Shown piece after piece: positions 1 to 64,000 of a stretch of DNA of 64,000 nt; positions within the stretch are counted from its first letter, which is position 1; the number at the start of each line of letters is the position of its first letter. The stretch is taken from positions 19,282,001 to 19,346,000 of the forward strand of contig OX597828.1 of assembly GCA_951406725.2 (NCBI GenBank), given 5' to 3'. The position numbers were made by a program, and so were the translations under genes. The DNA comes from Octopus vulgaris (taxonomy: Eukaryota). Below the pieces are notes generated by a model. It did no database searches. It worked only from the letters and a program-made list of their open reading frames with translations, and was not told the origin of the DNA.

Positions 1-790
1 CTACTGTATAACTGAGAAAAATACCTTAACATTTTAACTTGTATATCATTACTTTTACTCAGCTAATTCCTGTAACAGATCAATAAACAAATATTTTATA
101 TATCTATACAGCTGTAAAATATAATAAAATATAAAACCATAATCCTTATATTTATTGAACTTGTGTTATTTTCTGTGTGCAATATGAATATATGAAGTTT
201 AAAGACATTCAAACTGAGTACTGAACATTTAACTCTGCATTGGAACTGAATTATTTAATTTTTTTCTTTTTTTAGCTGTAGGTGCAATAGTCACCAATCT
301 TGGCTTTGCTTTTTATGCTTTTGATGTCCATAAAAGAATGGCCAATTAAGAAATAAAATTGATTAAATCAATTACATACTCTACACACATTTCTGGCCCT
401 GTACACGTTTTGTGAATCGGGATTTTAATGTAACTATGTGTATACCATATCCCGTCTTTTATCCACAACTCATTTTGGTCGTTGGACTGCAGCCATTCTA
501 AGTCACAACCTAAAAGGCATTTTTTAGTTAAACACATCAACCCCAAAACTCATTTATTTTAAAATTGGGTAGTTATTCCATCAGTCTCTATGGTAGAACA
601 GCTAAATTATGAGGAGGTATAATAAACACACTCACACACACACACAAAATGGGCCTCCACCCTGTTCCTGTGTACCAAACACACTCACAAGGAATTGGTC
701 TGCTCTCGGCTATAATAGAAGACACTTGCTGAAGGTATTGTCTTGTGGGACTGAACCCTAAATATCATGGTTGTAAAGTTTTGTAACAAA

Positions 791-1517
791 AATAATTTTT
801 TGTAACTAAACACTTTCAAACTTCGTATACTGGTAAGAATGTGTCACAGAAAATTCTCAAATTTTGGAAGTTATTTCTTGTTAAAGTTGTCATATTTCGG
901 TAATTTCAACCAATCAATGACGTGTATTCAGATGAATAAAATTAATGCTGTTGTTTGTTAACAACTTCCGGCAGTGTATATTTCGTTTGTCGTTTTATTT
1001 ATGACATATTTAATCTCAGTTACGTTTGTATGAATAAACGAGTGTATCTGAAGCATGTTTACTTCATGGCACCACCATAATTGTTCGTGCTTCATTTTTC
1101 ATTTTTTTCCGTAACCCTAACCCTAAAACCCCAACCCTAACCCTAAAACCTTAAACCTAACTCTAAAACCCTAACCCTAAAACCTTAACCCTAAAATCCT
1201 AACCCTAACACCTTAAAGCTAAAACCAGTACAAATGCATGAACAATGTCAAAAATAACAGTGACAAACACCGCCAATAGTTGTAGTTAACAAACAACAGC
1301 AGTAATTTTATTCAGCTGAATACACGTCATTGATTGGTTGAAATTACCAAAATACGACAACTTTAACAAGAAATAACTTCCAAAATACAGACTTTTCTCA
1401 ACAACGCCAAGATTAAAAGATGTTTTATGTGACACATTCTACCAGTATACGAAGTTTGAAAGTGTTTAGTTACAAAAAATTATTTTTTAAATCTGTCAGT
1501 CAAAAGGTAAAGATCCC
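791..1517. mobile_element. Foldback/MITE-like element with ~200-bp inverted arms around (CCCTAA/CCCTAAAA)n; copy at ~36375-37090
   Basis: 791-~995 is the reverse complement of ~1255-1484. Telomere-like core at ~1113-1225. Related arm fragments at ~4275-4470 and ~6690-6965. Confidence 0.75.
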
Positions 1518-2252
1518 CCTTCACTTTCTGGAAAAATGTCTAGATAGACTATTTTCATTTAAAAGTTATTAGTGTGGTACACCCAAAAACTGAAGAATCT
1601 GAAATAAAAAAAAACGAAAGGACGTTACGCAAAATAATGAAAACAAAACAATAGTGTTGCTATAGTGTGCAAACCAGCTGGGAAAAGTTTTATCAAAATC
1701 AATTCACAGAAAACTGTGAAATCCTAAATTTCACTCCTAAGCTATTAGTGTGGTTTTAGGTGTATAGTAGCAATGCACCCCGGCGTTGCCCAGGTGTAAT
1801 GACCTACAGTCACATTGTTTCTTTCTTACGGGCAGAATTAGCACACGTGGAGCATGAAGCAAACAACTCTACCTTATGAACATGCTTTTCGGTCATTTTG
1901 TGATTAACAACCCTGCAGTTTCCGTTTACCAAATTCAGTCAGATAACTGTGGTTGATCTAGGGGCTATAGTAGAAAACACTTGCCCAAGCTACCATGCAA
2001 AGCGACTGAACATGGAACCATATGGTTGGGAAGCAAACTTCTCAACTACACAGTCATTCGTCCCACTATGTCTCCAAGTTAGAAGTTCATCAAGCAGAGA
2101 TCTATAAAATAAATGCCAGATTGAAATACGTATTGAGGTGAGTATGATCAATTAAATTTTTGAAGGCGATACATCATCATGGCAACAGTCGAAAGAAAAC
2201 CAAACAAAATAATGTTTAAAGACTTAATGGCTTCAAATTTAAGGTAATGGAT

Positions 2253-3917
2253 TGTAAGAGTTAGCATGTTTTTGTGTCTGTGTGTTCGTGAGGCATAAAA
2301 GGTACTGACCAGAGAAATAACAATGGAATTTGGTTCACAGTTCATGTTGTTGCTATCAGCCTAGCAACAGGTAGTAGCAGATGGCTTAAGGTAGTTCTTA
2401 GAAGAACTAGAACTCAAGACAGATAATTGATTTACCGTTTATGACGTACACGGAGTGTAAGAGTTCCATATCAAGATGTTGCGTCTCGTAGTTGAGATTA
2501 ATTGAATCACTTGTGTTTTATCTTTCTCCTGATATGAATATACTTCCAGATATATTAACTGTAGCCGTTTTCCCGTGGTGATACTTTCACCTAACCGCTA
2601 TAGTTGAATCTGTAGTTGTCTTGTGTACAAATTAAACCTTAGTAGATAGAGACGATGTTTGGCGATGAGTTGTGTCTGTCGCTTGGTTTTTGCTGCGTCT
2701 TCATTATATATTCTGCTTGGTTATTTTTCTCTAGTTATAGATATCCTGTAACCGTTCTTTTCGTGGTGATATTTTCACACTAACAGTATGAGAGGTATCT
2801 GTAACATCTTGTATTAATGGTGGTCGCCTGCATTTCGAACTGGAACATGGTCGAGTATGCTCTGTGTGGTCAGAGGTTCGCCCTGAGAAGGACTGTAACC
2901 TAAGACGGATATTTGTCTGAGAACACTTCTTTTATAAGGTTTATGTGGCTCAAAACGAACTTCAGAAATGGAAAGCTGTGATTGGCTGCTTGGAACAATG
3001 GCGCGTCTTTTTGCCGCGTCTTCATCATATATTCTGCTTGGTTATTTTTCTCTTGAACTGGAACATGGTCGAGTATGCTCTGTGTGGTCAGAGGTCCGTT
3101 CTGAGAAGAACTAGAACCAAAGACGAACTCTGTGGTCAGAGGTTTAGCTCTGAAAAGAACTAAAAACCTAAGACGAATGATTGTCTGAGAACCCTTCTTT
3201 ATATAAGGTTTATATGGCTCAAAATGAACTTCAGAAATGGAAAACTGTGATTGGCTGCTTGGAAACATGGTGCGAAAATAAGCGGAGGCAAATCGCGTCA
3301 CGTGACAACCAGCGGTGCGAACGTAGTAGAGACCACGTGTCAGCCAATCGAATTAGTGTTTACAACAATGTTAAACTAGCCGAAGATGTTTGTAATCTCG
3401 AATGAGATTATTCTTAATACTCTTCTCAAACAGTGAAGATAGCAATGAGGGAACGATATTGCTACATGTCTCCCTTTTACCTCCGACCTGAGCCATGTCA
3501 GGCGAAGTTCAAGGGGACGAACGATGACCTACTTAAACAGTAACTGTGTTGCGATATATCTATTTTTCTGGCTATTTGAGATTTTATAAATAGAACGGAA
3601 AAACGGCTACACAGAGAGAACCGGAGCTGACGCTAAAGCAAACACTACGCTTTTTGGAGACGACTAGAGAATATGCCTAAAGGTGACTGTCCTGAATGAT
3701 TTACTCACACACACACACACGCAAACATATTCTTTTTTGGGGACAGTAACGATTAAAAACATGAATGACACAGGCGCCCTACGGCTTTGAGACAAACAGA
3801 GAGACACAAAAATAATAATAATATTATATATTTACAAAATTTATTTAGTGTAAATAAATCTCTATTTAATCACAAAACAACTTATGTATTTATTAATACA
3901 TACACACATCCACTACA
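2253..3917. mobile_element. Solo-LTR-like insertion (1665 bp), unit 1 only
   Basis: Begins TGTA and ends TACA, flanked by GGAT repeats (2249-2252, 3918-3921). Unit 2 has the empty site taatGGATtactaacc near 37825. Contains internal direct repeats (e.g. ~2836 and ~3056). Confidence 0.8.
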
Positions 3918-4856
3918 GGATTACTAACCACAGGATAATGAGTTCAAGACTTCGTATTGAACTTCAAGTCTATACGGTAACATTATATGTGCATCTCAGT
4001 CTACTTGACTTCCAATAATTAACAATTGTAATCTGAAGTGGGATGGTTGGCAGTAAGAAAGATGACCAGATTTCTTTAAAAATTATTGTGCAAAATATTC
4101 CGAGAGAAAGTATTTTTTTCCCCACAACAAAACACACATGCACACACACACACACGTGTGTGTCTGGTAACTTGAGCTACTACAAATAGTAGCAAATTTC
4201 TCTCAAAACACCTTTTCATCAAAAGAAACAAACACATTTACAGTATTTCAGGGTTAAAAAAAAATTCACCTCAATAGACGTCATTGATTGGTTGAAATTG
4301 CCGAAATGCAAGAAATTAAACAACAAATAGCTTACAAACTACAGAATTCTCTCAAGAAAGCCAAGAGAAAATGATGTTTTATAAACACATTCTACCGGTA
4401 TACGAAGTTTAAAAGTGTTTAGTTACAAAGAAATTATTTTTAAAATCTGCCGGTCAAAGCGAAAAGATAACTAAACCTCTGAAAACAGTGCCCCAACATG
4501 GCAGATGTCCAATAATTAAAACAAGTAATTGAATAACAGACTATACGTTACAATGTATGCGAGATAGACCCCTTGCATTGAGGAAACCCCCTCCAGGATT
4601 TGATCACAGAATCTACAATGACAAACATGGCAAACAAGAGATATACGATTAGCTATCAACACCAACACCAAATCTTTGGCTTATTCACAGCTTGGTTTAA
4701 CTATGATAATATTATTTACACAAGGATACATATTGCATCCGTTTACACCAAATGATACTATTTCGTTTCGCAATTAGTTTTTACATTCCTCATTTTTTGT
4801 TGTTTTTCCAATCGAAATATGTTTATTGTAGTATATCACTATATATATAAAGAGGA

Positions 4857-4916
<60 letters not shown>

Positions 4917-5204
4917 TTATTATTTTTGTGTCTCTCTGTTTGTCTCAAAGCCGTAGGGCGCCTGTGTCATTCATGTTTTTAATCGTTACTGTCCCCAAAA
5001 AAGATTTTTTGTTTCCTGTTCGTCTCTGTTGCGTTTCATTCTTTCCTTCTGTGGCTGGCTGATTCAGAGCGGATCTCAGAATTAAACAGCCGAAATCTGC
5101 GATGAGGGATCAGTTTCTGACTGAAGAATGAAGGCTTTGAATGACCCGTTTGTTTTTTTGTTCGTCTCTTCGTCTATTTCACGTTATTTATTTATATAAA
5201 GGTC

Positions 5205-5256
<52 letters not shown>

Positions 5257-5810
5257 CATAAAACCACATTAAAAATACAAATCCAAACCGAACGCAATCA
5301 GGAGCGAAGAGGAGAAAAAAGGAAATAAAAAGTAAGAAAAATATCAATTGAACACCAAGAGGTCCCAAGTGGTTGTAGAAAGAGGTTTTCGTAATTGTCA
5401 ATATAAATGTATTGATGGGCGTTGCTGGCCTCTCCCACGCCTCCTCTCTCTTTCTCTCTCTCTCTCTCTTCGTCCTCCCCTTCTCTGTCTAATTTGTTGG
5501 TGGTGGCGCACTATTATATAATCTGGTTCATCATCTGCTTTGGTATTATACTTAAAATTTGTTTTATTAATAAATTTACGTTTCTCGCTTAACCGGGTTG
5601 CTCGTACTTTTCTGTTGATGCATTTTACGTGGAGAACAGAACTTCTAAGCTATTAAGATATTCAACCAATCTGTAAGATTACTTTCCACTTCATATATAC
5701 GCAGTTCCGTTTCGTACAATTTCTTTTGGCAGAAAAGAAACTCGGATATATACCCGTTGTTTATTTTATCCTCTTGAATTATAAACTTTAAACTTATCAA
5801 CGAGACATAT

Positions 5811-5840
5811 TTCACCTTTTATTTCTCTCAACAGGTAAGT
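5811..5840 (+). promoter_or_regulatory. Candidate splice donor CAG|GTAAGT preceded by a pyrimidine tract (copy GT at 39707)
   Basis: ttcaccttttatttctctcaaCAG|GTAAGT is a perfect donor consensus in non-repetitive sequence, conserved in both units. No transcript evidence. Confidence 0.45.
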
Positions 5841-7620
5841 AACAACTTACTGCGATAATTTTAAAGTTTCTTCATGGACCGTGATAATTGACAAATGACT
5901 TAATCTAAACAACGGTCTTTTCTTATAATTAGTTTGTGCTCATTAGTTTTTCTATTGCTTTTAAACGTATTTTTACCCCTTTTTGAAATCTATTTCCTCG
6001 AAGTTGGTGATATTGCTTTTACTTTTCTGTAAAAAGTTGCTAAAACATCTATATTGGACTTCGATCATCATTGACAAGTGACATAATCAATATTTATTTT
6101 CTCTATAAATGATTTATATTCATTATTTGGGAAATGCTTTTTTATTTTTTAATTCGGACTTATTTTCCTCCCTTGTCTATGAAGATATATTTTCCACTTG
6201 AAATTATAGGATGGCGATATTGACGCCTTTAATTTCATTGCAATTCGCTTTCACTTTTATATTGACACTATTTTCTTTTTTCAACTGTAAACTGCATGTT
6301 AACCCGTTATTTTGCCATGGGGCCAGTTGTTACCTTTCTTTTATCATTTATTTGTTCCAGTGATTTGATTGTGGTTATGCTGGGGCACTGCCTTAAGGAA
6401 TCTTAGTCGAATGAATCGACAAAGTAATTTTGGTCACTATACAGCTTCCGTCGATGTCGGGTGGGAGACGCACTTGTGTGATGGGTACCTTTTATCTTTT
6501 ACTTGTTTCAGGCATTTGACTGCGGTCATGCTGGAGCACCGCCTTGATGTGTTTTAGTCGAACAAATCGACCCCAGGACATATTTTTAAAACCTAGCACA
6601 TATTCTATCGGTTTCTTGGTGGGGGTAAAGTGCAAGCACCCCTTCTGTTTTTTTTTTTGTTTTTTTTTTCATAACTTTCTTTGGATTCCTACGTTTTCGA
6701 AATCGGAGACTACGAGCGACTTTGCTTAAATAAAAATACGTTTTCAAAATTTTAATCCCCCCCCCCCCCCCAATTTTAAAATTTTTCACTTTAAAAAAAA
6801 AATTTTTTTTTCTGTTTAATCCTCCTGGAAACATACGGTGTTTATGAATATGGAAAAAAAAAAAGGATCCAATAATGTTTTGTTTTGACACATTCTACCA
6901 GTATACGAAGTTTCAAATTTTTTTAGTTAACTAGAAAATTCCGTCCATCTAAAAGAAAAGATCCAAAAAGAATTTTTCATTTCAAATTTTCTTAGGAAAC
7001 ACACACACACGCTGGGCGTATATTCTGGATGTGCTTGGTGTGCGGTGCACACCCATCGAAAATGGCAAATTCATTATAAATATTAATCTTACTTATTAAT
7101 TTAATCACAAATTGTAATGGAAAACTTTTCTAATACCCCTGCTTGAAATATGGTGGCATTGGCTGTAGCAGCACACACAGGTTCGTTGCAGTTCAGCTTG
7201 ATACAAATACGCATATTTAACAAAATTTTCGGCACGAATTATTTACTATTTCTTTATAAACACAACACGAAGATAATTTGTAGCATGGCAACAAGATTCA
7301 AATAGATACGGAGAGTTAAGATTTAGAGAAAAGAAAAAAAGAAAGAAAAAAGGGCGTTAAGCTGAGGAAAAGATATTTTTCGGACGTTTAGCTGTTATTT
7401 CTAGCATATCGAGTTTTCTGGTGAGGGCTTCATATTTTGTCGTCTGCTGTTTCAGGTGAAATCTACGCATGCGTAAAACGTACGGACTTTTATGCTTTTG
7501 GAAAGAGATGAGTAGGACACTCGCTTCACATATATATTTATATGTTACTGTCAGGAATTTGGGTTACATACCTATTAGTTTAAATCATCCTGGCGAACAC
7601 TCCTAAGATACTATATACAG

Positions 7621-7835
7621 AGAGTGATCCCGGTGCGCGTACTCGCGCATCCGCGCCAGCTAGTCGTGACTGGTCGATCCTTACTGTGTGTTTTTGTGTT
7701 TTATTTACTTTGTGTAAAAAAAAAGAGTTATTTTGTGTTTTATTTACTTTGCTAGGTAGTCGTTTTAGGATCGACTAGTCACGACTAGCTAGCGCTGTTG
7801 CGCGAGTACACGAGTGCGCGCACCGGGACCACTCT
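7621..7835. mobile_element. GC-rich MITE with ~60-bp imperfect terminal inverted repeats
   Basis: agagtgatcccggtgcgcg...gctagtcgtgactggtcgatcc versus ggatcgactagtcacgactagc...cgcgcaccgggaccactct. Only the right arm remains in unit 2 (~41840-41908). Confidence 0.7.
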
Positions 7836-8770
7836 TTTTAAATAGTACCCACTCCTCATATCCTCCATTCTAAAAAAAAAAACTCAGAAGGCTTTGGTTG
7901 GTCGAAGGCTACAGTGCAAAACACCTGTCCAAGGTGCTACGCAGTTGAACCGAATCCGTGACAATGTGATTGGAAAGCAAGCTTTTTACCACACAGCCAC
8001 GCCTCTTTTGCCTCAAGAAGTTGTTAGATATCTACTTTAACTTCGATAAATACATAAAAAATTGTTAGATATCTACTTCGACTATGATAAATCGTTTTGT
8101 TTTATTCAACGGTTTCCCCCGAATTAATCCATTTTCATTTTTTAATTGATTTTCAACTTTTCTTTATCCATTTTGTTTTTCTTTCCTTACATATTTAACT
8201 CGTTCGGGTCAGTGAAATTACATTTTCTTTGCTATAGGAAGTTGTTAAAATGTGTTTTTATTGAACTGCGATAACTGTTGTCGAGTGACCAAATCAATGT
8301 TTTTCTTATCTAATTGATTTGTGCCTATAATTTCTCAGTTGCTTTTCATCTGTTTATATTCTCTCATCACTAAGAGTTACGTGTTATCGTAACTGCATGA
8401 CAACACTGATCGAGCGACACCTATGATCAAACCTGCTCCATGCGTGCGCCTTTTCATATATACAGGATAACATAGTCCTGGGTGTATTTCTTTATTTAAG
8501 ACGGTAGGATGAGATTTCAAAAGAATTGGCTGCTATTTCGTGCAAATTGAGCAACTTCTAAGGAGCTGCTTCGTTTTCACTGAAATACTTCTCTTTCTCT
8601 TTCATACATGAACGCATTCAATCTGTCTCTTCCGCGCCTTCAAACACACATTCACACACATACACATTCTCCCCCTTTCTCTCTGCCTCACACACACACA
8701 TTTCCTCTCACTTTTACTCTCTTCCTCTCACATGCACACTCTCTCACACAGACGTTCCGAATTCACATAC

Positions 8771-8802
<32 letters not shown>

Positions 8803-9962
8803 TTTTGTATTATATAAAGCTTTTAAAATGCCAGAGGTAATAAAGATGGCATAAAGATAAAACTTAAATAAAACCGAGGCGATCTTCCTATTTAAGTCCC
8901 GTACCTGTCAGACAGGATGTCAGGTGTATTATCTGTAAACGACCATGCGAAGGAGAGGTGATGAGAAAGGCCCCTTTAGTACACTACACGGTTGATAGAA
9001 GGCTTCGATTGGTTGGGTTGCACATTGGTGTGTAACAGAGCAAGAGACAAAAGTGCGCCAATACCAACCAATCAAAGTAGTGGACACAACAGGGTGCAAA
9101 ACAGTGGCCAAAGGCTAGCTGTTATCTACTACGTCCGTACTCATGTATATATAACAGAGAGAGAGAGAGTCTGCTAAACATCTATTCATTGTAAGAGGAC
9201 TGTGTGGTAGGAAGCTTGCTTCCCAACCACATAGTTTCGGGTTCAGTCCCACTGCATGGCACCTTGGGTATGCATTATCTACGAGAGCCTTGGACCGACC
9301 AAAGCCCTGTGAGTGGATTTGGTAGATGGAAACTAGAAGAAGCCTGTCAGGTGTGTGTGTGTCAGTGTTTGCCCCCCCCCCCCCGCCACCATTTGACAAC
9401 CAGTGTTGGTGTTTTCATCTCTGTAACTTAGCGGTTTGGCTAAAGAAACTAATGAATAAGTTCCAGACATAAAGAAAAAAGAAAATAGTTCTGGGATCAA
9501 TTCATACAAGTAAAAACATTCTTCAAGACGATGTCCCAGCATGGCCACAGTCTTAATAACTGAAACAAAGAAAAATATAAAAGTTAAACGGACATTCTTT
9601 CGGTATATCCCTCAGAACTGTCAAAATTTGATTGTTCATTAATTTACGTAGAAAATTTTTTTTATTTACTTTTTGCATGCCGTATTCAGTTCTATGTACT
9701 TCTAGTTGGTCACACAAACACACACATACACCCATTATATTTCATATGCATACATCTTTTTTGTATATATGTGTGCATATATCCACACGTATATATGTAA
9801 GGCACAGCATGGCTGTGTGGTAAGAAGCCTGCTTCCCAACCACATGGTTCCAGGTTCAGTCTCACTGCGTGGCATCATGGGCGAGTGTCTTCTATTACAG
9901 CCTTGGGACAACTAAAACCTTGTGAGTGGATTTGGTAGACAGAAACTGAAAGAAGCCAGTAA

Positions 9963-10847
9963 TCTTATATATTAAAACTGAAAGTGTTTGTGCGTGTGTT
10001 TGTGTATCGGTATGTTCTCGTTTTTGCATCAAAATGGCTTGACCAATTTTTCTTAAACTTCAAACGTACATTCCTTATGTATCTGGGGAGGTTTTAAGTA
10101 TTAATTGATTTCGAAAAAATGTTCGGGTAAACAGCAAGAGGAATAACATTTGGGCATGAGTGAACGGTGTGAGTAATTATTTTAAGCTTCCAAGGGAAAT
10201 AACCCATTCCCTCCTGGAAATAACCATCAAGGGAAATAACCCATTCATTTTCATTATGCTTATTTCTTAGTATTTGAAGTGTTTTAGTTATTTTCTCAAT
10301 TTATCCAAGACAACGCTTAAACAAGTAAATAGTATTCTCCTAAACAATAGATCCACTTATTTCGGTTAGTGACTTATTCACAAATATAGCAACACTAGCG
10401 CTGCTGAGGGGAATATTCTCTGGGAACGCACAAAAGCATTTTTTCACAGTTAATTACTCTGAATTCTTATTATCTCATATCTGATTAGCCTGTTATTACG
10501 TAACATGTTTCACGATTTTAGTATACATACCTTATTAGTATTTCCTCCTAAAATCTATATACTCTGGGAACATATTAAAGCCCTTTTTGGGGCTACATTA
10601 TTTGAATTCTTACTATAGGGTAATAAATTTCATGTTATTACATAACTGACTTCACAATTTGAGTATTTATAACTTATTGGGAATTCCAAAAAACAAGATC
10701 CTTTGTAAGACAGTTCGGTATTCTCAAGGCTACATACTTTAAGGGCTACATACTTTGTATTGTTGTTACTGAATTAGCAAAACAATTATGAGAACAGAAC
10801 TAAGGGATGAGCCCGCTTTCCTGGAAATTATGGGGTATGTCAGCTAC
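9963..10847 (+). mobile_element. Non-autonomous Helitron-like element
   Basis: 5' a|TCttatatattaaaa; subterminal hairpin cccgctttcctggaaattatgggg; 3' CTAC|t (degenerate CTAG); no TSD. Confidence 0.55.
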
Positions 10848-11032
10848 TATATATATAATATATATATGCTTATTATAGCCTCAGGTCAACCAAAACCTTG
10901 TAAGTGGATTTCGTACTCGGAAACTGAAAGAAGACTGTCGTGTATATGTGTATGTGTGTGCATGTTTTGTGTTTGTAGCCCAACAATTGCTTGCTAACTG
11001 GTGTTGCTGTGTTTACATTCCTGTAACTTAGC

Positions 11033-11253
11033 AAAGGCGGCAAGCTGGCAGAGTTGTTAGCACACTGGGCGAAATGCGTAGCCATATTTCATCTGCCGTT
11101 ACGTTCTAGGTTCAAATTCCGCCGAGGTCGACTTTGCCTTTCATCCTTTCGGGGTTGATTAAATAAGTACCAGTTACGCACTGGGGTCGATATAATTGTC
11201 TGTCCTTGTTTGTCCCCTCTGTGTTTAGCCCCTTGTGGGTAGTAAAGAAATAA
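11033..11253 (+). mobile_element. tRNA-derived SINE family 2, nested in a family 1 SINE (other copies ~16388-16624, 46255-46491; minus fragments ~22810-22998, 31070-31276)
   Basis: aaggcggcaagctggcaga...ggttcaaattccgccgaggtcgactttgcctttcatcctttcgggg...aaagaaataag. Confidence 0.8.
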
Positions 11254-11773
11254 GTTTGGTATAAGACACTGACAGAATGAGTACTCGGCTTACAAAGAAT
11301 AAATCCTGTGGTTGATTTCTTGACCAATGGCGGTGCTCCAGCATGGCCGCAGTCAGATGACTGAAACAAGTAAAACAAGAAAAATCTATGCCATTTTAAT
11401 CCCACGAAGGCCGGGTATCTCTGCGAGTGTATATTTGTGTGTGTCTGTGTTTGTATCCCCCACCATCACTTGACAACCAATGTTGGTGTGCTTACATCCT
11501 CATAACCTAACAGTCGGCAAAAGAGACCAATAGAATAAGTAGTAGGCATACAAGGAATAAGACCTGGGGTTGATTTGTTTGACTTAAGACGGTACTCCAG
11601 CATGGACGTAGTCAAATAACTGAAATGAATAAAAGAATACATATACATACGTGTATGTGTGTGTGTGTGTGTGTGTTTATAGATAGCTAGCTATCTAGAC
11701 ACACAAATGTATAAATATATACAAAAACGTACATACAAAAACACACACACATTTATGTGTGTGTGTGTGTGTA

Positions 11774-12172
11774 TCTCTATATATATAAAGCTGAAGTTGT
11801 CTGTGTGTGGCAGGTTTGGTAGCCTTCAACTAACACTATCTCCTCCGAGACCCTGCGGCACAAGTTGACCAAAATTGAGTGTATGATAGAATAAGGCTTG
11901 CTCTTCCGTCTGTGGAAGAAAAAATTCAAATCGGACCTTGTTAACACCAAAGCTTGTTTACATCAAAAAGGTGCTATATTTTCTATGAAAATCCCTATTT
12001 TTTACGATTATTTGACTGCTGTGTCGTCATTTTTCGGGGTATTTCAACCAGAAAATTGTTCACTTAAAGAGAATAACAAGCTACATAATGCAAAATTTTT
12101 ACTTTTCAAAAATTCCAATTCTAAAGGGTCGAAAAGAAAACTAGCTCAAGCAACACTGGGCTATACTGCTAG
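11774..12172 (+). mobile_element. Non-autonomous Helitron
   Basis: 5' a|TCtctatatatataaag; subterminal GC hairpin-like gctcaagcaacactgggc; 3' CTAG|t; inserted between A and T. Confidence 0.7.
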
Positions 12173-12192
12173 TATATATATATATATAAATA

Positions 12193-12238
<46 letters not shown>

Positions 12239-12414
12239 GTTAATCCGAACATGAACAAAGAGAAAACACAACAACGCAAGGACGGGGAACAAGTATAGTG
12301 TTATTTGGAAGGAAAGAAAGAAGGAGGATTTAAATTTTAAATCAGAAGCAGAAAGAGGAAAGGTCCAAGGAAGGGAAGACAGAAAAAGAAAATCGCCAAC
12401 AATACACACGCAGT

Positions 12415-12447
<33 letters not shown>

Positions 12448-12473
12448 GTGTATATATATATATATATATATAA

Positions 12474-13185
12474 GCACGAACTTCGAACTTTAGGCCTCAC
12501 CAAGGAAATGACTAGTGACCGAGACCCTTGGAAATATGCCGTGCATGAGAAGACTTGGCAAACCAAATGAAACCATAATCTCATGGCCTATGCCAGGGGC
12601 GTAACCAGCCCACTTGTGCATAACCTTTCCTTCTTTGGTCACTAAAACTCTGCTTGTGAAGACCTGTTGAGGCAAGTAAAATCAAATCAAACCAATCAAA
12701 AGCAAAATCAAAATCAAATTTGATGACTGGCGTCCATGCTGGCAGGGTGCAAAGAGCACCATACGAGTGTGATCGTTACCAGCGTCGCCTTACTGGCACT
12801 TGTGGCCATGCTAGTAGGGTGCCAAGAGCACCATCCAAGTGTGATCGTTGCCAGAGCAGCCAACTGACTTCCATGCCAGTGGCACGTAAAAGGGCACCAT
12901 TCAAGCATGATCGTTACCAATGCCACCTTACTGGCACCTGTGCTGGTGGCATGTGTAAAAAGACTCAAGCGAGGTCGTTGCCAGAACCGCCTGACTGGCC
13001 CCCATGTCGGTGTCACATAAAAAGCTTCCACTACACTCTCGGAGTGGTTGGTGTTAGGAAGGGCATCCAGCTGTAGAAACTCTGCCATATCATGATTGGA
13101 GACTGGTAAGACCATCTGGTTTGCCAGCCCTCAGTCAAAATCGTCCATGCTAGCATGGAAAGCGGACGTTAAACGACGATGATGT
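12474..13185 (+). mobile_element. RTE-type LINE 3' end with a repetitive 3' UTR
   Basis: LGLTKEMTSDRDPWKYAVHEKT; tail ...gcatggaaagcggacgttaaacgacgatgatg. Confidence 0.65.
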
Positions 13186-13468
13186 ACTAGGCTTACAAAG
13201 AACAAGTTAGAGCTGAACACAGCACGCGAAAAGGAAGGAATTGCCTTTCTAACGTTTATCGGCAATCTTTTGCTTTCACCCTGCAAACATGTCATTACTG
13301 TTCATTGATTTCACCCATCGCTACATTCCGAGTTCAAACTCCACCAAGGTTCACTTTGCCTTTCATCCTGTTAACGTTGATAAATTAAGTACTACTCAAG
13401 TAATGGGGTTGATGTAATCGACTGGTCCCTCCCAACAAATCTGATATCTTGCGCCTATTGTAGAAAGG

Positions 13469-13512
<44 letters not shown>

Positions 13513-14414
13513 TATTGATTGAGATAGTGGTGCATGCCATCAAAGTAACACTGGGGTAAAATATACAAAGCCCAGTATACCCATCATGACTATCCGTCTG
13601 ATAAGGATACACTGGGCACATGCATCACAACCATATGTGCGCAGGCAGGTACGTTGATAAGCAAGTAGGTAGGGTGGGGTGGGGGGCAGGCAGGTAGGTA
13701 GATACGCAGGTTTCTTCCAGTTTCTGTTAACCAAATCCACTCACAAGGTTTTGATTGTCCCAGGACCAAAGTACAAGACACTTGCACAATGCGACACCCT
13801 GTGGGATTGAACCTGAGACCACATAGTCAACCCCACAGCAACACCTGCACCTATAACCACAGATGTGCCTAATCACTTCTTCATATTAAATTTTGTTTAT
13901 TTTTAAAACAAAGTACCAATGTCGATCTGAAGACAGCATCTATGCCACTTTGGTCATTAAAAATTCCTAATTTGATGGGTTATATCAAAAGTGTTGCTGA
14001 GAACTGGAGGCCTTGACTTCAGGTTCAAGACCACACTGGTTTGATGAGTCTGCTCTGCCACAATGACTTGACATGACTTGGCAGCAGAATGCAGTTTAGT
14101 CTCATACCTAAAGAAAGTGAACAACAAATACTATGGGGATGTGCAGCTTTTGGTACATTGAATCAAATCATAAGTAGTAATTTTGCTATGCTCAAAAGGA
14201 AAGGTCTTCAGCCAGTGTGTTTTGCTTATGATAACATAGACGACCAGCAAAAGTTTTGAAAATAAATTAAGATCAACACAAAGAACCATGGAAAGGAGAA
14301 CGCTAAAGATTAACAAAAATGGATAAGTGGAGAATCAACAGGATAAGAGCAGCAACAGATTTAACAGATATTACCTGGAAAAAAAAAATTCTGAAATGGT
14401 TTTTTTGGTAGGGA

Positions 14415-15206
14415 CGTAAAAAGCACCATTCGAGCGTGATTGTTACCAGCGTCCCCTTACTGGCACTTGTGCCGGTGGCATATGAAAAAACATTTGAGCG
14501 AGGTCATTGCCAGTGCCGCTGGACTGGCTCCTGTGCAGGTGGCATGAAAAAAACGCCATTTGAGTGTGGCCATTGCTAGTACCGCCTGACTGGCCCTCGT
14601 GCTGGTGGCACGTAAAAGCACACACTACAGTCTCAAAGTGGTTGGCATTAGGAAGGGCATCCAGCTGTAGAAACTCTACCAGATCAAGATTGGAACCTGG
14701 TGCAGCCATCTGGATCGCCAGTCCTCAGTCAAATCGTCCAACCCATGCCAGCATGGAAAGCAGATGTTAGAGCGGCTAACCGGCTTCCATGCCAGTGGTA
14801 CATAAAAGGCACCATTCGAGTGTGATCGTTACCAACGTCGCCTTACTGGCACTTGTACCCGTGCTAGTAGGATGCCAAGAGCACCATCCGAGCGTGATCA
14901 TTGCTAGAGGGAACCATTCGTGCGTGATCATTACCAGCGTTGCCTTACTGGCACCTGTGCCGGTGGCATGTGTACAAGATTTGAGCAGGGTCATTGCCAG
15001 TACCGCCTGACTGGCCTCCATGCAGGTAGCACGTAAAAAGCACCCACTACACTCTCGGAGTTGTTGGCATTAGGAATGGCATGCAGCTGTAGAAACTCTG
15101 CCAGATCAAGACTGGAGCCTGGTGCAGCAATCTGGTTCGCCAGCCCACAGTCAAAATCGTCCAACCCATGCTAGCATGGAAAGCGGGCATTAAACAATGA
15201 TGATGA
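14415..15206 (+). mobile_element. Two tandem RTE 3'-UTR-derived repeats (copy ~44308-45073; minus-strand copies ~20790-21230 and ~55700-56120)
   Basis: Repeated gcaccattcgagcgtgatcgttaccagcgtcgccttactggcac units, plus the shared ggaagggcatccagctgtagaaactctgcc tail and (GAT)n end. Confidence 0.7.
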
Positions 15207-15789
15207 TATGTGTTTTAAAGAAAGGACAATAAATGGAATAGCAAATTGACAGAGTGGACACCACATACAGAAGAAATGAAATGAAAGATTATGCAGAAGT
15301 TGGAATGAAAACTTTGTTAAATTCTTCAGCATCCAAACATGCATGAGGGAAACATCTGGCCATGGTTGGTAGAAAGAACGTACTGAGCAGGGGTGTATAT
15401 CCTGGATGTTCTAGGTGTGCGCTGCACCATCATCGAAAATGGTAAATTCATTATGAACATTGATCTTACTTATTAATTTAATCATAAATCATAGTGGAAA
15501 ACTTTTGTTATACCTCTGCTTGAAATTGGCATGTATCCTGAAATAGCACTGTGCAACTCAGCTCATTGTATCATAATATAGTACCAGGCATATCATAGAA
15601 TAATGGGGAAAAGGCAAAAAATTAATAACAATGGGTGTGTGACAGCTTTGACAGCACAGTCACGTGTTCATTTTTGTTGTGAGAAGTTGTATGTTTAAAT
15701 TAATTTAAAATTCCTAAACTAAAGCTAATTTTTCTTACAGGTATTTTATCCTTACTATATCATCATATATTCTATTTATTTTATTTATA

Positions 15790-16076
15790 TACCCTTTTCA
15801 AGCCTAGCCAGGTTCATGGGCCCAGTTTCCCGGTTTCTATGGCATATGTGTCCCCCCTGCTGGACAGGATGCCAGTCCATCGCAGCATTACTCAAGAAAC
15901 AGGAAGAGAGAGTGAGAGAAAGTTGGGGCAAAAGAGTACAACAGGGGTCGCCGCCACCCCCTGCTGGAACCTCTTGGAGCTTTAGATGTTTTTGCTCAAT
16001 AAACACACATAACGCCCGGTCTGGGAATCGAAACTGCGACTCCACTGCCCTAACTACTGGGCCATTGTGCCTCCAC
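15790..16076 (-). mobile_element. SINE-like repeat (copy at ~45660-45946)
   Basis: Minus-strand head with A-box-like TGGCCCAGTAG and B-box-like GTTTCGATTCCC. Confidence 0.55.
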
Positions 16077-17234
16077 ATATATCATCATATAACTGTGATC
16101 TTAATTTTTTTTTTCAAACTAATAATACACTTTTAGAAGTCAAAAACAAAACCTAAGTTAGATCAAATACTGAAAGATTGTGTTGATATTTTGCTCAGTG
16201 AATTTTGTGATTTTCTGAGTTATGTTCTTAGGCATTTTATTTGAAATTTAATTAGTGTTGATCTTAAATGTTTTTATATTAATAAAAATACACACTTTTA
16301 ATTTAATTTTCAGTGAATATATGCTGATTAGTAACAAAATTTAAGAGCTTCACAGCCTAAATTGTACCTGTGAGATGACTGTTTAGCAAGGTGGCAAGCT
16401 GGCAGAAATGTTAGCGCGCCACACAAAATGCTTAGCGGTATTTCATCTGTCATTACGTACTGAGTTCAAATTCTGCCGAGGTCGACTTTGCCTTTCATCC
16501 TTTCGGGGTCGATAAATTAAGTACCAGTTACGCACTGGAGTCAATGTAATCGACTTAATCCGTTTGTCTGTCCTTGTTTGTCCCCTCTATGTTTAGCCCC
16601 TTGTGGGCAATAAAGAAATAAGAAACCTGTGTAGCCTAGTATAATACCAAGTAAAGTATGGTCATGTACTATGAATGGCTGAGGAAAGCTGTACAAAGGA
16701 CAATCCAATTATCTATTTACATTCTAACATAATATACTATGAATATAATATAATATAGGTGCAGGAGTGGTTGTGTGGTAAGTAGCTTGCTAACCAACCA
16801 CATGGTTCCAGGTTCAGTCCCACTGCGTGGCACCTTGGGCAAGTGTCTTCTACTATAGCCTCAAGCCGGCCAAAGCCTTGTGAGTGGATTTGGTAGACGG
16901 AAACTGAAAGAGGCTCGTCGTATATATGTATATATATGTATATATATACATATATATATGTATATATATGTGTGTGTATGTGTGTGCGTTTGTGTGTCTG
17001 TGTTTGTCCCCCTAGCATTGCTTGACAACCGATGCTGGTGTGTTTATGTCCCCGTTACTTAGCGGTTTGGCAAAAGAGACCGATAGAATAAGTACTAGGC
17101 TTACAAAAGAATAAGTCCCAGGCTTGAAAATAAGTAATGGGGTTGATTTATTTGACTGACCCCTTCAGGTCACTGCCCCAGTATCATTGCAGTTCAATAA
17201 TTGAAACAAGTAAAAAATAACAGACAGAAGGTGC

Positions 17235-17275
<41 letters not shown>

Positions 17276-17447
17276 TGCAGGAGTGGCTGTGTGGTAAGTA
17301 CTTGTTTACCAACTACATGGTTCCGGGTTCAGTCCCACTGCGTGGCACCTTGAGCAAGTTTCTTCTACTATAGCCTCGGGCCAACCAAAGCCTTGTGAGT
17401 GGATTTGGTAGACGGAAACTGAAAGAAGCCCATCGTATATATGTATA

Positions 17448-17484
<37 letters not shown>

Positions 17485-17713
17485 GCGTGTGTGTGTTTGT
17501 GTGTCTGTGTTTGTCCCCCTAGCATTGCTTGACAAGCGATGCTGGTGTGTTTATGTCCCCGTTACTTAGCGGTTCGGCAAAAGAGCCTGATAGAATAAGT
17601 ACTGGGCTTACAAAAGAATAAGTCCCGGGGTCGAGTTGCACAGTTAAAGGCGGTGCTCCAGCATGGCCGCAGTCAAATGACCGAAACAAGTAAAAGAGTA
17701 AAGAGTAATATCA

Positions 17714-18305
17714 ATCATCATCATCATCATCATCATCATCGTTTAACCAGGAGGCTGCACTAGGCCCCAATCTGACCTGGCAGTGTTTCTACAGCTGGAT
17801 GTCCTTCCTAACACCAACCACTCCAAGAGTGTAGTGGGTGCCTTTTACATGCCACCAGCACGGAAGCCAGTCAAAGCGGCACTGGCATTGGCCACATTTG
17901 GATGGTGCTTTTTACGTGCTACCAGCACGGGCTCACAACTACAATTTCCATTTGATTTGATGTTGATCTACTTGACTCAATAGGTCACCTCAAGAATGGC
18001 ATGTCATTCTACGATCCAAGGTACTTTTGAGTGGGCTGGCTATGCAACACTGGTGTAGGTTACAACTGAAGATTCACTTTATTTGCGGGGTCTTCTCAGT
18101 CACAGCATACCTCCAGAGGTCTCGGTCTTTTGTCATTGCCTCTGTGAGGCTTAATATTTGAAGGTCATGCTTCACCACCTCATCCTATGTCTTCTTGGGT
18201 CTCCCTCTACCCTGGATTCCTGCCACTATTTGGGAGTGGCACTTCTTCACAGCTCTCCTCATCCATCCACAGTATATGACCATACCAACGCAAACGTCTC
18301 TCATT
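17714..18305 (-). mobile_element. RTE-type LINE 3' end (copy at ~48363-49000)
   Basis: Minus strand gives WYGH...GRGRPKKT*DEVVKHDL..LSLTEAMTKDRDLWRYAV, then a 3' UTR ending in (GAT)n. Confidence 0.7.
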
Positions 18306-18408
18306 GGTATGGTCATGTACTATGAATGGATGAGGAAAGCTGTACAAAGGACAATCCAATTATCTATTTACATTATAACATAATATACTATGAATATAAT
18401 ATAATATA

Positions 18409-18857
18409 GGTGCAGGAGTGGCTGTGTGGTAAGTAGCTTGCTAACCAGCCACATGGTTCCAGGTTCAGTCCCACTGCATGGCACCTTGGGCAAGTGTCTT
18501 CTACTATAGCCTCGGGCCGACCAAAGCCTTGTGAGTGGATTTGGTAGACGGAAACTGAAAGAGGCTCGTCGTATATATGTATATATATGTATATATATAC
18601 ATATATATATGTATATATATGTGTGTGTGTGTGTATGTGTGTGCGTTTGTGTGTCTGTGTTTGTCCCCCTAGCATTACTTGACAACCGATGCTGGTGTGT
18701 TTATGTCCCCGTTACTTAGCGGTTTGGCAAAAGAGACCGATAGAATAAGTACTAGGCTTACAAGAGAATAAGTCCCGGGGTCGAGTTGCTCGATTAAAGG
18801 CGGTGCTCCAGCATGGCCGCAGTCAAATGACTGAAACAAGTAAAAGAGTAAAAGAGT
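18409..18857 (+). mobile_element. tRNA-derived SINE family 1 with internal (TA)n(TG)n microsatellite (representative copy)
   Basis: A-box TGGCTGTGTGG, B-box GGTTCAGTCCC, tail gtaaaagagtaaaagag. Other + copies at ~9196-9580, 9800-9958, 10873-11380, 16758-17122, 17274-17706, 21262-21667, 47930-48356, 49106-49578, 56149-56541. Confidence 0.85.
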
Positions 18858-18960
18858 AACTAACAATTATTTGAAAAAACAAAACAGCCAACAATTTGTT
18901 TCGACTTATATACATTTTTTAATATACAAACAATTCAATTCCCTTATTGAATTTGAATTG

Positions 18961-19297
18961 AGACCCCTTTCGGTCATGACTGACCGTGGGATTGCCCCTA
19001 GAAAGTTACCCTCCGAGGCACGAGTCCGGGCAAGGTTGTTTATGGAAGACTGGCAGTCGCCCATGCATACTGACCTCCCCTCTTCACGCCACCAGTGTTA
19101 TCCAAGGGAAAGGCAAAGGGGCTGATACAGCTTGGCACCTGTGACGTCGCAACTCATTTCTACAGCTGAGTGAAGTGGAGCAACGCGAAATAAAGTGTCT
19201 TGCTCTAGAACACAACATGCAGCCCGGTCTGGGACTCGAACTCACAACCTCATGGTCGTAAGATCGACGCTTTAACCACTGAACCATACACCTTCAC
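18961..19297 (-). mobile_element. tRNA-derived SINE family 3 (other copies ~22458-22793, 49681-49999, 57647-57982)
   Basis: Minus-strand head gtgaaggtgtaTGGTTCAGTGGttaaagcg...GAGTTCGAGTCCc, then gtgttc-tgagcaagacactttatttc. Four copies in the window. Confidence 0.8.
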
Positions 19298-19531
19298 CGG
19301 AAGAAATACTGCTAATATATTTGTGCAGCATCCTAACGATTCTACCAGCTCGCCGCTTTTGAGGGCCTAACAATAATGAATGCCAGCGTGTAGAATAAAA
19401 AAGAGAAAGCGAGCGAAATGATGGAACAAGACGCAGTGATGCGAGACTGAAAATATTTCACTTCCGAATAATACAATTCTTCAAAATATTGAAAACATGA
19501 CACATAACACTGAAGAAGTCTTTCTACACAC

Positions 19532-19621
19532 CAGTTGCCCTGATGAGGCTTATATATAAGGGAATTGAATTGTTTATATATTAAAAAATGTATATAAGTC
19601 GAAACAAATTGTTGGCTATTT
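19532..19621 (+). ncRNA. Candidate type I hammerhead ribozyme
   Basis: CTGATGA at 19540-19546; stem II ggcttatata (19547-19556) pairs with tatataagtc (19591-19600); GAAAC at 19601; near-palindromic stem III acaa-a-ttgt; GUU triplet; weak stem I gttgcc/ggctat. Confidence 0.65.
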
Positions 19622-22600
19622 TGTTTTTTTAAATGATTGTTTCTTATATTATATTCATAGTATATTATGTTATATTATGATATAAATAAATTATTTGATT
19701 GTCATTTGTAACTCTCTATTTAATTTATTATATATAATTTGCATTATACCCATATTTATGTGGTATTCAACCACAAGTGAATTGGATATTTTACACATGC
19801 CGTTGAAGGAATTTTTTCCTTTGTTTGTTACCTCATATTTATATATATATATATACATTTGCTTCAGTCATTAGACTGTGGCCATACTGGGGCACCATCT
19901 TGAAGAGATTTTAGGCAAACGAATTGACTCCAATATTTTTTATTTAACCCTGGTTCTCATTCTGTTGGTTATTTTGTCGAACTGCTAAGTTACATACACA
20001 TAAGCAAACAAACACCAGTTGTGGTGGAGGACAAAAAGAGATACACGGACTCTTAGGGAGGAGCGAGCCTGTTTTCTCTCGGTAGTTGCTATGGCGAAAG
20101 AAGACGAGATTAAAAGGAATTGCAACAGGCATGTTTATCTCCAGTCTCCAGCTAATCAACTTTTTCGTTTTCCACATGAAACGGAAAATAAGGCTGGAGA
20201 AGAAATGCCTGTCGCAAAGTGTGTTTCGTAAAAGATGGAAGTCTATAGCAAATATGTTGCGAGTGAAAGAACCTGTTTAATTGAGAATGTAAAAAAGGAG
20301 AAAGCAAAGTCTTCAGTGTGAGTATGGGGTTTGTGGGGTCAACTGCGTCCTCCGCTTCATTTTTTGTTATTCACTCATTCTCATTTAATTGTATAGATTT
20401 TAATTGTTTGTTTATTCGTACGTTTCGTCTCATTCGATACCCTGACCCCAACGTTTGTTTTGTCCCCTCTTTTTCTCAACCTTATGGTGAATAAACAAAT
20501 ACTCTCTCTCTCTCTCTCTCACACACATACACACACTGTGCTTCTTTCAGATTCTCTCTACCAAATCCACTTATAAGGCTTCACTTGTGCCCGAAGCTAT
20601 AGTAGAAGACATTTGCTCTAATGCTCCACCCTGTGGGACTGAACCTAGAAGCATATGGTTGGGAAGCAAACTTCTTACCACACAGCTACACCTGTGCTCA
20701 TACACACAAACACACACACATATATTCATATATATATTATACTCAGCCACAAAGATTGCTTCCACACAGTTTCTGCGCACAAAATTCACATCATCATCAT
20801 CGTTTAACGTCCGCTTTCCATGCTAGCACAGGTTGGACGATTTTGACTGAGGGCTGGCAAACCAGATGGCTGCACCGGGCTCCAATCTTGATCTGGCAGA
20901 GTTTCTACAGCTGGATGCCCTTCATAACGCCAACCACTCCGAGAGTGTAGTGAGTGCTTTTTACATGCCATCTGCACGGAGGCCAGTCAGGCGGTACTGG
21001 CAATGACCTCGCTCGAATCTTTTTACACGTGCTACCGGCACAGGTGCCAGTAAGGCTGCGCTGGTAACGTTCATGCATGAATGGTGCCCTGTGGCAACAA
21101 TCACACTCGGATGGTGCTCTCGGCACCCTACTAGCACGGGCACAAGTGCTAGTAAGGCGATGCTGGCAACGATAACACGCGAATGGTGCTTTTTATGTGC
21201 CACTGGTATGGAAGCCAGTTAGCCGCTCTGTCAACATGCTGCATATTTCATTTTTTATATAGGTGCAGGAGAAGCTGTGAGGTAAGTAGTTTGCTTACCA
21301 ACCACATGGTTCCGGGTTCATTCCCACTGCATGGCACCTTGGGCAAGTGTCTTCTACTATAGCCTCGGGCCAACCAAAACCTTGTGAGTGGATTTGGTAG
21401 ATGGAAACTGAAAGAAGCCCGTCGTATATATATATATATATATATGTATACTTGTGTGAGTGTTTATGTGTTTGTGTTTGTTCTCCCCAACATAGCTTGA
21501 CAACCGATGGTGGTGTGTTTACATCCCCGTAAATTAGCGGTTCAGCAAAAGAGACCAATAGAATAAGTACTAGGCTTACAAAGAATAAGTCCTGGGGCCG
21601 ATTTGTTCGACTTAAGGTGGTGCTCCAGCATGGCCACAGTCAAATGAGTGAAACAAGTAGAAGAGTATGTATAATTACTATATGACATGAGTCTATGACC
21701 GATTGCTGTATTTTTATGCATTTCGAAATTTGAGGGCAATATCAGTTTATTTGAATAGATTTTGAGAGCATTCCTTAAAATTACTTTCATTCTTATGCTA
21801 TGTAGTCACTCAACATGCTAGAACTAGTGCCAAGCCTCCTTCAATTAACAAAAAGACAGGATTTTAATGGTTAGAATACCTTTGAAATTAGGTTACCTTA
21901 ATCATGTCTGAGCTAAAATAAAAATGACTAAAGCTGCTGCTTCTACTACTCCCATTTGTACTACTACTGCTACTACTACTACTACTACAGATAATGGTTT
22001 CAGATTTTGGCACAAGGCCAGCAATTTTAGTGGCAGGAGATTATTGGTTACATTAACCTCAATACATGACTGGTACTTGGATTTCTCAACCCTCCTCTAC
22101 AGTGAAGGCCAAGCTGACCTCAGCAAAATTTCAATTCAGAAAATAAAGAGCTGAATGAAATACCACTAAATATTTTGTTCAACATTCTAACGAGTCTGCT
22201 CACTCATCACTGACGAGATAATAATTAATACAAATCATAATTTCTAATGTGGGCAAAGGGCCTGAAATTTTGAAATGGGAGTAGAAGGGGCTTAATTGGT
22301 ACCATGGACACCAGTATTTAACTGTATCTTGATTTTATTGAATCTGAAAGAATAAAGGCAAAATTGATCTTGGTGGGATTTGAACTCAGGACATAAAGAG
22401 ACAGAAGAAACAACACATAACATTTTACCCCATGTGCCAATGATAATAATGCTGAGCTGAGACCCTCTTCGGTCATGACTGACCATGGGATTGCACCTTG
22501 AAAGTTACCCTCTCAGGCACAAGTCCGGGCAAGGTTGTTTATGGAAGACCAGCAGTCGCCCACGCATACCAGCCTCCCCTCTCCACACCACCAGTGTTAT

Positions 22601-23761
22601 CCAAGGGAAAGGCAAAGGCCGTTACAGCTTGGCACCTGTGACGTCACAACTCATTTCTACAGCTGAGTGAACTAGAGCAACGTGAAATAAAGTGTCTTGC
22701 TCAAGAACACAACACGCAGCCCGCTCCATGATTTGAACTCACAACCTCACGATTGTAAGCTCGATGCTCTAACCACTGAGCCTTGCACCTTCACATAATA
22801 ATAATAATAATCCTGAAATTTGGTGGGAGGGGACTAGTTGATTACATTGACCCCAGTGTTTAACTGGTACTTAATTTATCGACTCGGAAAGGATGAAAAA
22901 CAAAGTTGACCAGAATTTGAAATCAGAACATAGCAGCAGACAAAATACGGCTAAGCATTTCACCCAGCATGCTAACGATTCTGCGAGTTTGCCGCTTTGA
23001 TGATGATGATAATGATGATGACAACAACATCAACAACAACAACAACAGTAAACATAATGAGCCAATTCAATATACACTATGGGGTTTATTGACCTGCTAC
23101 AAGTAACAAGCACCTCTCTCAAGTCATGACCTGCAGTCTTTAAAACATAGGAAGAAGACATAGGATGATATAGTCTAAGATAAACTGTGTCATGAGAGAT
23201 GGCTTGATTGTGACTAGAATTTATTTTTATTATAGTTTTCTCTGTTTAGGTTTGACTTAAGTTTCAACAACAATAACATACCAACAAGAAACAGTAACAA
23301 ATTCTCCCTCATATCACACTCAGCCATCTCTAAATGAGGAGAATCACACTATATAATGTAGAACTAGATAAGCTGTGCATGTACAGAGATGGGATTGTCA
23401 TGGGCAATACACTTTTCACTATCATTGTGGTGGAACAAGGTCAAGCTGGAGCAAAATATGATTGTCTCTGACAACATTGTCATCATTTGTGTACCATCTC
23501 TACCTCATTCACCAGCACAAGGGCACAACTAGTGGCAACAGTAGTTTTAGTAGTAGTAGGAGTTGTAGCAGCAACAGCAGTGGTAATAGATTCTTCATAC
23601 TTCCACATACACATACATGTGCACCTCCAGGAACATTATCAGGATAACTGCTGTCAATGGACCTGGCAATTAGAAGTCATATTTACTTAGCACTATCATC
23701 TCTTGCCAAAAATAAAATAACCTTTTAAATGCAACATGTATATATCATTTCTAAATAAGAT

Positions 23762-23784
23762 GTTTCTCCTTCTATTTTATCTAG
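23762..23784 (+). promoter_or_regulatory. Putative 3' splice acceptor before gene A (copy at 58950-58972 before D)
   Basis: gtttctccttctattttatctAG ends 16 nt before the ATG. Confidence 0.6.
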
Positions 23785-23800
23785 CACTTTCATTGCAAAC

Positions 23801-26095
23801 ATGAATAGACTAATGGTATTTGGAATCATCTGTGAAAATAAAACAAAGGTTTCTCTTCTCTATGCCACACACACGATTTCCATTAATGGTTTTACGTCAC
23901 ACGTCAACATCGAGGTTGAATATATAAATGAAAGCCAACACAAAACAGAAGCTAAGTTTGTTTTCCCTGTGGAAGAAGACAGTGCCGTATATAAATTCGA
24001 AGCTAAAATTGGTGATGTCCATTTAGTTGCCAAATCTAAAGACAAAGATGTTGCCAAAAAGGAATACAAACAAGCTGTAGATAAAGGTCAGTCTGCCATT
24101 TTGTTGCGAGAGACAAGTACATCTGGCGATATTTTTGAGTATAGTTTAGGTAATATTCCAGCAAATGAAAAGATCCATTTACAAATATGCCTTGTTTCTG
24201 AACTTTCTTGTGAAGTTGATGGGGCAGTGAAATTTCATATGCCATTTGTGCTTAATCCCAGATATGGTCTTAAACCTGCAGATGAAAATTATCAAAATGC
24301 ACCTAAACCAAAAGAGTTTAGTTTCAATGCCTCTGTCAACTGGAATTCACAAATCAAAGACATCAAATCAGAACATCCAGTTAGGGTGGATTATCAGGAT
24401 AACAAGTGTCATGCTACTGTGAGAATGGCAAAGGAATTCAATTTTGAGAAAGACCTTCTTCTGCAAGTGTACTATGAAGATGTAGAAAAACCACAAGTAA
24501 TTTTAGAGAAAGGAGATGAGAATTCTAAAGGAATGTTTTCTAAAGATATTATGATGATAAATGTGTTTCCAGAACTTCCGCAAGTAAAACAATCTGCCGC
24601 TAATGACTATATTTTTGTTATTGATCGCTCAGGAAGCATGACTGGAGAGAAAATTGAAGCAGCAAAAGATACTTTGTTACTTTTCTTAAAAAGTTTACCT
24701 TTGGGTTGCTCATTTAATGCTATCAGCTTCAATAATGATTTTGAATTTCTGTTCAAAGAAGGAAGCCGAGAATATAGTGAAGATTCTCTGAATGAAGCAT
24801 TGAAATTCCAGAAAAATCTATATGCTTCGGGAGGGACAGAAATTCTTAGTGCACTGAAATCACTCTCTGTCAAAAAACCATTTCAAAATTTCCATCGACA
24901 AGTATTCTTAATAACTGATGGTGAAGTCTACAACACAAACGATGTCATTCAATTGGTCAAGTCACAAGTAAACAACACACGATACTTCACAATTGGTATT
25001 GGTTCTGGAGCTTCTACAGAATTGGTCAAAGGTATTGCCCGTGCAGGGAAGGGACAAGCAGAGTTTGTGATGACAAACGACAACCTTAAGGCAAAAGTTA
25101 TGCGTTTATTAAAATTGTCAATGCAACCATTTGTATCTTCGGTTTGTCTCTCTGCTAAACATGGTGAAAACAATAAAGAATTATCCTTTATTTCAGTTCC
25201 AGAAAGGCTGCCATGTATTTTCAGTGAAGAAAAATTAATCCTTTATCTAGTTTTACATGAAGCTGAGACTAGTTGCAAAAATGTGAAATTGAATCTTTGT
25301 GGTAAAATTGGTGAATCAGACTTTTCACTTGATTTTGAAGCAAGTCTGTTGGGACAGAATAATAAGGAAATGACAATACACCGTCTTTGTGTGAAAAGGA
25401 AAATACAGGAATTGGAATTAAATGAAGATTTGGGTAAAGGTGATGAAATAAAATCAGAGATTATCGATTTGGGTACAATGGCTAATTTAGTTTCAAAGTA
25501 CACAAGTTTTGTTGGTTTGGATGAACATGTTCGATTGGATTTTCAAATGGCCTCTATGGCAGCTCCAAAACGTAGAGCCAAGTGTGCTTCTGCTTCTTCG
25601 CCAATAGTAAGAATGTTCCATAAGTCCAAAAAAGTTTTACAACAATCAGAGCCAATGCCAGTACGTCTGAGACAAGATACAGCTGGAATGGATGCTTTCA
25701 TAGACAATTCCTTAAGTATAAATGCTGAGAATTCAAGACAGTCACCTCAGTCAGACTTAACCTCTTCAAAGGGAACAATTAAGGACATTTTAACATGTTT
25801 GGTTGATCTACAAGCTTTCTCTGGTTTCTGGAATCTAGATGATCAATTGGCTCAAGCTCTCAGTATTTCTCTTAAGGATCTGAACGATGAGAATCCATCT
25901 GTTAGTGATAAAGTATGGGCTACAGCTCTTGTTGTTGCTGTACTAAGAGAAAAATTAGCTTCCCAGCATTGTGAATGGGAATTAATGGAAAAGAAAGCAA
26001 TTGTTTGGCTGGAATCTCAGAATATACAACCACTGAATTCAGAGAAGTTACTAGAAAAAGCTACAAACTTCATAAAAAACAAAATGGTTGCCTAG
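23801..26095 (+). CDS. VWA5A: VWA5A-like VIT + vWA domain protein, paralog A (764 aa, single coding exon)
   Basis: VIT motif EAKFVFPVEEDSAVYKFEAKIG; vWA MIDAS FVIDRSGSM (DxSxS), GGTEI, LITDGE; LVSKYTSFV motif; VWA5A-type C-terminus LQAFSGFW...WATAL...EWELMEKKAI-WL. The symbol indicates family, not proven orthology. Confidence 0.9.
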   Translation: MNRLMVFGIICENKTKVSLLYATHTISINGFTSHVNIEVEYINESQHKTEAKFVFPVEEDSAVYKFEAKIGDVHLVAKSKDKDVAKKEYKQAVDKGQSAILLRETSTSGDIFEYSLGNIPANEKIHLQICLVSELSCEVDGAVKFHMPFVLNPRYGLKPADENYQNAPKPKEFSFNASVNWNSQIKDIKSEHPVRVDYQDNKCHATVRMAKEFNFEKDLLLQVYYEDVEKPQVILEKGDENSKGMFSKDIMMINVFPELPQVKQSAANDYIFVIDRSGSMTGEKIEAAKDTLLLFLKSLPLGCSFNAISFNNDFEFLFKEGSREYSEDSLNEALKFQKNLYASGGTEILSALKSLSVKKPFQNFHRQVFLITDGEVYNTNDVIQLVKSQVNNTRYFTIGIGSGASTELVKGIARAGKGQAEFVMTNDNLKAKVMRLLKLSMQPFVSSVCLSAKHGENNKELSFISVPERLPCIFSEEKLILYLVLHEAETSCKNVKLNLCGKIGESDFSLDFEASLLGQNNKEMTIHRLCVKRKIQELELNEDLGKGDEIKSEIIDLGTMANLVSKYTSFVGLDEHVRLDFQMASMAAPKRRAKCASASSPIVRMFHKSKKVLQQSEPMPVRLRQDTAGMDAFIDNSLSINAENSRQSPQSDLTSSKGTIKDILTCLVDLQAFSGFWNLDDQLAQALSISLKDLNDENPSVSDKVWATALVVAVLREKLASQHCEWELMEKKAIVWLESQNIQPLNSEKLLEKATNFIKNKMVA

Positions 26096-27094
26096 CAATT
26101 TCTGTTTATTTCATATTTTAAAACTTTTACTACTGTATAACTGAGAAAAATACCTTAACATTTTAACTTGTATATCAATACTTTACTAATTCCTCTAAAA
26201 TATCTGTAAACAAATATTTTATATATCTATACAGCTGTAAAATATAATGAAATATAGAGCTATAATCCTATATTTGTTGATTTTGTGTTATTCTTTTGTG
26301 TGAAATGTAAATATATTTCCAAGACTAAAAACAAGATTGAAAAAAAAACCATTTACGCACTTTTGGGGATTCAGTGACACAAACTTCCTGTTTTTATGAA
26401 ATTATAACCTTCCCTCAAAACATCGTTGTAGTTTATGTCCCAAACACCAGCTTAATAATGACAAAGTTATATCACTAAATTCTTCATTATTTTGAAAATT
26501 AATCAAAACAAATGCCATGCATTTCAACTGAAATATAGTAGAGAAACAGTTAAAGACATTCAAACTGAGTAGCAAGCATTTAACTCTACAAAACTAAGTA
26601 AAATAATCATTATGTAGCTATAGGTTCATTACTCACCAGGCTTCATATTGTCTTTTGTCATTAGAAATTCCTTAACGAAACGGGGTTTAATAAATAAATA
26701 TCTGAGACAAATAATTGTATAAAACTCTATCCTACGTTTATCACATCTGTATTTTATCTTGGTTCATCATTACTATCATTCTTATGATATTAGATACTAT
26801 TTGAAAAACCTTGACATTTATGTGTACATCTTATTCTGGATTTCTGTTAAGAGATTTGCTCTACTCACGTCTTCAAGTCAGTGCCCCAGTATGGTTGGAG
26901 TTTAATAACTGAAACGCGTAAAAGAATGAAAATTAAGATGAATCCATTTTAGTTTCATCATGGGATAATATAGAACAAACACTAAAGACCAAAAGTACAA
27001 CTTGTTGGGTAGTGTTGTAAGACACAGGAATATGTTGGAAGAGTTTTATCACAAAACTTATGGAATCCATATTCAGTGTTAGCAAAGTCAAATG

Positions 27095-27738
27095 TCTTCA
27101 CCGACATATTAAAGGTGATGGCAGCCGTTTTCCTAATGTTAGCCTCGTCCTTCTTGATGTAGTGAACAGTGGATCTGTTCACGCTAAAATGGCAGCCTAT
27201 GGCAGCGAAAGTTCTCCCTTCCTTCAACATATCCAGAAGTTTCACCTTCTCAGCAATCGACATCATTCTTCGTTTGCATTTAGGCTCAGTATGAGCCTTG
27301 GAAGAAGCAGCACGCTTGGGAGCCATTGCAGGGGATGAAAATGCAAAATTCAACACAAAGAAACAAAAAGAATTACACACTGCACAGCGTAAAATAGTAC
27401 AGTAAACCACTCGGCGAGAAAGCTTGAAACGAAATGGCCGCGAAAGGGAAGATGCTGCAGATCTGAGCGTCAGACAAAGCACCAATCACAGGCCAGATTA
27501 CAAAATAGGAAGCTGCAATTCGTCATCTCTCTCCATTGCACCAATCACAGCCTGTCTTAAGTTCAAATACCCCTGTATATGCTTTTTTGCTATTTTATGC
27601 TTGTTTTGTTGTTCCTAGACTAGTAAATAATATTTATTATTAATATTTTAATGGATTAAATGAAAAATTTTAGGTGTTCATATATATATATTTTTAAAAT
27701 CTGTGATAGTTGAACTGCGTAGTAGCAAGGGATCAATG
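27095..27738 (-). mobile_element. Tigger/pogo DNA transposon 5' fragment
   Basis: MAPKRAASSK...KRRMMSIAEKVKLLDMLKEGRTFAAIGCHFSVNRSTVHYIKKDE is a CENP-B/psq-type HTH (ATG at 27326). TIR-like end TA|CATTGATCCCTTGCTAC on the minus strand at 27738. Confidence 0.8.
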
Positions 27739-28050
27739 TATATAAATTTTATGTAATTGAATGGCCTGTGCCTCTCTTCACTTCACCAAACCTTTGACAG
27801 GTCTTTGACAGATTTTACATCCTTCAATGCATCCAGATAGCATCCTACCCACCAAGAACTCTTGGTGTTTTTGCCAGTTTAGTCGTTGACAGTTCAGATA
27901 TGGTACAGACTGTACTAGGTGACATGTTACAAGTGGCAATCATGACTAACATGCCATATTTATATATGAATTGTGTTCCGATTTTGATCTTTACATGTAA
28001 TTATCATCAGGATCCTCAATAATTTCCATTTTTGGGGTTTTTTTGCATTC

Positions 28051-28076
28051 ATTTTTGTTTATTTTTTTCTATACAG
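28051..28076 (+). promoter_or_regulatory. Putative 3' splice acceptor before gene B (copy at 33425-33450 before C)
   Basis: atttttgtttatttttttctatacAG ends 16 nt before the ATG. Confidence 0.65.
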
Positions 28077-28092
28077 GTATTTTAAATACAAT

Positions 28093-30369
28093 ATGGATTG
28101 TTTAATGGTATTTGGAATCATCTGTGAAAATAAAACAAAGGTTTCTCTTCTCTATGCCACACATACGATTTCCATTAATGGATTTACGTCACACGTCAAC
28201 ATCGAGGCTGAATATATAAATGAAAGCCAACACAAAACAGAAGCTAAGTTTGTTTTCCCTGTGGAAGAAGACAGTGCCGTATATAAATTCGAAGCTAAAA
28301 TTGGTGATGTCCATTTAGTTGCCAAATCTAAAGACAAAGATGTTGCCAAAAAGGAATACAAACAAGCTGTAGATAAAGGTCAGTCTGCCATTTTGTTGCG
28401 AGAGACAAGTACATCTGGCGATATTTTTGAGTATAGTTTAGGTAATATCCCAGCAAATGAAAAGATCCATTTACAAATATGCCTTGTTTCTGAACTTTCT
28501 TGTGAAGTTGATGGGGCAGTGAAATTTCATATGCCATTTGTGCTTAATCCCAGATATGGTCTTAAACCTGCAGATGAAAATTATCAAAATGCACCTAAAC
28601 CAAAAGAGTTTAGTTTCAATGCCTCTGTCAACTGGAATTCACAAATCAAAGACATCAAATCAGAACATCCAGTTAAGGTGGAATATCAGGATAACAAGTG
28701 TCATGCTACTGTGAGAATGGCAAAGGAATTCAATTTTGAGAAAGACCTTCTTCTGCAAGTGTACTATGAAGATGTAGAAAAACCACAAGTAATTTTAGAG
28801 AAAGGAGATGAGAATTCTAAAGGAATGTTTTCTAAAGATATTATGATGATAAATGTGTTTCCAGAACTTCCGCAAGTAAAACAATCTGCCGCTAATGATT
28901 ATATTTTTGTTATTGATCGCTCAGGAAGCATGACTGGAGAGAAAATTGAAGCAGCAAAAGATACTTTGTTACTTTTCTTAAAAAGTTTACCTTTGGGTTG
29001 CTCATTTAATGCTATCAGCTTCAATAATGATTTTGAATTTCTGTTCAAAGAAGGAAGCCGAGAATATAGTGAAGATTCTCTGAATGAAGCATTGAAATTC
29101 CAGAAAAATCTATATGCTTCGGGAGGGACAGAAATTCTTAGTGCACTGAAATCACTCTCTGTCAAAAAACCATTTCAAAATTTCCATCGACAAGTATTCT
29201 TAATAACTGATGGTGAAGTCTACAACACAAACGATGTCATTCAATTGGTCAAGTCACAGGTAAAAAACACACGATACTTCACAATTGGTATTGGTTCTGG
29301 AGCTTCTACAGAATTGGTCAAAGGTATTGCCCGCGCAGGGAAGGGACAAGCAGAGTTTGTGATGACAAATGACAACCTTAAGGCAAAAGTTATGCGTTTA
29401 TTAAAATTGTCAATGCAACCATTTGTATCTTCGGTTTGTCTCTCTGCTAAACATGGTGAAAACAATAAAGAATTATCCTTTATTTCAGTTCCGGAAAGGC
29501 TGCCATGTATTTTCAGTGAAGAAAAATTAATCCTTTATCTAGTTTTGCATGAAGCTGAGACTAGTTGCAAAAATGTGAAATTGAATCTTTGTGGTAAAAT
29601 TGGTGAATCAGACTTTTCACTTGATTTTGAAGCAAGTCTGTTGGGACAGAATAATAAGGAAATGACAATACACCGTCTTTGTGTGAAAAGGAAAATACAG
29701 GAATTGGAATTAAATGAAGATTTGGGTAAAGGTGATGAAATAAAATCAGAGATTATCGATTTGGGTACAGTGGCTAATTTAGTTTCAAAGTACACAAGTT
29801 TTGTTGGTTTGGATGAACATGTTCCAGAATTTATGCCAATGAGTTGCATGCCAATGATGTGTTTAGCATCACCACAAGCATACAATCAAAATTCTGTTGT
29901 TGATGAAATGGAGGATGACTATGATGATGATGATGTTGCTTTTTGTCGTGTTTCTGTTGGTGCTGATTCTGTGGATTCAAGTTGCATACCTCCCCCATTT
30001 ACAGTACGACGTGTGACTGATGAGGAATCCTTTATGTCTTCTGGGTCAACAAATAAAGATATTTTAACATGTTTGGTTGGTCTACAAGCTTTCTCTGGTT
30101 TCTGGAATCTAGACGATCAGTTGGCTCAAGCTCTCAATATTTCTCTTAAGGATCTGAACAAAGAGAATCCATCTATTAGTGATAAAGTATGGGCTACAGC
30201 TCTTGCTGTTGCTGTACTAAGAGAAAAATTAGCTTCCCAGCATTGTGAATGGGAATTAATGGAAAAGAAAGCAATTGAGTGGCTGGAATCTCAGAATATA
30301 CAACCAATGAATTCAGAGAAGTTACTAGAAAAAGCTACAAACTTCATAAAAAACAAAATGGTTGCCTAG
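28093..30369 (+). CDS. VWA5A: VWA5A-like protein, paralog B (758 aa; acidic variable segment)
   Basis: About 7 substitutions versus A in the first 577 aa; same MIDAS motifs; a different ~77-aa segment after VGLDEHV. Confidence 0.9.
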   Translation: MDCLMVFGIICENKTKVSLLYATHTISINGFTSHVNIEAEYINESQHKTEAKFVFPVEEDSAVYKFEAKIGDVHLVAKSKDKDVAKKEYKQAVDKGQSAILLRETSTSGDIFEYSLGNIPANEKIHLQICLVSELSCEVDGAVKFHMPFVLNPRYGLKPADENYQNAPKPKEFSFNASVNWNSQIKDIKSEHPVKVEYQDNKCHATVRMAKEFNFEKDLLLQVYYEDVEKPQVILEKGDENSKGMFSKDIMMINVFPELPQVKQSAANDYIFVIDRSGSMTGEKIEAAKDTLLLFLKSLPLGCSFNAISFNNDFEFLFKEGSREYSEDSLNEALKFQKNLYASGGTEILSALKSLSVKKPFQNFHRQVFLITDGEVYNTNDVIQLVKSQVKNTRYFTIGIGSGASTELVKGIARAGKGQAEFVMTNDNLKAKVMRLLKLSMQPFVSSVCLSAKHGENNKELSFISVPERLPCIFSEEKLILYLVLHEAETSCKNVKLNLCGKIGESDFSLDFEASLLGQNNKEMTIHRLCVKRKIQELELNEDLGKGDEIKSEIIDLGTVANLVSKYTSFVGLDEHVPEFMPMSCMPMMCLASPQAYNQNSVVDEMEDDYDDDDVAFCRVSVGADSVDSSCIPPPFTVRRVTDEESFMSSGSTNKDILTCLVGLQAFSGFWNLDDQLAQALNISLKDLNKENPSISDKVWATALAVAVLREKLASQHCEWELMEKKAIEWLESQNIQPMNSEKLLEKATNFIKNKMVA

Positions 30370-32482
30370 CGATTTCTGTTTATTTCATATATTAAAACTT
30401 TCACTACTGTATAACTGAGAAAAATACCTTAACATTTTAACTTATATATCAATACTTTACTAATTCCTCTAAAATATCTGTAAACAAATATATTTCATAT
30501 ATCTATACAGCTATAAAATATAATAAAATATAAAGCCATAATCCTATATTGTTGTATTTCGGAATGGTCATTTTGCCAGTTTAGCCAATAAAAACACACG
30601 CACTATATATTTGGTGTTACTTTGCTTCAGTGTTATTTATTTTTTACATTAATCTTAATCTTATTTCGGCCAGAGTTCTTTCGTCACACTCCTGTGACCA
30701 CATCAGTGGTCCTTTGCTTTCTTCTTTCTTATTTGTGTCTCACCTTACTAACTGTCAGCCATTTTGTGTTTCTATTGTATGTGTCTTCATTTGCGCATGT
30801 GTATATCTCTATGTGCGTCTATGTTTCAACACACAACTTCACATAAAAAAATCTTGCTCATCAAATATATAAACGTAACATAATCCTGTAATTGTTGATT
30901 TTGTGTTATTATTATTATTTATTTTTTTTGTGTGTATCAAGTGTGAATATATTTCCAAACTTTGCAGGTTCTGTGACAAACTTCTTACTTTTATGTCATC
31001 GAAATTGTAACCTTCCATCAAAATATTATTCTAATTTATGTCCCAAACACCAGTTTAATAATCATTTCTACTGACAGTACAAGGCCTCAAATTTGTGGGA
31101 AGGGATTAAGTCGATTACATCGACCCCAGTACGTAACTGGTACTTATTTGATCGACCCCGAAAGGATGATGAGCAAAGTCGACCTTGGTAGAATTTGAAC
31201 TTAGAATGTGATGACAGATGAAATACCGCAAAGCATTTTGCCCAGGGTGCTAAAGATTCTGCCAGCTTGCTGCCCTAAAACACCAGCTTAATAATGACAA
31301 AGTTATATCACTAAATTCTTCATTATTTTGAAAATTAATTGGAACAAAGGCAATGCAATTCAGCAGAGATATGGTAGAGAATTAGTTAGAGATATTTAAA
31401 CAGAGTTCTCAGCATTTAACACTACTAAATTGAGGAAAACAATCATTATTTAGCTGTAGGTTCACATTGTCTTTGGTCATTATATGTTTCTTTACTGGCC
31501 ACACAGGACTGAAATACAGAGGGGAAAAAATACAAAGTAGAGCTTTTCTTTTGGGGAAGAAGAAGAAAAGAAGAAAAAAAAGTTGGTCGAATTCCGATCA
31601 AAAGGGATCGTGAAAAAAAAAAATGGTGGTGGGAGTGTAATCAATAGGGATCGTGTATCACAGAAATGTCAATGTAAAAAGAGAAAACAGATTAAGTTTA
31701 TCCATGGAAAGAAAAGCCTACAGAAAAGACCACGGAAACCTTCGGCAATAGTGTCATGCAAAAATAAACACATTACAGTAAGTGGCTCTCTTTTCACCTT
31801 TTTTTTTTGGTTCGTAGGATTATGCTCAAGCTGGCTCTGTCATTCACACATGCCATCCTTGCTACATTCACCCATCTTTTTTTTAAACATTCACTAGACA
31901 AAACTTCCCTCTCTACTCTCACCTTCCTCTTCAAATAATACACATACACATTCTTTCACTATAGCCACAAGTACAATGAAAATGGTTCTTCCTTCCAGTT
32001 TCAAGGAAGGTGGCACGACAATATTCACGATAGACTCATCTTTTGTCATTAGAAATTCTTTAAAGAAACAGGGTTTAATAAATAAATATCTGAGACAAAT
32101 AATTGTATAAAACTCTATCCTACGTTTATCACATCTGTATTTTATCTTGGTTCATCATTACTATCATTCTTATGATATTAGAAACTATTTGAAAAGCCTT
32201 GACATTTATGTGTACATCTTATTCTGGATTTCTGTTAAGAGATTTGCTCTACTCACATCTTCAAGTCAGTGCCCCAGTATGGTTGGAGTTTAATAACTGA
32301 AACAAGTAAAAGAATGAAAATTAAGATGAATCCATTTTAGTTTCATGATGGGATAATATAGAACAAACACTAAAGACCAAAAGTACAACTTGTTGGGTAG
32401 TGTTGTAAGACACAGGAATATGTTGGAAGAGTTTTATCACAAAACTTATGGAATCCATATTCAGTGTTAGCAAAGTCAAATG

Positions 32483-33112
32483 TCTTCACCGACATATTAA
32501 AGGTGATGGCAGCCGTTTTCCTAATGTTAGCCTCGTCCTTCTTGATGTAGTGAACAGTGGATCTGTTCACGCTAAAATGGCAGCGAAAGTTCTCCCTTCC
32601 TTCAACATATCCAGAAGTTTCACCTTCTCAGCAATCGACATCATTCTTTGTTTGCATTTAGGCTCAGTATCAGCCTTGGAAGAAGCAGCACGCTTGGGAG
32701 CCATTGCAGGGGATGAAAATGCAAAATTCAACACAAACAAAAAGAATTACACACTGCACAGCGTAAAATAGTACAGTAAACCACTCAGTGAGAAAGCTTG
32801 AAACGAAATGGCCATGAAAGGGAAGATGCTGCAGATCTGAGCGTCAGTCAAAGCACCAATCACAGGCCAGATTACAAAATAGGAAGCTGCAATTCGTCAT
32901 CTCTCTCCATTGCACCAATCACAGCCTGTCTTAAGTTCAAATACCCCTGTATATGCTTTTTTGCTATTTTATGCTTGTTTTGTTGTTCCTAGACTAGTAA
33001 ATAATATTTATTATTAATATTTTAATGGATTAAATGAAAAATTTTAGGTGTTCATATATATATATTTTTAAAATCTGTGATAGTTGAACTGCGTAGTAGC
33101 AAGGGATCAATG
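32483..33112 (-). mobile_element. Tigger/pogo fragment, duplicated copy with a 10-bp deletion
   Basis: Near-identical to 27095-27738; atggcagcctatggcagc is collapsed to a single atggcagc. Confidence 0.8.
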
Positions 33113-33466
33113 TATATAAATTTTATGTAATTGAATGGCCTGTGCCTCTCTTCACTTCACCAAACCTTTGCCAGGTCTTTGACAGATTTTACATCCTTCA
33201 ATGCATCCAGATAGCATCCTACCCACCAAGAACTCTTGGTGTTTTTGCCAGTTTAGTCGTTGACAGTTCAGATATGGTACAGACTGTACTAGGTGACATG
33301 TTACAAGTGGCAATCATGACTAACATGCCATATTTATATATGAATTGTGTTCCGATTTTGATCTTTACATGTAATTATCATCAGGATCCTCAATATTTCC
33401 ATTTTTGGGGTTTTTTTGCATTCATTTTTGTTTATTTTTTTTCTATACAGGTATTTTAAATACAAT

Positions 33467-35544
33467 ATGGATTGTTTAATGGTATTTGGAATCATCTATG
33501 AAAATAAAACAAAGGTTTCTCTTCTCTATGCCACACATACAATTTCCATTAATGGATTTACATCACACGTCAACATCGAGGCTGAATATATAAATGAAAG
33601 CCAACACAAAACAGAAGCTAAGTTTGTTTTCCCTGTGGAAGAAGACAGTGCCGTATATAAATTCGAAGCTAAAATTGGTGATGTCCATTTAGTTGCCAAA
33701 TCTAAAGACAAAGATGTTGCCAAAAAGGAATACAAACAAGCTGTAGATAAAGGTCAGTCTGCCATTTTGTTGCGAGAGACAAGTACATCTGGCGATATTT
33801 TTCAGTGTAGTTTAGGTAATATTCCAGCAAATGAAAAGATCCATTTACAAATATGCCTTGTTTCTGAACTTTCTTGTGAAGTTGATGGGGCAGTGAAATT
33901 TCATATGCCATTTGTGCTTAATCCCAGATATGGTCTTAAACCTGCAGATGAAAATTATCAAAATGCACCTAAACCAAAAGAGTTTAGTTTCAATGCCTCT
34001 GTCAACTGGAATTCACAAATCAAAGACATCAAATCAGAACATCCAGTTAAGGTGGATTATCAGGATAACAAGTGTCATGCTACTGTGAGAATGGCAAAGG
34101 AATTCAGTTTTGAGAAAGACCTTCTTCTGCAAGTGTACTATGAAGATGTAGAAAAACCACAAGTAATTTTAGAGAAAGGAGATGAGAATTCTAAAGGAAT
34201 GTTTTCTAAAGATATTATGATGATAAATGTGTTTCCAGAACTTCCGCAAGTAAAACAATCTGCCGCTAATGATTATATTTTTGTTATTGATCGCTCAGGA
34301 AGCATGAGTGGAGAGAAAATTGAAGCAGCAAAAGATACTTTGTTACTTTTCTTAAAAGGTTTACCTTCGGGTTGCTCATTTAATGTTATCAGCTTCAATA
34401 ATGATTTTGAATTTCTGTTCAAAGAAGGAAGCCGAGAATATAGTGAAGATTCTCTGAATGAAGCATTGAAATTCCAGAAAAATCTATATGCTTCGGGAGG
34501 GACAGAAATTCTTAGTGCACTGAAATCACTCTCTGACAAAAAAACCATTTCAAAATTTCCATCGACAAGTATTCTTAATAACTGATGGTGAAGTCTACAA
34601 CACAAACGATGTCATTCAATTGGTCAAGTCACAAGTAAACAACACACGATACTTCACAATTGGTATTGGTTCTGGAGCTTCTACAGAATTGGTCAAAGGT
34701 ATTGCATGAAACTGAGACTAGTTGCAAAAATGTGAAATTGAATCTTTGTGGTAAAATTGATGATTCAGACTTTTCACTTGATTTTGAAGCAAGATTGTTG
34801 GGACAGAATAATAAGGAAATGACAATACACCGTCTTTGTGTGAAAAGGAAAATACAGGAATTGGAATTAAATAAAGATTTGGGTAAAGGTGATGAAATAA
34901 AATCAGAGATTATCGATTTGGGTACAATGGCTAATTTAGTTTCAAAGTACACAAGTTTTGTTGGTTTGGATGAACATGTTCCAGTTGCTATTCAAATGGC
35001 TTCTATAGCAATTCCAAAATATACAGCCAAGTGTGCTTGTGCTTCTTCGCCAATAGTAAGAATGTTCCGTAAGTTAAAAAAAGTTTTACAACAATCAGAC
35101 CCAATGCCAGTACGTCCGAGAGAAGATATAGCTAGAATGTATACTTCCATAAATAATTCCTTAAGTATAAATGCTGAGAATTCAAGACAGTCGCCTCACT
35201 CAGACTTAACCTCTTCAAAGTGAACAATTAAGGACATTTTAACAGGTTTGTTTGATCTACAAGCTTTCTCTGGTTTCTGGAATCTAGATGATCAATTGGC
35301 TCAAGCTCTCAATATTTCTCTTAAGGATCTGAACGATGAGAATCCATCTGTTAGTGATAAAGTATGGGCTACAGGTCTTGTTGTTGCTGTACTAAGAGAA
35401 AAATTAGCTTCCCAGCATTGTGAATGGGAATTAATGGAAAAGAAAGCAATTGATTGGCTGGAATCTCAGAATATACAACCACTATATTCAGAGAAGTTAC
35501 TAGAAAAAGCTACAAACTTCATAAAAAACAAAATGGTTGCCTAG
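33467..35544 (+). pseudogene. VWA5A-like pseudogene C
   Basis: ATG at 33467 as in B. Defects: +1 frameshift in an A-run (7 A at 34538-34544 versus 6), a 218-bp deletion at a TTGC microhomology (junction 34702-34705), and GGA>TGA nonsense at 35221-35223. Explains ORF pieces 33416, 34660 and 35248. Confidence 0.88.
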
Positions 35545-35659
35545 CGATTTCTGTTTATTTCATATTTTAAAACTTTCACTACTGTATAACTGAGAAAAAT
35601 ACCTTAACATTTTAACTTGTATATCATTACTTTTACTCAGCTAAATCCTGTAACAGATC

Positions 35660-35665
35660 AATAAA
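35660..35665 (+). terminator. Candidate polyadenylation signal AATAAA downstream of C (copy at 82-87)
   Basis: AATAAA ~115 nt after the stop. The AT-rich context makes this weak. Confidence 0.3.
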
Positions 35666-36203
35666 CAAATATTTTATATATCTATACAGCTGTAAAATAT
35701 AATAAAATATAAAACCATAATCCTTATATTTATTGAACTTGTGTTATTTTCTGTGTGCAATATGAATATATGAAGTTTAAAGACATTCAAACTGAGTACT
35801 GAACATTTAACTCTGCATTGGAACTGAATTATTTAATTTTTTTCTTTTTTAAGCTGTAGGTGCAATAGTCACCAATCTTGGCTTTGCTTTTTATGCTTTT
35901 GATGTCCATAAAAGAATGGCCAATTAAGAAATAAAATTGATTAAATCAATTACATACTCTATACACATTTCTGGCCCTGTACACATTTTGTGAATCGGAA
36001 TTTTAATGTAACTATGTGTATACCATATCTCGTCTTTTATCCACAACTCATTTTGGTCGTTGGACTGCAGCCATTCTAAGTCACAACCTAAAAGGCATTT
36101 TTTAGTTAAACACATCAACCCCAAAACTCATTTATTTTAAAATTGGGTAGTTATTCCATCAGTCTCTATGATAGAACAGCTAAATTATGAGGGGGTATAA
36201 TAA

Positions 36204-36235
<32 letters not shown>

Positions 36236-39075
36236 GGCCTCCACCCTGTTCCTGTGTACCAAACACACTCACAAGGAATTGGTCTGCTCTCGGCTATAAT
36301 AGAAGACACTTGCTGAAGGTATTGTCTTGTGGGACTGAACCCTAAATATCATGGTTGTAAAGTTTTGTAACTAAAATAATTTTTTGTAACTAAACACTTT
36401 CAAACTTCGTATACTGGTAGAATGTGTCACATAAAACATCTTTTACTCTTAGCGTTGTTGAGAAAATTCTCAAATTTTGGAAGTTATTTCTTGTTAAAGT
36501 TGTCATATTTCGGTAATTTCAACCAATCAATGACGTGTATTCAGATGAATAAAATTAATGCTGTTGTTTGTTATCAACAACTTCCGGCAGTGTATATTTC
36601 ATTTGTCGTTTTATTTATGACATATTTAATCTCAGTTACATTTGTATGAATAAACGAGTGTATCTGAAGCATGTTTACTTCATGGCACCACCATAACCGT
36701 TCATCCTTTATTTTTCATGATTTTCCGTAACTCTAACCCTAAAACGACAACCCTAACCCTAACCCTAAAACCTTAACCCTAACACCTTAAAGCTAAAACC
36801 AGTACAAATGCATGAAGAATGTCAAAAATAACAGTGACAAACACCGCCGATAGTTGTAGTTAACAAACGACAGCAGTAATTTTATTCAGCTGAATACACG
36901 TCATTGATTGGTTGAAATTACCAAAATACGACAACTTTAACAAGAAATAACTTCCAAGATACAGGATTTTCTCAACAACGCCAAGATTAAAAGATGTTTT
37001 ATGTGATACATTCTACCAGTATACGAAGTTTGAAAGTGTTTAGTTACAAAAAATTCTTTTTTAAATCTGTCAGTCAAAAGGTAAAGATCCCCCTTCACTT
37101 TCTGGAAAAATGTCTAGATAGACTATTTTCATTTAAAAGTTATTAGTGTGGTACACCCAAAAACTGAAGAATCTGAAATAAAAAAAAAACCGAAAGGACG
37201 TTACGCAAAATAATGAAAACAAAACAATAGTGTTGCTATAGTGTGCAAACCAGCTGGGAAAAGTTTTATCAAAATCGATTCACAGAAAACTATGAAATCC
37301 TAAATTTCACTCCTAAGCTATTAGTGTGGTTCTAGGTGTATAGTAGCAATGCTCCCCGGCGTTGCCAAGGTGTAATGACCTACAGTCACATTGTTTCTTT
37401 CTTACGGGCAGAATTAGCACACGTGGAACATGAAGCAAACAACTCTACCTTATGAACATGCTTTTCGGTCATTTTGTGATTAACAACCCTGCAGTTTCCG
37501 TTTACCAAATTCAGTCAGATATCTGTGGTTGATCTAGGGGCTATAGTAGAAAACACTTGCCCAAGCTACCATGCAAAGCGACTGAACATGGAACCATATG
37601 GTTGGGAAGCAAACTTCTCAACTACACAGTCATTCGTCCCACTATGTCTCCAAGTTAGAAGTTCATCAAGCAGAGATCTATAAAATAAATGCCAGATTGA
37701 AATACGTATTGAGGTGAGTATGATCAATTAAATTTTTGAAGGCGATACATCATCATGGCAACAGTCGAAAGAAAACCAAACAAAATAATGTTTAACGACT
37801 TAATGGTTTCAAAGTTAAGGTAATGGATTACTAACCACAGGATAATGAGTTCAAGACTTCGTATTGAACTTCCACTCTATACGGTAACAGTATGTGTGCA
37901 TCTCAGTCTACTTGACTTCCAACAATTAACAATTGTAATCTGAAGTGGGATGGTTGGCAGTAAGAAAGATGACCAGATTTCTTTAAAAATTATTGTGCAA
38001 AATATTCCGAGAGAAAGTATTTTTTTCCCCACAACAAAACACACATGCACACACACACACACGTGTGTGTGTGTCTGGTAACTTGAGCTACTACAAATAT
38101 AGCAAATCTCTCTTAAAACACCCTTTCATCAAAAGAAACACACACATTTACAGTATTTCAGGGTTAAAAAAAAATTCACCTCAATAGACGTCATTGATTG
38201 GTTGAAATTGTCGAAATGCAAGAAATTAAACAACAAATAGCTTACAAACTACAGAATTCTCTCAAGAAAGCCAAGAGAAAAAGATGTTTTATAAACACAT
38301 TCTACCGGTATACGAAGTTTAAAAGTGTTTAGTTACAAAGAAATTATTTTTAAAATCTGCCGGTCAAAGCGAAAAGATAACTAAACCTCTGAAAACAGTG
38401 CCCCAACATGGCAGATGTCCAATAATTAAAACAAGTAATTGAATAACAGACTATACGTTACAATGTATGCAGGATAGACCCCTTGCATTGAGGAAACCCC
38501 CTCCAGGATTTGATCACAGAATCTACAATGACAAACATGGCACACAAGAGATATACGATTAGCTATCAACACCAACACCAAATCTTTGGCTTATTCACAG
38601 CTTGGTTTAACTATGATAATATTATTTACACAAGGATACATATTGCATCCGTTTACACCAAATGAAACTATTTCGTTTCGCAATTAGTTTTTACATTCCT
38701 CATTTTTTGATGTTTTTCCAATTGAAATATGTTTATTGTAGTATATCACTATATATATAAAGAGGAATATATATATATATATATATATTATTATTTTTGT
38801 GTCTCTCTGTTTGTCTCAAAGCCGTAGGGCGCCTGTGTCATTCATGTTTTCAATCGTTACTGTCCCCAAAAAAGATTTTTTGTTTCCTGTTCGTCTCTGT
38901 TGCGTTTCATTCTTTCCTTATGTGGCTGGCTGATTCAGAGCGGATCTCAGAATTAAACAGCCGAAATCTGCGATGAGGGATCAGTTTCTGACTGAAGAAT
39001 GAAGGCTTTGAATGACCCGTTTGTTTTTTTGTTCGTCTCTTCGTGTATTTCACGTTATTTATTTATATAAAGGTC

Positions 39076-39131
<56 letters not shown>

Positions 39132-41364
39132 CATAAAACCACATTAAAATACAAATCCAAACCGAACGCAAACAGGAGCGAAGAGGAGAAAAAAGGAAAT
39201 AAAAAGTAAGAAAAATATCAATTGAACACCAAGAGGTCCCAAGTGGTTGTAGAAAGAGGTTTTCGTAATTGTCAATATAAATGTATTGATGGGCGTTGCT
39301 GGCCTCTCCCACGCCTCCTCTCTCTTTCTCTTTCTCTCTCTTCGTCCTCCCCATCTCTGTCTAATTTGTTGTTGGTGGGGCACTATTATATAATCTGGTT
39401 CATCATCTGCTTTGGTATTATACTTAAAATTTGTTTTATTAATGAATTTACGTTTCTCGCTTAACCGGGTTGCTCGTACTTTTCTGTTGATGCATTTTAC
39501 GTGGAGAACAGAACTTCTAAGTTATTAAGATATTCAACCAATCTGTAAGATTACTTTCCACTTAATATATACGCAGTTCCGTTTCGTACAATTTCTTTTG
39601 GCAGAAAAGAAACCCGGATATATAGCCGTTGTTTATTTTATCCTCTTGAATTATAAACTTTAAACTTATCAACGAGACATATTTCACCTTTTATTTCTCT
39701 CAACAGGTAAGTAACAACTTACTGCGATAATTTTAAAGCTTCTTCATGGACCGTGATAATTGACAAATGACTTAATCTAAACAACGGTCTTTTCTTATAA
39801 TTAGTTTGTGCTCATTAGTTTTTCTATTGCTTTTAAACGTATTTTTACCCCTTTTTGAAATCTATTTCCTCGAAGTTGGTGATATTGCTTTTACTTTTCT
39901 GTAAAAAGTTGCTAAAACATCTATATTGGACTTCGATCATCATTGACTAGTGACATAATCAATATTTATTTTCTCTATAAATGATTTATATTCATTATTT
40001 GGGAAATGCTTTTTTATTTTTTAATTCGGACTTATTTTCCTCCCTTGTCTATGAAGATATATTTTCCACTTGAAATTATAGGATGGCGATATTGACGCCT
40101 TTAATTTCATTGCAATTCGCTTTCACTTTTATATTGACACTATTTTCTTTTTTCATCTGTAAACTGCATGTTAACCCGTTATTTTGCCATGGGGCCAGTT
40201 GTTACCTTTCTTTTATCATTTATTTGTTCCAGTGATTTGATTGTGATCATGCCGGGGACCGCCTTAAGGAATCTTAGTCGAATGAATCGGTAAAGTAATT
40301 TTACTCACTATACAGCTTCCGTCGATGTCGGGTGAGAGACGCACTTGTGTGATGGGTACCTTTTATCTTTTACTTGTTTCAGGCATTTGACTGCGGTCAT
40401 GCTGGAGCACCGCCTTGATGTGTTTTAGTCGAACAAATCGACCCCAGGACATTTTTAAAACCTAGCACATATTCTATCGTTTTCTTGGTGGGGGTAAAGT
40501 GCAAGCTTTTTTTTATTTATTTTTCATAACTTTCTTTGGATTCCTACGTTTTCGAAATCGGAGATTACGAGCGACTTTGCTTAAATAAAAACACGTTTTC
40601 AAAATTTAACCCCCCCCCCCCCTTCTCCACCCCAATTTTTAAATTTTTCAGTTTTAAAACATATTTTTTTCTGTTTAATCCTGCTGGAAACATACGGTGA
40701 TTATGAATATGGAAAAAAAAAAGGATCCAATAATGTTTTCTTTTGACACATTCTACCAGTATACGAAGTTTCAAATTTTTTAGTTAACTAGAAAATTCCG
40801 TCCATCAAAAAGAAAAGATCCAAAAAGAATTTTTCATTTCAAATTTTCTTAGGAAACACACACACACACACACACACACATACATATCAGGGGCGTATAT
40901 TCTGGATGTGCTTGGTGTGCGGTGCACACCCATCGAAAATAGCAAATTCATTATAAATATTAATCTTACTTATTAATTTAATCATAAATTGTAATGGAAA
41001 ACTTTTCTAATACCCCTGCTTGAAATATGGTGGCATTGGCTGTAGCAGCACACACAGGTTCGTTGCAGTTCAACTTGATACAAATACTATTTCTTTATAA
41101 ACACAACACGAAGATAATTTGTAGCATGGCAACAAGATTCAAATAGATACAGAGAGTTAAGATTTAGAGAACAGAAAAAAGGGCGTTAAGCTGAGGAAAA
41201 GATATTTTTCGGACGTTTAGCTGTTATTTCTAGCATATCGAGTTTTCTGGTGAGGGCTTCATATTTTGTCGTCTGCTGTTTCAGGTGAAATCTACGCATG
41301 CGTAAAACGTACGGACTTTTATGCTTTTGGAAAGAGATGAGTGGGATACTCGCTTCACATATAC

Positions 41365-41594
41365 TCTTACTCTTTTTACTCTTCTACTTGTTTCAGTTAT
41401 TTGACTGCCGCCATGCTGGAGCACCGCCTTTAGTCGAGCAATTCTACCCCGGGACTTATTCATTGTAAGCCTAGTACTTATTCTATCGGTCTCTTTTGCC
41501 GAACCGCTAAGTAACGGGGACGTAAACACACCAGCATCGGTTGTCAAGCAATGCTAGGGGGACAAACAGAAACACACAAACATATACACACACA

Positions 41595-41655
<61 letters not shown>

Positions 41656-41801
41656 GACAGGCTTCTTTCAGTTTCCGTCTACCAAATCCACTCACAAGGC
41701 CCGGGGCTATAGCAGAAGACACTTGCCCAACATGCCACGCAGTGGGACTGAACCCGGAACCATGTGGTTGGTTAGCAAGCTACTTACCACACAGCCACTC
41801 C
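41365..41801 (-). mobile_element. SINE family 1, unit 2 only
   Basis: Reverse complement of the family consensus; absent at the matching unit 1 position (~7533-7728). Confidence 0.85.
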
Positions 41802-42856
41802 TATTTTGTGTTTTATTTACTTTGCTAGGTAGTCGTTTTAGGATCGACTAGTCACGACTAGCTAGCGCTGTTGCGCGAGTACACGAGTGCGCGCACCGGG
41901 ACCACTCTTTTTAAATAGTACCCACTCCTCATATCCTCCATTCTAAAAAAAAAAAAACTCAGAAGGCTTTGGTAGGTCGAAGGCTACAGTGCAAAACACC
42001 TGTCCAAGGTGCTACGCAGTTGAACCGAATCCGTGACAATGTGATTGGAAAGCAAGCTTTTTACCACACAGCCACGCCTCTTTTGCCTCAAGAAGTTGTT
42101 AGATATCTACTTTAACTTCGATAAATACATAAAAAATTGTTAGATATCTACTTCGACTATGATAAATCGTTTTGTTTTATTCAACGGTTTCCCCCCGAAT
42201 TAATCCATTTTCATTTTTTAATTGATTTTCAACTTTTCTTTATCCTTTTTTTCCCTTACATATTTAACTCTTTCGGGTCAGTGAAATTACATTTTCTTTG
42301 CTATAGGAAGTTGTTAAAATGTGCTTTATTGAACTGCGATAACTGTTGTCGAGTGACCAAATCAATGTTTTTCTTATCTAATTGATTTGTGCCTATAATT
42401 TCTCAGTTGCTTTTCATCTGTTTATATTCTCTCATCACTAAGAGTTACGTGTTATCGTAACTCCATGACAACACTGATCGAGCGACACCTATGATCAAAC
42501 CTGCTCCATGCATGCGCCTTTTCATATATACAGGATAACATAGTCCTGCGTGTATTTCTTTATTTAAGACGGTAGGATGAGATTTCAAAAGAATTGGCTG
42601 CTATTTCGTGCAAATTGAGCAACTTCTAAGGAGCTGCTTCGTTTTCACTGAAATACTTCTCTTTCTCTTTCATACATAAACGCATTCAATCTGTCTCTTC
42701 CGCGCCTTCAAACACACATTCACACACACACATTCTCCCCATTTCTCTCTCTCTCTCTCTCTTTCTCTCTGCCTCACACACACACACATTTCCTCTCACT
42801 TTTACTCTCTTCCTCTCACATGCACACTCTCTCACAGACGTTTCGAATTCACATAC

Positions 42857-42896
<40 letters not shown>

Positions 42897-45800
42897 CTTT
42901 GTATTATATAAAGCTTTTAAAATGCCAGAGGTAATAAAAATGGCATAAAGATAGAACTTAAATAAAACCGATGCGATCTTCCTATTTAAGTCCCGTACCT
43001 GTCAGACAGGATGTCAGCTGTATTATCTGTAAACGACCATGCGAAGGAGAGGTGACGAGAAAGACCCCTTTAGTACACTACACGGTTGATAGAAGGCTTC
43101 GATTGGTTGGGTTGCACATTGGTGTGTAACAGAGCAAGAGACAAAAGTGCGCCAATACCAACCAATCAAAGTAGTGGACACAACAGGGTGCAAAACAGTG
43201 GCCAAAGGCTAGCTGTTATCTACTACGTCCGTACTCATGTATATATAACAGAGAGAGAGAGAGTCTGCTAAACATCTATTCATTGTAAGAGGACTGTGTG
43301 GTAGGAAGCTTGCTTCCCAACCACATAGTTTCGGGTTCAGTCCCACTGCATGGCACCTTGGTTATGCATTATCTACGAAAGCCTTGGACCGACCAAAGCC
43401 CTGTGAGTGGATTTGGTAGATGGAAACTACAAGAAGCCTGTCAGGTGTGTGTGTGTGTGTGTGTGTGTCAGTGTTTGTCCTCCCCCCCCGCCACTATTTG
43501 ACAACCAGTGGGCACATGCATCACAACTATATGTGCGCAGGCAGGTACGTTGATAAGCAAGTAGGTAGGGTGGGGGGGCAGGCAGGTAGGTAGATACGCT
43601 GGTTTCTTTCAGTTTCTGTTAACCAAATCCACTCACAAGGTTTTGGTTGGCCCAGGATCAAAGTACAAGACATTTGCCCAATGCGACACCCTGTGGGATT
43701 GAACCTGAGACCACATAGTCAACCCCACAGCAACACCTGCACCTATAACCACAGATGTGCCTAATCACTTCTTCATATTAAATTTTGTTTATTTTTAAAA
43801 CAAAGTACCAATCTCGATCTGAAGACAGCATCTATGCCACTTTGGTCATTAAAAATTCCTAATTTGATGGGTTATATCAAAAGTGCTGCTGAGAACTGGA
43901 GGCCTTGACTTCAGGTTCAAGACCACACTGGTTTGATGAGTCTACTCTGTCACAATGACTTGACATGAGTTGGCAGCAGAATGCAGTTTAGTCTCATACC
44001 CAAAGAAAGTGGACAACAAATACTATGGGGATGTGCAGCTTTTGGTACATTGGATCAAATCATCAGCAGTAATTTTGCTATGCTCAAAAGGAAAGGTCTT
44101 CAGCCAGTGTGTTTTGCTTACGGTAACATAGACTACCAGCAAAAGTTTTGAAAATAAATTAAGATCAACACAAAGAACCATGGAAAGGAGAACGCTAAAG
44201 ATTAACAAAAATGGATAAGTGGAGAATCAACAGGATAAGAGCAGCAACAGATTTAACAGATATTACCTGGAAAAAAAAAAATTCTGAAATGGTTTTTTTG
44301 GTAGGGACGTAAAAAGCACCATTCGAGTGTGATTGTTACCAGCGTCCCCTTACTGGCACTTGTGCCGGTGGCATGTGAAAAAACATTTGAGCGAGGTCGT
44401 TGCCAGTGCCGCTGGACTGGCTCCTGTGCAGGTGGCACATAAAAAACACCATTTGAGTGTGGCCATTGCCAGTACTGCCTGACTGGCCCTCGTGCCAGTG
44501 GCATGTAAAAGCACCCACTACAGTCTCGAAGTGGTTGGTGTTAGGAAGGGCATCCAGCTGTAGAAACTCTGCCAGATCAAGATTGAAGCCTGGTGCAACC
44601 ATCTGGTTCACCAGTCCTCAGTCAAATCGTCCAACCCATGCCAGCATGGAAAGCAGATGTTAGAGCGGCTAACAGGCTTCCATACCAGTGGTACATAAAA
44701 GGCACCATTCGAGTGTGATCATTACCAGCGTTGCCTTACTGGCACTTGTACCCGTGCTAGTAGGATGCTAAGAGCACCATCCGAGCGTGATCATTGGTAG
44801 AGGGCACCATTCGTGCGTGATCATTACCAGCATTGCCTTACTGGCACCTGTGCCGGTAGCATGTGTAAAAGGTCATTGCCAGTATGGCCTGACAGGCCTC
44901 CGTGCTGATGGCACGTAAAAAGCACCCACTACACTATCAGAAGGGTATCCAGCTGTAGAAACTCTGCCAGATCAAGACTGGAGCCTGGTGCAGCCATCTG
45001 GTTCGCCAGCCCACAGTCAAAATCGTCCAACCCATGCTAGCATGGAAAGCGGGCATTAAACAATGATGATGATATGTGTTTTAAAGAAAGGACAATAAAT
45101 GGAATAGCAAATTGACAGAGTGGACACCACATACAGAAGAAATGAAATGAAAGATTATGCAGAAGTTGGAATGAAAACTTTGTTAAATTCTTCAGCATCC
45201 AAACATGGATGAGGAAAACATCTGGCCATGGTTGGTAGAAAGAACGTACTGAGCAGGGGTGTATATCCTGGATGTTCTAGGTGTGCGCTGCACCATCATC
45301 GAAAATGGTAAATTCATTATGAACATTGATCTTACTTATTAATTTAATCATAAATCATAGTGGAAAACTTTTGTTATACCTCTGCTTGAAATTGGCATGT
45401 ATCCTGAAATAGCACTGTGCAACTCACAGCTCATTGTATCATAATATAGTACCAGGCATATCATAAAATAGTGGGGAAAAGGCAAAAAATTAATAACAAT
45501 GGGTGTGTGACAGCTTTGACAGCACAGTCACGTGTTCATTTTTGTTGTGAGAAGTTGTATGTTTAAATTAATTTAAAATTCCTAAACTAAAGCTAATTTT
45601 TCTTACAGGTATTTTATCCTTACTATATCATCATATATTCTATTTATTTTATTTATATACCCTTTTCAAGCCTAGCCAGGTTCATGGGCCCAGTTTCCCG
45701 GTTTCTATGGCATATGTGTCCCCCCCTGCTGGACAGGATGCCAGTCCATCGCAGCATTACTCAAGAAACAGGAAGAGAGAGTGAGAGAAAGTTGGGGCAA

Positions 45801-46529
45801 AAGAGTACAACAGGGGTCGCCGCCACCCCCTGCTGGAACCTCGTGGAGCTTTAGATGTTTTTGCTCTATAAACAGACACAACGCCCGGTCTGGGAATCGA
45901 AACTGCGACTCCACTGCCCTAACTACTGGGCCATTGTGCCTCCACATATCATCATATAACTGTGATCTTAATTTTTTCTTTCAAACTAATAATACACTTT
46001 TAGAAGTCAAAAACAAAACCTAAGTTAGATCAAATACTGAAAGATTGTGTTGATATTTTGCTCAGTGAATTTTGTGATTTTCTTAGTTATGTTCTTAGGC
46101 ATTTTATTTGAAATTTAATTAGTGTTGATCTTAAATGTTTTTATATTAATAAAAATACACACTTTTAATTTAATTTTCAGTGAATATATGCTGATTAGTA
46201 ACAAAATTTAAGAGCTTCACAGCCTAAATTGTACTTGTGAGATGACTGTTCAGCAAGGTGGCAAGCTGGCAGAAATGTTAGCGCGCCACACAAAATGCTT
46301 AGCAGTATTTCATCTGACATTACGTACTGAGTTCAAATTCTGCCGAGGTCGACTTTGCCTTTCATCCTTTCGGGGTCGATAAATTAAGTACCAGTTACGC
46401 ACTGGGGTCAATGTAATCGACTTAATCCCTTTGTCTATCCTTGTTTGTCCCCTCTATGTTTAGCCCCTTGTGGGCAATAAAGAAATAAGAAACCTGTGTA
46501 GCCTAGTATAATACCAAGTAAAGTTTTGC

Positions 46530-46907
46530 ATAAATTTGAATGAGGATCATCAGAGGACAATCAGTGACATGGTGGATGTTGTTGGTCTGTAATATGGGTC
46601 CATGCAGGCAATCCTAACATCTGATCTGAACATGTAGCATGTCTCTGCCAAGTTTTTCTCCTACGTGCTGACCACTGAACAAAAAGAGCATTGTGTTGAA
46701 GTCTCTCTTTTACCTGTTTCAGTCATTTGACTGCGGCCATGCTGGAGCACCGCCTTTTAATCGAGCAACTCGACCCCAGGATTTATTCTTTTGTAAGCCC
46801 AGTACTTATTCTATCGGTCTCTTTTGCCGAACCGCTAAGTAACGGGGACGTAAACACACCAGCATCGGTTGTCAAGCAATGCTAGGGGGACAAACACAGA
46901 CACACAA

Positions 46908-46942
<35 letters not shown>

Positions 46943-47160
46943 CATATATACGACGGGCCTCTTTCAGTTTCCGTCTACCAAATCCACTCACAAGGCATTG
47001 GTCGGCCCGGGGCTATAGCAGAAGACACTTGCCCAAGATGCCATGCAGTGGGACTGAACCCGGAACCATATAGTTGGTTAGCAAGCTAATTACCACACAG
47101 CCACTCCTGTATCTGTTGAGATTCCCATCAATATGCCAATGGTGGCCCCTCCTTCATGTC
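46530..47160 (+). mobile_element. Decayed mariner transposase fragment interrupted by a SINE
   Basis: Translates as LNEDHQRTISDMVDVVGL*YGSMQAILTSDLNM*HVSAKFFSYVLTTEQKEHCVEV, resembling the mariner second HTH and the WVPxxL linker region. Confidence 0.65.
46706..47109 (-). mobile_element. SINE family 1 inserted in the mariner fragment
   Basis: Reverse complement of the family consensus. Confidence 0.85.
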
Positions 47161-47334
47161 CTGCTGGGTTTCTAGCAACCCCTTCTCACCAGGTTAGCCT
47201 GGTAGGGTTGCTTGTTCAGTTGACAGCAATTCAACCATGAAGTAAATAGGATGTACTGGATTCCATGTTACCATTTAGCATTCATGAGAGACCTCACAAG
47301 TGATCTCACACACACACACCCATATGGACATATA

Positions 47335-47565
47335 TCTGTGTGTGTATGTGTGTGTGCGTGTGTATGTGTGAGTGTGTGTTTGTGTGTGTGCGTGTGTATG
47401 TGTGTGTGTGCGTGTGTGTGTGCATGTGCATGTGTATGTCTGTGTGCATGTGTGTGTGTGCGTGTGTATGTGTGCGCACGTGTGTGTGCGTGTGCATGTG
47501 TGTGTGTATGTGTGTGTGTATGTGTGTGTGTGTGTATGTATGTATGTGTGTGTGTATGTATATGG

Positions 47566-47596
<31 letters not shown>

Positions 47597-47600
47597 CGTG
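47335..47600. repeat. Complex (TG)n/(TGTA/TGCG) microsatellite, unit 2 only
   Basis: Directly visible; it produces the spurious CV/HT-repeat ORFs. Confidence 0.95.
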
Positions 47601-47821
47601 TCTTTATGCTTATGTTTGTCTCCCACCACCTCTTGACAGCTGCTATTCGCTTCTTTATGTCTCTGTGACTTAGAGGTTCAGCAAAAGAGACGACAGAATA
47701 AGCACCAGGCTTGAAAATAAGTAATGGGGTTGATTTATTTGACTGACCCCTTCAGGTCACTGCCCCAGTATCATTGCAGTTCAATAATTGAAACAAGTAA
47801 AAAATAGCAGACAGAAGGTGC

Positions 47822-47861
<40 letters not shown>

Positions 47862-48093
47862 AATCCAAACGGGAAAACAAAAAAACAACAACAGTGGAAC
47901 AATTACAGTATTATTATTAATAGGCGCTCGTGCAGGAGTGGCTGTGTGGTAAGTAGCTTGTTTTCCAACTACATGGTTCCGGGTTCAGTCCCACTGCGTG
48001 GCACCTTGGGCAAGTTTCTTCTACTATAGCCTCAGGCCAACCAAAGCCTTGTGAGTGGATTTGGTAGACGGAAACTGAAAGAAGCCCATCGTA

Positions 48094-48137
<44 letters not shown>

Positions 48138-49290
48138 TGTGTGTGTTTGTGTGTCTGTGTTTGTCCCCCTAGCATTGCTTGACAAGCGATGCTGGTGTGT
48201 TTATGTCCCCGTTACTTAGCGGTTCGGCAAAAGAGCCTGATAGAATAAGTACTGGGCTTACAAAAGAATAAGTCCCGGGGTCGAGTTGCTCAGTTAAAGG
48301 CGGTGCTCTAGCATGGCCGCAGTCAAATGACCGAAACAAGTAAAAGAGTAAAGAGTAATATCAATCATCATCATCATCATCATCGTTTAACGTCTGTTTT
48401 TCATGCTGGCATGTGTTGGACGGTTCGACTGGGGTCTGGGAAACCAGGAGGCTGCACTAGGCCCCAATCTGACCTGGCAGTGTTTCTACAGCTGGATGTC
48501 CTTCCTAACACCAACCACTCCAAGAGTGTAGTGGGTGCCTTTTACATGCCACCAGCACGGAAGCCAGTCAAAGCGGCACTGGCATTGGCCACATTTGGAT
48601 GGTGCTTTTTACGTGCTACCAGCACGGGCTCACAACTACAATTTCCATTTGATTTGATGTTGATCTACTTGACTCAATAGGTCACCTCAAGAAAGGCATG
48701 TCATTCTACGATCCAAGGTACTTTTGAGTGGGCTGGCTATGCAACACTGGTGTAGGTTACAACTGAAGATTCACTTTATTTGCGGGGTCTTCTCAGTCAC
48801 AGCATACCTCCAGAGGTCTCGGTCTTTTGTCATTGCTTCTGTGAGGCTTAATATTTGAAGGTCATGCTTTACCACCTCATCCTATGTCTTCTTGGGTCTC
48901 CCTCTACCCTGGATTCCTACCACTGTTTGGGAGTGGCACTTCTTCACAGCTCTCCTCATCCATCCACAGTATATAACCATACCAACACAAACGTCTCTCA
49001 TTGGTATGGTCATGTACTATGAATGGATGAGGAAAGCTGTACAAAGGACAATCCAATTATCTATTTACATTATAACATAATATACTATGAATATAATATA
49101 ATATAGGTGCAGGAGTGGCTGTGTGGTAAGTAGCTTGCTAACCAGCCACATGGTTCCAGGTTCAGTCCCACTGCATGGCACCTTGGGCAAGTGTCTTCTA
49201 CTATAGCCTCGGGCCGACCAAAGCCTTGTGAGTGGATTTGGTAGACGGAAACTGAAAGAGGCTCGTCGTATATATGTATATATATATATG

Positions 49291-49362
<72 letters not shown>

Positions 49363-50232
49363 TGCGTTTGTGTGTCTGTGTTTGTCCCCCTAGCATTGCT
49401 TGACAACCGATGCTGGTGTGTTTATGTCCCCGTTACTTAGCGGTTTGGCAAAAGAGACCGATAGAATAAGTACTAGGCTTACAAGAGAATAAGTCCCGGG
49501 GTCGAGTTGCTCGATTAAAGGCGGTGCTCCAGCATGGCCGGAGTCAAATGACTGAAACAAGTAAAAGAGTAAAAGAGTAACTAACAATTATTTGAAAAAA
49601 CAAAACAGCCAACAATTTGTTTCGACTTATATACATTTTTTAATATACAAACGATTCAATTCCCTTATTGAATTTGAATTGAGACCCCTTTCGGTCATGA
49701 CTGACCGTGGGATTGCACCTAGAAAGTTACCCTCCGAGGCACAAGTCCGGGCAAGGTTGTTTATGGAAGACCGGCAGTCCCCTCTTCACGCCACCAGTGT
49801 TATCCAAGGGAAAGGCAAAGGGGCTGATACAGCTTGGCACCTGTGACGTCGCAACTCATTTCTACAGCTGAGTGAAGTGGAGCAACGCGAAATAAAGTGT
49901 CTTGCTCAAGAACACAACATGCAGCCCGGTCTGGGACTCGAACTCACAACCTCATGGTCGTAAGATCGACGCTTTAACCACTGAACCATACACCTTCACC
50001 GGAAGAAATACTGCTAATATATTTGTGCAGCATCCTAACGATTCTACCAGCTCGCCGCTTTTGAGGGCCTAACAATAATGAATGCCAGCGAGTAGAATAA
50101 AAAGAGAAAGCGAGCGAAATGATGGAACAAGACGCAGTGATGCGAGACTGAAAATATTTCACTTCCGAATAATACAATTCTTCAAAATATTGAAAACATG
50201 ACACATAACACTGAAGAAGTCTTTCTACACAC

Positions 50233-50322
50233 CAGTTGCCCTGATGAGGCTTATATATAAGGGAATTGAATTGTTTATATATTAAAAAATGTATATAAGT
50301 CGAAACAAATTGTTGGCTATTT
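50233..50322 (+). ncRNA. Candidate hammerhead ribozyme, unit 2 copy
   Basis: Same core as the unit 1 copy: CTGATGA at 50241, GAAAC at 50302. Confidence 0.65.
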
Positions 50323-50595
50323 TGTTTTTTTAAATGATTGTTTCTTATATTATATTCATAGTATATTATGTTATATTATGATATAAATAAATTATTTGAT
50401 TGTTATTTGTAACTCTCTATTTAATTTATTATACGTAATTTGCATTGTACCCATATTTATGTGGTATTCAACCAACATACAAGTGAATTGGATGTTTTAC
50501 ACATACCTTTGAAGGAATTTTTTCCTTTGTTTGTTACCTCATATTTATATATATATATACATTTGCTTCAGTCATTAGACTGTGGCCATACTGGG

Positions 50596-50874
50596 TGTAG
50601 TGTGTGCGCGATTTGAATATAGAGGCACCTACCTTCTCTTCTTAGTGACGGAGACCCTCCAACGGTGACTAGTCCTTCCACACAGCCCCGACCCGAACAC
50701 TAACGATAGCAGCTGCTAGCCCAAACCCTTAGCGACGTCCTCACACATCTTGTCACCTCCACGACCCACGTTGGAAAGGGCTCAATTCCCCGCTCCCTGC
50801 GCACGCCTGACGCTGGCCCCTTCCGGTTGCCCTAGCTTCCGGTCAACGCACCCGGCTGCTGACGTCATCCCACA
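50596..50874 (-). repeat. 3' LTR (279 bp)
   Basis: tgtagtgtgtgcgcg...atcccaca; follows the integrase end on the minus strand. Confidence 0.95.
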
Positions 50875-50887
50875 CGCCACCCTGATC

Positions 50888-53707
50888 TTAAAGATCACAA
50901 TCTCTCCGCTCCATGTTGTAGTCCACCATCCAACCGGGAGAGCGCCTTGCTCGTCGAGATCTTCTGAAGCTGGGCTCCTCGTTCTCCCCCTCTCCAGAAT
51001 CATCGTCCGTCAAAGCAACAATCTTGCGAAGGTCCAAGACGTGTCGTGGTGTTCCATCTACGGATACGTTGCTTCTGGAATTGATCGCCGTCACCGTTCC
51101 TCTGCTCCATTGAGACGTACAGCACGCCTTTGGTGGCTTGACCCAGACTTCCTCCCCTATTTTCACGCGAACGGGTCCCTTCTCTTCCTCTTGACCCTCC
51201 GGTACTTTGCTCGGGTGCCTCCATTCATATTTGAACACAGCTCTCTGCGGCACAGATTCCTCAGCTTGTCCGGATCGGGGAGACAAGTTGTACCAAAAAA
51301 ACTGCTTCAAGTGGCGAAATGTGCCCTCTTTCCGCTATGGCCTTGACTGTCCGATGGTGCCTCTCCACGATCCCGTTACCGCTCAGCCTATACGCTGCTC
51401 TGAACAAGCGTCGCACATTCCACCGATCAAGCATAACCCTCAATGCTTCCGAACGAAACGCTGCCCAGTTGTCCATCAGTAGTTCTTCCACGGGACCTCT
51501 CTCTAAAAATATCCCGTTCAGGATCTGCGCAATCTCGTCAGCAATGCCCGATCTCAACTCCTCCAAATGGCCAGCCGGCCCGGCCCGCAGTCGATCATGG
51601 AGAGGTACATTTGCTGACGGTAGTGTGTCACATCCACAGCTAGCCTTTTCCAGTCCTGCTCCATGGAAAGGCTTCCCTGGTCATGCCCACACGGAGCAGG
51701 GTTGATGGACTGACACCTGTCACAGCTCCCGACCACCTTCCGGACGCTTCTCCTAGTGACGTCAGCATCAATTTTTTTTGCCAGATACAGGGTCCTGTCC
51801 ACACCCAGGTGATGCATATCATGCAGTTTCTTCAGTTCAGAGTCATCCAACCAACACGCCACAGCTATCCCTTTCCGGGCCTCCTCCAGTTCTTCCAACC
51901 ACGCTCTTTTCACCCTGGTCAGTACGTCCGCCCTGTTTTTCTCCGAAGGCTCGAAAACCACGTTCAGCTTCAGTCCGAACTCGGCGATCAATTCACCTAG
52001 AACTCCTAGACGGCGCTTCACTAACATCTCCACAGCACCTTTCGTCCGCACTCTCCTGTCACCGGTGATCACCGATCCTACCCAGCCAAGCACAGTGGCC
52101 GAATCCGTCCGGATTTCAATTGTGCGCAGCCCCCATTTCAAGGCCAAGTTCACCCCTTTCAGCAGCGCGTCTAATTCGGCGACATTGATGTGGTTGAAAT
52201 CATCTGCTTTCCAAAGCCAGGCCGCGTCCTCCACCGCAGTGCCTTCGATTGCCAATACCACCCCTATCGCTATACTGCTAGCATCACACCAGACGGTCCC
52301 GCATTTCGTCTTGGGCACATACCAGTTCCCCCCGACCGGGTCTTCCGCTCTTGTCCTCTCTAGGATTTCCTGCATCATCGCCACCGTCCCTTCTCCCACC
52401 TTGTCGCCCCACCTCTCTCCTTCTGCTCGTCTCTTGGTGTAACTACACGCCGTGCGCAGCCATCCAGCGATCGGGTAGTGACCGACCAACATCCCACACA
52501 CCGAGAACAGCTCTCTCCTGCTGACGCTGGAACTCAGCTCTGGGATTTCATTTCCTCTCCAGAACACCAATTCACCTGATCCAACTCTTCGCAGCTTCAG
52601 CCCCAGCGCGGCTCCCCCTTCAATCGACTCCGGTGGCTTAGCAATCAGTCCGAACTCCTCCAGATGTCTAACTACCTCGTCGGCTGGCACTACAGTTTCG
52701 TCCACCAAAATGTCGTCAATGTAGGAGCTGGTGGCCTTTCTAATCTTGCCGTCTTTCCCTAGGACGGACCTAAGCACTGCCGCCATGATCTTCGGAGCGG
52801 AATTCAGCCCGAAACCCAGCCTGGTTAGACAGTACGTCCGGCCCTTGTACCGCACCAGCTGATATCGCCACAGTTTGTCGCTCACATGGAGCTGCAAGTA
52901 TGCCGATCTCAAGTCGACAATCGTCGCTGCCTCAGTCGACTGTCTCCACTTACGTAATGCCTCGCCAGAAACGTCTGTCGCCTCACCTCCCGTGTGACAC
53001 GATATGTGCTGGTTTAGCTCCCTGAAGTCCAGCACCGGTCTGACTTTTCCCTTCGTAGGCTGCACCACCGCCATCAGGAGTAGCACTCCGCCCGCTACCT
53101 CCTCCTTCCAAGGGACAAGGACCCCTTCCTCGATCCACCTCTCCACCTCGTCTTCAAACTCGACTCTGGCGTGGCCTTTCAGGGTATGCTGGTAACAGCT
53201 CACCCTGTTCTCCAGCGTCGGGGGCCCGTCCTTCCATCGCCACTCTATCGTCCACCGCTGACCATCGAACGCAGCCTGAAAGTCTTTGTCCTCGATGGTG
53301 TAAGCTGTGCAGTCCCTCGCGGGGCTCTGCTCTCTCTGGTGATCCTGACTTGCAGTGCACGACGCCCCCACGCTTCCGAACATGACCTCCTTTCCCACAA
53401 CACTGACGCCACCGAGGCAGTTGATGGCGTCCATCCCCATCACCACGTCAACTCCATCTATCATGCGTTCGGCCACAATTGCCTGCAGCCTTAGCGTCGT
53501 GCCGCGCACCACTATCTCTACCTTGCTGCTGCCTCTGCAACGGATTTCGCTGCCGTCGACCGCCCGGACACTACTCACCCCGTTCCATTCCTTCGTCACC
53601 CTCTAAGTCACCAGGGTGGTCATACAGCCCGTATCCACAAGGGCCTTGAACGTCTCCCCCTCGGCCTCCACGTCAATCAATGGCAGTGTCTCCAATAGCA
53701 CCTCTAC
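50888..53707 (-). pseudogene. pol: Disrupted pol (protease, RT, RNase H, integrase)
   Basis: Protease ALVDTG followed by an in-frame TAG at 53603-53605; RT YIDD; RNase H WCDAS/AEL/TDS/ADVL; integrase HH-CC and D,D,E (LAVDV, LMDN, IVER) split by frameshifts near 51560 and 51300. Confidence 0.92.
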
Positions 53708-54468
53708 TCATTTGAGGGGAAAGTTCGAGAAGCAGCAATTTCCCCGCGGTCGTTTCCCTGGTTGCAATCACGGGCAATGTGCCCTGTCTGCCTGCATCGA
53801 TAGCAAACGGGCCCCGGCTGCATACAGTCCCGCGCCATGTGTGGTCCCTGGCATCTAAAACACCGTCCTGAGAACGGCCGCTGTTGTTGCACGGTAAGCT
53901 TCTGTACCTCTTTCTCGGGACGTCGTCTGTCTTTACGCGCCTCCGTCACCGCCATCGCTATCGCCTTCCGCCCAGAGTGTCTCGTCGACATGCGAGCCTG
54001 AGCTACAAGTTCGCTCAACGGCATCTTTTTAACCCCGGGCAGTCGTTGTAGGTGAATCCCTACATCGTCGGGGAACCCATTCACGAACGCCAATCGGGCT
54101 GCTCTCTCCAGTCCCTCTCCCGCAAACCCGGCCAGAGTTGCCAGCCTTCTAACTTCTGATGCAAAGTCATCCACTTGGCCTCCCGTCCACCTGATTGCAC
54201 CTAGCTTAGCAAAAGCTGTGTACTCGCATTCCGTGTAGGCATCACACAAGCGTCGCTCTATATTCTCCTCGCTGAGCCGTTCCTCTTCATCCATCTCTAG
54301 GTATAGCGTTAACGCACTCCCTTCTAAATACAGCGCCATAAGACTCGCCACGTCGCTTATGCCCTGCAGTCTTGCCACCAGCCTGATTTTGCGAATCCAG
54401 GCCACTACATCGCCTTCGCTATTATAAGGTCTGACGACGTCACTGGCGATCCTAATTTTTGCGGACAT
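53704..54468 (-). CDS. gag: Retrotransposon Gag (254 aa)
   Basis: Two CCHC zinc knuckles: CFRCQGPHMARDC and CYRCRQTGHIARDC. Confidence 0.92.
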   Translation of the reverse strand: MSAKIRIASDVVRPYNSEGDVVAWIRKIRLVARLQGISDVASLMALYLEGSALTLYLEMDEEERLSEENIERRLCDAYTECEYTAFAKLGAIRWTGGQVDDFASEVRRLATLAGFAGEGLERAARLAFVNGFPDDVGIHLQRLPGVKKMPLSELVAQARMSTRHSGRKAIAMAVTEARKDRRRPEKEVQKLTVQQQRPFSGRCFRCQGPHMARDCMQPGPVCYRCRQTGHIARDCNQGNDRGEIAASRTFPSNE

Positions 54469-54512
54469 CGTGTTGAAAACAATGTAAATGTTTAAGAATG
54501 GCCGAAATAGCT

Positions 54513-54805
54513 TGTAGTGTGTGCGCGATTTGAATATAGAGGCACCTACCTTCTCTTCTTAGTGATGGAGACCCTCCAGCGGTGACTAGTCCTTCCACAC
54601 AGACCCGACCCGAACACTAACGATAGCAGCTGCTAGCCCAAACCCTTAGCGACGTCCTCACACGTCTTGTCACCTCCACGACCCACGTTGGAAAGGGCGC
54701 AATTCCCCGCTCCCTGCGCACGCCTGACGCTGACCCCTTCCGGTTGCCCTAGCTTCCGGTCAACGCACCCGGCTGCTGACGTCCAGCTGCTGACGTCATT
54801 CCACA
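54513..54805 (-). repeat. 5' LTR (293 bp)
   Basis: Direct repeat of 50596-50874 with ~7 substitutions and a 14-bp duplication (cagctgctgacgtc). Confidence 0.95.
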
Positions 54806-56848
54806 CTGGGGCACCATCTTGAAGAGATTTTAGCCAAACGAATTGACTCCAATATTTTTTATTTAACCCTGGTTCTCATTCTGTTGGTTATTTTGTCGAA
54901 CTGCTAAGTTACATACACTTAAGCAAACAAACACCAGTTGTGGTGGAGGACAAAAGGAGATACACGGACTCTTAGGGAGGAGCGAGCCTGTTTTCTCTCG
55001 GTAGTTGCTATGGTGAAAGAAGACGAGAGTAAAAGGAATTGCAACAGGCATGTTTATCTCCAGTCTCCAGCTAATCAACTTTTTCGTTTTCCACATGAAA
55101 CGGAAAATAAGGCTGGAGAAGAAATGCCTGTCGCAAAGTGTGTTTCGTAAAAGATAGAAGTCTATAGCAAATATGTTGCGAGTGAAAGAACCTGTTTAAT
55201 TGAGAATGTAAAAAAGGAGAAAGCAAAGTCTTCAGTGTGAGTATGGGGTTTGTGGGGTCAACTGCGTCCTCTGCTTCATTTTTTGTTATTCACTCATTCT
55301 CATTTAATTGTATAGATTTTAATTGTTTGTTTATTCATATGTTTCGTCTCATTCGATACCCTGACCCCAACGTTTGTTTTGTCCCCTCTTTTTCTCAACC
55401 TTATGGTGAATAAAGAAATACTCTCTCTCACACACACACATACACACACTGTGCTTCTTTCAGATTCTGTCTACCAAATCCACTTATTAGGCTTCACTTG
55501 TGCCCGAGGCTATAGTAGAAGACATTTGCTCAAATGTTCCACCCTGTGGGACTGAACCTAGAAGCATATGGTTGGGAAGCAAACTTCTTACCACACAGCT
55601 ACACCTGTGCTCATACACACAAACACACACACATATATTCATATATATATTATACTCAGACACAAAGATGGCTTCCACACAGTTTCTGCGCACGAAATTC
55701 ACATCATCATCATCATCATCGTTTAACGTTTTGACTGAGGGCTGACAAACCAGATGGCTGCACCGGGCTCCAATCTTGATCTGGCAGAGTTTCTACAGCT
55801 GGATGCCATTCCTAACGCCAACCACTCCGAGAGTGTAGTGAGTGCTTTTTACATGCCATCTGCACGGAGGCCAGTCAGGCGGTACTGGCAATGACCTCGC
55901 TCGAATCTTTTTACACGTGCTACCGGCACAGGTGCCAGTAAGGCCGCGCTGGTAACGTTCATGCATGAATGGTGCCCTGTGGCAACAATCACACTCGGAT
56001 GGTGCTCTTGGCACCCTACTAGCACGGGCACAAGTGCTAGTAAGGCAATACTGGTAACGATCACACGCGAATGGTGCTTTTTATGTGCCACTGGTATGGA
56101 AGCCAGTTAGCCGCTCTGTCAACATGCTGCATATTTCATTTTTTATATAGGTGCAGGAGTGGCTGTGAGGTAAGTAGTTTGCTTACCAACCACATGGTTC
56201 CAGGTTCATTCCCACTGCATGGCACCTTGGGCAAGTGCCTTCTACTATAGCCTCGGGCCAACCAAAGCCTTGTGAGTGGATTTGGTAGATGGAAACTAAG
56301 CCCGTCGTATATATATATATATATGTATACTTATGTGAGTGTTTATGTGTTTGTGTTTGTTCTCCCCAACATAGCTTGACAACCGATGGTGGTGTGTTTA
56401 CATCCCCGTAACTTAGCAGTTCAGCAAAAGAGACCAATAGAATAAGTACTAGGCTTACAAAGAATAAGTCCTGGGGTCGATTTGTTCGACTAAAGGCGGT
56501 GCTCCAGCATGGCCACAGTCAAATGACTGAAACAAGTAGAAGTGTCTATATAATTAATACATGACATGAGTCTATGACCGATTGCTGTATTTTTATGCAT
56601 TTCGAAATTTGAGGGCAATATCAGTTTATTTGAATAACTTTTGAGAGCATTCCTTAAAATTACTTTCATTCTTATGCTATGTAGTCACTCAACATGCTAG
56701 AACTAGTGCCAAGCCTCCTTCAATTAACAAAAAGACAGGATTTTAATGGTTAGAATACCTTTGAAATTAGGTTACCTTAATCATGTCTGAGCTAAAATAA
56801 AAATGACTAAAGCTGCTGCTTCTACTACTCCCATTTGTACTACTACTG

Positions 56849-56885
<37 letters not shown>

Positions 56886-58988
56886 CACAGATAATGATTT
56901 CAGATTTTGGCACAAGGCCAGCAGTTTTAGTGGCAGGAGATTATTGGTTACATTAACCTCAATACATGACTGGTACTTGGATTTCTCAACCCTCCACTAC
57001 ATGGAAGGCCAAGCTGACCTCAGCAAAATTTCAATTCAGAAAATAAAGAGCTGAATGAAATACCACTAAATATTTTGTTCAACATTCTAACGAGTCTGCT
57101 CACTCATCACTGACGAGATAATAATTAATACAAATCATAATTTCTAATGTGGGCAAAGGGCCTGAAATTTTGAAATGGGAGTAGAAGGGGCTTAATTGGT
57201 ACCATGGACACCAGTATTTAACTGTTTCTTGATTTTGTTGAATCTGAAAGAATAAAGGCAAAATTGACCTTGGTGGGATTTGAACTCAGGACATAAAGAG
57301 CCAGAAGAAACAACACATAACATTTTACCCCATGCGCCAGTGATTCTACCAATCCATGCCCTGACAAAAAATGATAATAGTTTCAAATTTTGGCACAAGG
57401 CCAGCAGTTTTCAGGGAAAGGGGAAGTACACTACATCGACTCCAGTGATCAATGTAAACACCGATGATCAACTGGTACTTATTTTATTGACCCTAAGAGG
57501 ATGAAAGGCAAAGCCAACCTTGGCAGAATTTAAACTCAGACTGTGAAGACAAGTAAAATACTGGTTAGCATTTCGCCTGGTATGCTAACGATTCTGCCTG
57601 CTCACTGCCTTAATAATAATTATGATAATAATAATAATGCTGAGCTGAGACCCTCTTCGGTCATGACTGACCATGGGATTGCACCTTGAAAGTTACCCTC
57701 TCAGGCACAAGTCCGGGCAAGGTTGTTTATGGAAGACCAGCAATCGCCCATGAATACCAGCCTCCCCTCTCCACACCACCAGTGTTATCCAAGGGAAAGG
57801 CAAAGGCCGTTACAGCTTGGCACCTGTGACGTCACAACTCGTTTCTACAGCTGAGTGAACTAGAGCAACGTGAAATAAAGTGTCTTGCTCAAGAACACAA
57901 CACGCAGCCCGCTCCAGGATTTGAACTCACAACCTCACGATTGTAAGCTCGATGCTCTAACCACTGAGCCTTGCACCTTCACATAATAATAATAATAATC
58001 CTGAAATTTAGTGGGAGGGGACTAGTTGATTACATTGACCCCAGTGTTTAACTGGTACTTAATTTATCGACTCGGAAAGGATGAAAAACAAAGTTGACCA
58101 GAATTTGAAATCAGAACATAGCAGCAGACAAAATACGGCTAAGCATTTCACCCAGCATCCTAACGATTCTGCGAGTTTGCCGCTTTGATGATGATGATAA
58201 TGATGATGATAACAACAACAACAACAACAACAACAGTAAACATAATGAGCCAATTCAATATACACTATGGGGTTTATTGACCTGCTACAAGTAACAAGCA
58301 CCTCTCTCAAGTCATGACCTGCAGTCTTTAAAACATAGGAAGAACACATAGGATGATATAGTCTAAGATAAACTGTGTCATGAGAGATGGCTTGATTGTG
58401 ACTAGAATTTATTTTTATTATAGTTTTCTATGTTTAGGTTTGTCTTAAGTTTCAACAACAATAACATACCAACAAGAAACAGTAACAAATTCTCCCTCAT
58501 ATCACACTCAGCCATCTCTAAATGAGGAGAATCACACTATATAATGTAGAACTAGATAAGCTGTGCATGTACAGAGATGGGATTGTCATGGGCAATACAC
58601 TTTTCCCTATCATTGTGGAGGAACAAGGTCAAGCTGGAGCAAAATATGATTGTCTCTGACAACATTGTCATCATTTGTGTACCATCTCTACCTCATTCAC
58701 CAGCACAAGGGCACAACCAGTGGCAACAGTACTTTTTGTAGTAGTAGGAGTTGTAGCAGCAACAGCAGTGGTAATAGATTCTTCATACTTCCACATACAC
58801 ATACATGTGCACCTCCAAGAACATTATCAGGATAACTGCTGTCAATGGACCTGGCAATTAGAAGTCATATTTACTTAGCATTATCATCTCTCGCCAAAAA
58901 TAAAATAACCTTTTAAATGCAACATGTATATATCATTTCTAAATAAGATGTTTCTCCTTCTATTTTATCTAGCACTTTCATTGCAAAC

Positions 58989-61376
58989 ATGAATAGACTA
59001 ATGGTATTTGGAATCATCTGTGAAAATAAAACAAAGGTTTCTCTTCTCTATGCCACACACACGATTTCCATTAATGGTTTTACGTCACACGTCAATATCG
59101 AGGCTGAATATATAAATGAAAGCCAACACAAGACAGAAGCTAAGTTTGTTTTCCCTGTGGAAGAAGACAGTGCCGTATATAAATTCGAAGCTAAAATTGG
59201 TGATGTCCATTTAGTTGCCAAATCTAAAGACAAAGATGTTGCCAAAAAGGAATACAAACAAGCTGTAGATAAAGGTCAGTCTGCTATTTTGTTGCGAGAG
59301 ACAAGTACATCTGGCGATATTTTTGAGTATAGTTTAGGTAATATTCCAGCAAATGAAAAGATCCGTTTACAAATATGCCTTGTTTCTGAACTTTCTTGTG
59401 AAGTTGATGGGGCAGTGAAATTTCATATGCCATTTGTGCTTAATCCCAGATATGGTCTTAAACCTGCAGATGAAAATTATCAAAATGCACCTCAACCAAA
59501 AGAGTTTAGTTTCAATGCCTCCGTCAACTGGAATTCACAAATCAAAGACATCAAATCAGAACATCCAGTTAAGGTGGAATATCAGGATAACAAGTGTCAT
59601 GCTACTGTGAGAATGGCAAAGGAATTCAATTTTGAGAAAGACCTTCTTCTGCAAGTGTACTATGAAGATGTAGAAAAACCACAAGTAATTTTAGAGAAAG
59701 GAGATGAGAATTCTAAAGGAATGTTTTCTAAAGATATTATGATGATAAATGTGTTTCCAGAACTTCCGCAAGTAAAACAATCTGCCGCTAATGATTATAT
59801 TTTTGTTATTGATCGCTCAGGAAGCATGAGTGGAGAGAAAATTGAAGCAGCAAAAGATACTTTGTTACTTTTCTTAAAAAGTTTACCTTTGGGTTGCTCA
59901 TTTAATGTTATCAGCTTCAATAATGATTTTGAATTTCTGTTCAAAGAAGGAAGCCAAGAATATAGTGAAGATTCTCTGAATGAAGCATTGAAATTCCAGA
60001 AAAATCTAAATGCTTCGGGAGGGACAGAAATTCTTAGTGCACTGAAATCACTCTCTGTCAAAAAACCATTTCAAAATTTCCATCGACAAGTATTCTTAAT
60101 AACTGATGGTGAAGTCTACAACACAAACGATGTCATTCAATTGGTCAAGTCACAAGTAAACAACACACGATACTTCACAATTGGTATTGGTTCTGGAGCT
60201 TCTACAGAATTGGTCAAAGGTATTGCCCGCGCAGGGAAGGGACAAGCAGAGTTTGTGATGACAAATGACAACCTTAAGGCAAAAGTTATGCGTTTATTAA
60301 AATTGTCAATGCAACCATTTGTATCTTCGGTTTGTCTCTCTGCTAAACATGGTGAAAACAATAAAGAATTATCCTTTATTTCAGTTCCAGAAAGGCTGCC
60401 GTGTATTTTCAGTGAAGAAAAATTAATCCTGTATCTAGTTTTGCATGAAGCTGAGACTAGTTGCAAAAATGTGAAATTGAATCTTTGTGGTAAAATTGGT
60501 GAAACAGACTTTTCACTTGATTTTGAAGCAAGTCTGTTGGGACAGAATAATAAGGAAATGACAATACACCGTCTTTGTGTGAAAAGGAAAATACAGGAAT
60601 TGGAATTAAATGAAGATTTGGGTAAAGGTGATGAAATAAAATCAGAGATTATCGATTTGGGTACAATGGCTAATTTAGTTTCAAAGTACACAAGTTTTGT
60701 TGGTTTGGATGAACATGTTCGATTGGATTTTCAAATGGCCTCTCTGGCAGCTCCAACACGTAGTCCCACGAGTGGTTATGTTTCTTCGTCACGAATAAAA
60801 GCGATTGGTTTTGAGGAACAAGTTCCAGAATTTATGAAAAGGCGTTGCATGCCAATGATGTGTTTAGCATCACCACAAGCATACAATCAAAATTCTGTAG
60901 TTGCTGAAAGAGTGGATGACATTGATGATGAATTGGAGGATGACTCTGATGATGGTGATTCTTTTGGTGCTGATTCTGTGGATTCAAGTTGCATGCCTCC
61001 CCCATTTACAGTACGACGTGTGACTGATGAGGAATCCTTTATGTCTTCTGGGTCAACAAATAAAGATATTTTAACATGTTTGGTTGGTCTACAAGCTTTC
61101 TCTGGTTTCTGGAATCTAGACGATCAGTTGGCTCAAGCTCTCAGTATTTCTCTTAAGGATCTGAACAAAGAGAATCCATCTATTAGTGATAAAGTATGGG
61201 CTACAGCTCTTGTTGTTGCTGTACTAAGAGAAAAATTAGCTTCCCAGCATTGTGAATGGGAATTAATGGAAAAGAAAGCAATTGAGTGGCTGGAATCTCA
61301 GAATATACAACCAATGAATTCAGAGAAGTTACTAGAAAAAGCTACAAACTTCATAAAAAACAAAATGGTTGCCTAG
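58989..61376 (+). CDS. VWA5A: VWA5A-like protein, paralog D (795 aa; A-type 5' end, B-type 3' end)
   Basis: Intact ORF with the same domains. The MNRLMV start and upstream flank match A; the C-terminus and downstream flank match B. Confidence 0.9.
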   Translation: MNRLMVFGIICENKTKVSLLYATHTISINGFTSHVNIEAEYINESQHKTEAKFVFPVEEDSAVYKFEAKIGDVHLVAKSKDKDVAKKEYKQAVDKGQSAILLRETSTSGDIFEYSLGNIPANEKIRLQICLVSELSCEVDGAVKFHMPFVLNPRYGLKPADENYQNAPQPKEFSFNASVNWNSQIKDIKSEHPVKVEYQDNKCHATVRMAKEFNFEKDLLLQVYYEDVEKPQVILEKGDENSKGMFSKDIMMINVFPELPQVKQSAANDYIFVIDRSGSMSGEKIEAAKDTLLLFLKSLPLGCSFNVISFNNDFEFLFKEGSQEYSEDSLNEALKFQKNLNASGGTEILSALKSLSVKKPFQNFHRQVFLITDGEVYNTNDVIQLVKSQVNNTRYFTIGIGSGASTELVKGIARAGKGQAEFVMTNDNLKAKVMRLLKLSMQPFVSSVCLSAKHGENNKELSFISVPERLPCIFSEEKLILYLVLHEAETSCKNVKLNLCGKIGETDFSLDFEASLLGQNNKEMTIHRLCVKRKIQELELNEDLGKGDEIKSEIIDLGTMANLVSKYTSFVGLDEHVRLDFQMASLAAPTRSPTSGYVSSSRIKAIGFEEQVPEFMKRRCMPMMCLASPQAYNQNSVVAERVDDIDDELEDDSDDGDSFGADSVDSSCMPPPFTVRRVTDEESFMSSGSTNKDILTCLVGLQAFSGFWNLDDQLAQALSISLKDLNKENPSISDKVWATALVVAVLREKLASQHCEWELMEKKAIEWLESQNIQPMNSEKLLEKATNFIKNKMVA

Positions 61377-63490
61377 CGATTTCTGTTTATTTCATATATT
61401 AAAACTTTCACTACTGTATAACTGAGAAAAATACCTTAACATTTTAACTTATATATCAATACTTTACTAATTCCTCTAAAATATCTGTAAACAAATATTT
61501 CATATATCTATACAGCTATAAAATATAATAAAATATAAAGCCATAATCCTATATTGTTGTATTTCGGAATGGTCATTTTGCCAGTTTAGCCAATAAAAAC
61601 ACACGCACTATATATTTGGTGTTACTTTGCTTCAGTGTTATTTATTTTTTACATTAATCTTAATCTTATTTCGGCCAGAGTTCTTTCGTCACACTCCTGT
61701 GACCACATCAGTGGTCCTTTGCTTTCTTCTTTCTTATTTGTGTCTCACCTTACTAACTGTCAGCCATTTTGTGTTTCTATTGTATGTGTCTTCATTTGCG
61801 CATGTGTATATCTCTATGTGCATCTATGTTTCAACACACAACTTCACATAAAAAAATCTTGCTCATCAAATATATGAACGTAACATAATCCTGTAATTGT
61901 TGATTTTGTGTTATTATTATTATTTATTTTTTTTGTGTGTATCAAGTGTGAATATATTTCCAAGACTTTGCAGGTTCTGTGACAAACTTCTTACTTTTAT
62001 GTTATCTAAATTGTAACCTTCCATCAAAATATTATTCTAATTTATGTCCCAAACACCAGTTTAGTAATCCTTTCTACTGGAAGTACAAGGCCTCAAATTT
62101 GTGGGAAGGGATTAAGTCGATGACATCGACCCCAGTACGTAACTGGTACTTATTTGATCGACCCCGAAAGGATGATGAGCAAAGTCGACCTTGGTAGAAT
62201 TTGAACTTAGAATGTGATGACAGATGAAATACCGCAAAGCATTTTGCCCAGGGTGCTAAAGATTCTGCCAGCTTGCTGCCCTAAAACACCAGCTTAATAA
62301 TGACAAAGTTATATCACTAAATTCTTCATTATTTTGAAAATTAATTGGAACAAAGGCAATGCAATTCAGCAGAGATATGGTAGAGAATTAGTTAGAGATA
62401 TTTAAACAGAGTTCTCAGCATTTAACACTACTAAATTGAGGAAAACAATCATTATTTAGCTGTAGGTTCACATTGTCTTTGGTCATTATATGTTTCTTTA
62501 CTGGCCACACAGGACTGAAATACAGAGGGGAAAAAATATAAAGTAGAGCTTTTCTTTTGGGGAAGAAGAAGAAAAGAAGAAAAAAAAAGTTGGTCGAATT
62601 CCGATCAAAAGGGATCGTGAAAAAAAAAAATGGTGGTGGGAGTGTAATCAATAGGGATCGTGTATCACAGAAATGTCAATGTAAAAAGAGAAAACAGATT
62701 AAGTTTATCCATGGAAAGAAAAGCCTACAGAAAAGACCACGGAAACCTTCGGCAATAGTGTCATGCAAAAATAAACACATTACAGTAAGTGGCTCTCTTT
62801 TCCCCTTTTTTTTTTTGGTTCGTAGGATTATGCTCAAGCTGGCTCTGTCATTCACACATGCCATCCTTGCTACATTCACCCATCTTTTTTTTAAACATTC
62901 ACTAGACAAAACTTCCCTCTCTACTCTCACCTTCCTCTTCAAATAATACACATACACATTCTTTCACTATAGCCACAAGTACAATGAAAATGGTTCTTCC
63001 TTCCAGTTTCAAGGAAGGTGGCACGACAATATTCACGATAGACTCATCTTTTGTCATTAGAAATTCTTTAAAGAAACAGGGTTTAATAAATAAATATCTG
63101 AGACAAATAATTGTATAAAACTCTATCCTACGTTTATCACATCTGTATTTTATCTTGGTTCATCATTACTATCATTCTTATGATATTAGAAACTATTTGA
63201 AAAGCCTTGACATTTATGTGTACATCTTATTCTGGATTTCTGTTAAGAGATTTGCTCTACTCACATCTTCAAGTCAGTGCCCCAGTATGGTTGGAGTTTA
63301 ATAACTGAAACGCGTAAAAGAATGAAAATTATGATGAATCCATTTTAGTTTCATGATGGGATAATATAGAACAAACACTAAAGACCAAAAGTACAACTTG
63401 TTGGGTAGTGTTGTAAGACACAGGAATATGTTGGAAGAGTTTTATCACAAAACTTATGGAATCCATATTCAGTGTTAGCAACGTCAAATG

Positions 63491-64000
63491 TCTTCACCGA
63501 CATATTAAAGGTGATGGCAGCCGTTTTCCTAATGTTAGCCTCATCCTTCTTGATGTAGTGAACAGTGGATCTGTTCACGCTAAAATGGCAGCGAAAGTTC
63601 TCCCTTCCTTCAACATATCCAGAAGTTTCACCTTCTCAGCAATCGACATCATTCTTTGTTTGCATTTAGGCTCAGTATCAGCCTTGGAAGAAGCAGCACG
63701 CTTGGGAGCCATTGCAGGGGATGAAAATGCAAAATTCAACACAAAGAAACAAAAAGAATTACACACTGCACAGCGTAAAATAGTACAGTAAACCACTCAG
63801 CGAGAAAGCTTGAAACGAAATGGCCATGAAAGGGAAGATGCTGCAGATCTGAGCGTCAGTCAAAGCACCAATCACAGGCCAGATTACAAAATAGGAAGCT
63901 GCTATTCGTCATCTCTCTCCATTGCACCAATCACAGCCTGTCTTAAGTTCAAATACCCCTGTATATGCTTTTTTGCTATTTTATGCTTGTTTTGTTGTTC
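63491..64000 (-). mobile_element. Tigger/pogo fragment, third copy (truncated by the window end)
   Basis: Matches the 32483 copy, including the 10-bp deletion. Confidence 0.8.

What the first reader, a model, noticed from the sequence alone, without database searches (positions are those of the whole stretch)
23801..61376. Tandem VWA5A-like gene family with an invariant scaffold and one hypervariable, swappable segment (candidate bait or recognition region)
Seen: A, B and D differ by only a handful of residues over aa 1-577 and remain highly similar over the last ~105 aa. The stretch between LVSKYTSFVGLDEHV and KDILT is radically different. In A (25532-25780) its N-half is K/R-rich (APKRRAKC..RMFHKSKK). 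In B (29824-30054) it is Met/Cys- then D/E-rich (DEMEDDYDDDD). C (34981-35229) is A-type with ~21 of ~83 residues changed, mostly through amino-acid-changing substitutions. D (60720-61061) is composite. Established: VIT-vWA architecture is shared by VWA5A, PARP4 and ITIH heavy chains, and ITIH4 uses an exposed protease-susceptible region C-terminal to its vWA-containing core as bait to trap proteases; alpha-2-macroglobulin bait regions diversify similarly. Inference: this is an expanding, possibly immune or defence family under diversifying selection on a flexible bait/specificity loop while gene conversion homogenises the scaffold.
Basis: partly seen in the sequence, partly recalled or inferred. 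Interest (0 to 1): 0.85.

Follow-up and report, generated by a model that had tools for sequence, protein, structure and literature searches.

The report
Octopus VWA5A array with fast-evolving loop
An octopus chromosome carries nine tandem copies of a VWA5A-like gene whose proteins share a nearly identical core but differ in one predicted floppy loop, which has likely been driven to change by selection in some copies and would suit a role as a bait or recognition loop for pathogen proteins inside the cell, a role not yet tested.

Summary
The segment is the only long low-confidence stretch of the model (aa 578-659). It links an ITIH1-like core to a helical C-terminal domain predicted to dock on the vWA domain. 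The scaffold is purifying (omega 0.42) and recombines. A- and B-type loops show 39 non-synonymous to 4 synonymous changes (p about 0.006; site models p 0.01-0.03); the g1/g9 type does not (omega 0.5-0.9). D is an in-frame A-B fusion, also present in O. sinensis. There is no signal peptide, so a secreted ITIH4-like trap is unlikely. The closest parallel is the positively selected linker at the same position in cytosolic PARP4. An immune role is inferred, not shown. The scan noted a similar array in another genome (e1-7682420), and the loop varies across the whole family; new here are the selection signal, the fusion origin of D and the PARP4 parallel.

The parts
23801..26095 (+). Copy A (third of 9), intact single-exon CDS, 764 aa VWA5A-like protein
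23873..24190 (+). VIT domain of A (aa 25-130)
   Evidence: Pfam PF08487 E 4.6e-28
24611..25066 (+). vWA domain of A (aa 271-422) with intact MIDAS residues D275, S277, S279, T346, D373
   Evidence: Pfam PF13768; positions
25532..25780 (+). Variable loop of A (aa 578-660), basic type (13 K+R, 7 D+E), predicted disordered
   Evidence: contig of run X2 identical over 25621-25836
25781..26095 (+). Helical C-terminal domain of A (MVPID/MINT-like), predicted to dock on the vWA domain
28093..30369 (+). Copy B (fourth), intact, 758 aa
29824..30054 (+). Variable loop of B, acidic Met/Cys-rich type (3 K+R, 15 D+E)
   Evidence: contig of run X2 identical over 29843-29986
33467..35544 (+). Copy C (fifth), pseudogene: 1-base insertion near 34537, 217-base deletion after 34704, stop at 35221
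34981..35229 (+). A-type loop of pseudogene C
58989..61376 (+). Copy D (sixth), intact, 795 aa; in-frame fusion of an A-type 5' part (to about 60791) and a B-type 3' part (from 60805)
   Evidence: (joint 25600 to 29804)
60720..61061 (+). Composite loop of D: 25 A-derived codons, a short junction, a diverged copy of the last six scaffold codons of B, then the B-type loop
13610..25603 (+). Block duplicated at 43506-60791 (non-coding divergence 2.07% over 3863 aligned bases next to the genes); neutral yardstick for A vs D
23757..23784 (+). Polypyrimidine tract and AG 16 bases before the ATG of A: likely acceptor of an upstream exon. Two upstream types occur among the 9 copies.

Best explanation
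This is a tandem array of octopus VWA5A-like genes whose likely cytosolic proteins display one predicted disordered loop that is likely diversified by episodic positive selection and would act as a bait or recognition surface for pathogen proteins, while recombination shuffles the near-identical folded scaffold. Shown or computed: nine copies, six intact; an ITIH1-like VIT-vWA-hybrid core with an intact MIDAS; an 77-154 aa loop; and a helical C-terminal domain. New loops arise by point change, indels, internal duplication (g9) and in-frame fusion of neighbours (D). Predicted: the C-terminal domain latches onto vWA helices away from the MIDAS, so the loop is anchored at both ends on a fixed scaffold. 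Inferred: a foreign protein, most plausibly a protease, binds or cuts the loop of a matching paralogue, loosens the latch and lets the vWA/MIDAS face trap the attacker or recruit a partner such as an SCF ubiquitin ligase, as ITIH4 and Dictyostelium Vwa1 respectively suggest. My odds: selection on the A/B loops about 0.7; pathogen-driven given that, about 0.55; protease bait specifically about 0.2 overall.
For: Selection: 39 non-synonymous to 4 synonymous changes in the five well-aligned A/B/D/g7 comparisons, binomial p 0.006 at kappa 2 (0.014 at kappa 1; flank kappa 2.2). M0 omega 1.7-2.0 for A+B types, p 0.02-0.05. M2a vs M1a p 0.01 on a trimmed alignment and 0.01-0.03 with separate branch lengths per sub-region. 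Scaffold omega 0.42, p 3e-6. A vs D: 10 changes in the first 25 loop codons, all non-synonymous, against 2.07% flank divergence. Polarised with g2, 14 non-synonymous and 1 synonymous change fall on the intact A branch, 3 and 1 on broken C. D vs O. sinensis P0004: 10 of 115 loop residues differ, 9 in the first 35, against 6 of 624 in the clean scaffold. Loop types are old: g1 groups with O. bimaculoides P0017 (97/94). Recombination: 600 of 1326 site pairs incompatible, p 2e-4. Structure: pLDDT under 50 only at 1-5 and 578-659; ITIH1 match Z 24.1, rmsd 7.4, 509 aligned, ending at 579. C-terminal domain on vWA: score 0.75 vs best control 0.01, runs agree in at least 94% of contacts, partner pLDDT at least 88; the mark was reached by 51 of 78 solved and 2 of 108 mismatched pairs (eukaryotes 71 of 105 and 2 of 126). 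Precedent at the same position: PARP4 exon 30 (PMC4038475, PMC10450202) and the ITIH4 PSR (PMC7793589). Likely transcribed.
Against: The g1/g9 loop type shows no excess: omega 0.49-0.86. With all three types pooled, M0 omega is 1.1-1.4 and not significant, and counts are 91:23, p 0.10. g9 and its O. sinensis counterpart differ at 0 of 155 loop residues, so there is no continuous arms race there. Single pairwise tests are mostly not significant (1 of 10 at p<0.05). The codon models are my own scripts on 2-4 sequences per type, with assumed trees in a recombining region and pseudogenes among them. The loop varies in every VWA5A lineage sampled, as a tether would. 3 of 9 copies are broken. No immune expression, ligand or cleavage was tested; the runs are only guessed to be RNA and carry no tissue label. 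The docking test used two parts of one chain and may pass by likeness to a solved relative (9e5c_4s). The known partner of the Dictyostelium relative is a developmental F-box protein (PMC10539598).
Confidence: 0.4

Rival explanations
1. The loop is a low-constraint tether between the core and the docked C-terminal domain. It drifts and gathers indels, and once diverged it escapes the conversion that homogenises its flanks. The apparent omega above 1 comes from small samples, mosaic conversion and clustered mutation.
For: Loop length 41-294 aa in the 71 of 120 homologues parsed; lowest family conservation falls here; pooled omega over all three types is not above 1; scaffold divergence rises next to the loop (0.067 and 0.042 vs about 0.01), as expected if heterology blocks conversion.
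Against: Synonymous divergence in the loop is close to the scaffold's where dN is 6-7 times higher (A vs g7: dS 0.046 vs 0.030, dN 0.117 vs 0.017; B vs D: dS 0.022 vs 0.035, dN 0.057 vs 0.009). Drift predicts even rates, but between species D changes 10 of 115 and g9 0 of 155 (p 1.6e-4). The short-loop paralogue pair changes 5 of 41 vs 44 of 624 (p 0.22). All 10 A-D changes are in single-change codons.
Confidence: 0.27
2. The loop is selected, but for the octopus's own partners. Basic and acidic loops give paralogues different localisation, half-life or F-box partners after duplication, and no pathogen is involved.
For: Bursts sit on new duplicates and on the new fusion D while g9 is static; charge classes are stable across species; Dictyostelium Vwa1 works with the F-box protein FbxwD (PMC10539598, sections read).
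Against: Change continued in D after the species split (junction letters of run X16). The same pattern of 95% or more scaffold identity with a divergent loop recurs in scallop, coral, mussel and amphioxus records, which fits recurrent conflict better than one-off specialisation.
Confidence: 0.25
3. The proteins are secreted haemolymph protease traps that work like ITIH4 or alpha-2-macroglobulin.
For: ITIH1-like core and intact MIDAS; the loop begins where the ITIH4 linker holding the PSR begins.
Against: No signal-peptide-like N-terminus in A, B, the annotated 37-aa extension or two other cephalopod-like homologues (inspection and hydropathy; no SignalP was run); start position is conserved with intracellular relatives; no ITIH C-terminal or macroglobulin domain in Pfam; VWA5A clade B2 is intracellular (PMC10539598).
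Confidence: 0.04
4. The proteins are vault cargo, docked on major vault protein through the MINT-like C-terminal domain and showing the loop inside the vault, like PARP4 without its enzyme.
For: The C-terminal domain aligns collinearly with PARP4 1547-1641 (weak: independent E 3.8); an MVP shoulder-domain gene is in this genome.
Against: PARP4 MVP contacts S1614 and K1618 (PMC12280208) fall in a 12-residue insertion absent from the family profile; human VWA5A lacks the Arg1689 equivalent (PMC10450202); the conserved face of the domain is predicted to bind the protein's own vWA domain.
Confidence: 0.04

Closest known systems
VWA5A/BCSC-1 and Dictyostelium Vwa1-5 (intracellular VIT-vWFA clade B2, PMC10539598)
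   Same: VIT, hybrid, vWA with MIDAS, three-helix bundle, long disordered loop and helical CTD predicted to dock on vWA; no signal peptide; lineage-specific amplification. Named homologues carry this name.
   Different: A nine-copy intronless array with loop-restricted excess of amino-acid change, loop shuffling and a fusion-born loop. My searches found no paper on this for VWA5A.
PARP4 (vault PARP), exon-30 disordered linker under positive selection (PMC4038475, PMC10450202)
   Same: Best solved-sequence match (E 3.7e-36; profile 1.8e-97); same order ITIHL core, linker, MVPID-like domain; cytosolic; selection confined to the linker.
   Different: No PARP or BRCT domain; loop about 80-155 aa vs about 360; MVP-contact residues missing; diversity is spread over paralogues rather than orthologues of one gene.
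ITIH4 and its protease-susceptible region, residues 633-713 (PMC7793589)
   Same: Same core fold, intact MIDAS, variable exposed linker right after the core.
   Different: ITIH4 is a secreted plasma protein with an unrelated C-terminal domain; cleavage and trapping were not tested here.
Tripwire or decoy sensors such as NLRP1 and CARD8, and alpha-2-macroglobulin bait regions (NLRP1/CARD8 recalled, from no call)
   Same: A disordered, fast-evolving, exposed stretch on a conserved body.
   Different: No shared domains; no effector domain is evident in the octopus proteins.

Membership tests
VWA5A/Vwa1 (clade B2) | N-terminal VIT domain followed by a vWA domain | tested here: met
   PF08487 aa 25-130 and PF13768 aa 271-422 above cut-off in A, B and D
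VWA5A/Vwa1 (clade B2) | ITIH-like core (hybrid, three helices, last VIT strand) | tested here: met
   Model vs ITIH1 6fpz: Z 24.1, rmsd 7.4, 509 aligned, model range 14-579
VWA5A/Vwa1 (clade B2) | Helical CTD joined by a long disordered loop and docking on vWA | tested here: met
   pLDDT under 50 at 578-659, helices 663-763; docking score 0.75 vs control 0.01; prediction only
VWA5A/Vwa1 (clade B2) | No signal peptide (intracellular) | tested here: met
   By inspection and hydropathy and conserved start; no dedicated predictor; an unseen upstream coding exon is not excluded
VWA5A/Vwa1 (clade B2) | Placement in clade B2 on a tree with ITIH, PARP4 and VWA5B | not tested
   Only cephalopod-level trees were built; names of hits agree
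ITIH heavy chains / ITIH4 | Signal peptide, secreted | tested here: not met
   with the caveat above
ITIH heavy chains / ITIH4 | ITIH C-terminal domain after the linker | tested here: not met
   No such Pfam hit; ITIH4 alignment ends at the linker; the CTD is all helical
ITIH heavy chains / ITIH4 | Intact MIDAS in the vWA domain | tested here: met
   D275, S277, S279, T346 invariant in 107 sequences; D373 present
ITIH heavy chains / ITIH4 | Linker cleavage followed by MIDAS-dependent protease trapping | not testable with these tools
   needs protein assays
PARP4 | PARP catalytic and BRCT domains | tested here: not met
   No Pfam hit; alignment starts at PARP4 residue 610
PARP4 | MVPID/MINT-like C-terminal domain | tested here: inconclusive
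   Collinear but weak profile match (conditional E 2e-5, independent E 3.8); CTD alone found nothing; homology stated for human VWA5A in PMC10450202
PARP4 | MVP-contact residues S1614, K1618 | tested here: not met
   They fall in an insertion absent from the family profile (residues from PMC12280208); rests on a weak alignment
PARP4 | Positive selection confined to the core-to-CTD linker | tested here: met
   In 2 of 3 loop types, p 0.006-0.05; not in g1/g9
Alpha-2-macroglobulin | Macroglobulin and thioester domains | tested here: not met
   No Pfam or PDB hit

The most novel reading that the evidence does not exclude
VWA5A-type proteins are an overlooked, animal-wide family of cytosolic tripwire or trap proteins. 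The loop after the VIT-vWA core is the same conflict hotspot that appears as the ITIH4 bait region in plasma and as the positively selected exon 30 of PARP4, and octopuses have built a repertoire of such loops on one scaffold, creating new specificities by fusing neighbouring genes in frame.
Probability: 0.25. Interest if true: 0.85.

Novelty: new variant of a known kind. Interest (0 to 1): 0.55.

Why it matters
VWA5A has no established molecular function, and the partner behind PARP4's selected linker is unknown. A natural set of paralogues that are 96-99% identical except for one loop is a ready-made swap experiment for what that loop does, and so bears on both questions. If the loop is a pathogen bait, it adds an intracellular diversified recognition family to cephalopod immunity. 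If it is only a tether, the array is an ordinary case of birth-and-death evolution with conversion.

Tried and rejected
Assembly artefact: rejected (other species and runs hold the same loop types and the D junction). C as a fourth functional variant: rejected, it is broken. A-C divergence as pseudogene decay: rejected, most changes map to A. Uniform rapid evolution of all loops: rejected by g1/g9. A cross-species tree of the scaffold did not resolve the 13 long-loop rows, so concerted evolution across species is not shown by a tree; the first 116 residues differ by 2-3 within and 4-5 between species, too few to decide. The CTD alone found no solved sequence; the ESM Atlas gave only unnamed clusters; the fold search lists were filled by the core and did not test the CTD. 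The short-loop paralogue of other octopuses (P0009, P0010) was not found in G000 with a stricter first look, which does not show absence. No run was on record as RNA: 'no RNA holder listed'. Paper searches for VWA5A with expansion, tandem family, positive selection, interferon/virus or cephalopod terms gave no relevant study in the listings; one search gave one shrimp table row listing a VWA5A-like transcript under virus infection (PMC8804360, one passage, column heads not seen), too weak to use. Earlier-finding look-ups by sequence and by other words were empty. MVP binding was not modelled.
Full report
What is there. The window holds three intact single-exon ORFs (A 764 aa, B 758 aa, D 795 aa) and a broken fourth copy, C. 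All three intact proteins carry Pfam VIT and VWA domains. Homologues on the same 78.3-Mb contig are labelled Octopus vulgaris, and the closest named relatives are VWA5A-like proteins of O. sinensis, O. bimaculoides and Argonauta. Searches of the genome found nine copies between C15:19,262,448 and 19,385,795, all on one strand, and only two weak matches elsewhere. Six are intact (g1, A, B, D, g8, g9) and three are broken (g2, C, g7). C has a 1-base insertion, a 217-base deletion and a stop at the end of its loop.

Anatomy. An AlphaFold2 model from 107 sequences has mean pLDDT 84.5 and pTM 0.83; the only stretches under 50 are 1-5 and 578-659, which is the segment. The core matches ITIH1 (Z 24.1, rmsd 7.4, 509 aligned) and ends at residue 579. 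By sequence the nearest solved protein is PARP4: query 37-575 aligns to PARP4 641-1180 at E 3.7e-36, against 3e-10 for ITIH4. The family profile puts the last core strand on PARP4 1175-1180 and on ITIH4 near 590, and weakly aligns the C-terminal domain to PARP4 1547-1641 (independent E 3.8). So the loop sits where PARP4 has its selected linker and ITIH4 its protease-susceptible region. MIDAS residues are intact. No signal peptide is apparent. Folded as two chains, the C-terminal domain docks on vWA helices (residues 290-300, 326-330, 430-438), away from the MIDAS: score 0.75, best of 3 controls 0.01, runs agreeing in at least 94% of contacts, partner pLDDT at least 88; the mark was reached by 51 of 78 solved and 2 of 108 mismatched pairs. 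These are two parts of one protein and a solved relative exists (9e5c_4s), so the pass shows likeness more than binding. It agrees with the model published for Vwa1 and VWA5A (PMC10539598; abstract, section 22 and first part of section 23 read).

How the variants arose. A block ending in A is duplicated 31-35 kb downstream, and D follows the A-type block up to about 60791 and the B-type block from 60805. D is thus an in-frame fusion of an A-type and a B-type copy. Its loop keeps 25 A-derived codons, then a diverged copy of B's last six scaffold codons, then the B loop. g9 carries an internal duplication of its loop. Both upstream types occur with each of the three loop types. Among 52 informative scaffold sites in 8 copies (g7 left out as C's twin), 600 of 1326 pairs are incompatible and near pairs less so (p 2e-4); the six intact copies give the same result. 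Loop types are old: g1 groups with O. bimaculoides P0017 (97/94), D with O. sinensis P0004 (94/90) and g2 with P0001 (95/79) in an 11-row tree, while a 19-row scaffold tree leaves the long-loop rows unresolved.

Selection. The scaffold is purifying: omega 0.42 on five intact copies (g8 left out), p 3e-6. In the loop, pairwise omega is above 1 in 8 of 10 pairs, but only 1 of 10 reaches p<0.05. My own codon models give M0 omega 1.7-2.0 for A and B types together (p 0.02 and 0.05 under two frequency models), 0.49-0.71 for g1/g9, and 1.1-1.4 (not significant) for all three. M2a beats M1a at p<1e-5 on the full alignments, but that can absorb regional rate differences. After dropping g2 and the ambiguous acidic block, p is 0.01; with separate branch lengths for five sub-regions it is 0.01-0.03. 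Plain counts on five well-aligned comparisons give 39 non-synonymous to 4 synonymous (p 0.006 at kappa 2); a set using g8 gives 52 to 7 (p 0.006); adding g1/g9 gives 91 to 23 (p 0.10). A and D differ at 10 bases in the first 25 loop codons, all non-synonymous, while their flanks differ by 2.07% (Poisson p 7e-6 at 2.8%; this assumes the flanks were not homogenised later). Polarised with g2 outside the ambiguous codons 8-26, 14 non-synonymous and 1 synonymous change lie on intact A, 3 and 1 on broken C, 3 unassigned. Of three O. vulgaris-O. sinensis pairs, D/P0004 differ at 10 of 115 loop residues (9 in the first 35), g2/P0001 at 6 of 92 and g9/P0129 at 0 of 155. The D scaffold differs at 6 of 624 after leaving out a low-quality stretch of P0004 (13 of 575 with it). 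These are protein comparisons, so no dS. Three unique intergenic contigs of run X16 differ from the window at 13 of 1079 bases (a fourth, repeat-like one at 40 of 288 left out); if that is the neutral level, 9 changes in 35 codons is far too many and 0 in 155 somewhat too few. The picture is episodic selection on the first third of A- and B-type loops and conservation of another type. The evidence is moderate: few sequences, recombination, pseudogenes, no correction for multiple tests.

Expression. No run is on record as RNA. In X2 and X8, whose size (98 and 118 million letters against a 2.8-Gb genome) suggests RNA, contigs on the gene body have depth 128-210 and listed intergenic contigs 3.6-7.4; in the genome-sized run X16 the figures are 56-64 and 19-33 for the three unique intergenic contigs. 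X2 has contigs identical to A's loop (25621-25836) and B's loop (29843-29986). The D junction appears in X2 and X8 with the window's letters, in X16 with letters giving P0004's residues, and not in X13. A, B and D are therefore likely transcribed; tissue and level are unknown.

Generality. The loop is the least conserved part of the 107-sequence alignment, and pairs with 95% or more scaffold identity but 28-60% loop identity occur among scallop, coral, mussel and amphioxus records (some rows are isoforms or alleles). I confirmed its point about family-wide variability; the selection signal here goes beyond it.

Literature. PMC4038475 (passages): PARP4 exon 30 encodes about 360 disordered residues with dN/dS 1.75 between human and rhesus, selected in primates and bats, proposed as a host-pathogen interface. 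[quoted passage not shown] PMC12280208 (passages): MINT contacts to MVP include S1614, K1618 and R1689. PMC7793589 (passages): ITIH4 is cut at 633-713 and then traps proteases in a MIDAS-dependent way. No supplements were opened; the alignments and AlphaFold comparisons in the supplement of PMC10539598 may bear on the CTD claims. Six searches found no paper on selection in the VWA5A loop or on this octopus cluster; the library lacks most subscription journals.

Verdict. The feature is real and is a member of the intracellular VWA5A family, not of ITIH, PARP4 or alpha-2-macroglobulin. It works most likely as a fixed scaffold displaying a selected, exchangeable loop, with a pathogen-facing bait or recognition role the leading but untested reading (0.4), ahead of a neutral tether (0.27) and host-partner specialisation (0.25). 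Novelty: new variant of a known kind. Interest 0.55.

Noticed in passing
window 50596-54783, minus strand: An LTR retrotransposon with 271-base terminal repeats 97.8% identical, a gag-like ORF with zinc knuckles (53704-54468) and a pol-like ORF (51554-53464) is inserted in the duplicated block upstream of D and is absent from the block upstream of A.
   Followed up: partly
window 60805-60822: The six codons that end the scaffold in B reappear inside D's loop with 4 non-synonymous and 0 synonymous changes, and have changed differently in O. sinensis P0004 and run X16: conserved sequence turns fast-evolving once moved into the loop.
   Followed up: yes
G000:C15:19346479-19348556 (L038): Pseudogene g7 is a twin of C but its first loop codons match A and D, a short conversion tract reaching into the loop.
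   Followed up: partly
G000:C15:19383288-19385795 (L037): g9 has an internally duplicated 155-aa loop and a Gly-to-Arg change inside the MIDAS DxSxS motif, both shared with O. sinensis P0129.
   Followed up: partly
16 bases upstream of each ATG, e.g. window 23783-23784 and 28075-28076: Two unrelated upstream sequences, each ending in a polypyrimidine tract and AG at the same distance from the ATG, suggest two different upstream exons or promoters shuffled among loop types.
   Followed up: partly
P0009, P0010, P0011: Other octopods have a paralogue with a short, slowly evolving 41-aa loop. It was not found in G000, though contigs about 83-86% identical to B occur in runs X2, X8 and X16.
   Followed up: partly
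G000:C26:12714976-12717956: A major vault protein shoulder domain is encoded in three exons.
   Followed up: no
PDB 9e5c chain 4s: A VWA5A-like protein including the C-terminal part is built into a trypanosome flagellar doublet structure, a solved relative that could show the real CTD position.
   Followed up: no
G000:C15 about 19392600-19400100 (L024, L025): A long tandem repeat array lies just downstream of g9.
   Followed up: no

Follow-up and report, generated by a model that had tools for sequence, protein, structure and literature searches.

We propose that gene D, one of four VWA5A-type genes in a 64-kb stretch of Octopus vulgaris DNA (the window), may have arisen by the one-off fusion of two paralogs, one A-type and the other B-type, and that it carries an imperfect repeat as the scar of this event in a positively selected loop that likely acts as bait for pathogen enzymes. 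On balance, we lean towards this combined reading.

Array of VWA5A-type genes in the window

The window contains four intronless, single-ORF paralogs of the VWA5A type (VIT plus vWA), here called A, B, C and D. According to the named top matches among those listed, the closest relatives of the encoded proteins are Octopus VWA5A-like proteins. All coordinates below refer to the plus strand. Gene A (23801..26095; 764 aa) carries a basic A-type linker and is, within the window, nearest to the 5' part and upstream flank of D. Gene B (28093..30369; 758 aa) has a short acidic B-type linker and is nearest to the 3' part and downstream flank of D. Gene C (33467..35544) is a broken A-type paralog with a frameshift near 34540, a deletion of about 218 bp near 34700 and a stop in the linker. 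Gene D (58989..61376; 795 aa) is a single ORF that encodes a VIT region (25-130), a vWA region (271-430), a linker and a helical tail. It is carried by the second copy of a tandem unit of about 35 kb (35579..64000), which matches positions 1-25603 and 29804-32988 of the window in blocks of 94-98%.

At the DNA level, the cores of the array paralogs are 98-99% identical and the tails about 96-99%, but the segment between them is not conserved to this degree. The array also includes a pseudogene and mosaic tracts.

Gene D as a chimera of A-type and B-type paralogs

The sequence-only reading had described D as a junction of A-type and B-type modules, and alignment to the other genes bore this out. 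The upstream 3.2 kb are A-like, with 57627-60791 aligning to 22439-25603 at gene A and its upstream flank (98.4%), and the 3.2 kb from 60805 are B-like, aligning to 29804-32988 at gene B and its downstream flank (98.1%). Diagnostic sites in D were A-type at the 5' end, mosaic in the core and B-type in the tail. Compared codon by codon, D tracks A and C through codon 34 (~60803) and B from codon 35 (~60804). We infer a fusion joint at 60801..60806, where A/C-like sequence switches to B-like sequence at codon 34/35. The module on its 5' side (60720..60803; 28 codons) is colinear with genes A and C, and codon-wise comparison with B assigns 60804..61061 to the B-type acidic linker.

Such a gene would arise if about 4.2 kb had dropped out of a duplicated A-B pair without disturbing the frame, placing the loop segments of two paralogs in tandem, the basic A-type first and the acidic B-type after it. 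The stretch whose loss from the pair gives D is 25616..29802 (4187 bp), comprising the 3' end of A, the spacer and the 5' part of B.

The joint does not lie within significant parental homology, contrary to what repeat-mediated switching would predict. It sits at the start edge of the second repeat copy (60805..60825), where the parental sequences show no significant homology (9-10/21 nt, a value equalled or bettered by 6-13% of in-frame windows). A homology-guided crossover at the joint is weak at best, with 23-24/60 nt matching against 16.7 +/- 3.5 and 3.5-5% of windows as good. We also considered that D might be colinear with A through the second copy. This is less likely, since that copy matches the core-end heptapeptide of B at 17/21 nt and the sequence of A and C at 9-10/21.

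The orthologous protein of O. sinensis, P0001, whose gene model is labelled low quality, has the same junction as D. This observation rules out an assembly artefact at the junction and suggests a genuine fusion that is older than the divergence of the two species. From these comparisons we are fairly confident that D arose once, by out-of-register fusion of A-type and B-type VWA5A paralogs.

Origin of the 21-nt repeat in gene D

The imperfect direct repeats reported for D are indeed present at 60700..60720 and 60805..60825, in frame and 105 nt (35 codons) apart, with 18/21 nt identical. Copy 1 encodes VGLDEHV, which is identical in genes A, B, C and D and forms the end of the last strand of the folded core (568-573) in the AlphaFold model. 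Copy 2 encodes IGFEEQV and lies within the loop. There are four differences between the copies in codon frame, all nonsynonymous. Gene B has a single copy of the motif (29804-29824). It joins VGLDEHV directly to PEFM, as had been noticed, and the alignment of B with D shows one 105-nt gap with both ends inside the repeat.

Repeats of at least 18/21 were obtained in 6/500 codon shuffles of a 600-nt segment and in 9/100 whole-gene shuffles, and the binomial chance of 18/21 at a pre-specified pair of positions is 3e-8. No other repeat of this grade occurs in gene D. Beyond the 21-mer, similarity falls to background level: the rest of the unit agrees with the following 84 nt at 24/84 positions, which rules out a tandem duplication of a 105-nt unit within D.

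B had been explained as a 105-bp deletion of D, but the change probably ran the other way. Short junctions (VGL..H/N/C-V/I-[PT]E) occur in three proteins of O. bimaculoides (P0012, P0015 and P0121) and in O. vulgaris P0003 and P0004, and P0015 has B's combination of start and linker type. In a tree of the 3' linker and tail, the two D proteins group together (98/94), B is their sister (93/92), and they are nested inside the short forms, so that the short B-type form appears ancestral; this tree contains nine sequences in a short alignment, is midpoint-rooted with Argonauta on a long branch and is open to gene conversion. With the short junction in the outgroup and paralogs and D nested among them, one gain suffices, whereas deletion requires a gain and a loss.

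According to the earlier interpretation, the repeat serves as a device for gaining or losing a 35-codon module, and B would be D without it. The clean gap between B and D fits this. The 5' end of B is C-type and copy 1 of C matches copy 2 of D at 21/24 nt, and a C x D crossover could formally yield B; a later re-deletion could likewise have produced B from D. However, no recurrent switching was seen. The second motif copy was found in 1/18 octopus-type proteins (the D orthologue) and a two-module form in 0/18, in a set clustered at 90%. The distribution of short junctions and the position of D's own joint at the repeat edge also speak against such a device, and copy 2 reads FGVKKHV in P0001, with 5/7 residues changed between sister species. 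We regard the device as quite unlikely. The polarity of the short form, the rarity of the second copy and its divergence make it most likely that the repeat is a scar of the fusion, copy 2 being the VGLDEHV strand of the B-type donor, carried in and now decaying.

Domain architecture and predicted structure

Pfam identified VIT (25-130, E 4e-28) and VWA_3 (271-422, E 2e-24) in D. The MIDAS residues are D275, S277, S279, T346 and D373; among 75 sequences the first four are invariant and D373 nearly so. The first strands of the AlphaFold model start at residues 9-17 with no leader helix, and D may be cytosolic. The variable loop (60717..61061; residues 577-691) has a pLDDT below 50 and is the proposed bait slot. 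It is followed by a conserved tail domain (61062..61373) of 104 aa, all-helical in the model.

When the tail was modelled as a part separate from the core, the prediction placed it on vWA helices 290-300 and 430-438, at a distance from the MIDAS. The complex scored 0.71 and the best control 0.00, with contacts agreeing at 91% or more across runs and a partner pLDDT of at least 83; this pass concerns two parts of a single chain, and the mark was reached by 51/78 solved and 2/108 mismatched pairs in a mostly microbial calibration. Invariant residues are among those at the predicted interface. The structure predictions point to a disordered loop that tethers a helical tail docked on the vWA domain.

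Substitution pattern in the loop

We compared substitutions among the array paralogs pairwise; these tests concern recombining genes in a single assembly. In the core, dN was 0.006-0.009 and dS 0.028-0.034. In the module shared by A and D, dN was 0.305 and dS 0.023, so that amino-acid change was 30-50 times that of the core. Since dS in the loop equals that of the body, the loop is not simply older. The A-D differences in the module comprised 15.5 nonsynonymous and 0.5 synonymous changes, and the B-D differences in the B-type linker 24.5 and 2.5. When the D loop was compared with both parents, the ratio was 40 nonsynonymous to 3 synonymous, where 10-12 synonymous changes are expected under neutrality (P<=0.0013, neutral simulation).

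The same simulation gave P=0.0015-0.0045 for the A-D module, 0.003-0.014 for C-D and 0.014-0.043 for the 3' half of B-D. The excess in the A-C linker (24:4) was not significant (P=0.06-0.11), and that in the part of B-D after the repeat was not clear (P=0.03-0.08). Compared with its O. sinensis orthologue, D showed 10 changes among 121 linker residues and 6 among 664 elsewhere (P=2e-5), a count made without the 10 frame-disturbed positions at 524-533 of P0001. This strong excess of amino-acid-changing differences suggests that the loop is under positive selection. Gene conversion would homogenise the core and tail while selection diversifies the loop.

Variability and captured domains in the loop slot across the family

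To describe the slot beyond the array, we examined 111 full-length homologues. The linker was less identical than the core in 170 of the 175 pairs with cores 75-99% identical, which are not independent of one another; median identities were 45% for the linker and 87% for both core and tail. The same pattern was found outside octopods (136/141 pairs). Linker length ranged from 43 to 379 aa, and 30/218 linkers had internal repeats.

Some of these slots hold copies of unrelated host proteins, which are known from gene models. Captured Pfam domains were found in 8/120 listed homologues: synaptobrevin in three and ubiquitin in three (each including Mytilus), and FG-nucleoporin in two (Procambarus). 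The slot of Haliotis P0071 holds a near-whole histone H4 (E 1e-25), an insert that Pfam missed and that is isoform-specific, being absent from P0031. Roughly 9,400 representatives matched with E<1e-30. From 136 new representatives at 50%, we set aside 17 as possibly mammalian and 19 that had no delimitable loop. Among the 100 scanned, five carried actin, Nup98 GLEBS+FG, synaptobrevin, ubiquitin or FHA inside the loop. ZZ and dNK matches also occurred among the scanned representatives, and UBA matches in P0189 and P0214 were N-terminal, outside the loop. P0047, P0062, P0065 and P0113 gave weak synaptobrevin matches (E 0.003-0.05), and P0043 reached 26.0 bits for synaptobrevin against a cut-off of 26.4; we treat these as leads.

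In a 36-row core tree, made by a quick method from selected rows, the captured domains are scattered over separate branches, with ubiquitin and SNARE each acquired at least twice. Both kinds of capture are present in several Mytilus records and recur on distant branches. The captured ubiquitin and H4 copies have strongly diverged from normally near-invariant proteins. The Mytilus ubiquitin copy is diverged and its LRLRGG end is intact, which we take to be a cleavage site. Ubiquitin, SNAREs, H4, actin and Nup98 are all well-known targets of viral and bacterial proteases or effectors.

A recognisable Pfam domain was absent from most linkers (112/120 and 95/100). In the octopus loops, no domain was found by Pfam or by the ESM Atlas (best 0.82, within chance), and BLAST gave no match to other family linkers; short motifs would escape these searches. 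As the octopus loops lack a host-protein match, the evidence for decoys comes from distant relatives.

Proposed function of the loop

These results make it probable that the loop is a pathogen-facing surface. Since the slot holds unrelated host proteins in other organisms, the loop is likely a bait for pathogen enzymes. We propose a cytosolic VWA5A whose tail acts as a clamp on the vWA domain, and that a pathogen protease or other effector would be misled into attacking the loop in place of its true target. This attack would release or shift the tail clamp. The freed, MIDAS-bearing vWA domain could then catch the attacker, as ITIH4 does proteases, or a downstream signal could fire. The fusion would give D two baits in series, one basic and one acidic. 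The specific version, in which cleavage of the bait is followed by trapping through the vWA domain, is put forward tentatively by analogy.

Three other explanations of the loop were weighed against bait. It may be an offensive surface that binds pathogen proteins directly and remains uncut, as proposed for PARP4 exon 30 in the portion of PMC4038475 consulted, by analogy with the loops of TRIM5 and MxA. This agrees with positive selection that is confined to a disordered segment occupying the PARP4 exon-30 slot. But whole host proteins in the slot fit mimicry of a pathogen target better than a binding loop, and the presumed cleavage site of the Mytilus ubiquitin copy is intact; we consider direct binding unlikely. 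Alternatively, the loop could be a host address label, with captured SNARE, ubiquitin, actin, histone or FG sequences targeting paralogs to a compartment or partner and no pathogen involved. Every captured domain is an interaction module, and Dictyostelium Vwa1 has an SCF ligase partner and a developmental rather than an immune phenotype (PMC10539598, in part). An address label, however, gives no reason to expect a dN that far exceeds dS among paralogs with 98% identity, or fast change from one sister species to the other, and the strong divergence of captured ubiquitin and H4 also counts against it, so that we find it rather improbable.

The loop could also be a neutral spacer, tolerant of any sequence, whose flanks are homogenised by gene conversion, with the insertions as passengers or annotation errors. 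Predicted disorder, the wide range of lengths, the internal repeats, the many domain-free linkers and the non-significant A-C test are all in line with a spacer. Yet neutrality would lead to dN close to dS, and this is not the pattern of the D loop (40:3); the ubiquitin and SNARE captures, each of which recurs on distant branches besides being present in several Mytilus records, are likewise hard to explain as passengers or errors. We therefore hold a neutral spacer to be very unlikely, and retain bait for pathogen enzymes as the preferred function.

VWA5A is widespread and a candidate human tumour suppressor, with no agreed function. It is conceivable, as a more speculative extension, that VWA5A proteins are a widespread and so far unrecognised kind of immune trap in the cytosol, in which the loop between the VIT-vWA core and the docked tail forms an integrated-decoy slot. 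The slot would hold mimics of what pathogens target (ubiquitin, R-SNARE, Nup98, actin, histone H4, Pol II CTD-like heptads) or fast-evolving bait peptides, an attack on it would spring the MIDAS trap, and the octopus would make new baits by fusing the loops of paralogs. If so, VWA5A, the PARP4 exon-30 region in vaults and ITIH4 would have a common function, the unexplained positive selection in vault PARP4 would become testable, and the catalogue of captured domains would point to the targets of invertebrate and protist pathogens. Animals would then have an NLR-like integrated-decoy system on an unrelated scaffold. The octopus array itself offers near-isogenic proteins (cores ~98% identical) whose differences are almost confined to the loop, which makes them a natural loop-swap set.

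Comparison with known systems

Tandem arrays produce chimeric genes by unequal crossover and evolve by birth-and-death with gene conversion. D resembles such chimeras in being a 5'/3' chimera of neighbouring paralogs. Unlike the usual ones, its joint is 35 codons out of register and without parental homology, so that the loop was lengthened, not swapped. The repeat alone would be an ordinary fusion scar, and the loop, with a mechanism that we propose by analogy, would be a variant of known bait and decoy systems.

The nearest described relatives are members of the VWA5A/BCSC-1 clade, including Dictyostelium Vwa1, which have VIT, a vWA domain with MIDAS and a long disordered loop in common with D (PMC10539598). 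For Vwa1 and human VWA5A, a helical C-terminal domain docking on vWA has been modelled and autoinhibition proposed. The sections of PMC10539598 consulted treat the loop as a tether, without positive selection, paralog fusion or captured host proteins, and those of PMC12540739 contain nothing on the VWA5A loop. Among open-access full texts, we found no publication that assigns the VWA5A loop a function as bait or decoy, and none that deals with this octopus array.

ITIH4 and D share a homologous VIT-vWA core directly followed by a long, variable, exposed region. In ITIH4, the variable region 633-713 is the bait and, once it is cut, the protease is held through the MIDAS (PMC7793589, in part). 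D578 aligns to ITIH1 620, just before that bait region if ITIH1 and ITIH4 numbering is close, as we assumed. ITIH4 is a secreted plasma protein that targets host proteases, whereas D may be cytosolic and its loop is a putative cleavage target. D has no counterpart of the C-terminal beta-propeller region of ITIH4; its tail of 104 aa is all-helical, so that D is not an ITIH4, though it may work alike.

PARP4 was the best PDB sequence match to D (E 7e-38), with the core match ending at PARP4 1180; a further match of the tail to PARP4 1574-1602 is weak and not significant alone. Recurrent positive selection has been reported in the disordered exon-30 region of PARP4 (1223-1582; PMC4038475, in part), and both proteins thus have a selected disordered region between a homologous core and a weakly matching tail. 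Unlike PARP4, D has no PARP catalytic or BRCT domain by Pfam and begins at the VIT region. The authors of that study proposed direct recognition of viral proteins rather than bait, and domain capture is not described in the part of PMC4038475 consulted. The selected segment of D would, in our reading, be bait.

In the protease tripwires NLRP1 and CARD8, the protein is switched when an exposed, hypervariable segment is cut. An equivalent bait segment is described for alpha-2-macroglobulin in the relevant part of PMC7793589. D has no sequence relation to any of these in the Pfam scan, and no thioester, FIIND or CARD. In plant NLRs with integrated decoys, a fixed slot of the scaffold repeatedly takes unrelated host proteins that mimic effector targets (PMC5819176, PMC5814044, both in part). 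Relatives of D resemble them in that a fixed slot has taken up copies of host proteins unrelated to the scaffold. D differs in lacking NB-ARC/NACHT and LRR domains by Pfam, and its scaffold is VIT-vWA, which is found in animals and more distant lineages. D is a VWA5A protein and belongs to none of ITIH4, PARP4 and the NLRs, but it likely works like ITIH4 and diversifies like an NLR.

Loop length and sequence among the paralogs

Besides the 21-nt repeat of gene D, the variable linker (loop) between the VIT-vWA core and the helical tail changes length by a separate, small route, a 15-nt slippage-type duplication at PEFM..CMPMM in genes B and D (29833-29859 and 60847-60862). This duplication gives the B/D linker five codons more than that of the O. 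vulgaris paralog P0003. In the octopus-type paralogs P0004 and P0122, the loop is longer through duplication of its C-terminal part, which has no relation to the 21-nt repeat of gene D. In another octopod paralog (P0008, P0009, and P0010), the linker is short (41-42 aa) and conserved, with 88% identity between two species of Octopus, and this paralog is possibly an ancestral, non-diversifying copy.

We found that the initial linker codons of gene A (25532-25570) are D-like (RLDFQMAS) and the remainder of the linker is C-like. Judged from this sequence pattern, gene A itself may carry a conversion tract. The linker start of the A-type proteins of O. sinensis is C-like.

Condition and extent of the array

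Gene C (33467-35544) is a broken gene: it carries one extra A near 34540, a stop within its linker, and, near 34700, a deletion of approximately 218 bp whose two ends have a 4-nt sequence in common. At the start of the window, positions 1-152 match the 3' flank of genes C and D, which suggests a further array member immediately upstream of the window.

Of the two copies of the 35-kb duplicated unit in the window, only the second carries an inserted LTR retrotransposon (50596-54783). Its LTRs are 271 bp each, with 97.8% identity to each other, and its ORFs on the minus strand (53704-54468 and 51554-53599) include a gag-like zinc knuckle and pol-like sequence.

Possible likeness to known proteins

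Among the linkers of the family homologues P0187, P0050, P0053, P0038, and P0045, we noted by eye what we take to be likenesses to host motifs: YSPTSPS heptads, presumably resembling the Pol II CTD, WH2 with polyproline (Pfam E 0.04), RS/RGG repeats, polyproline of the formin type, and a hydrophobic segment rich in cysteine. The full-length model of gene D is matched (E 4e-26, TM 0.50) by a protein of the trypanosome flagellar doublet, PDB 9e5c chain 4s. This chain may be a solved full-length relative that displays the docking of the tail.
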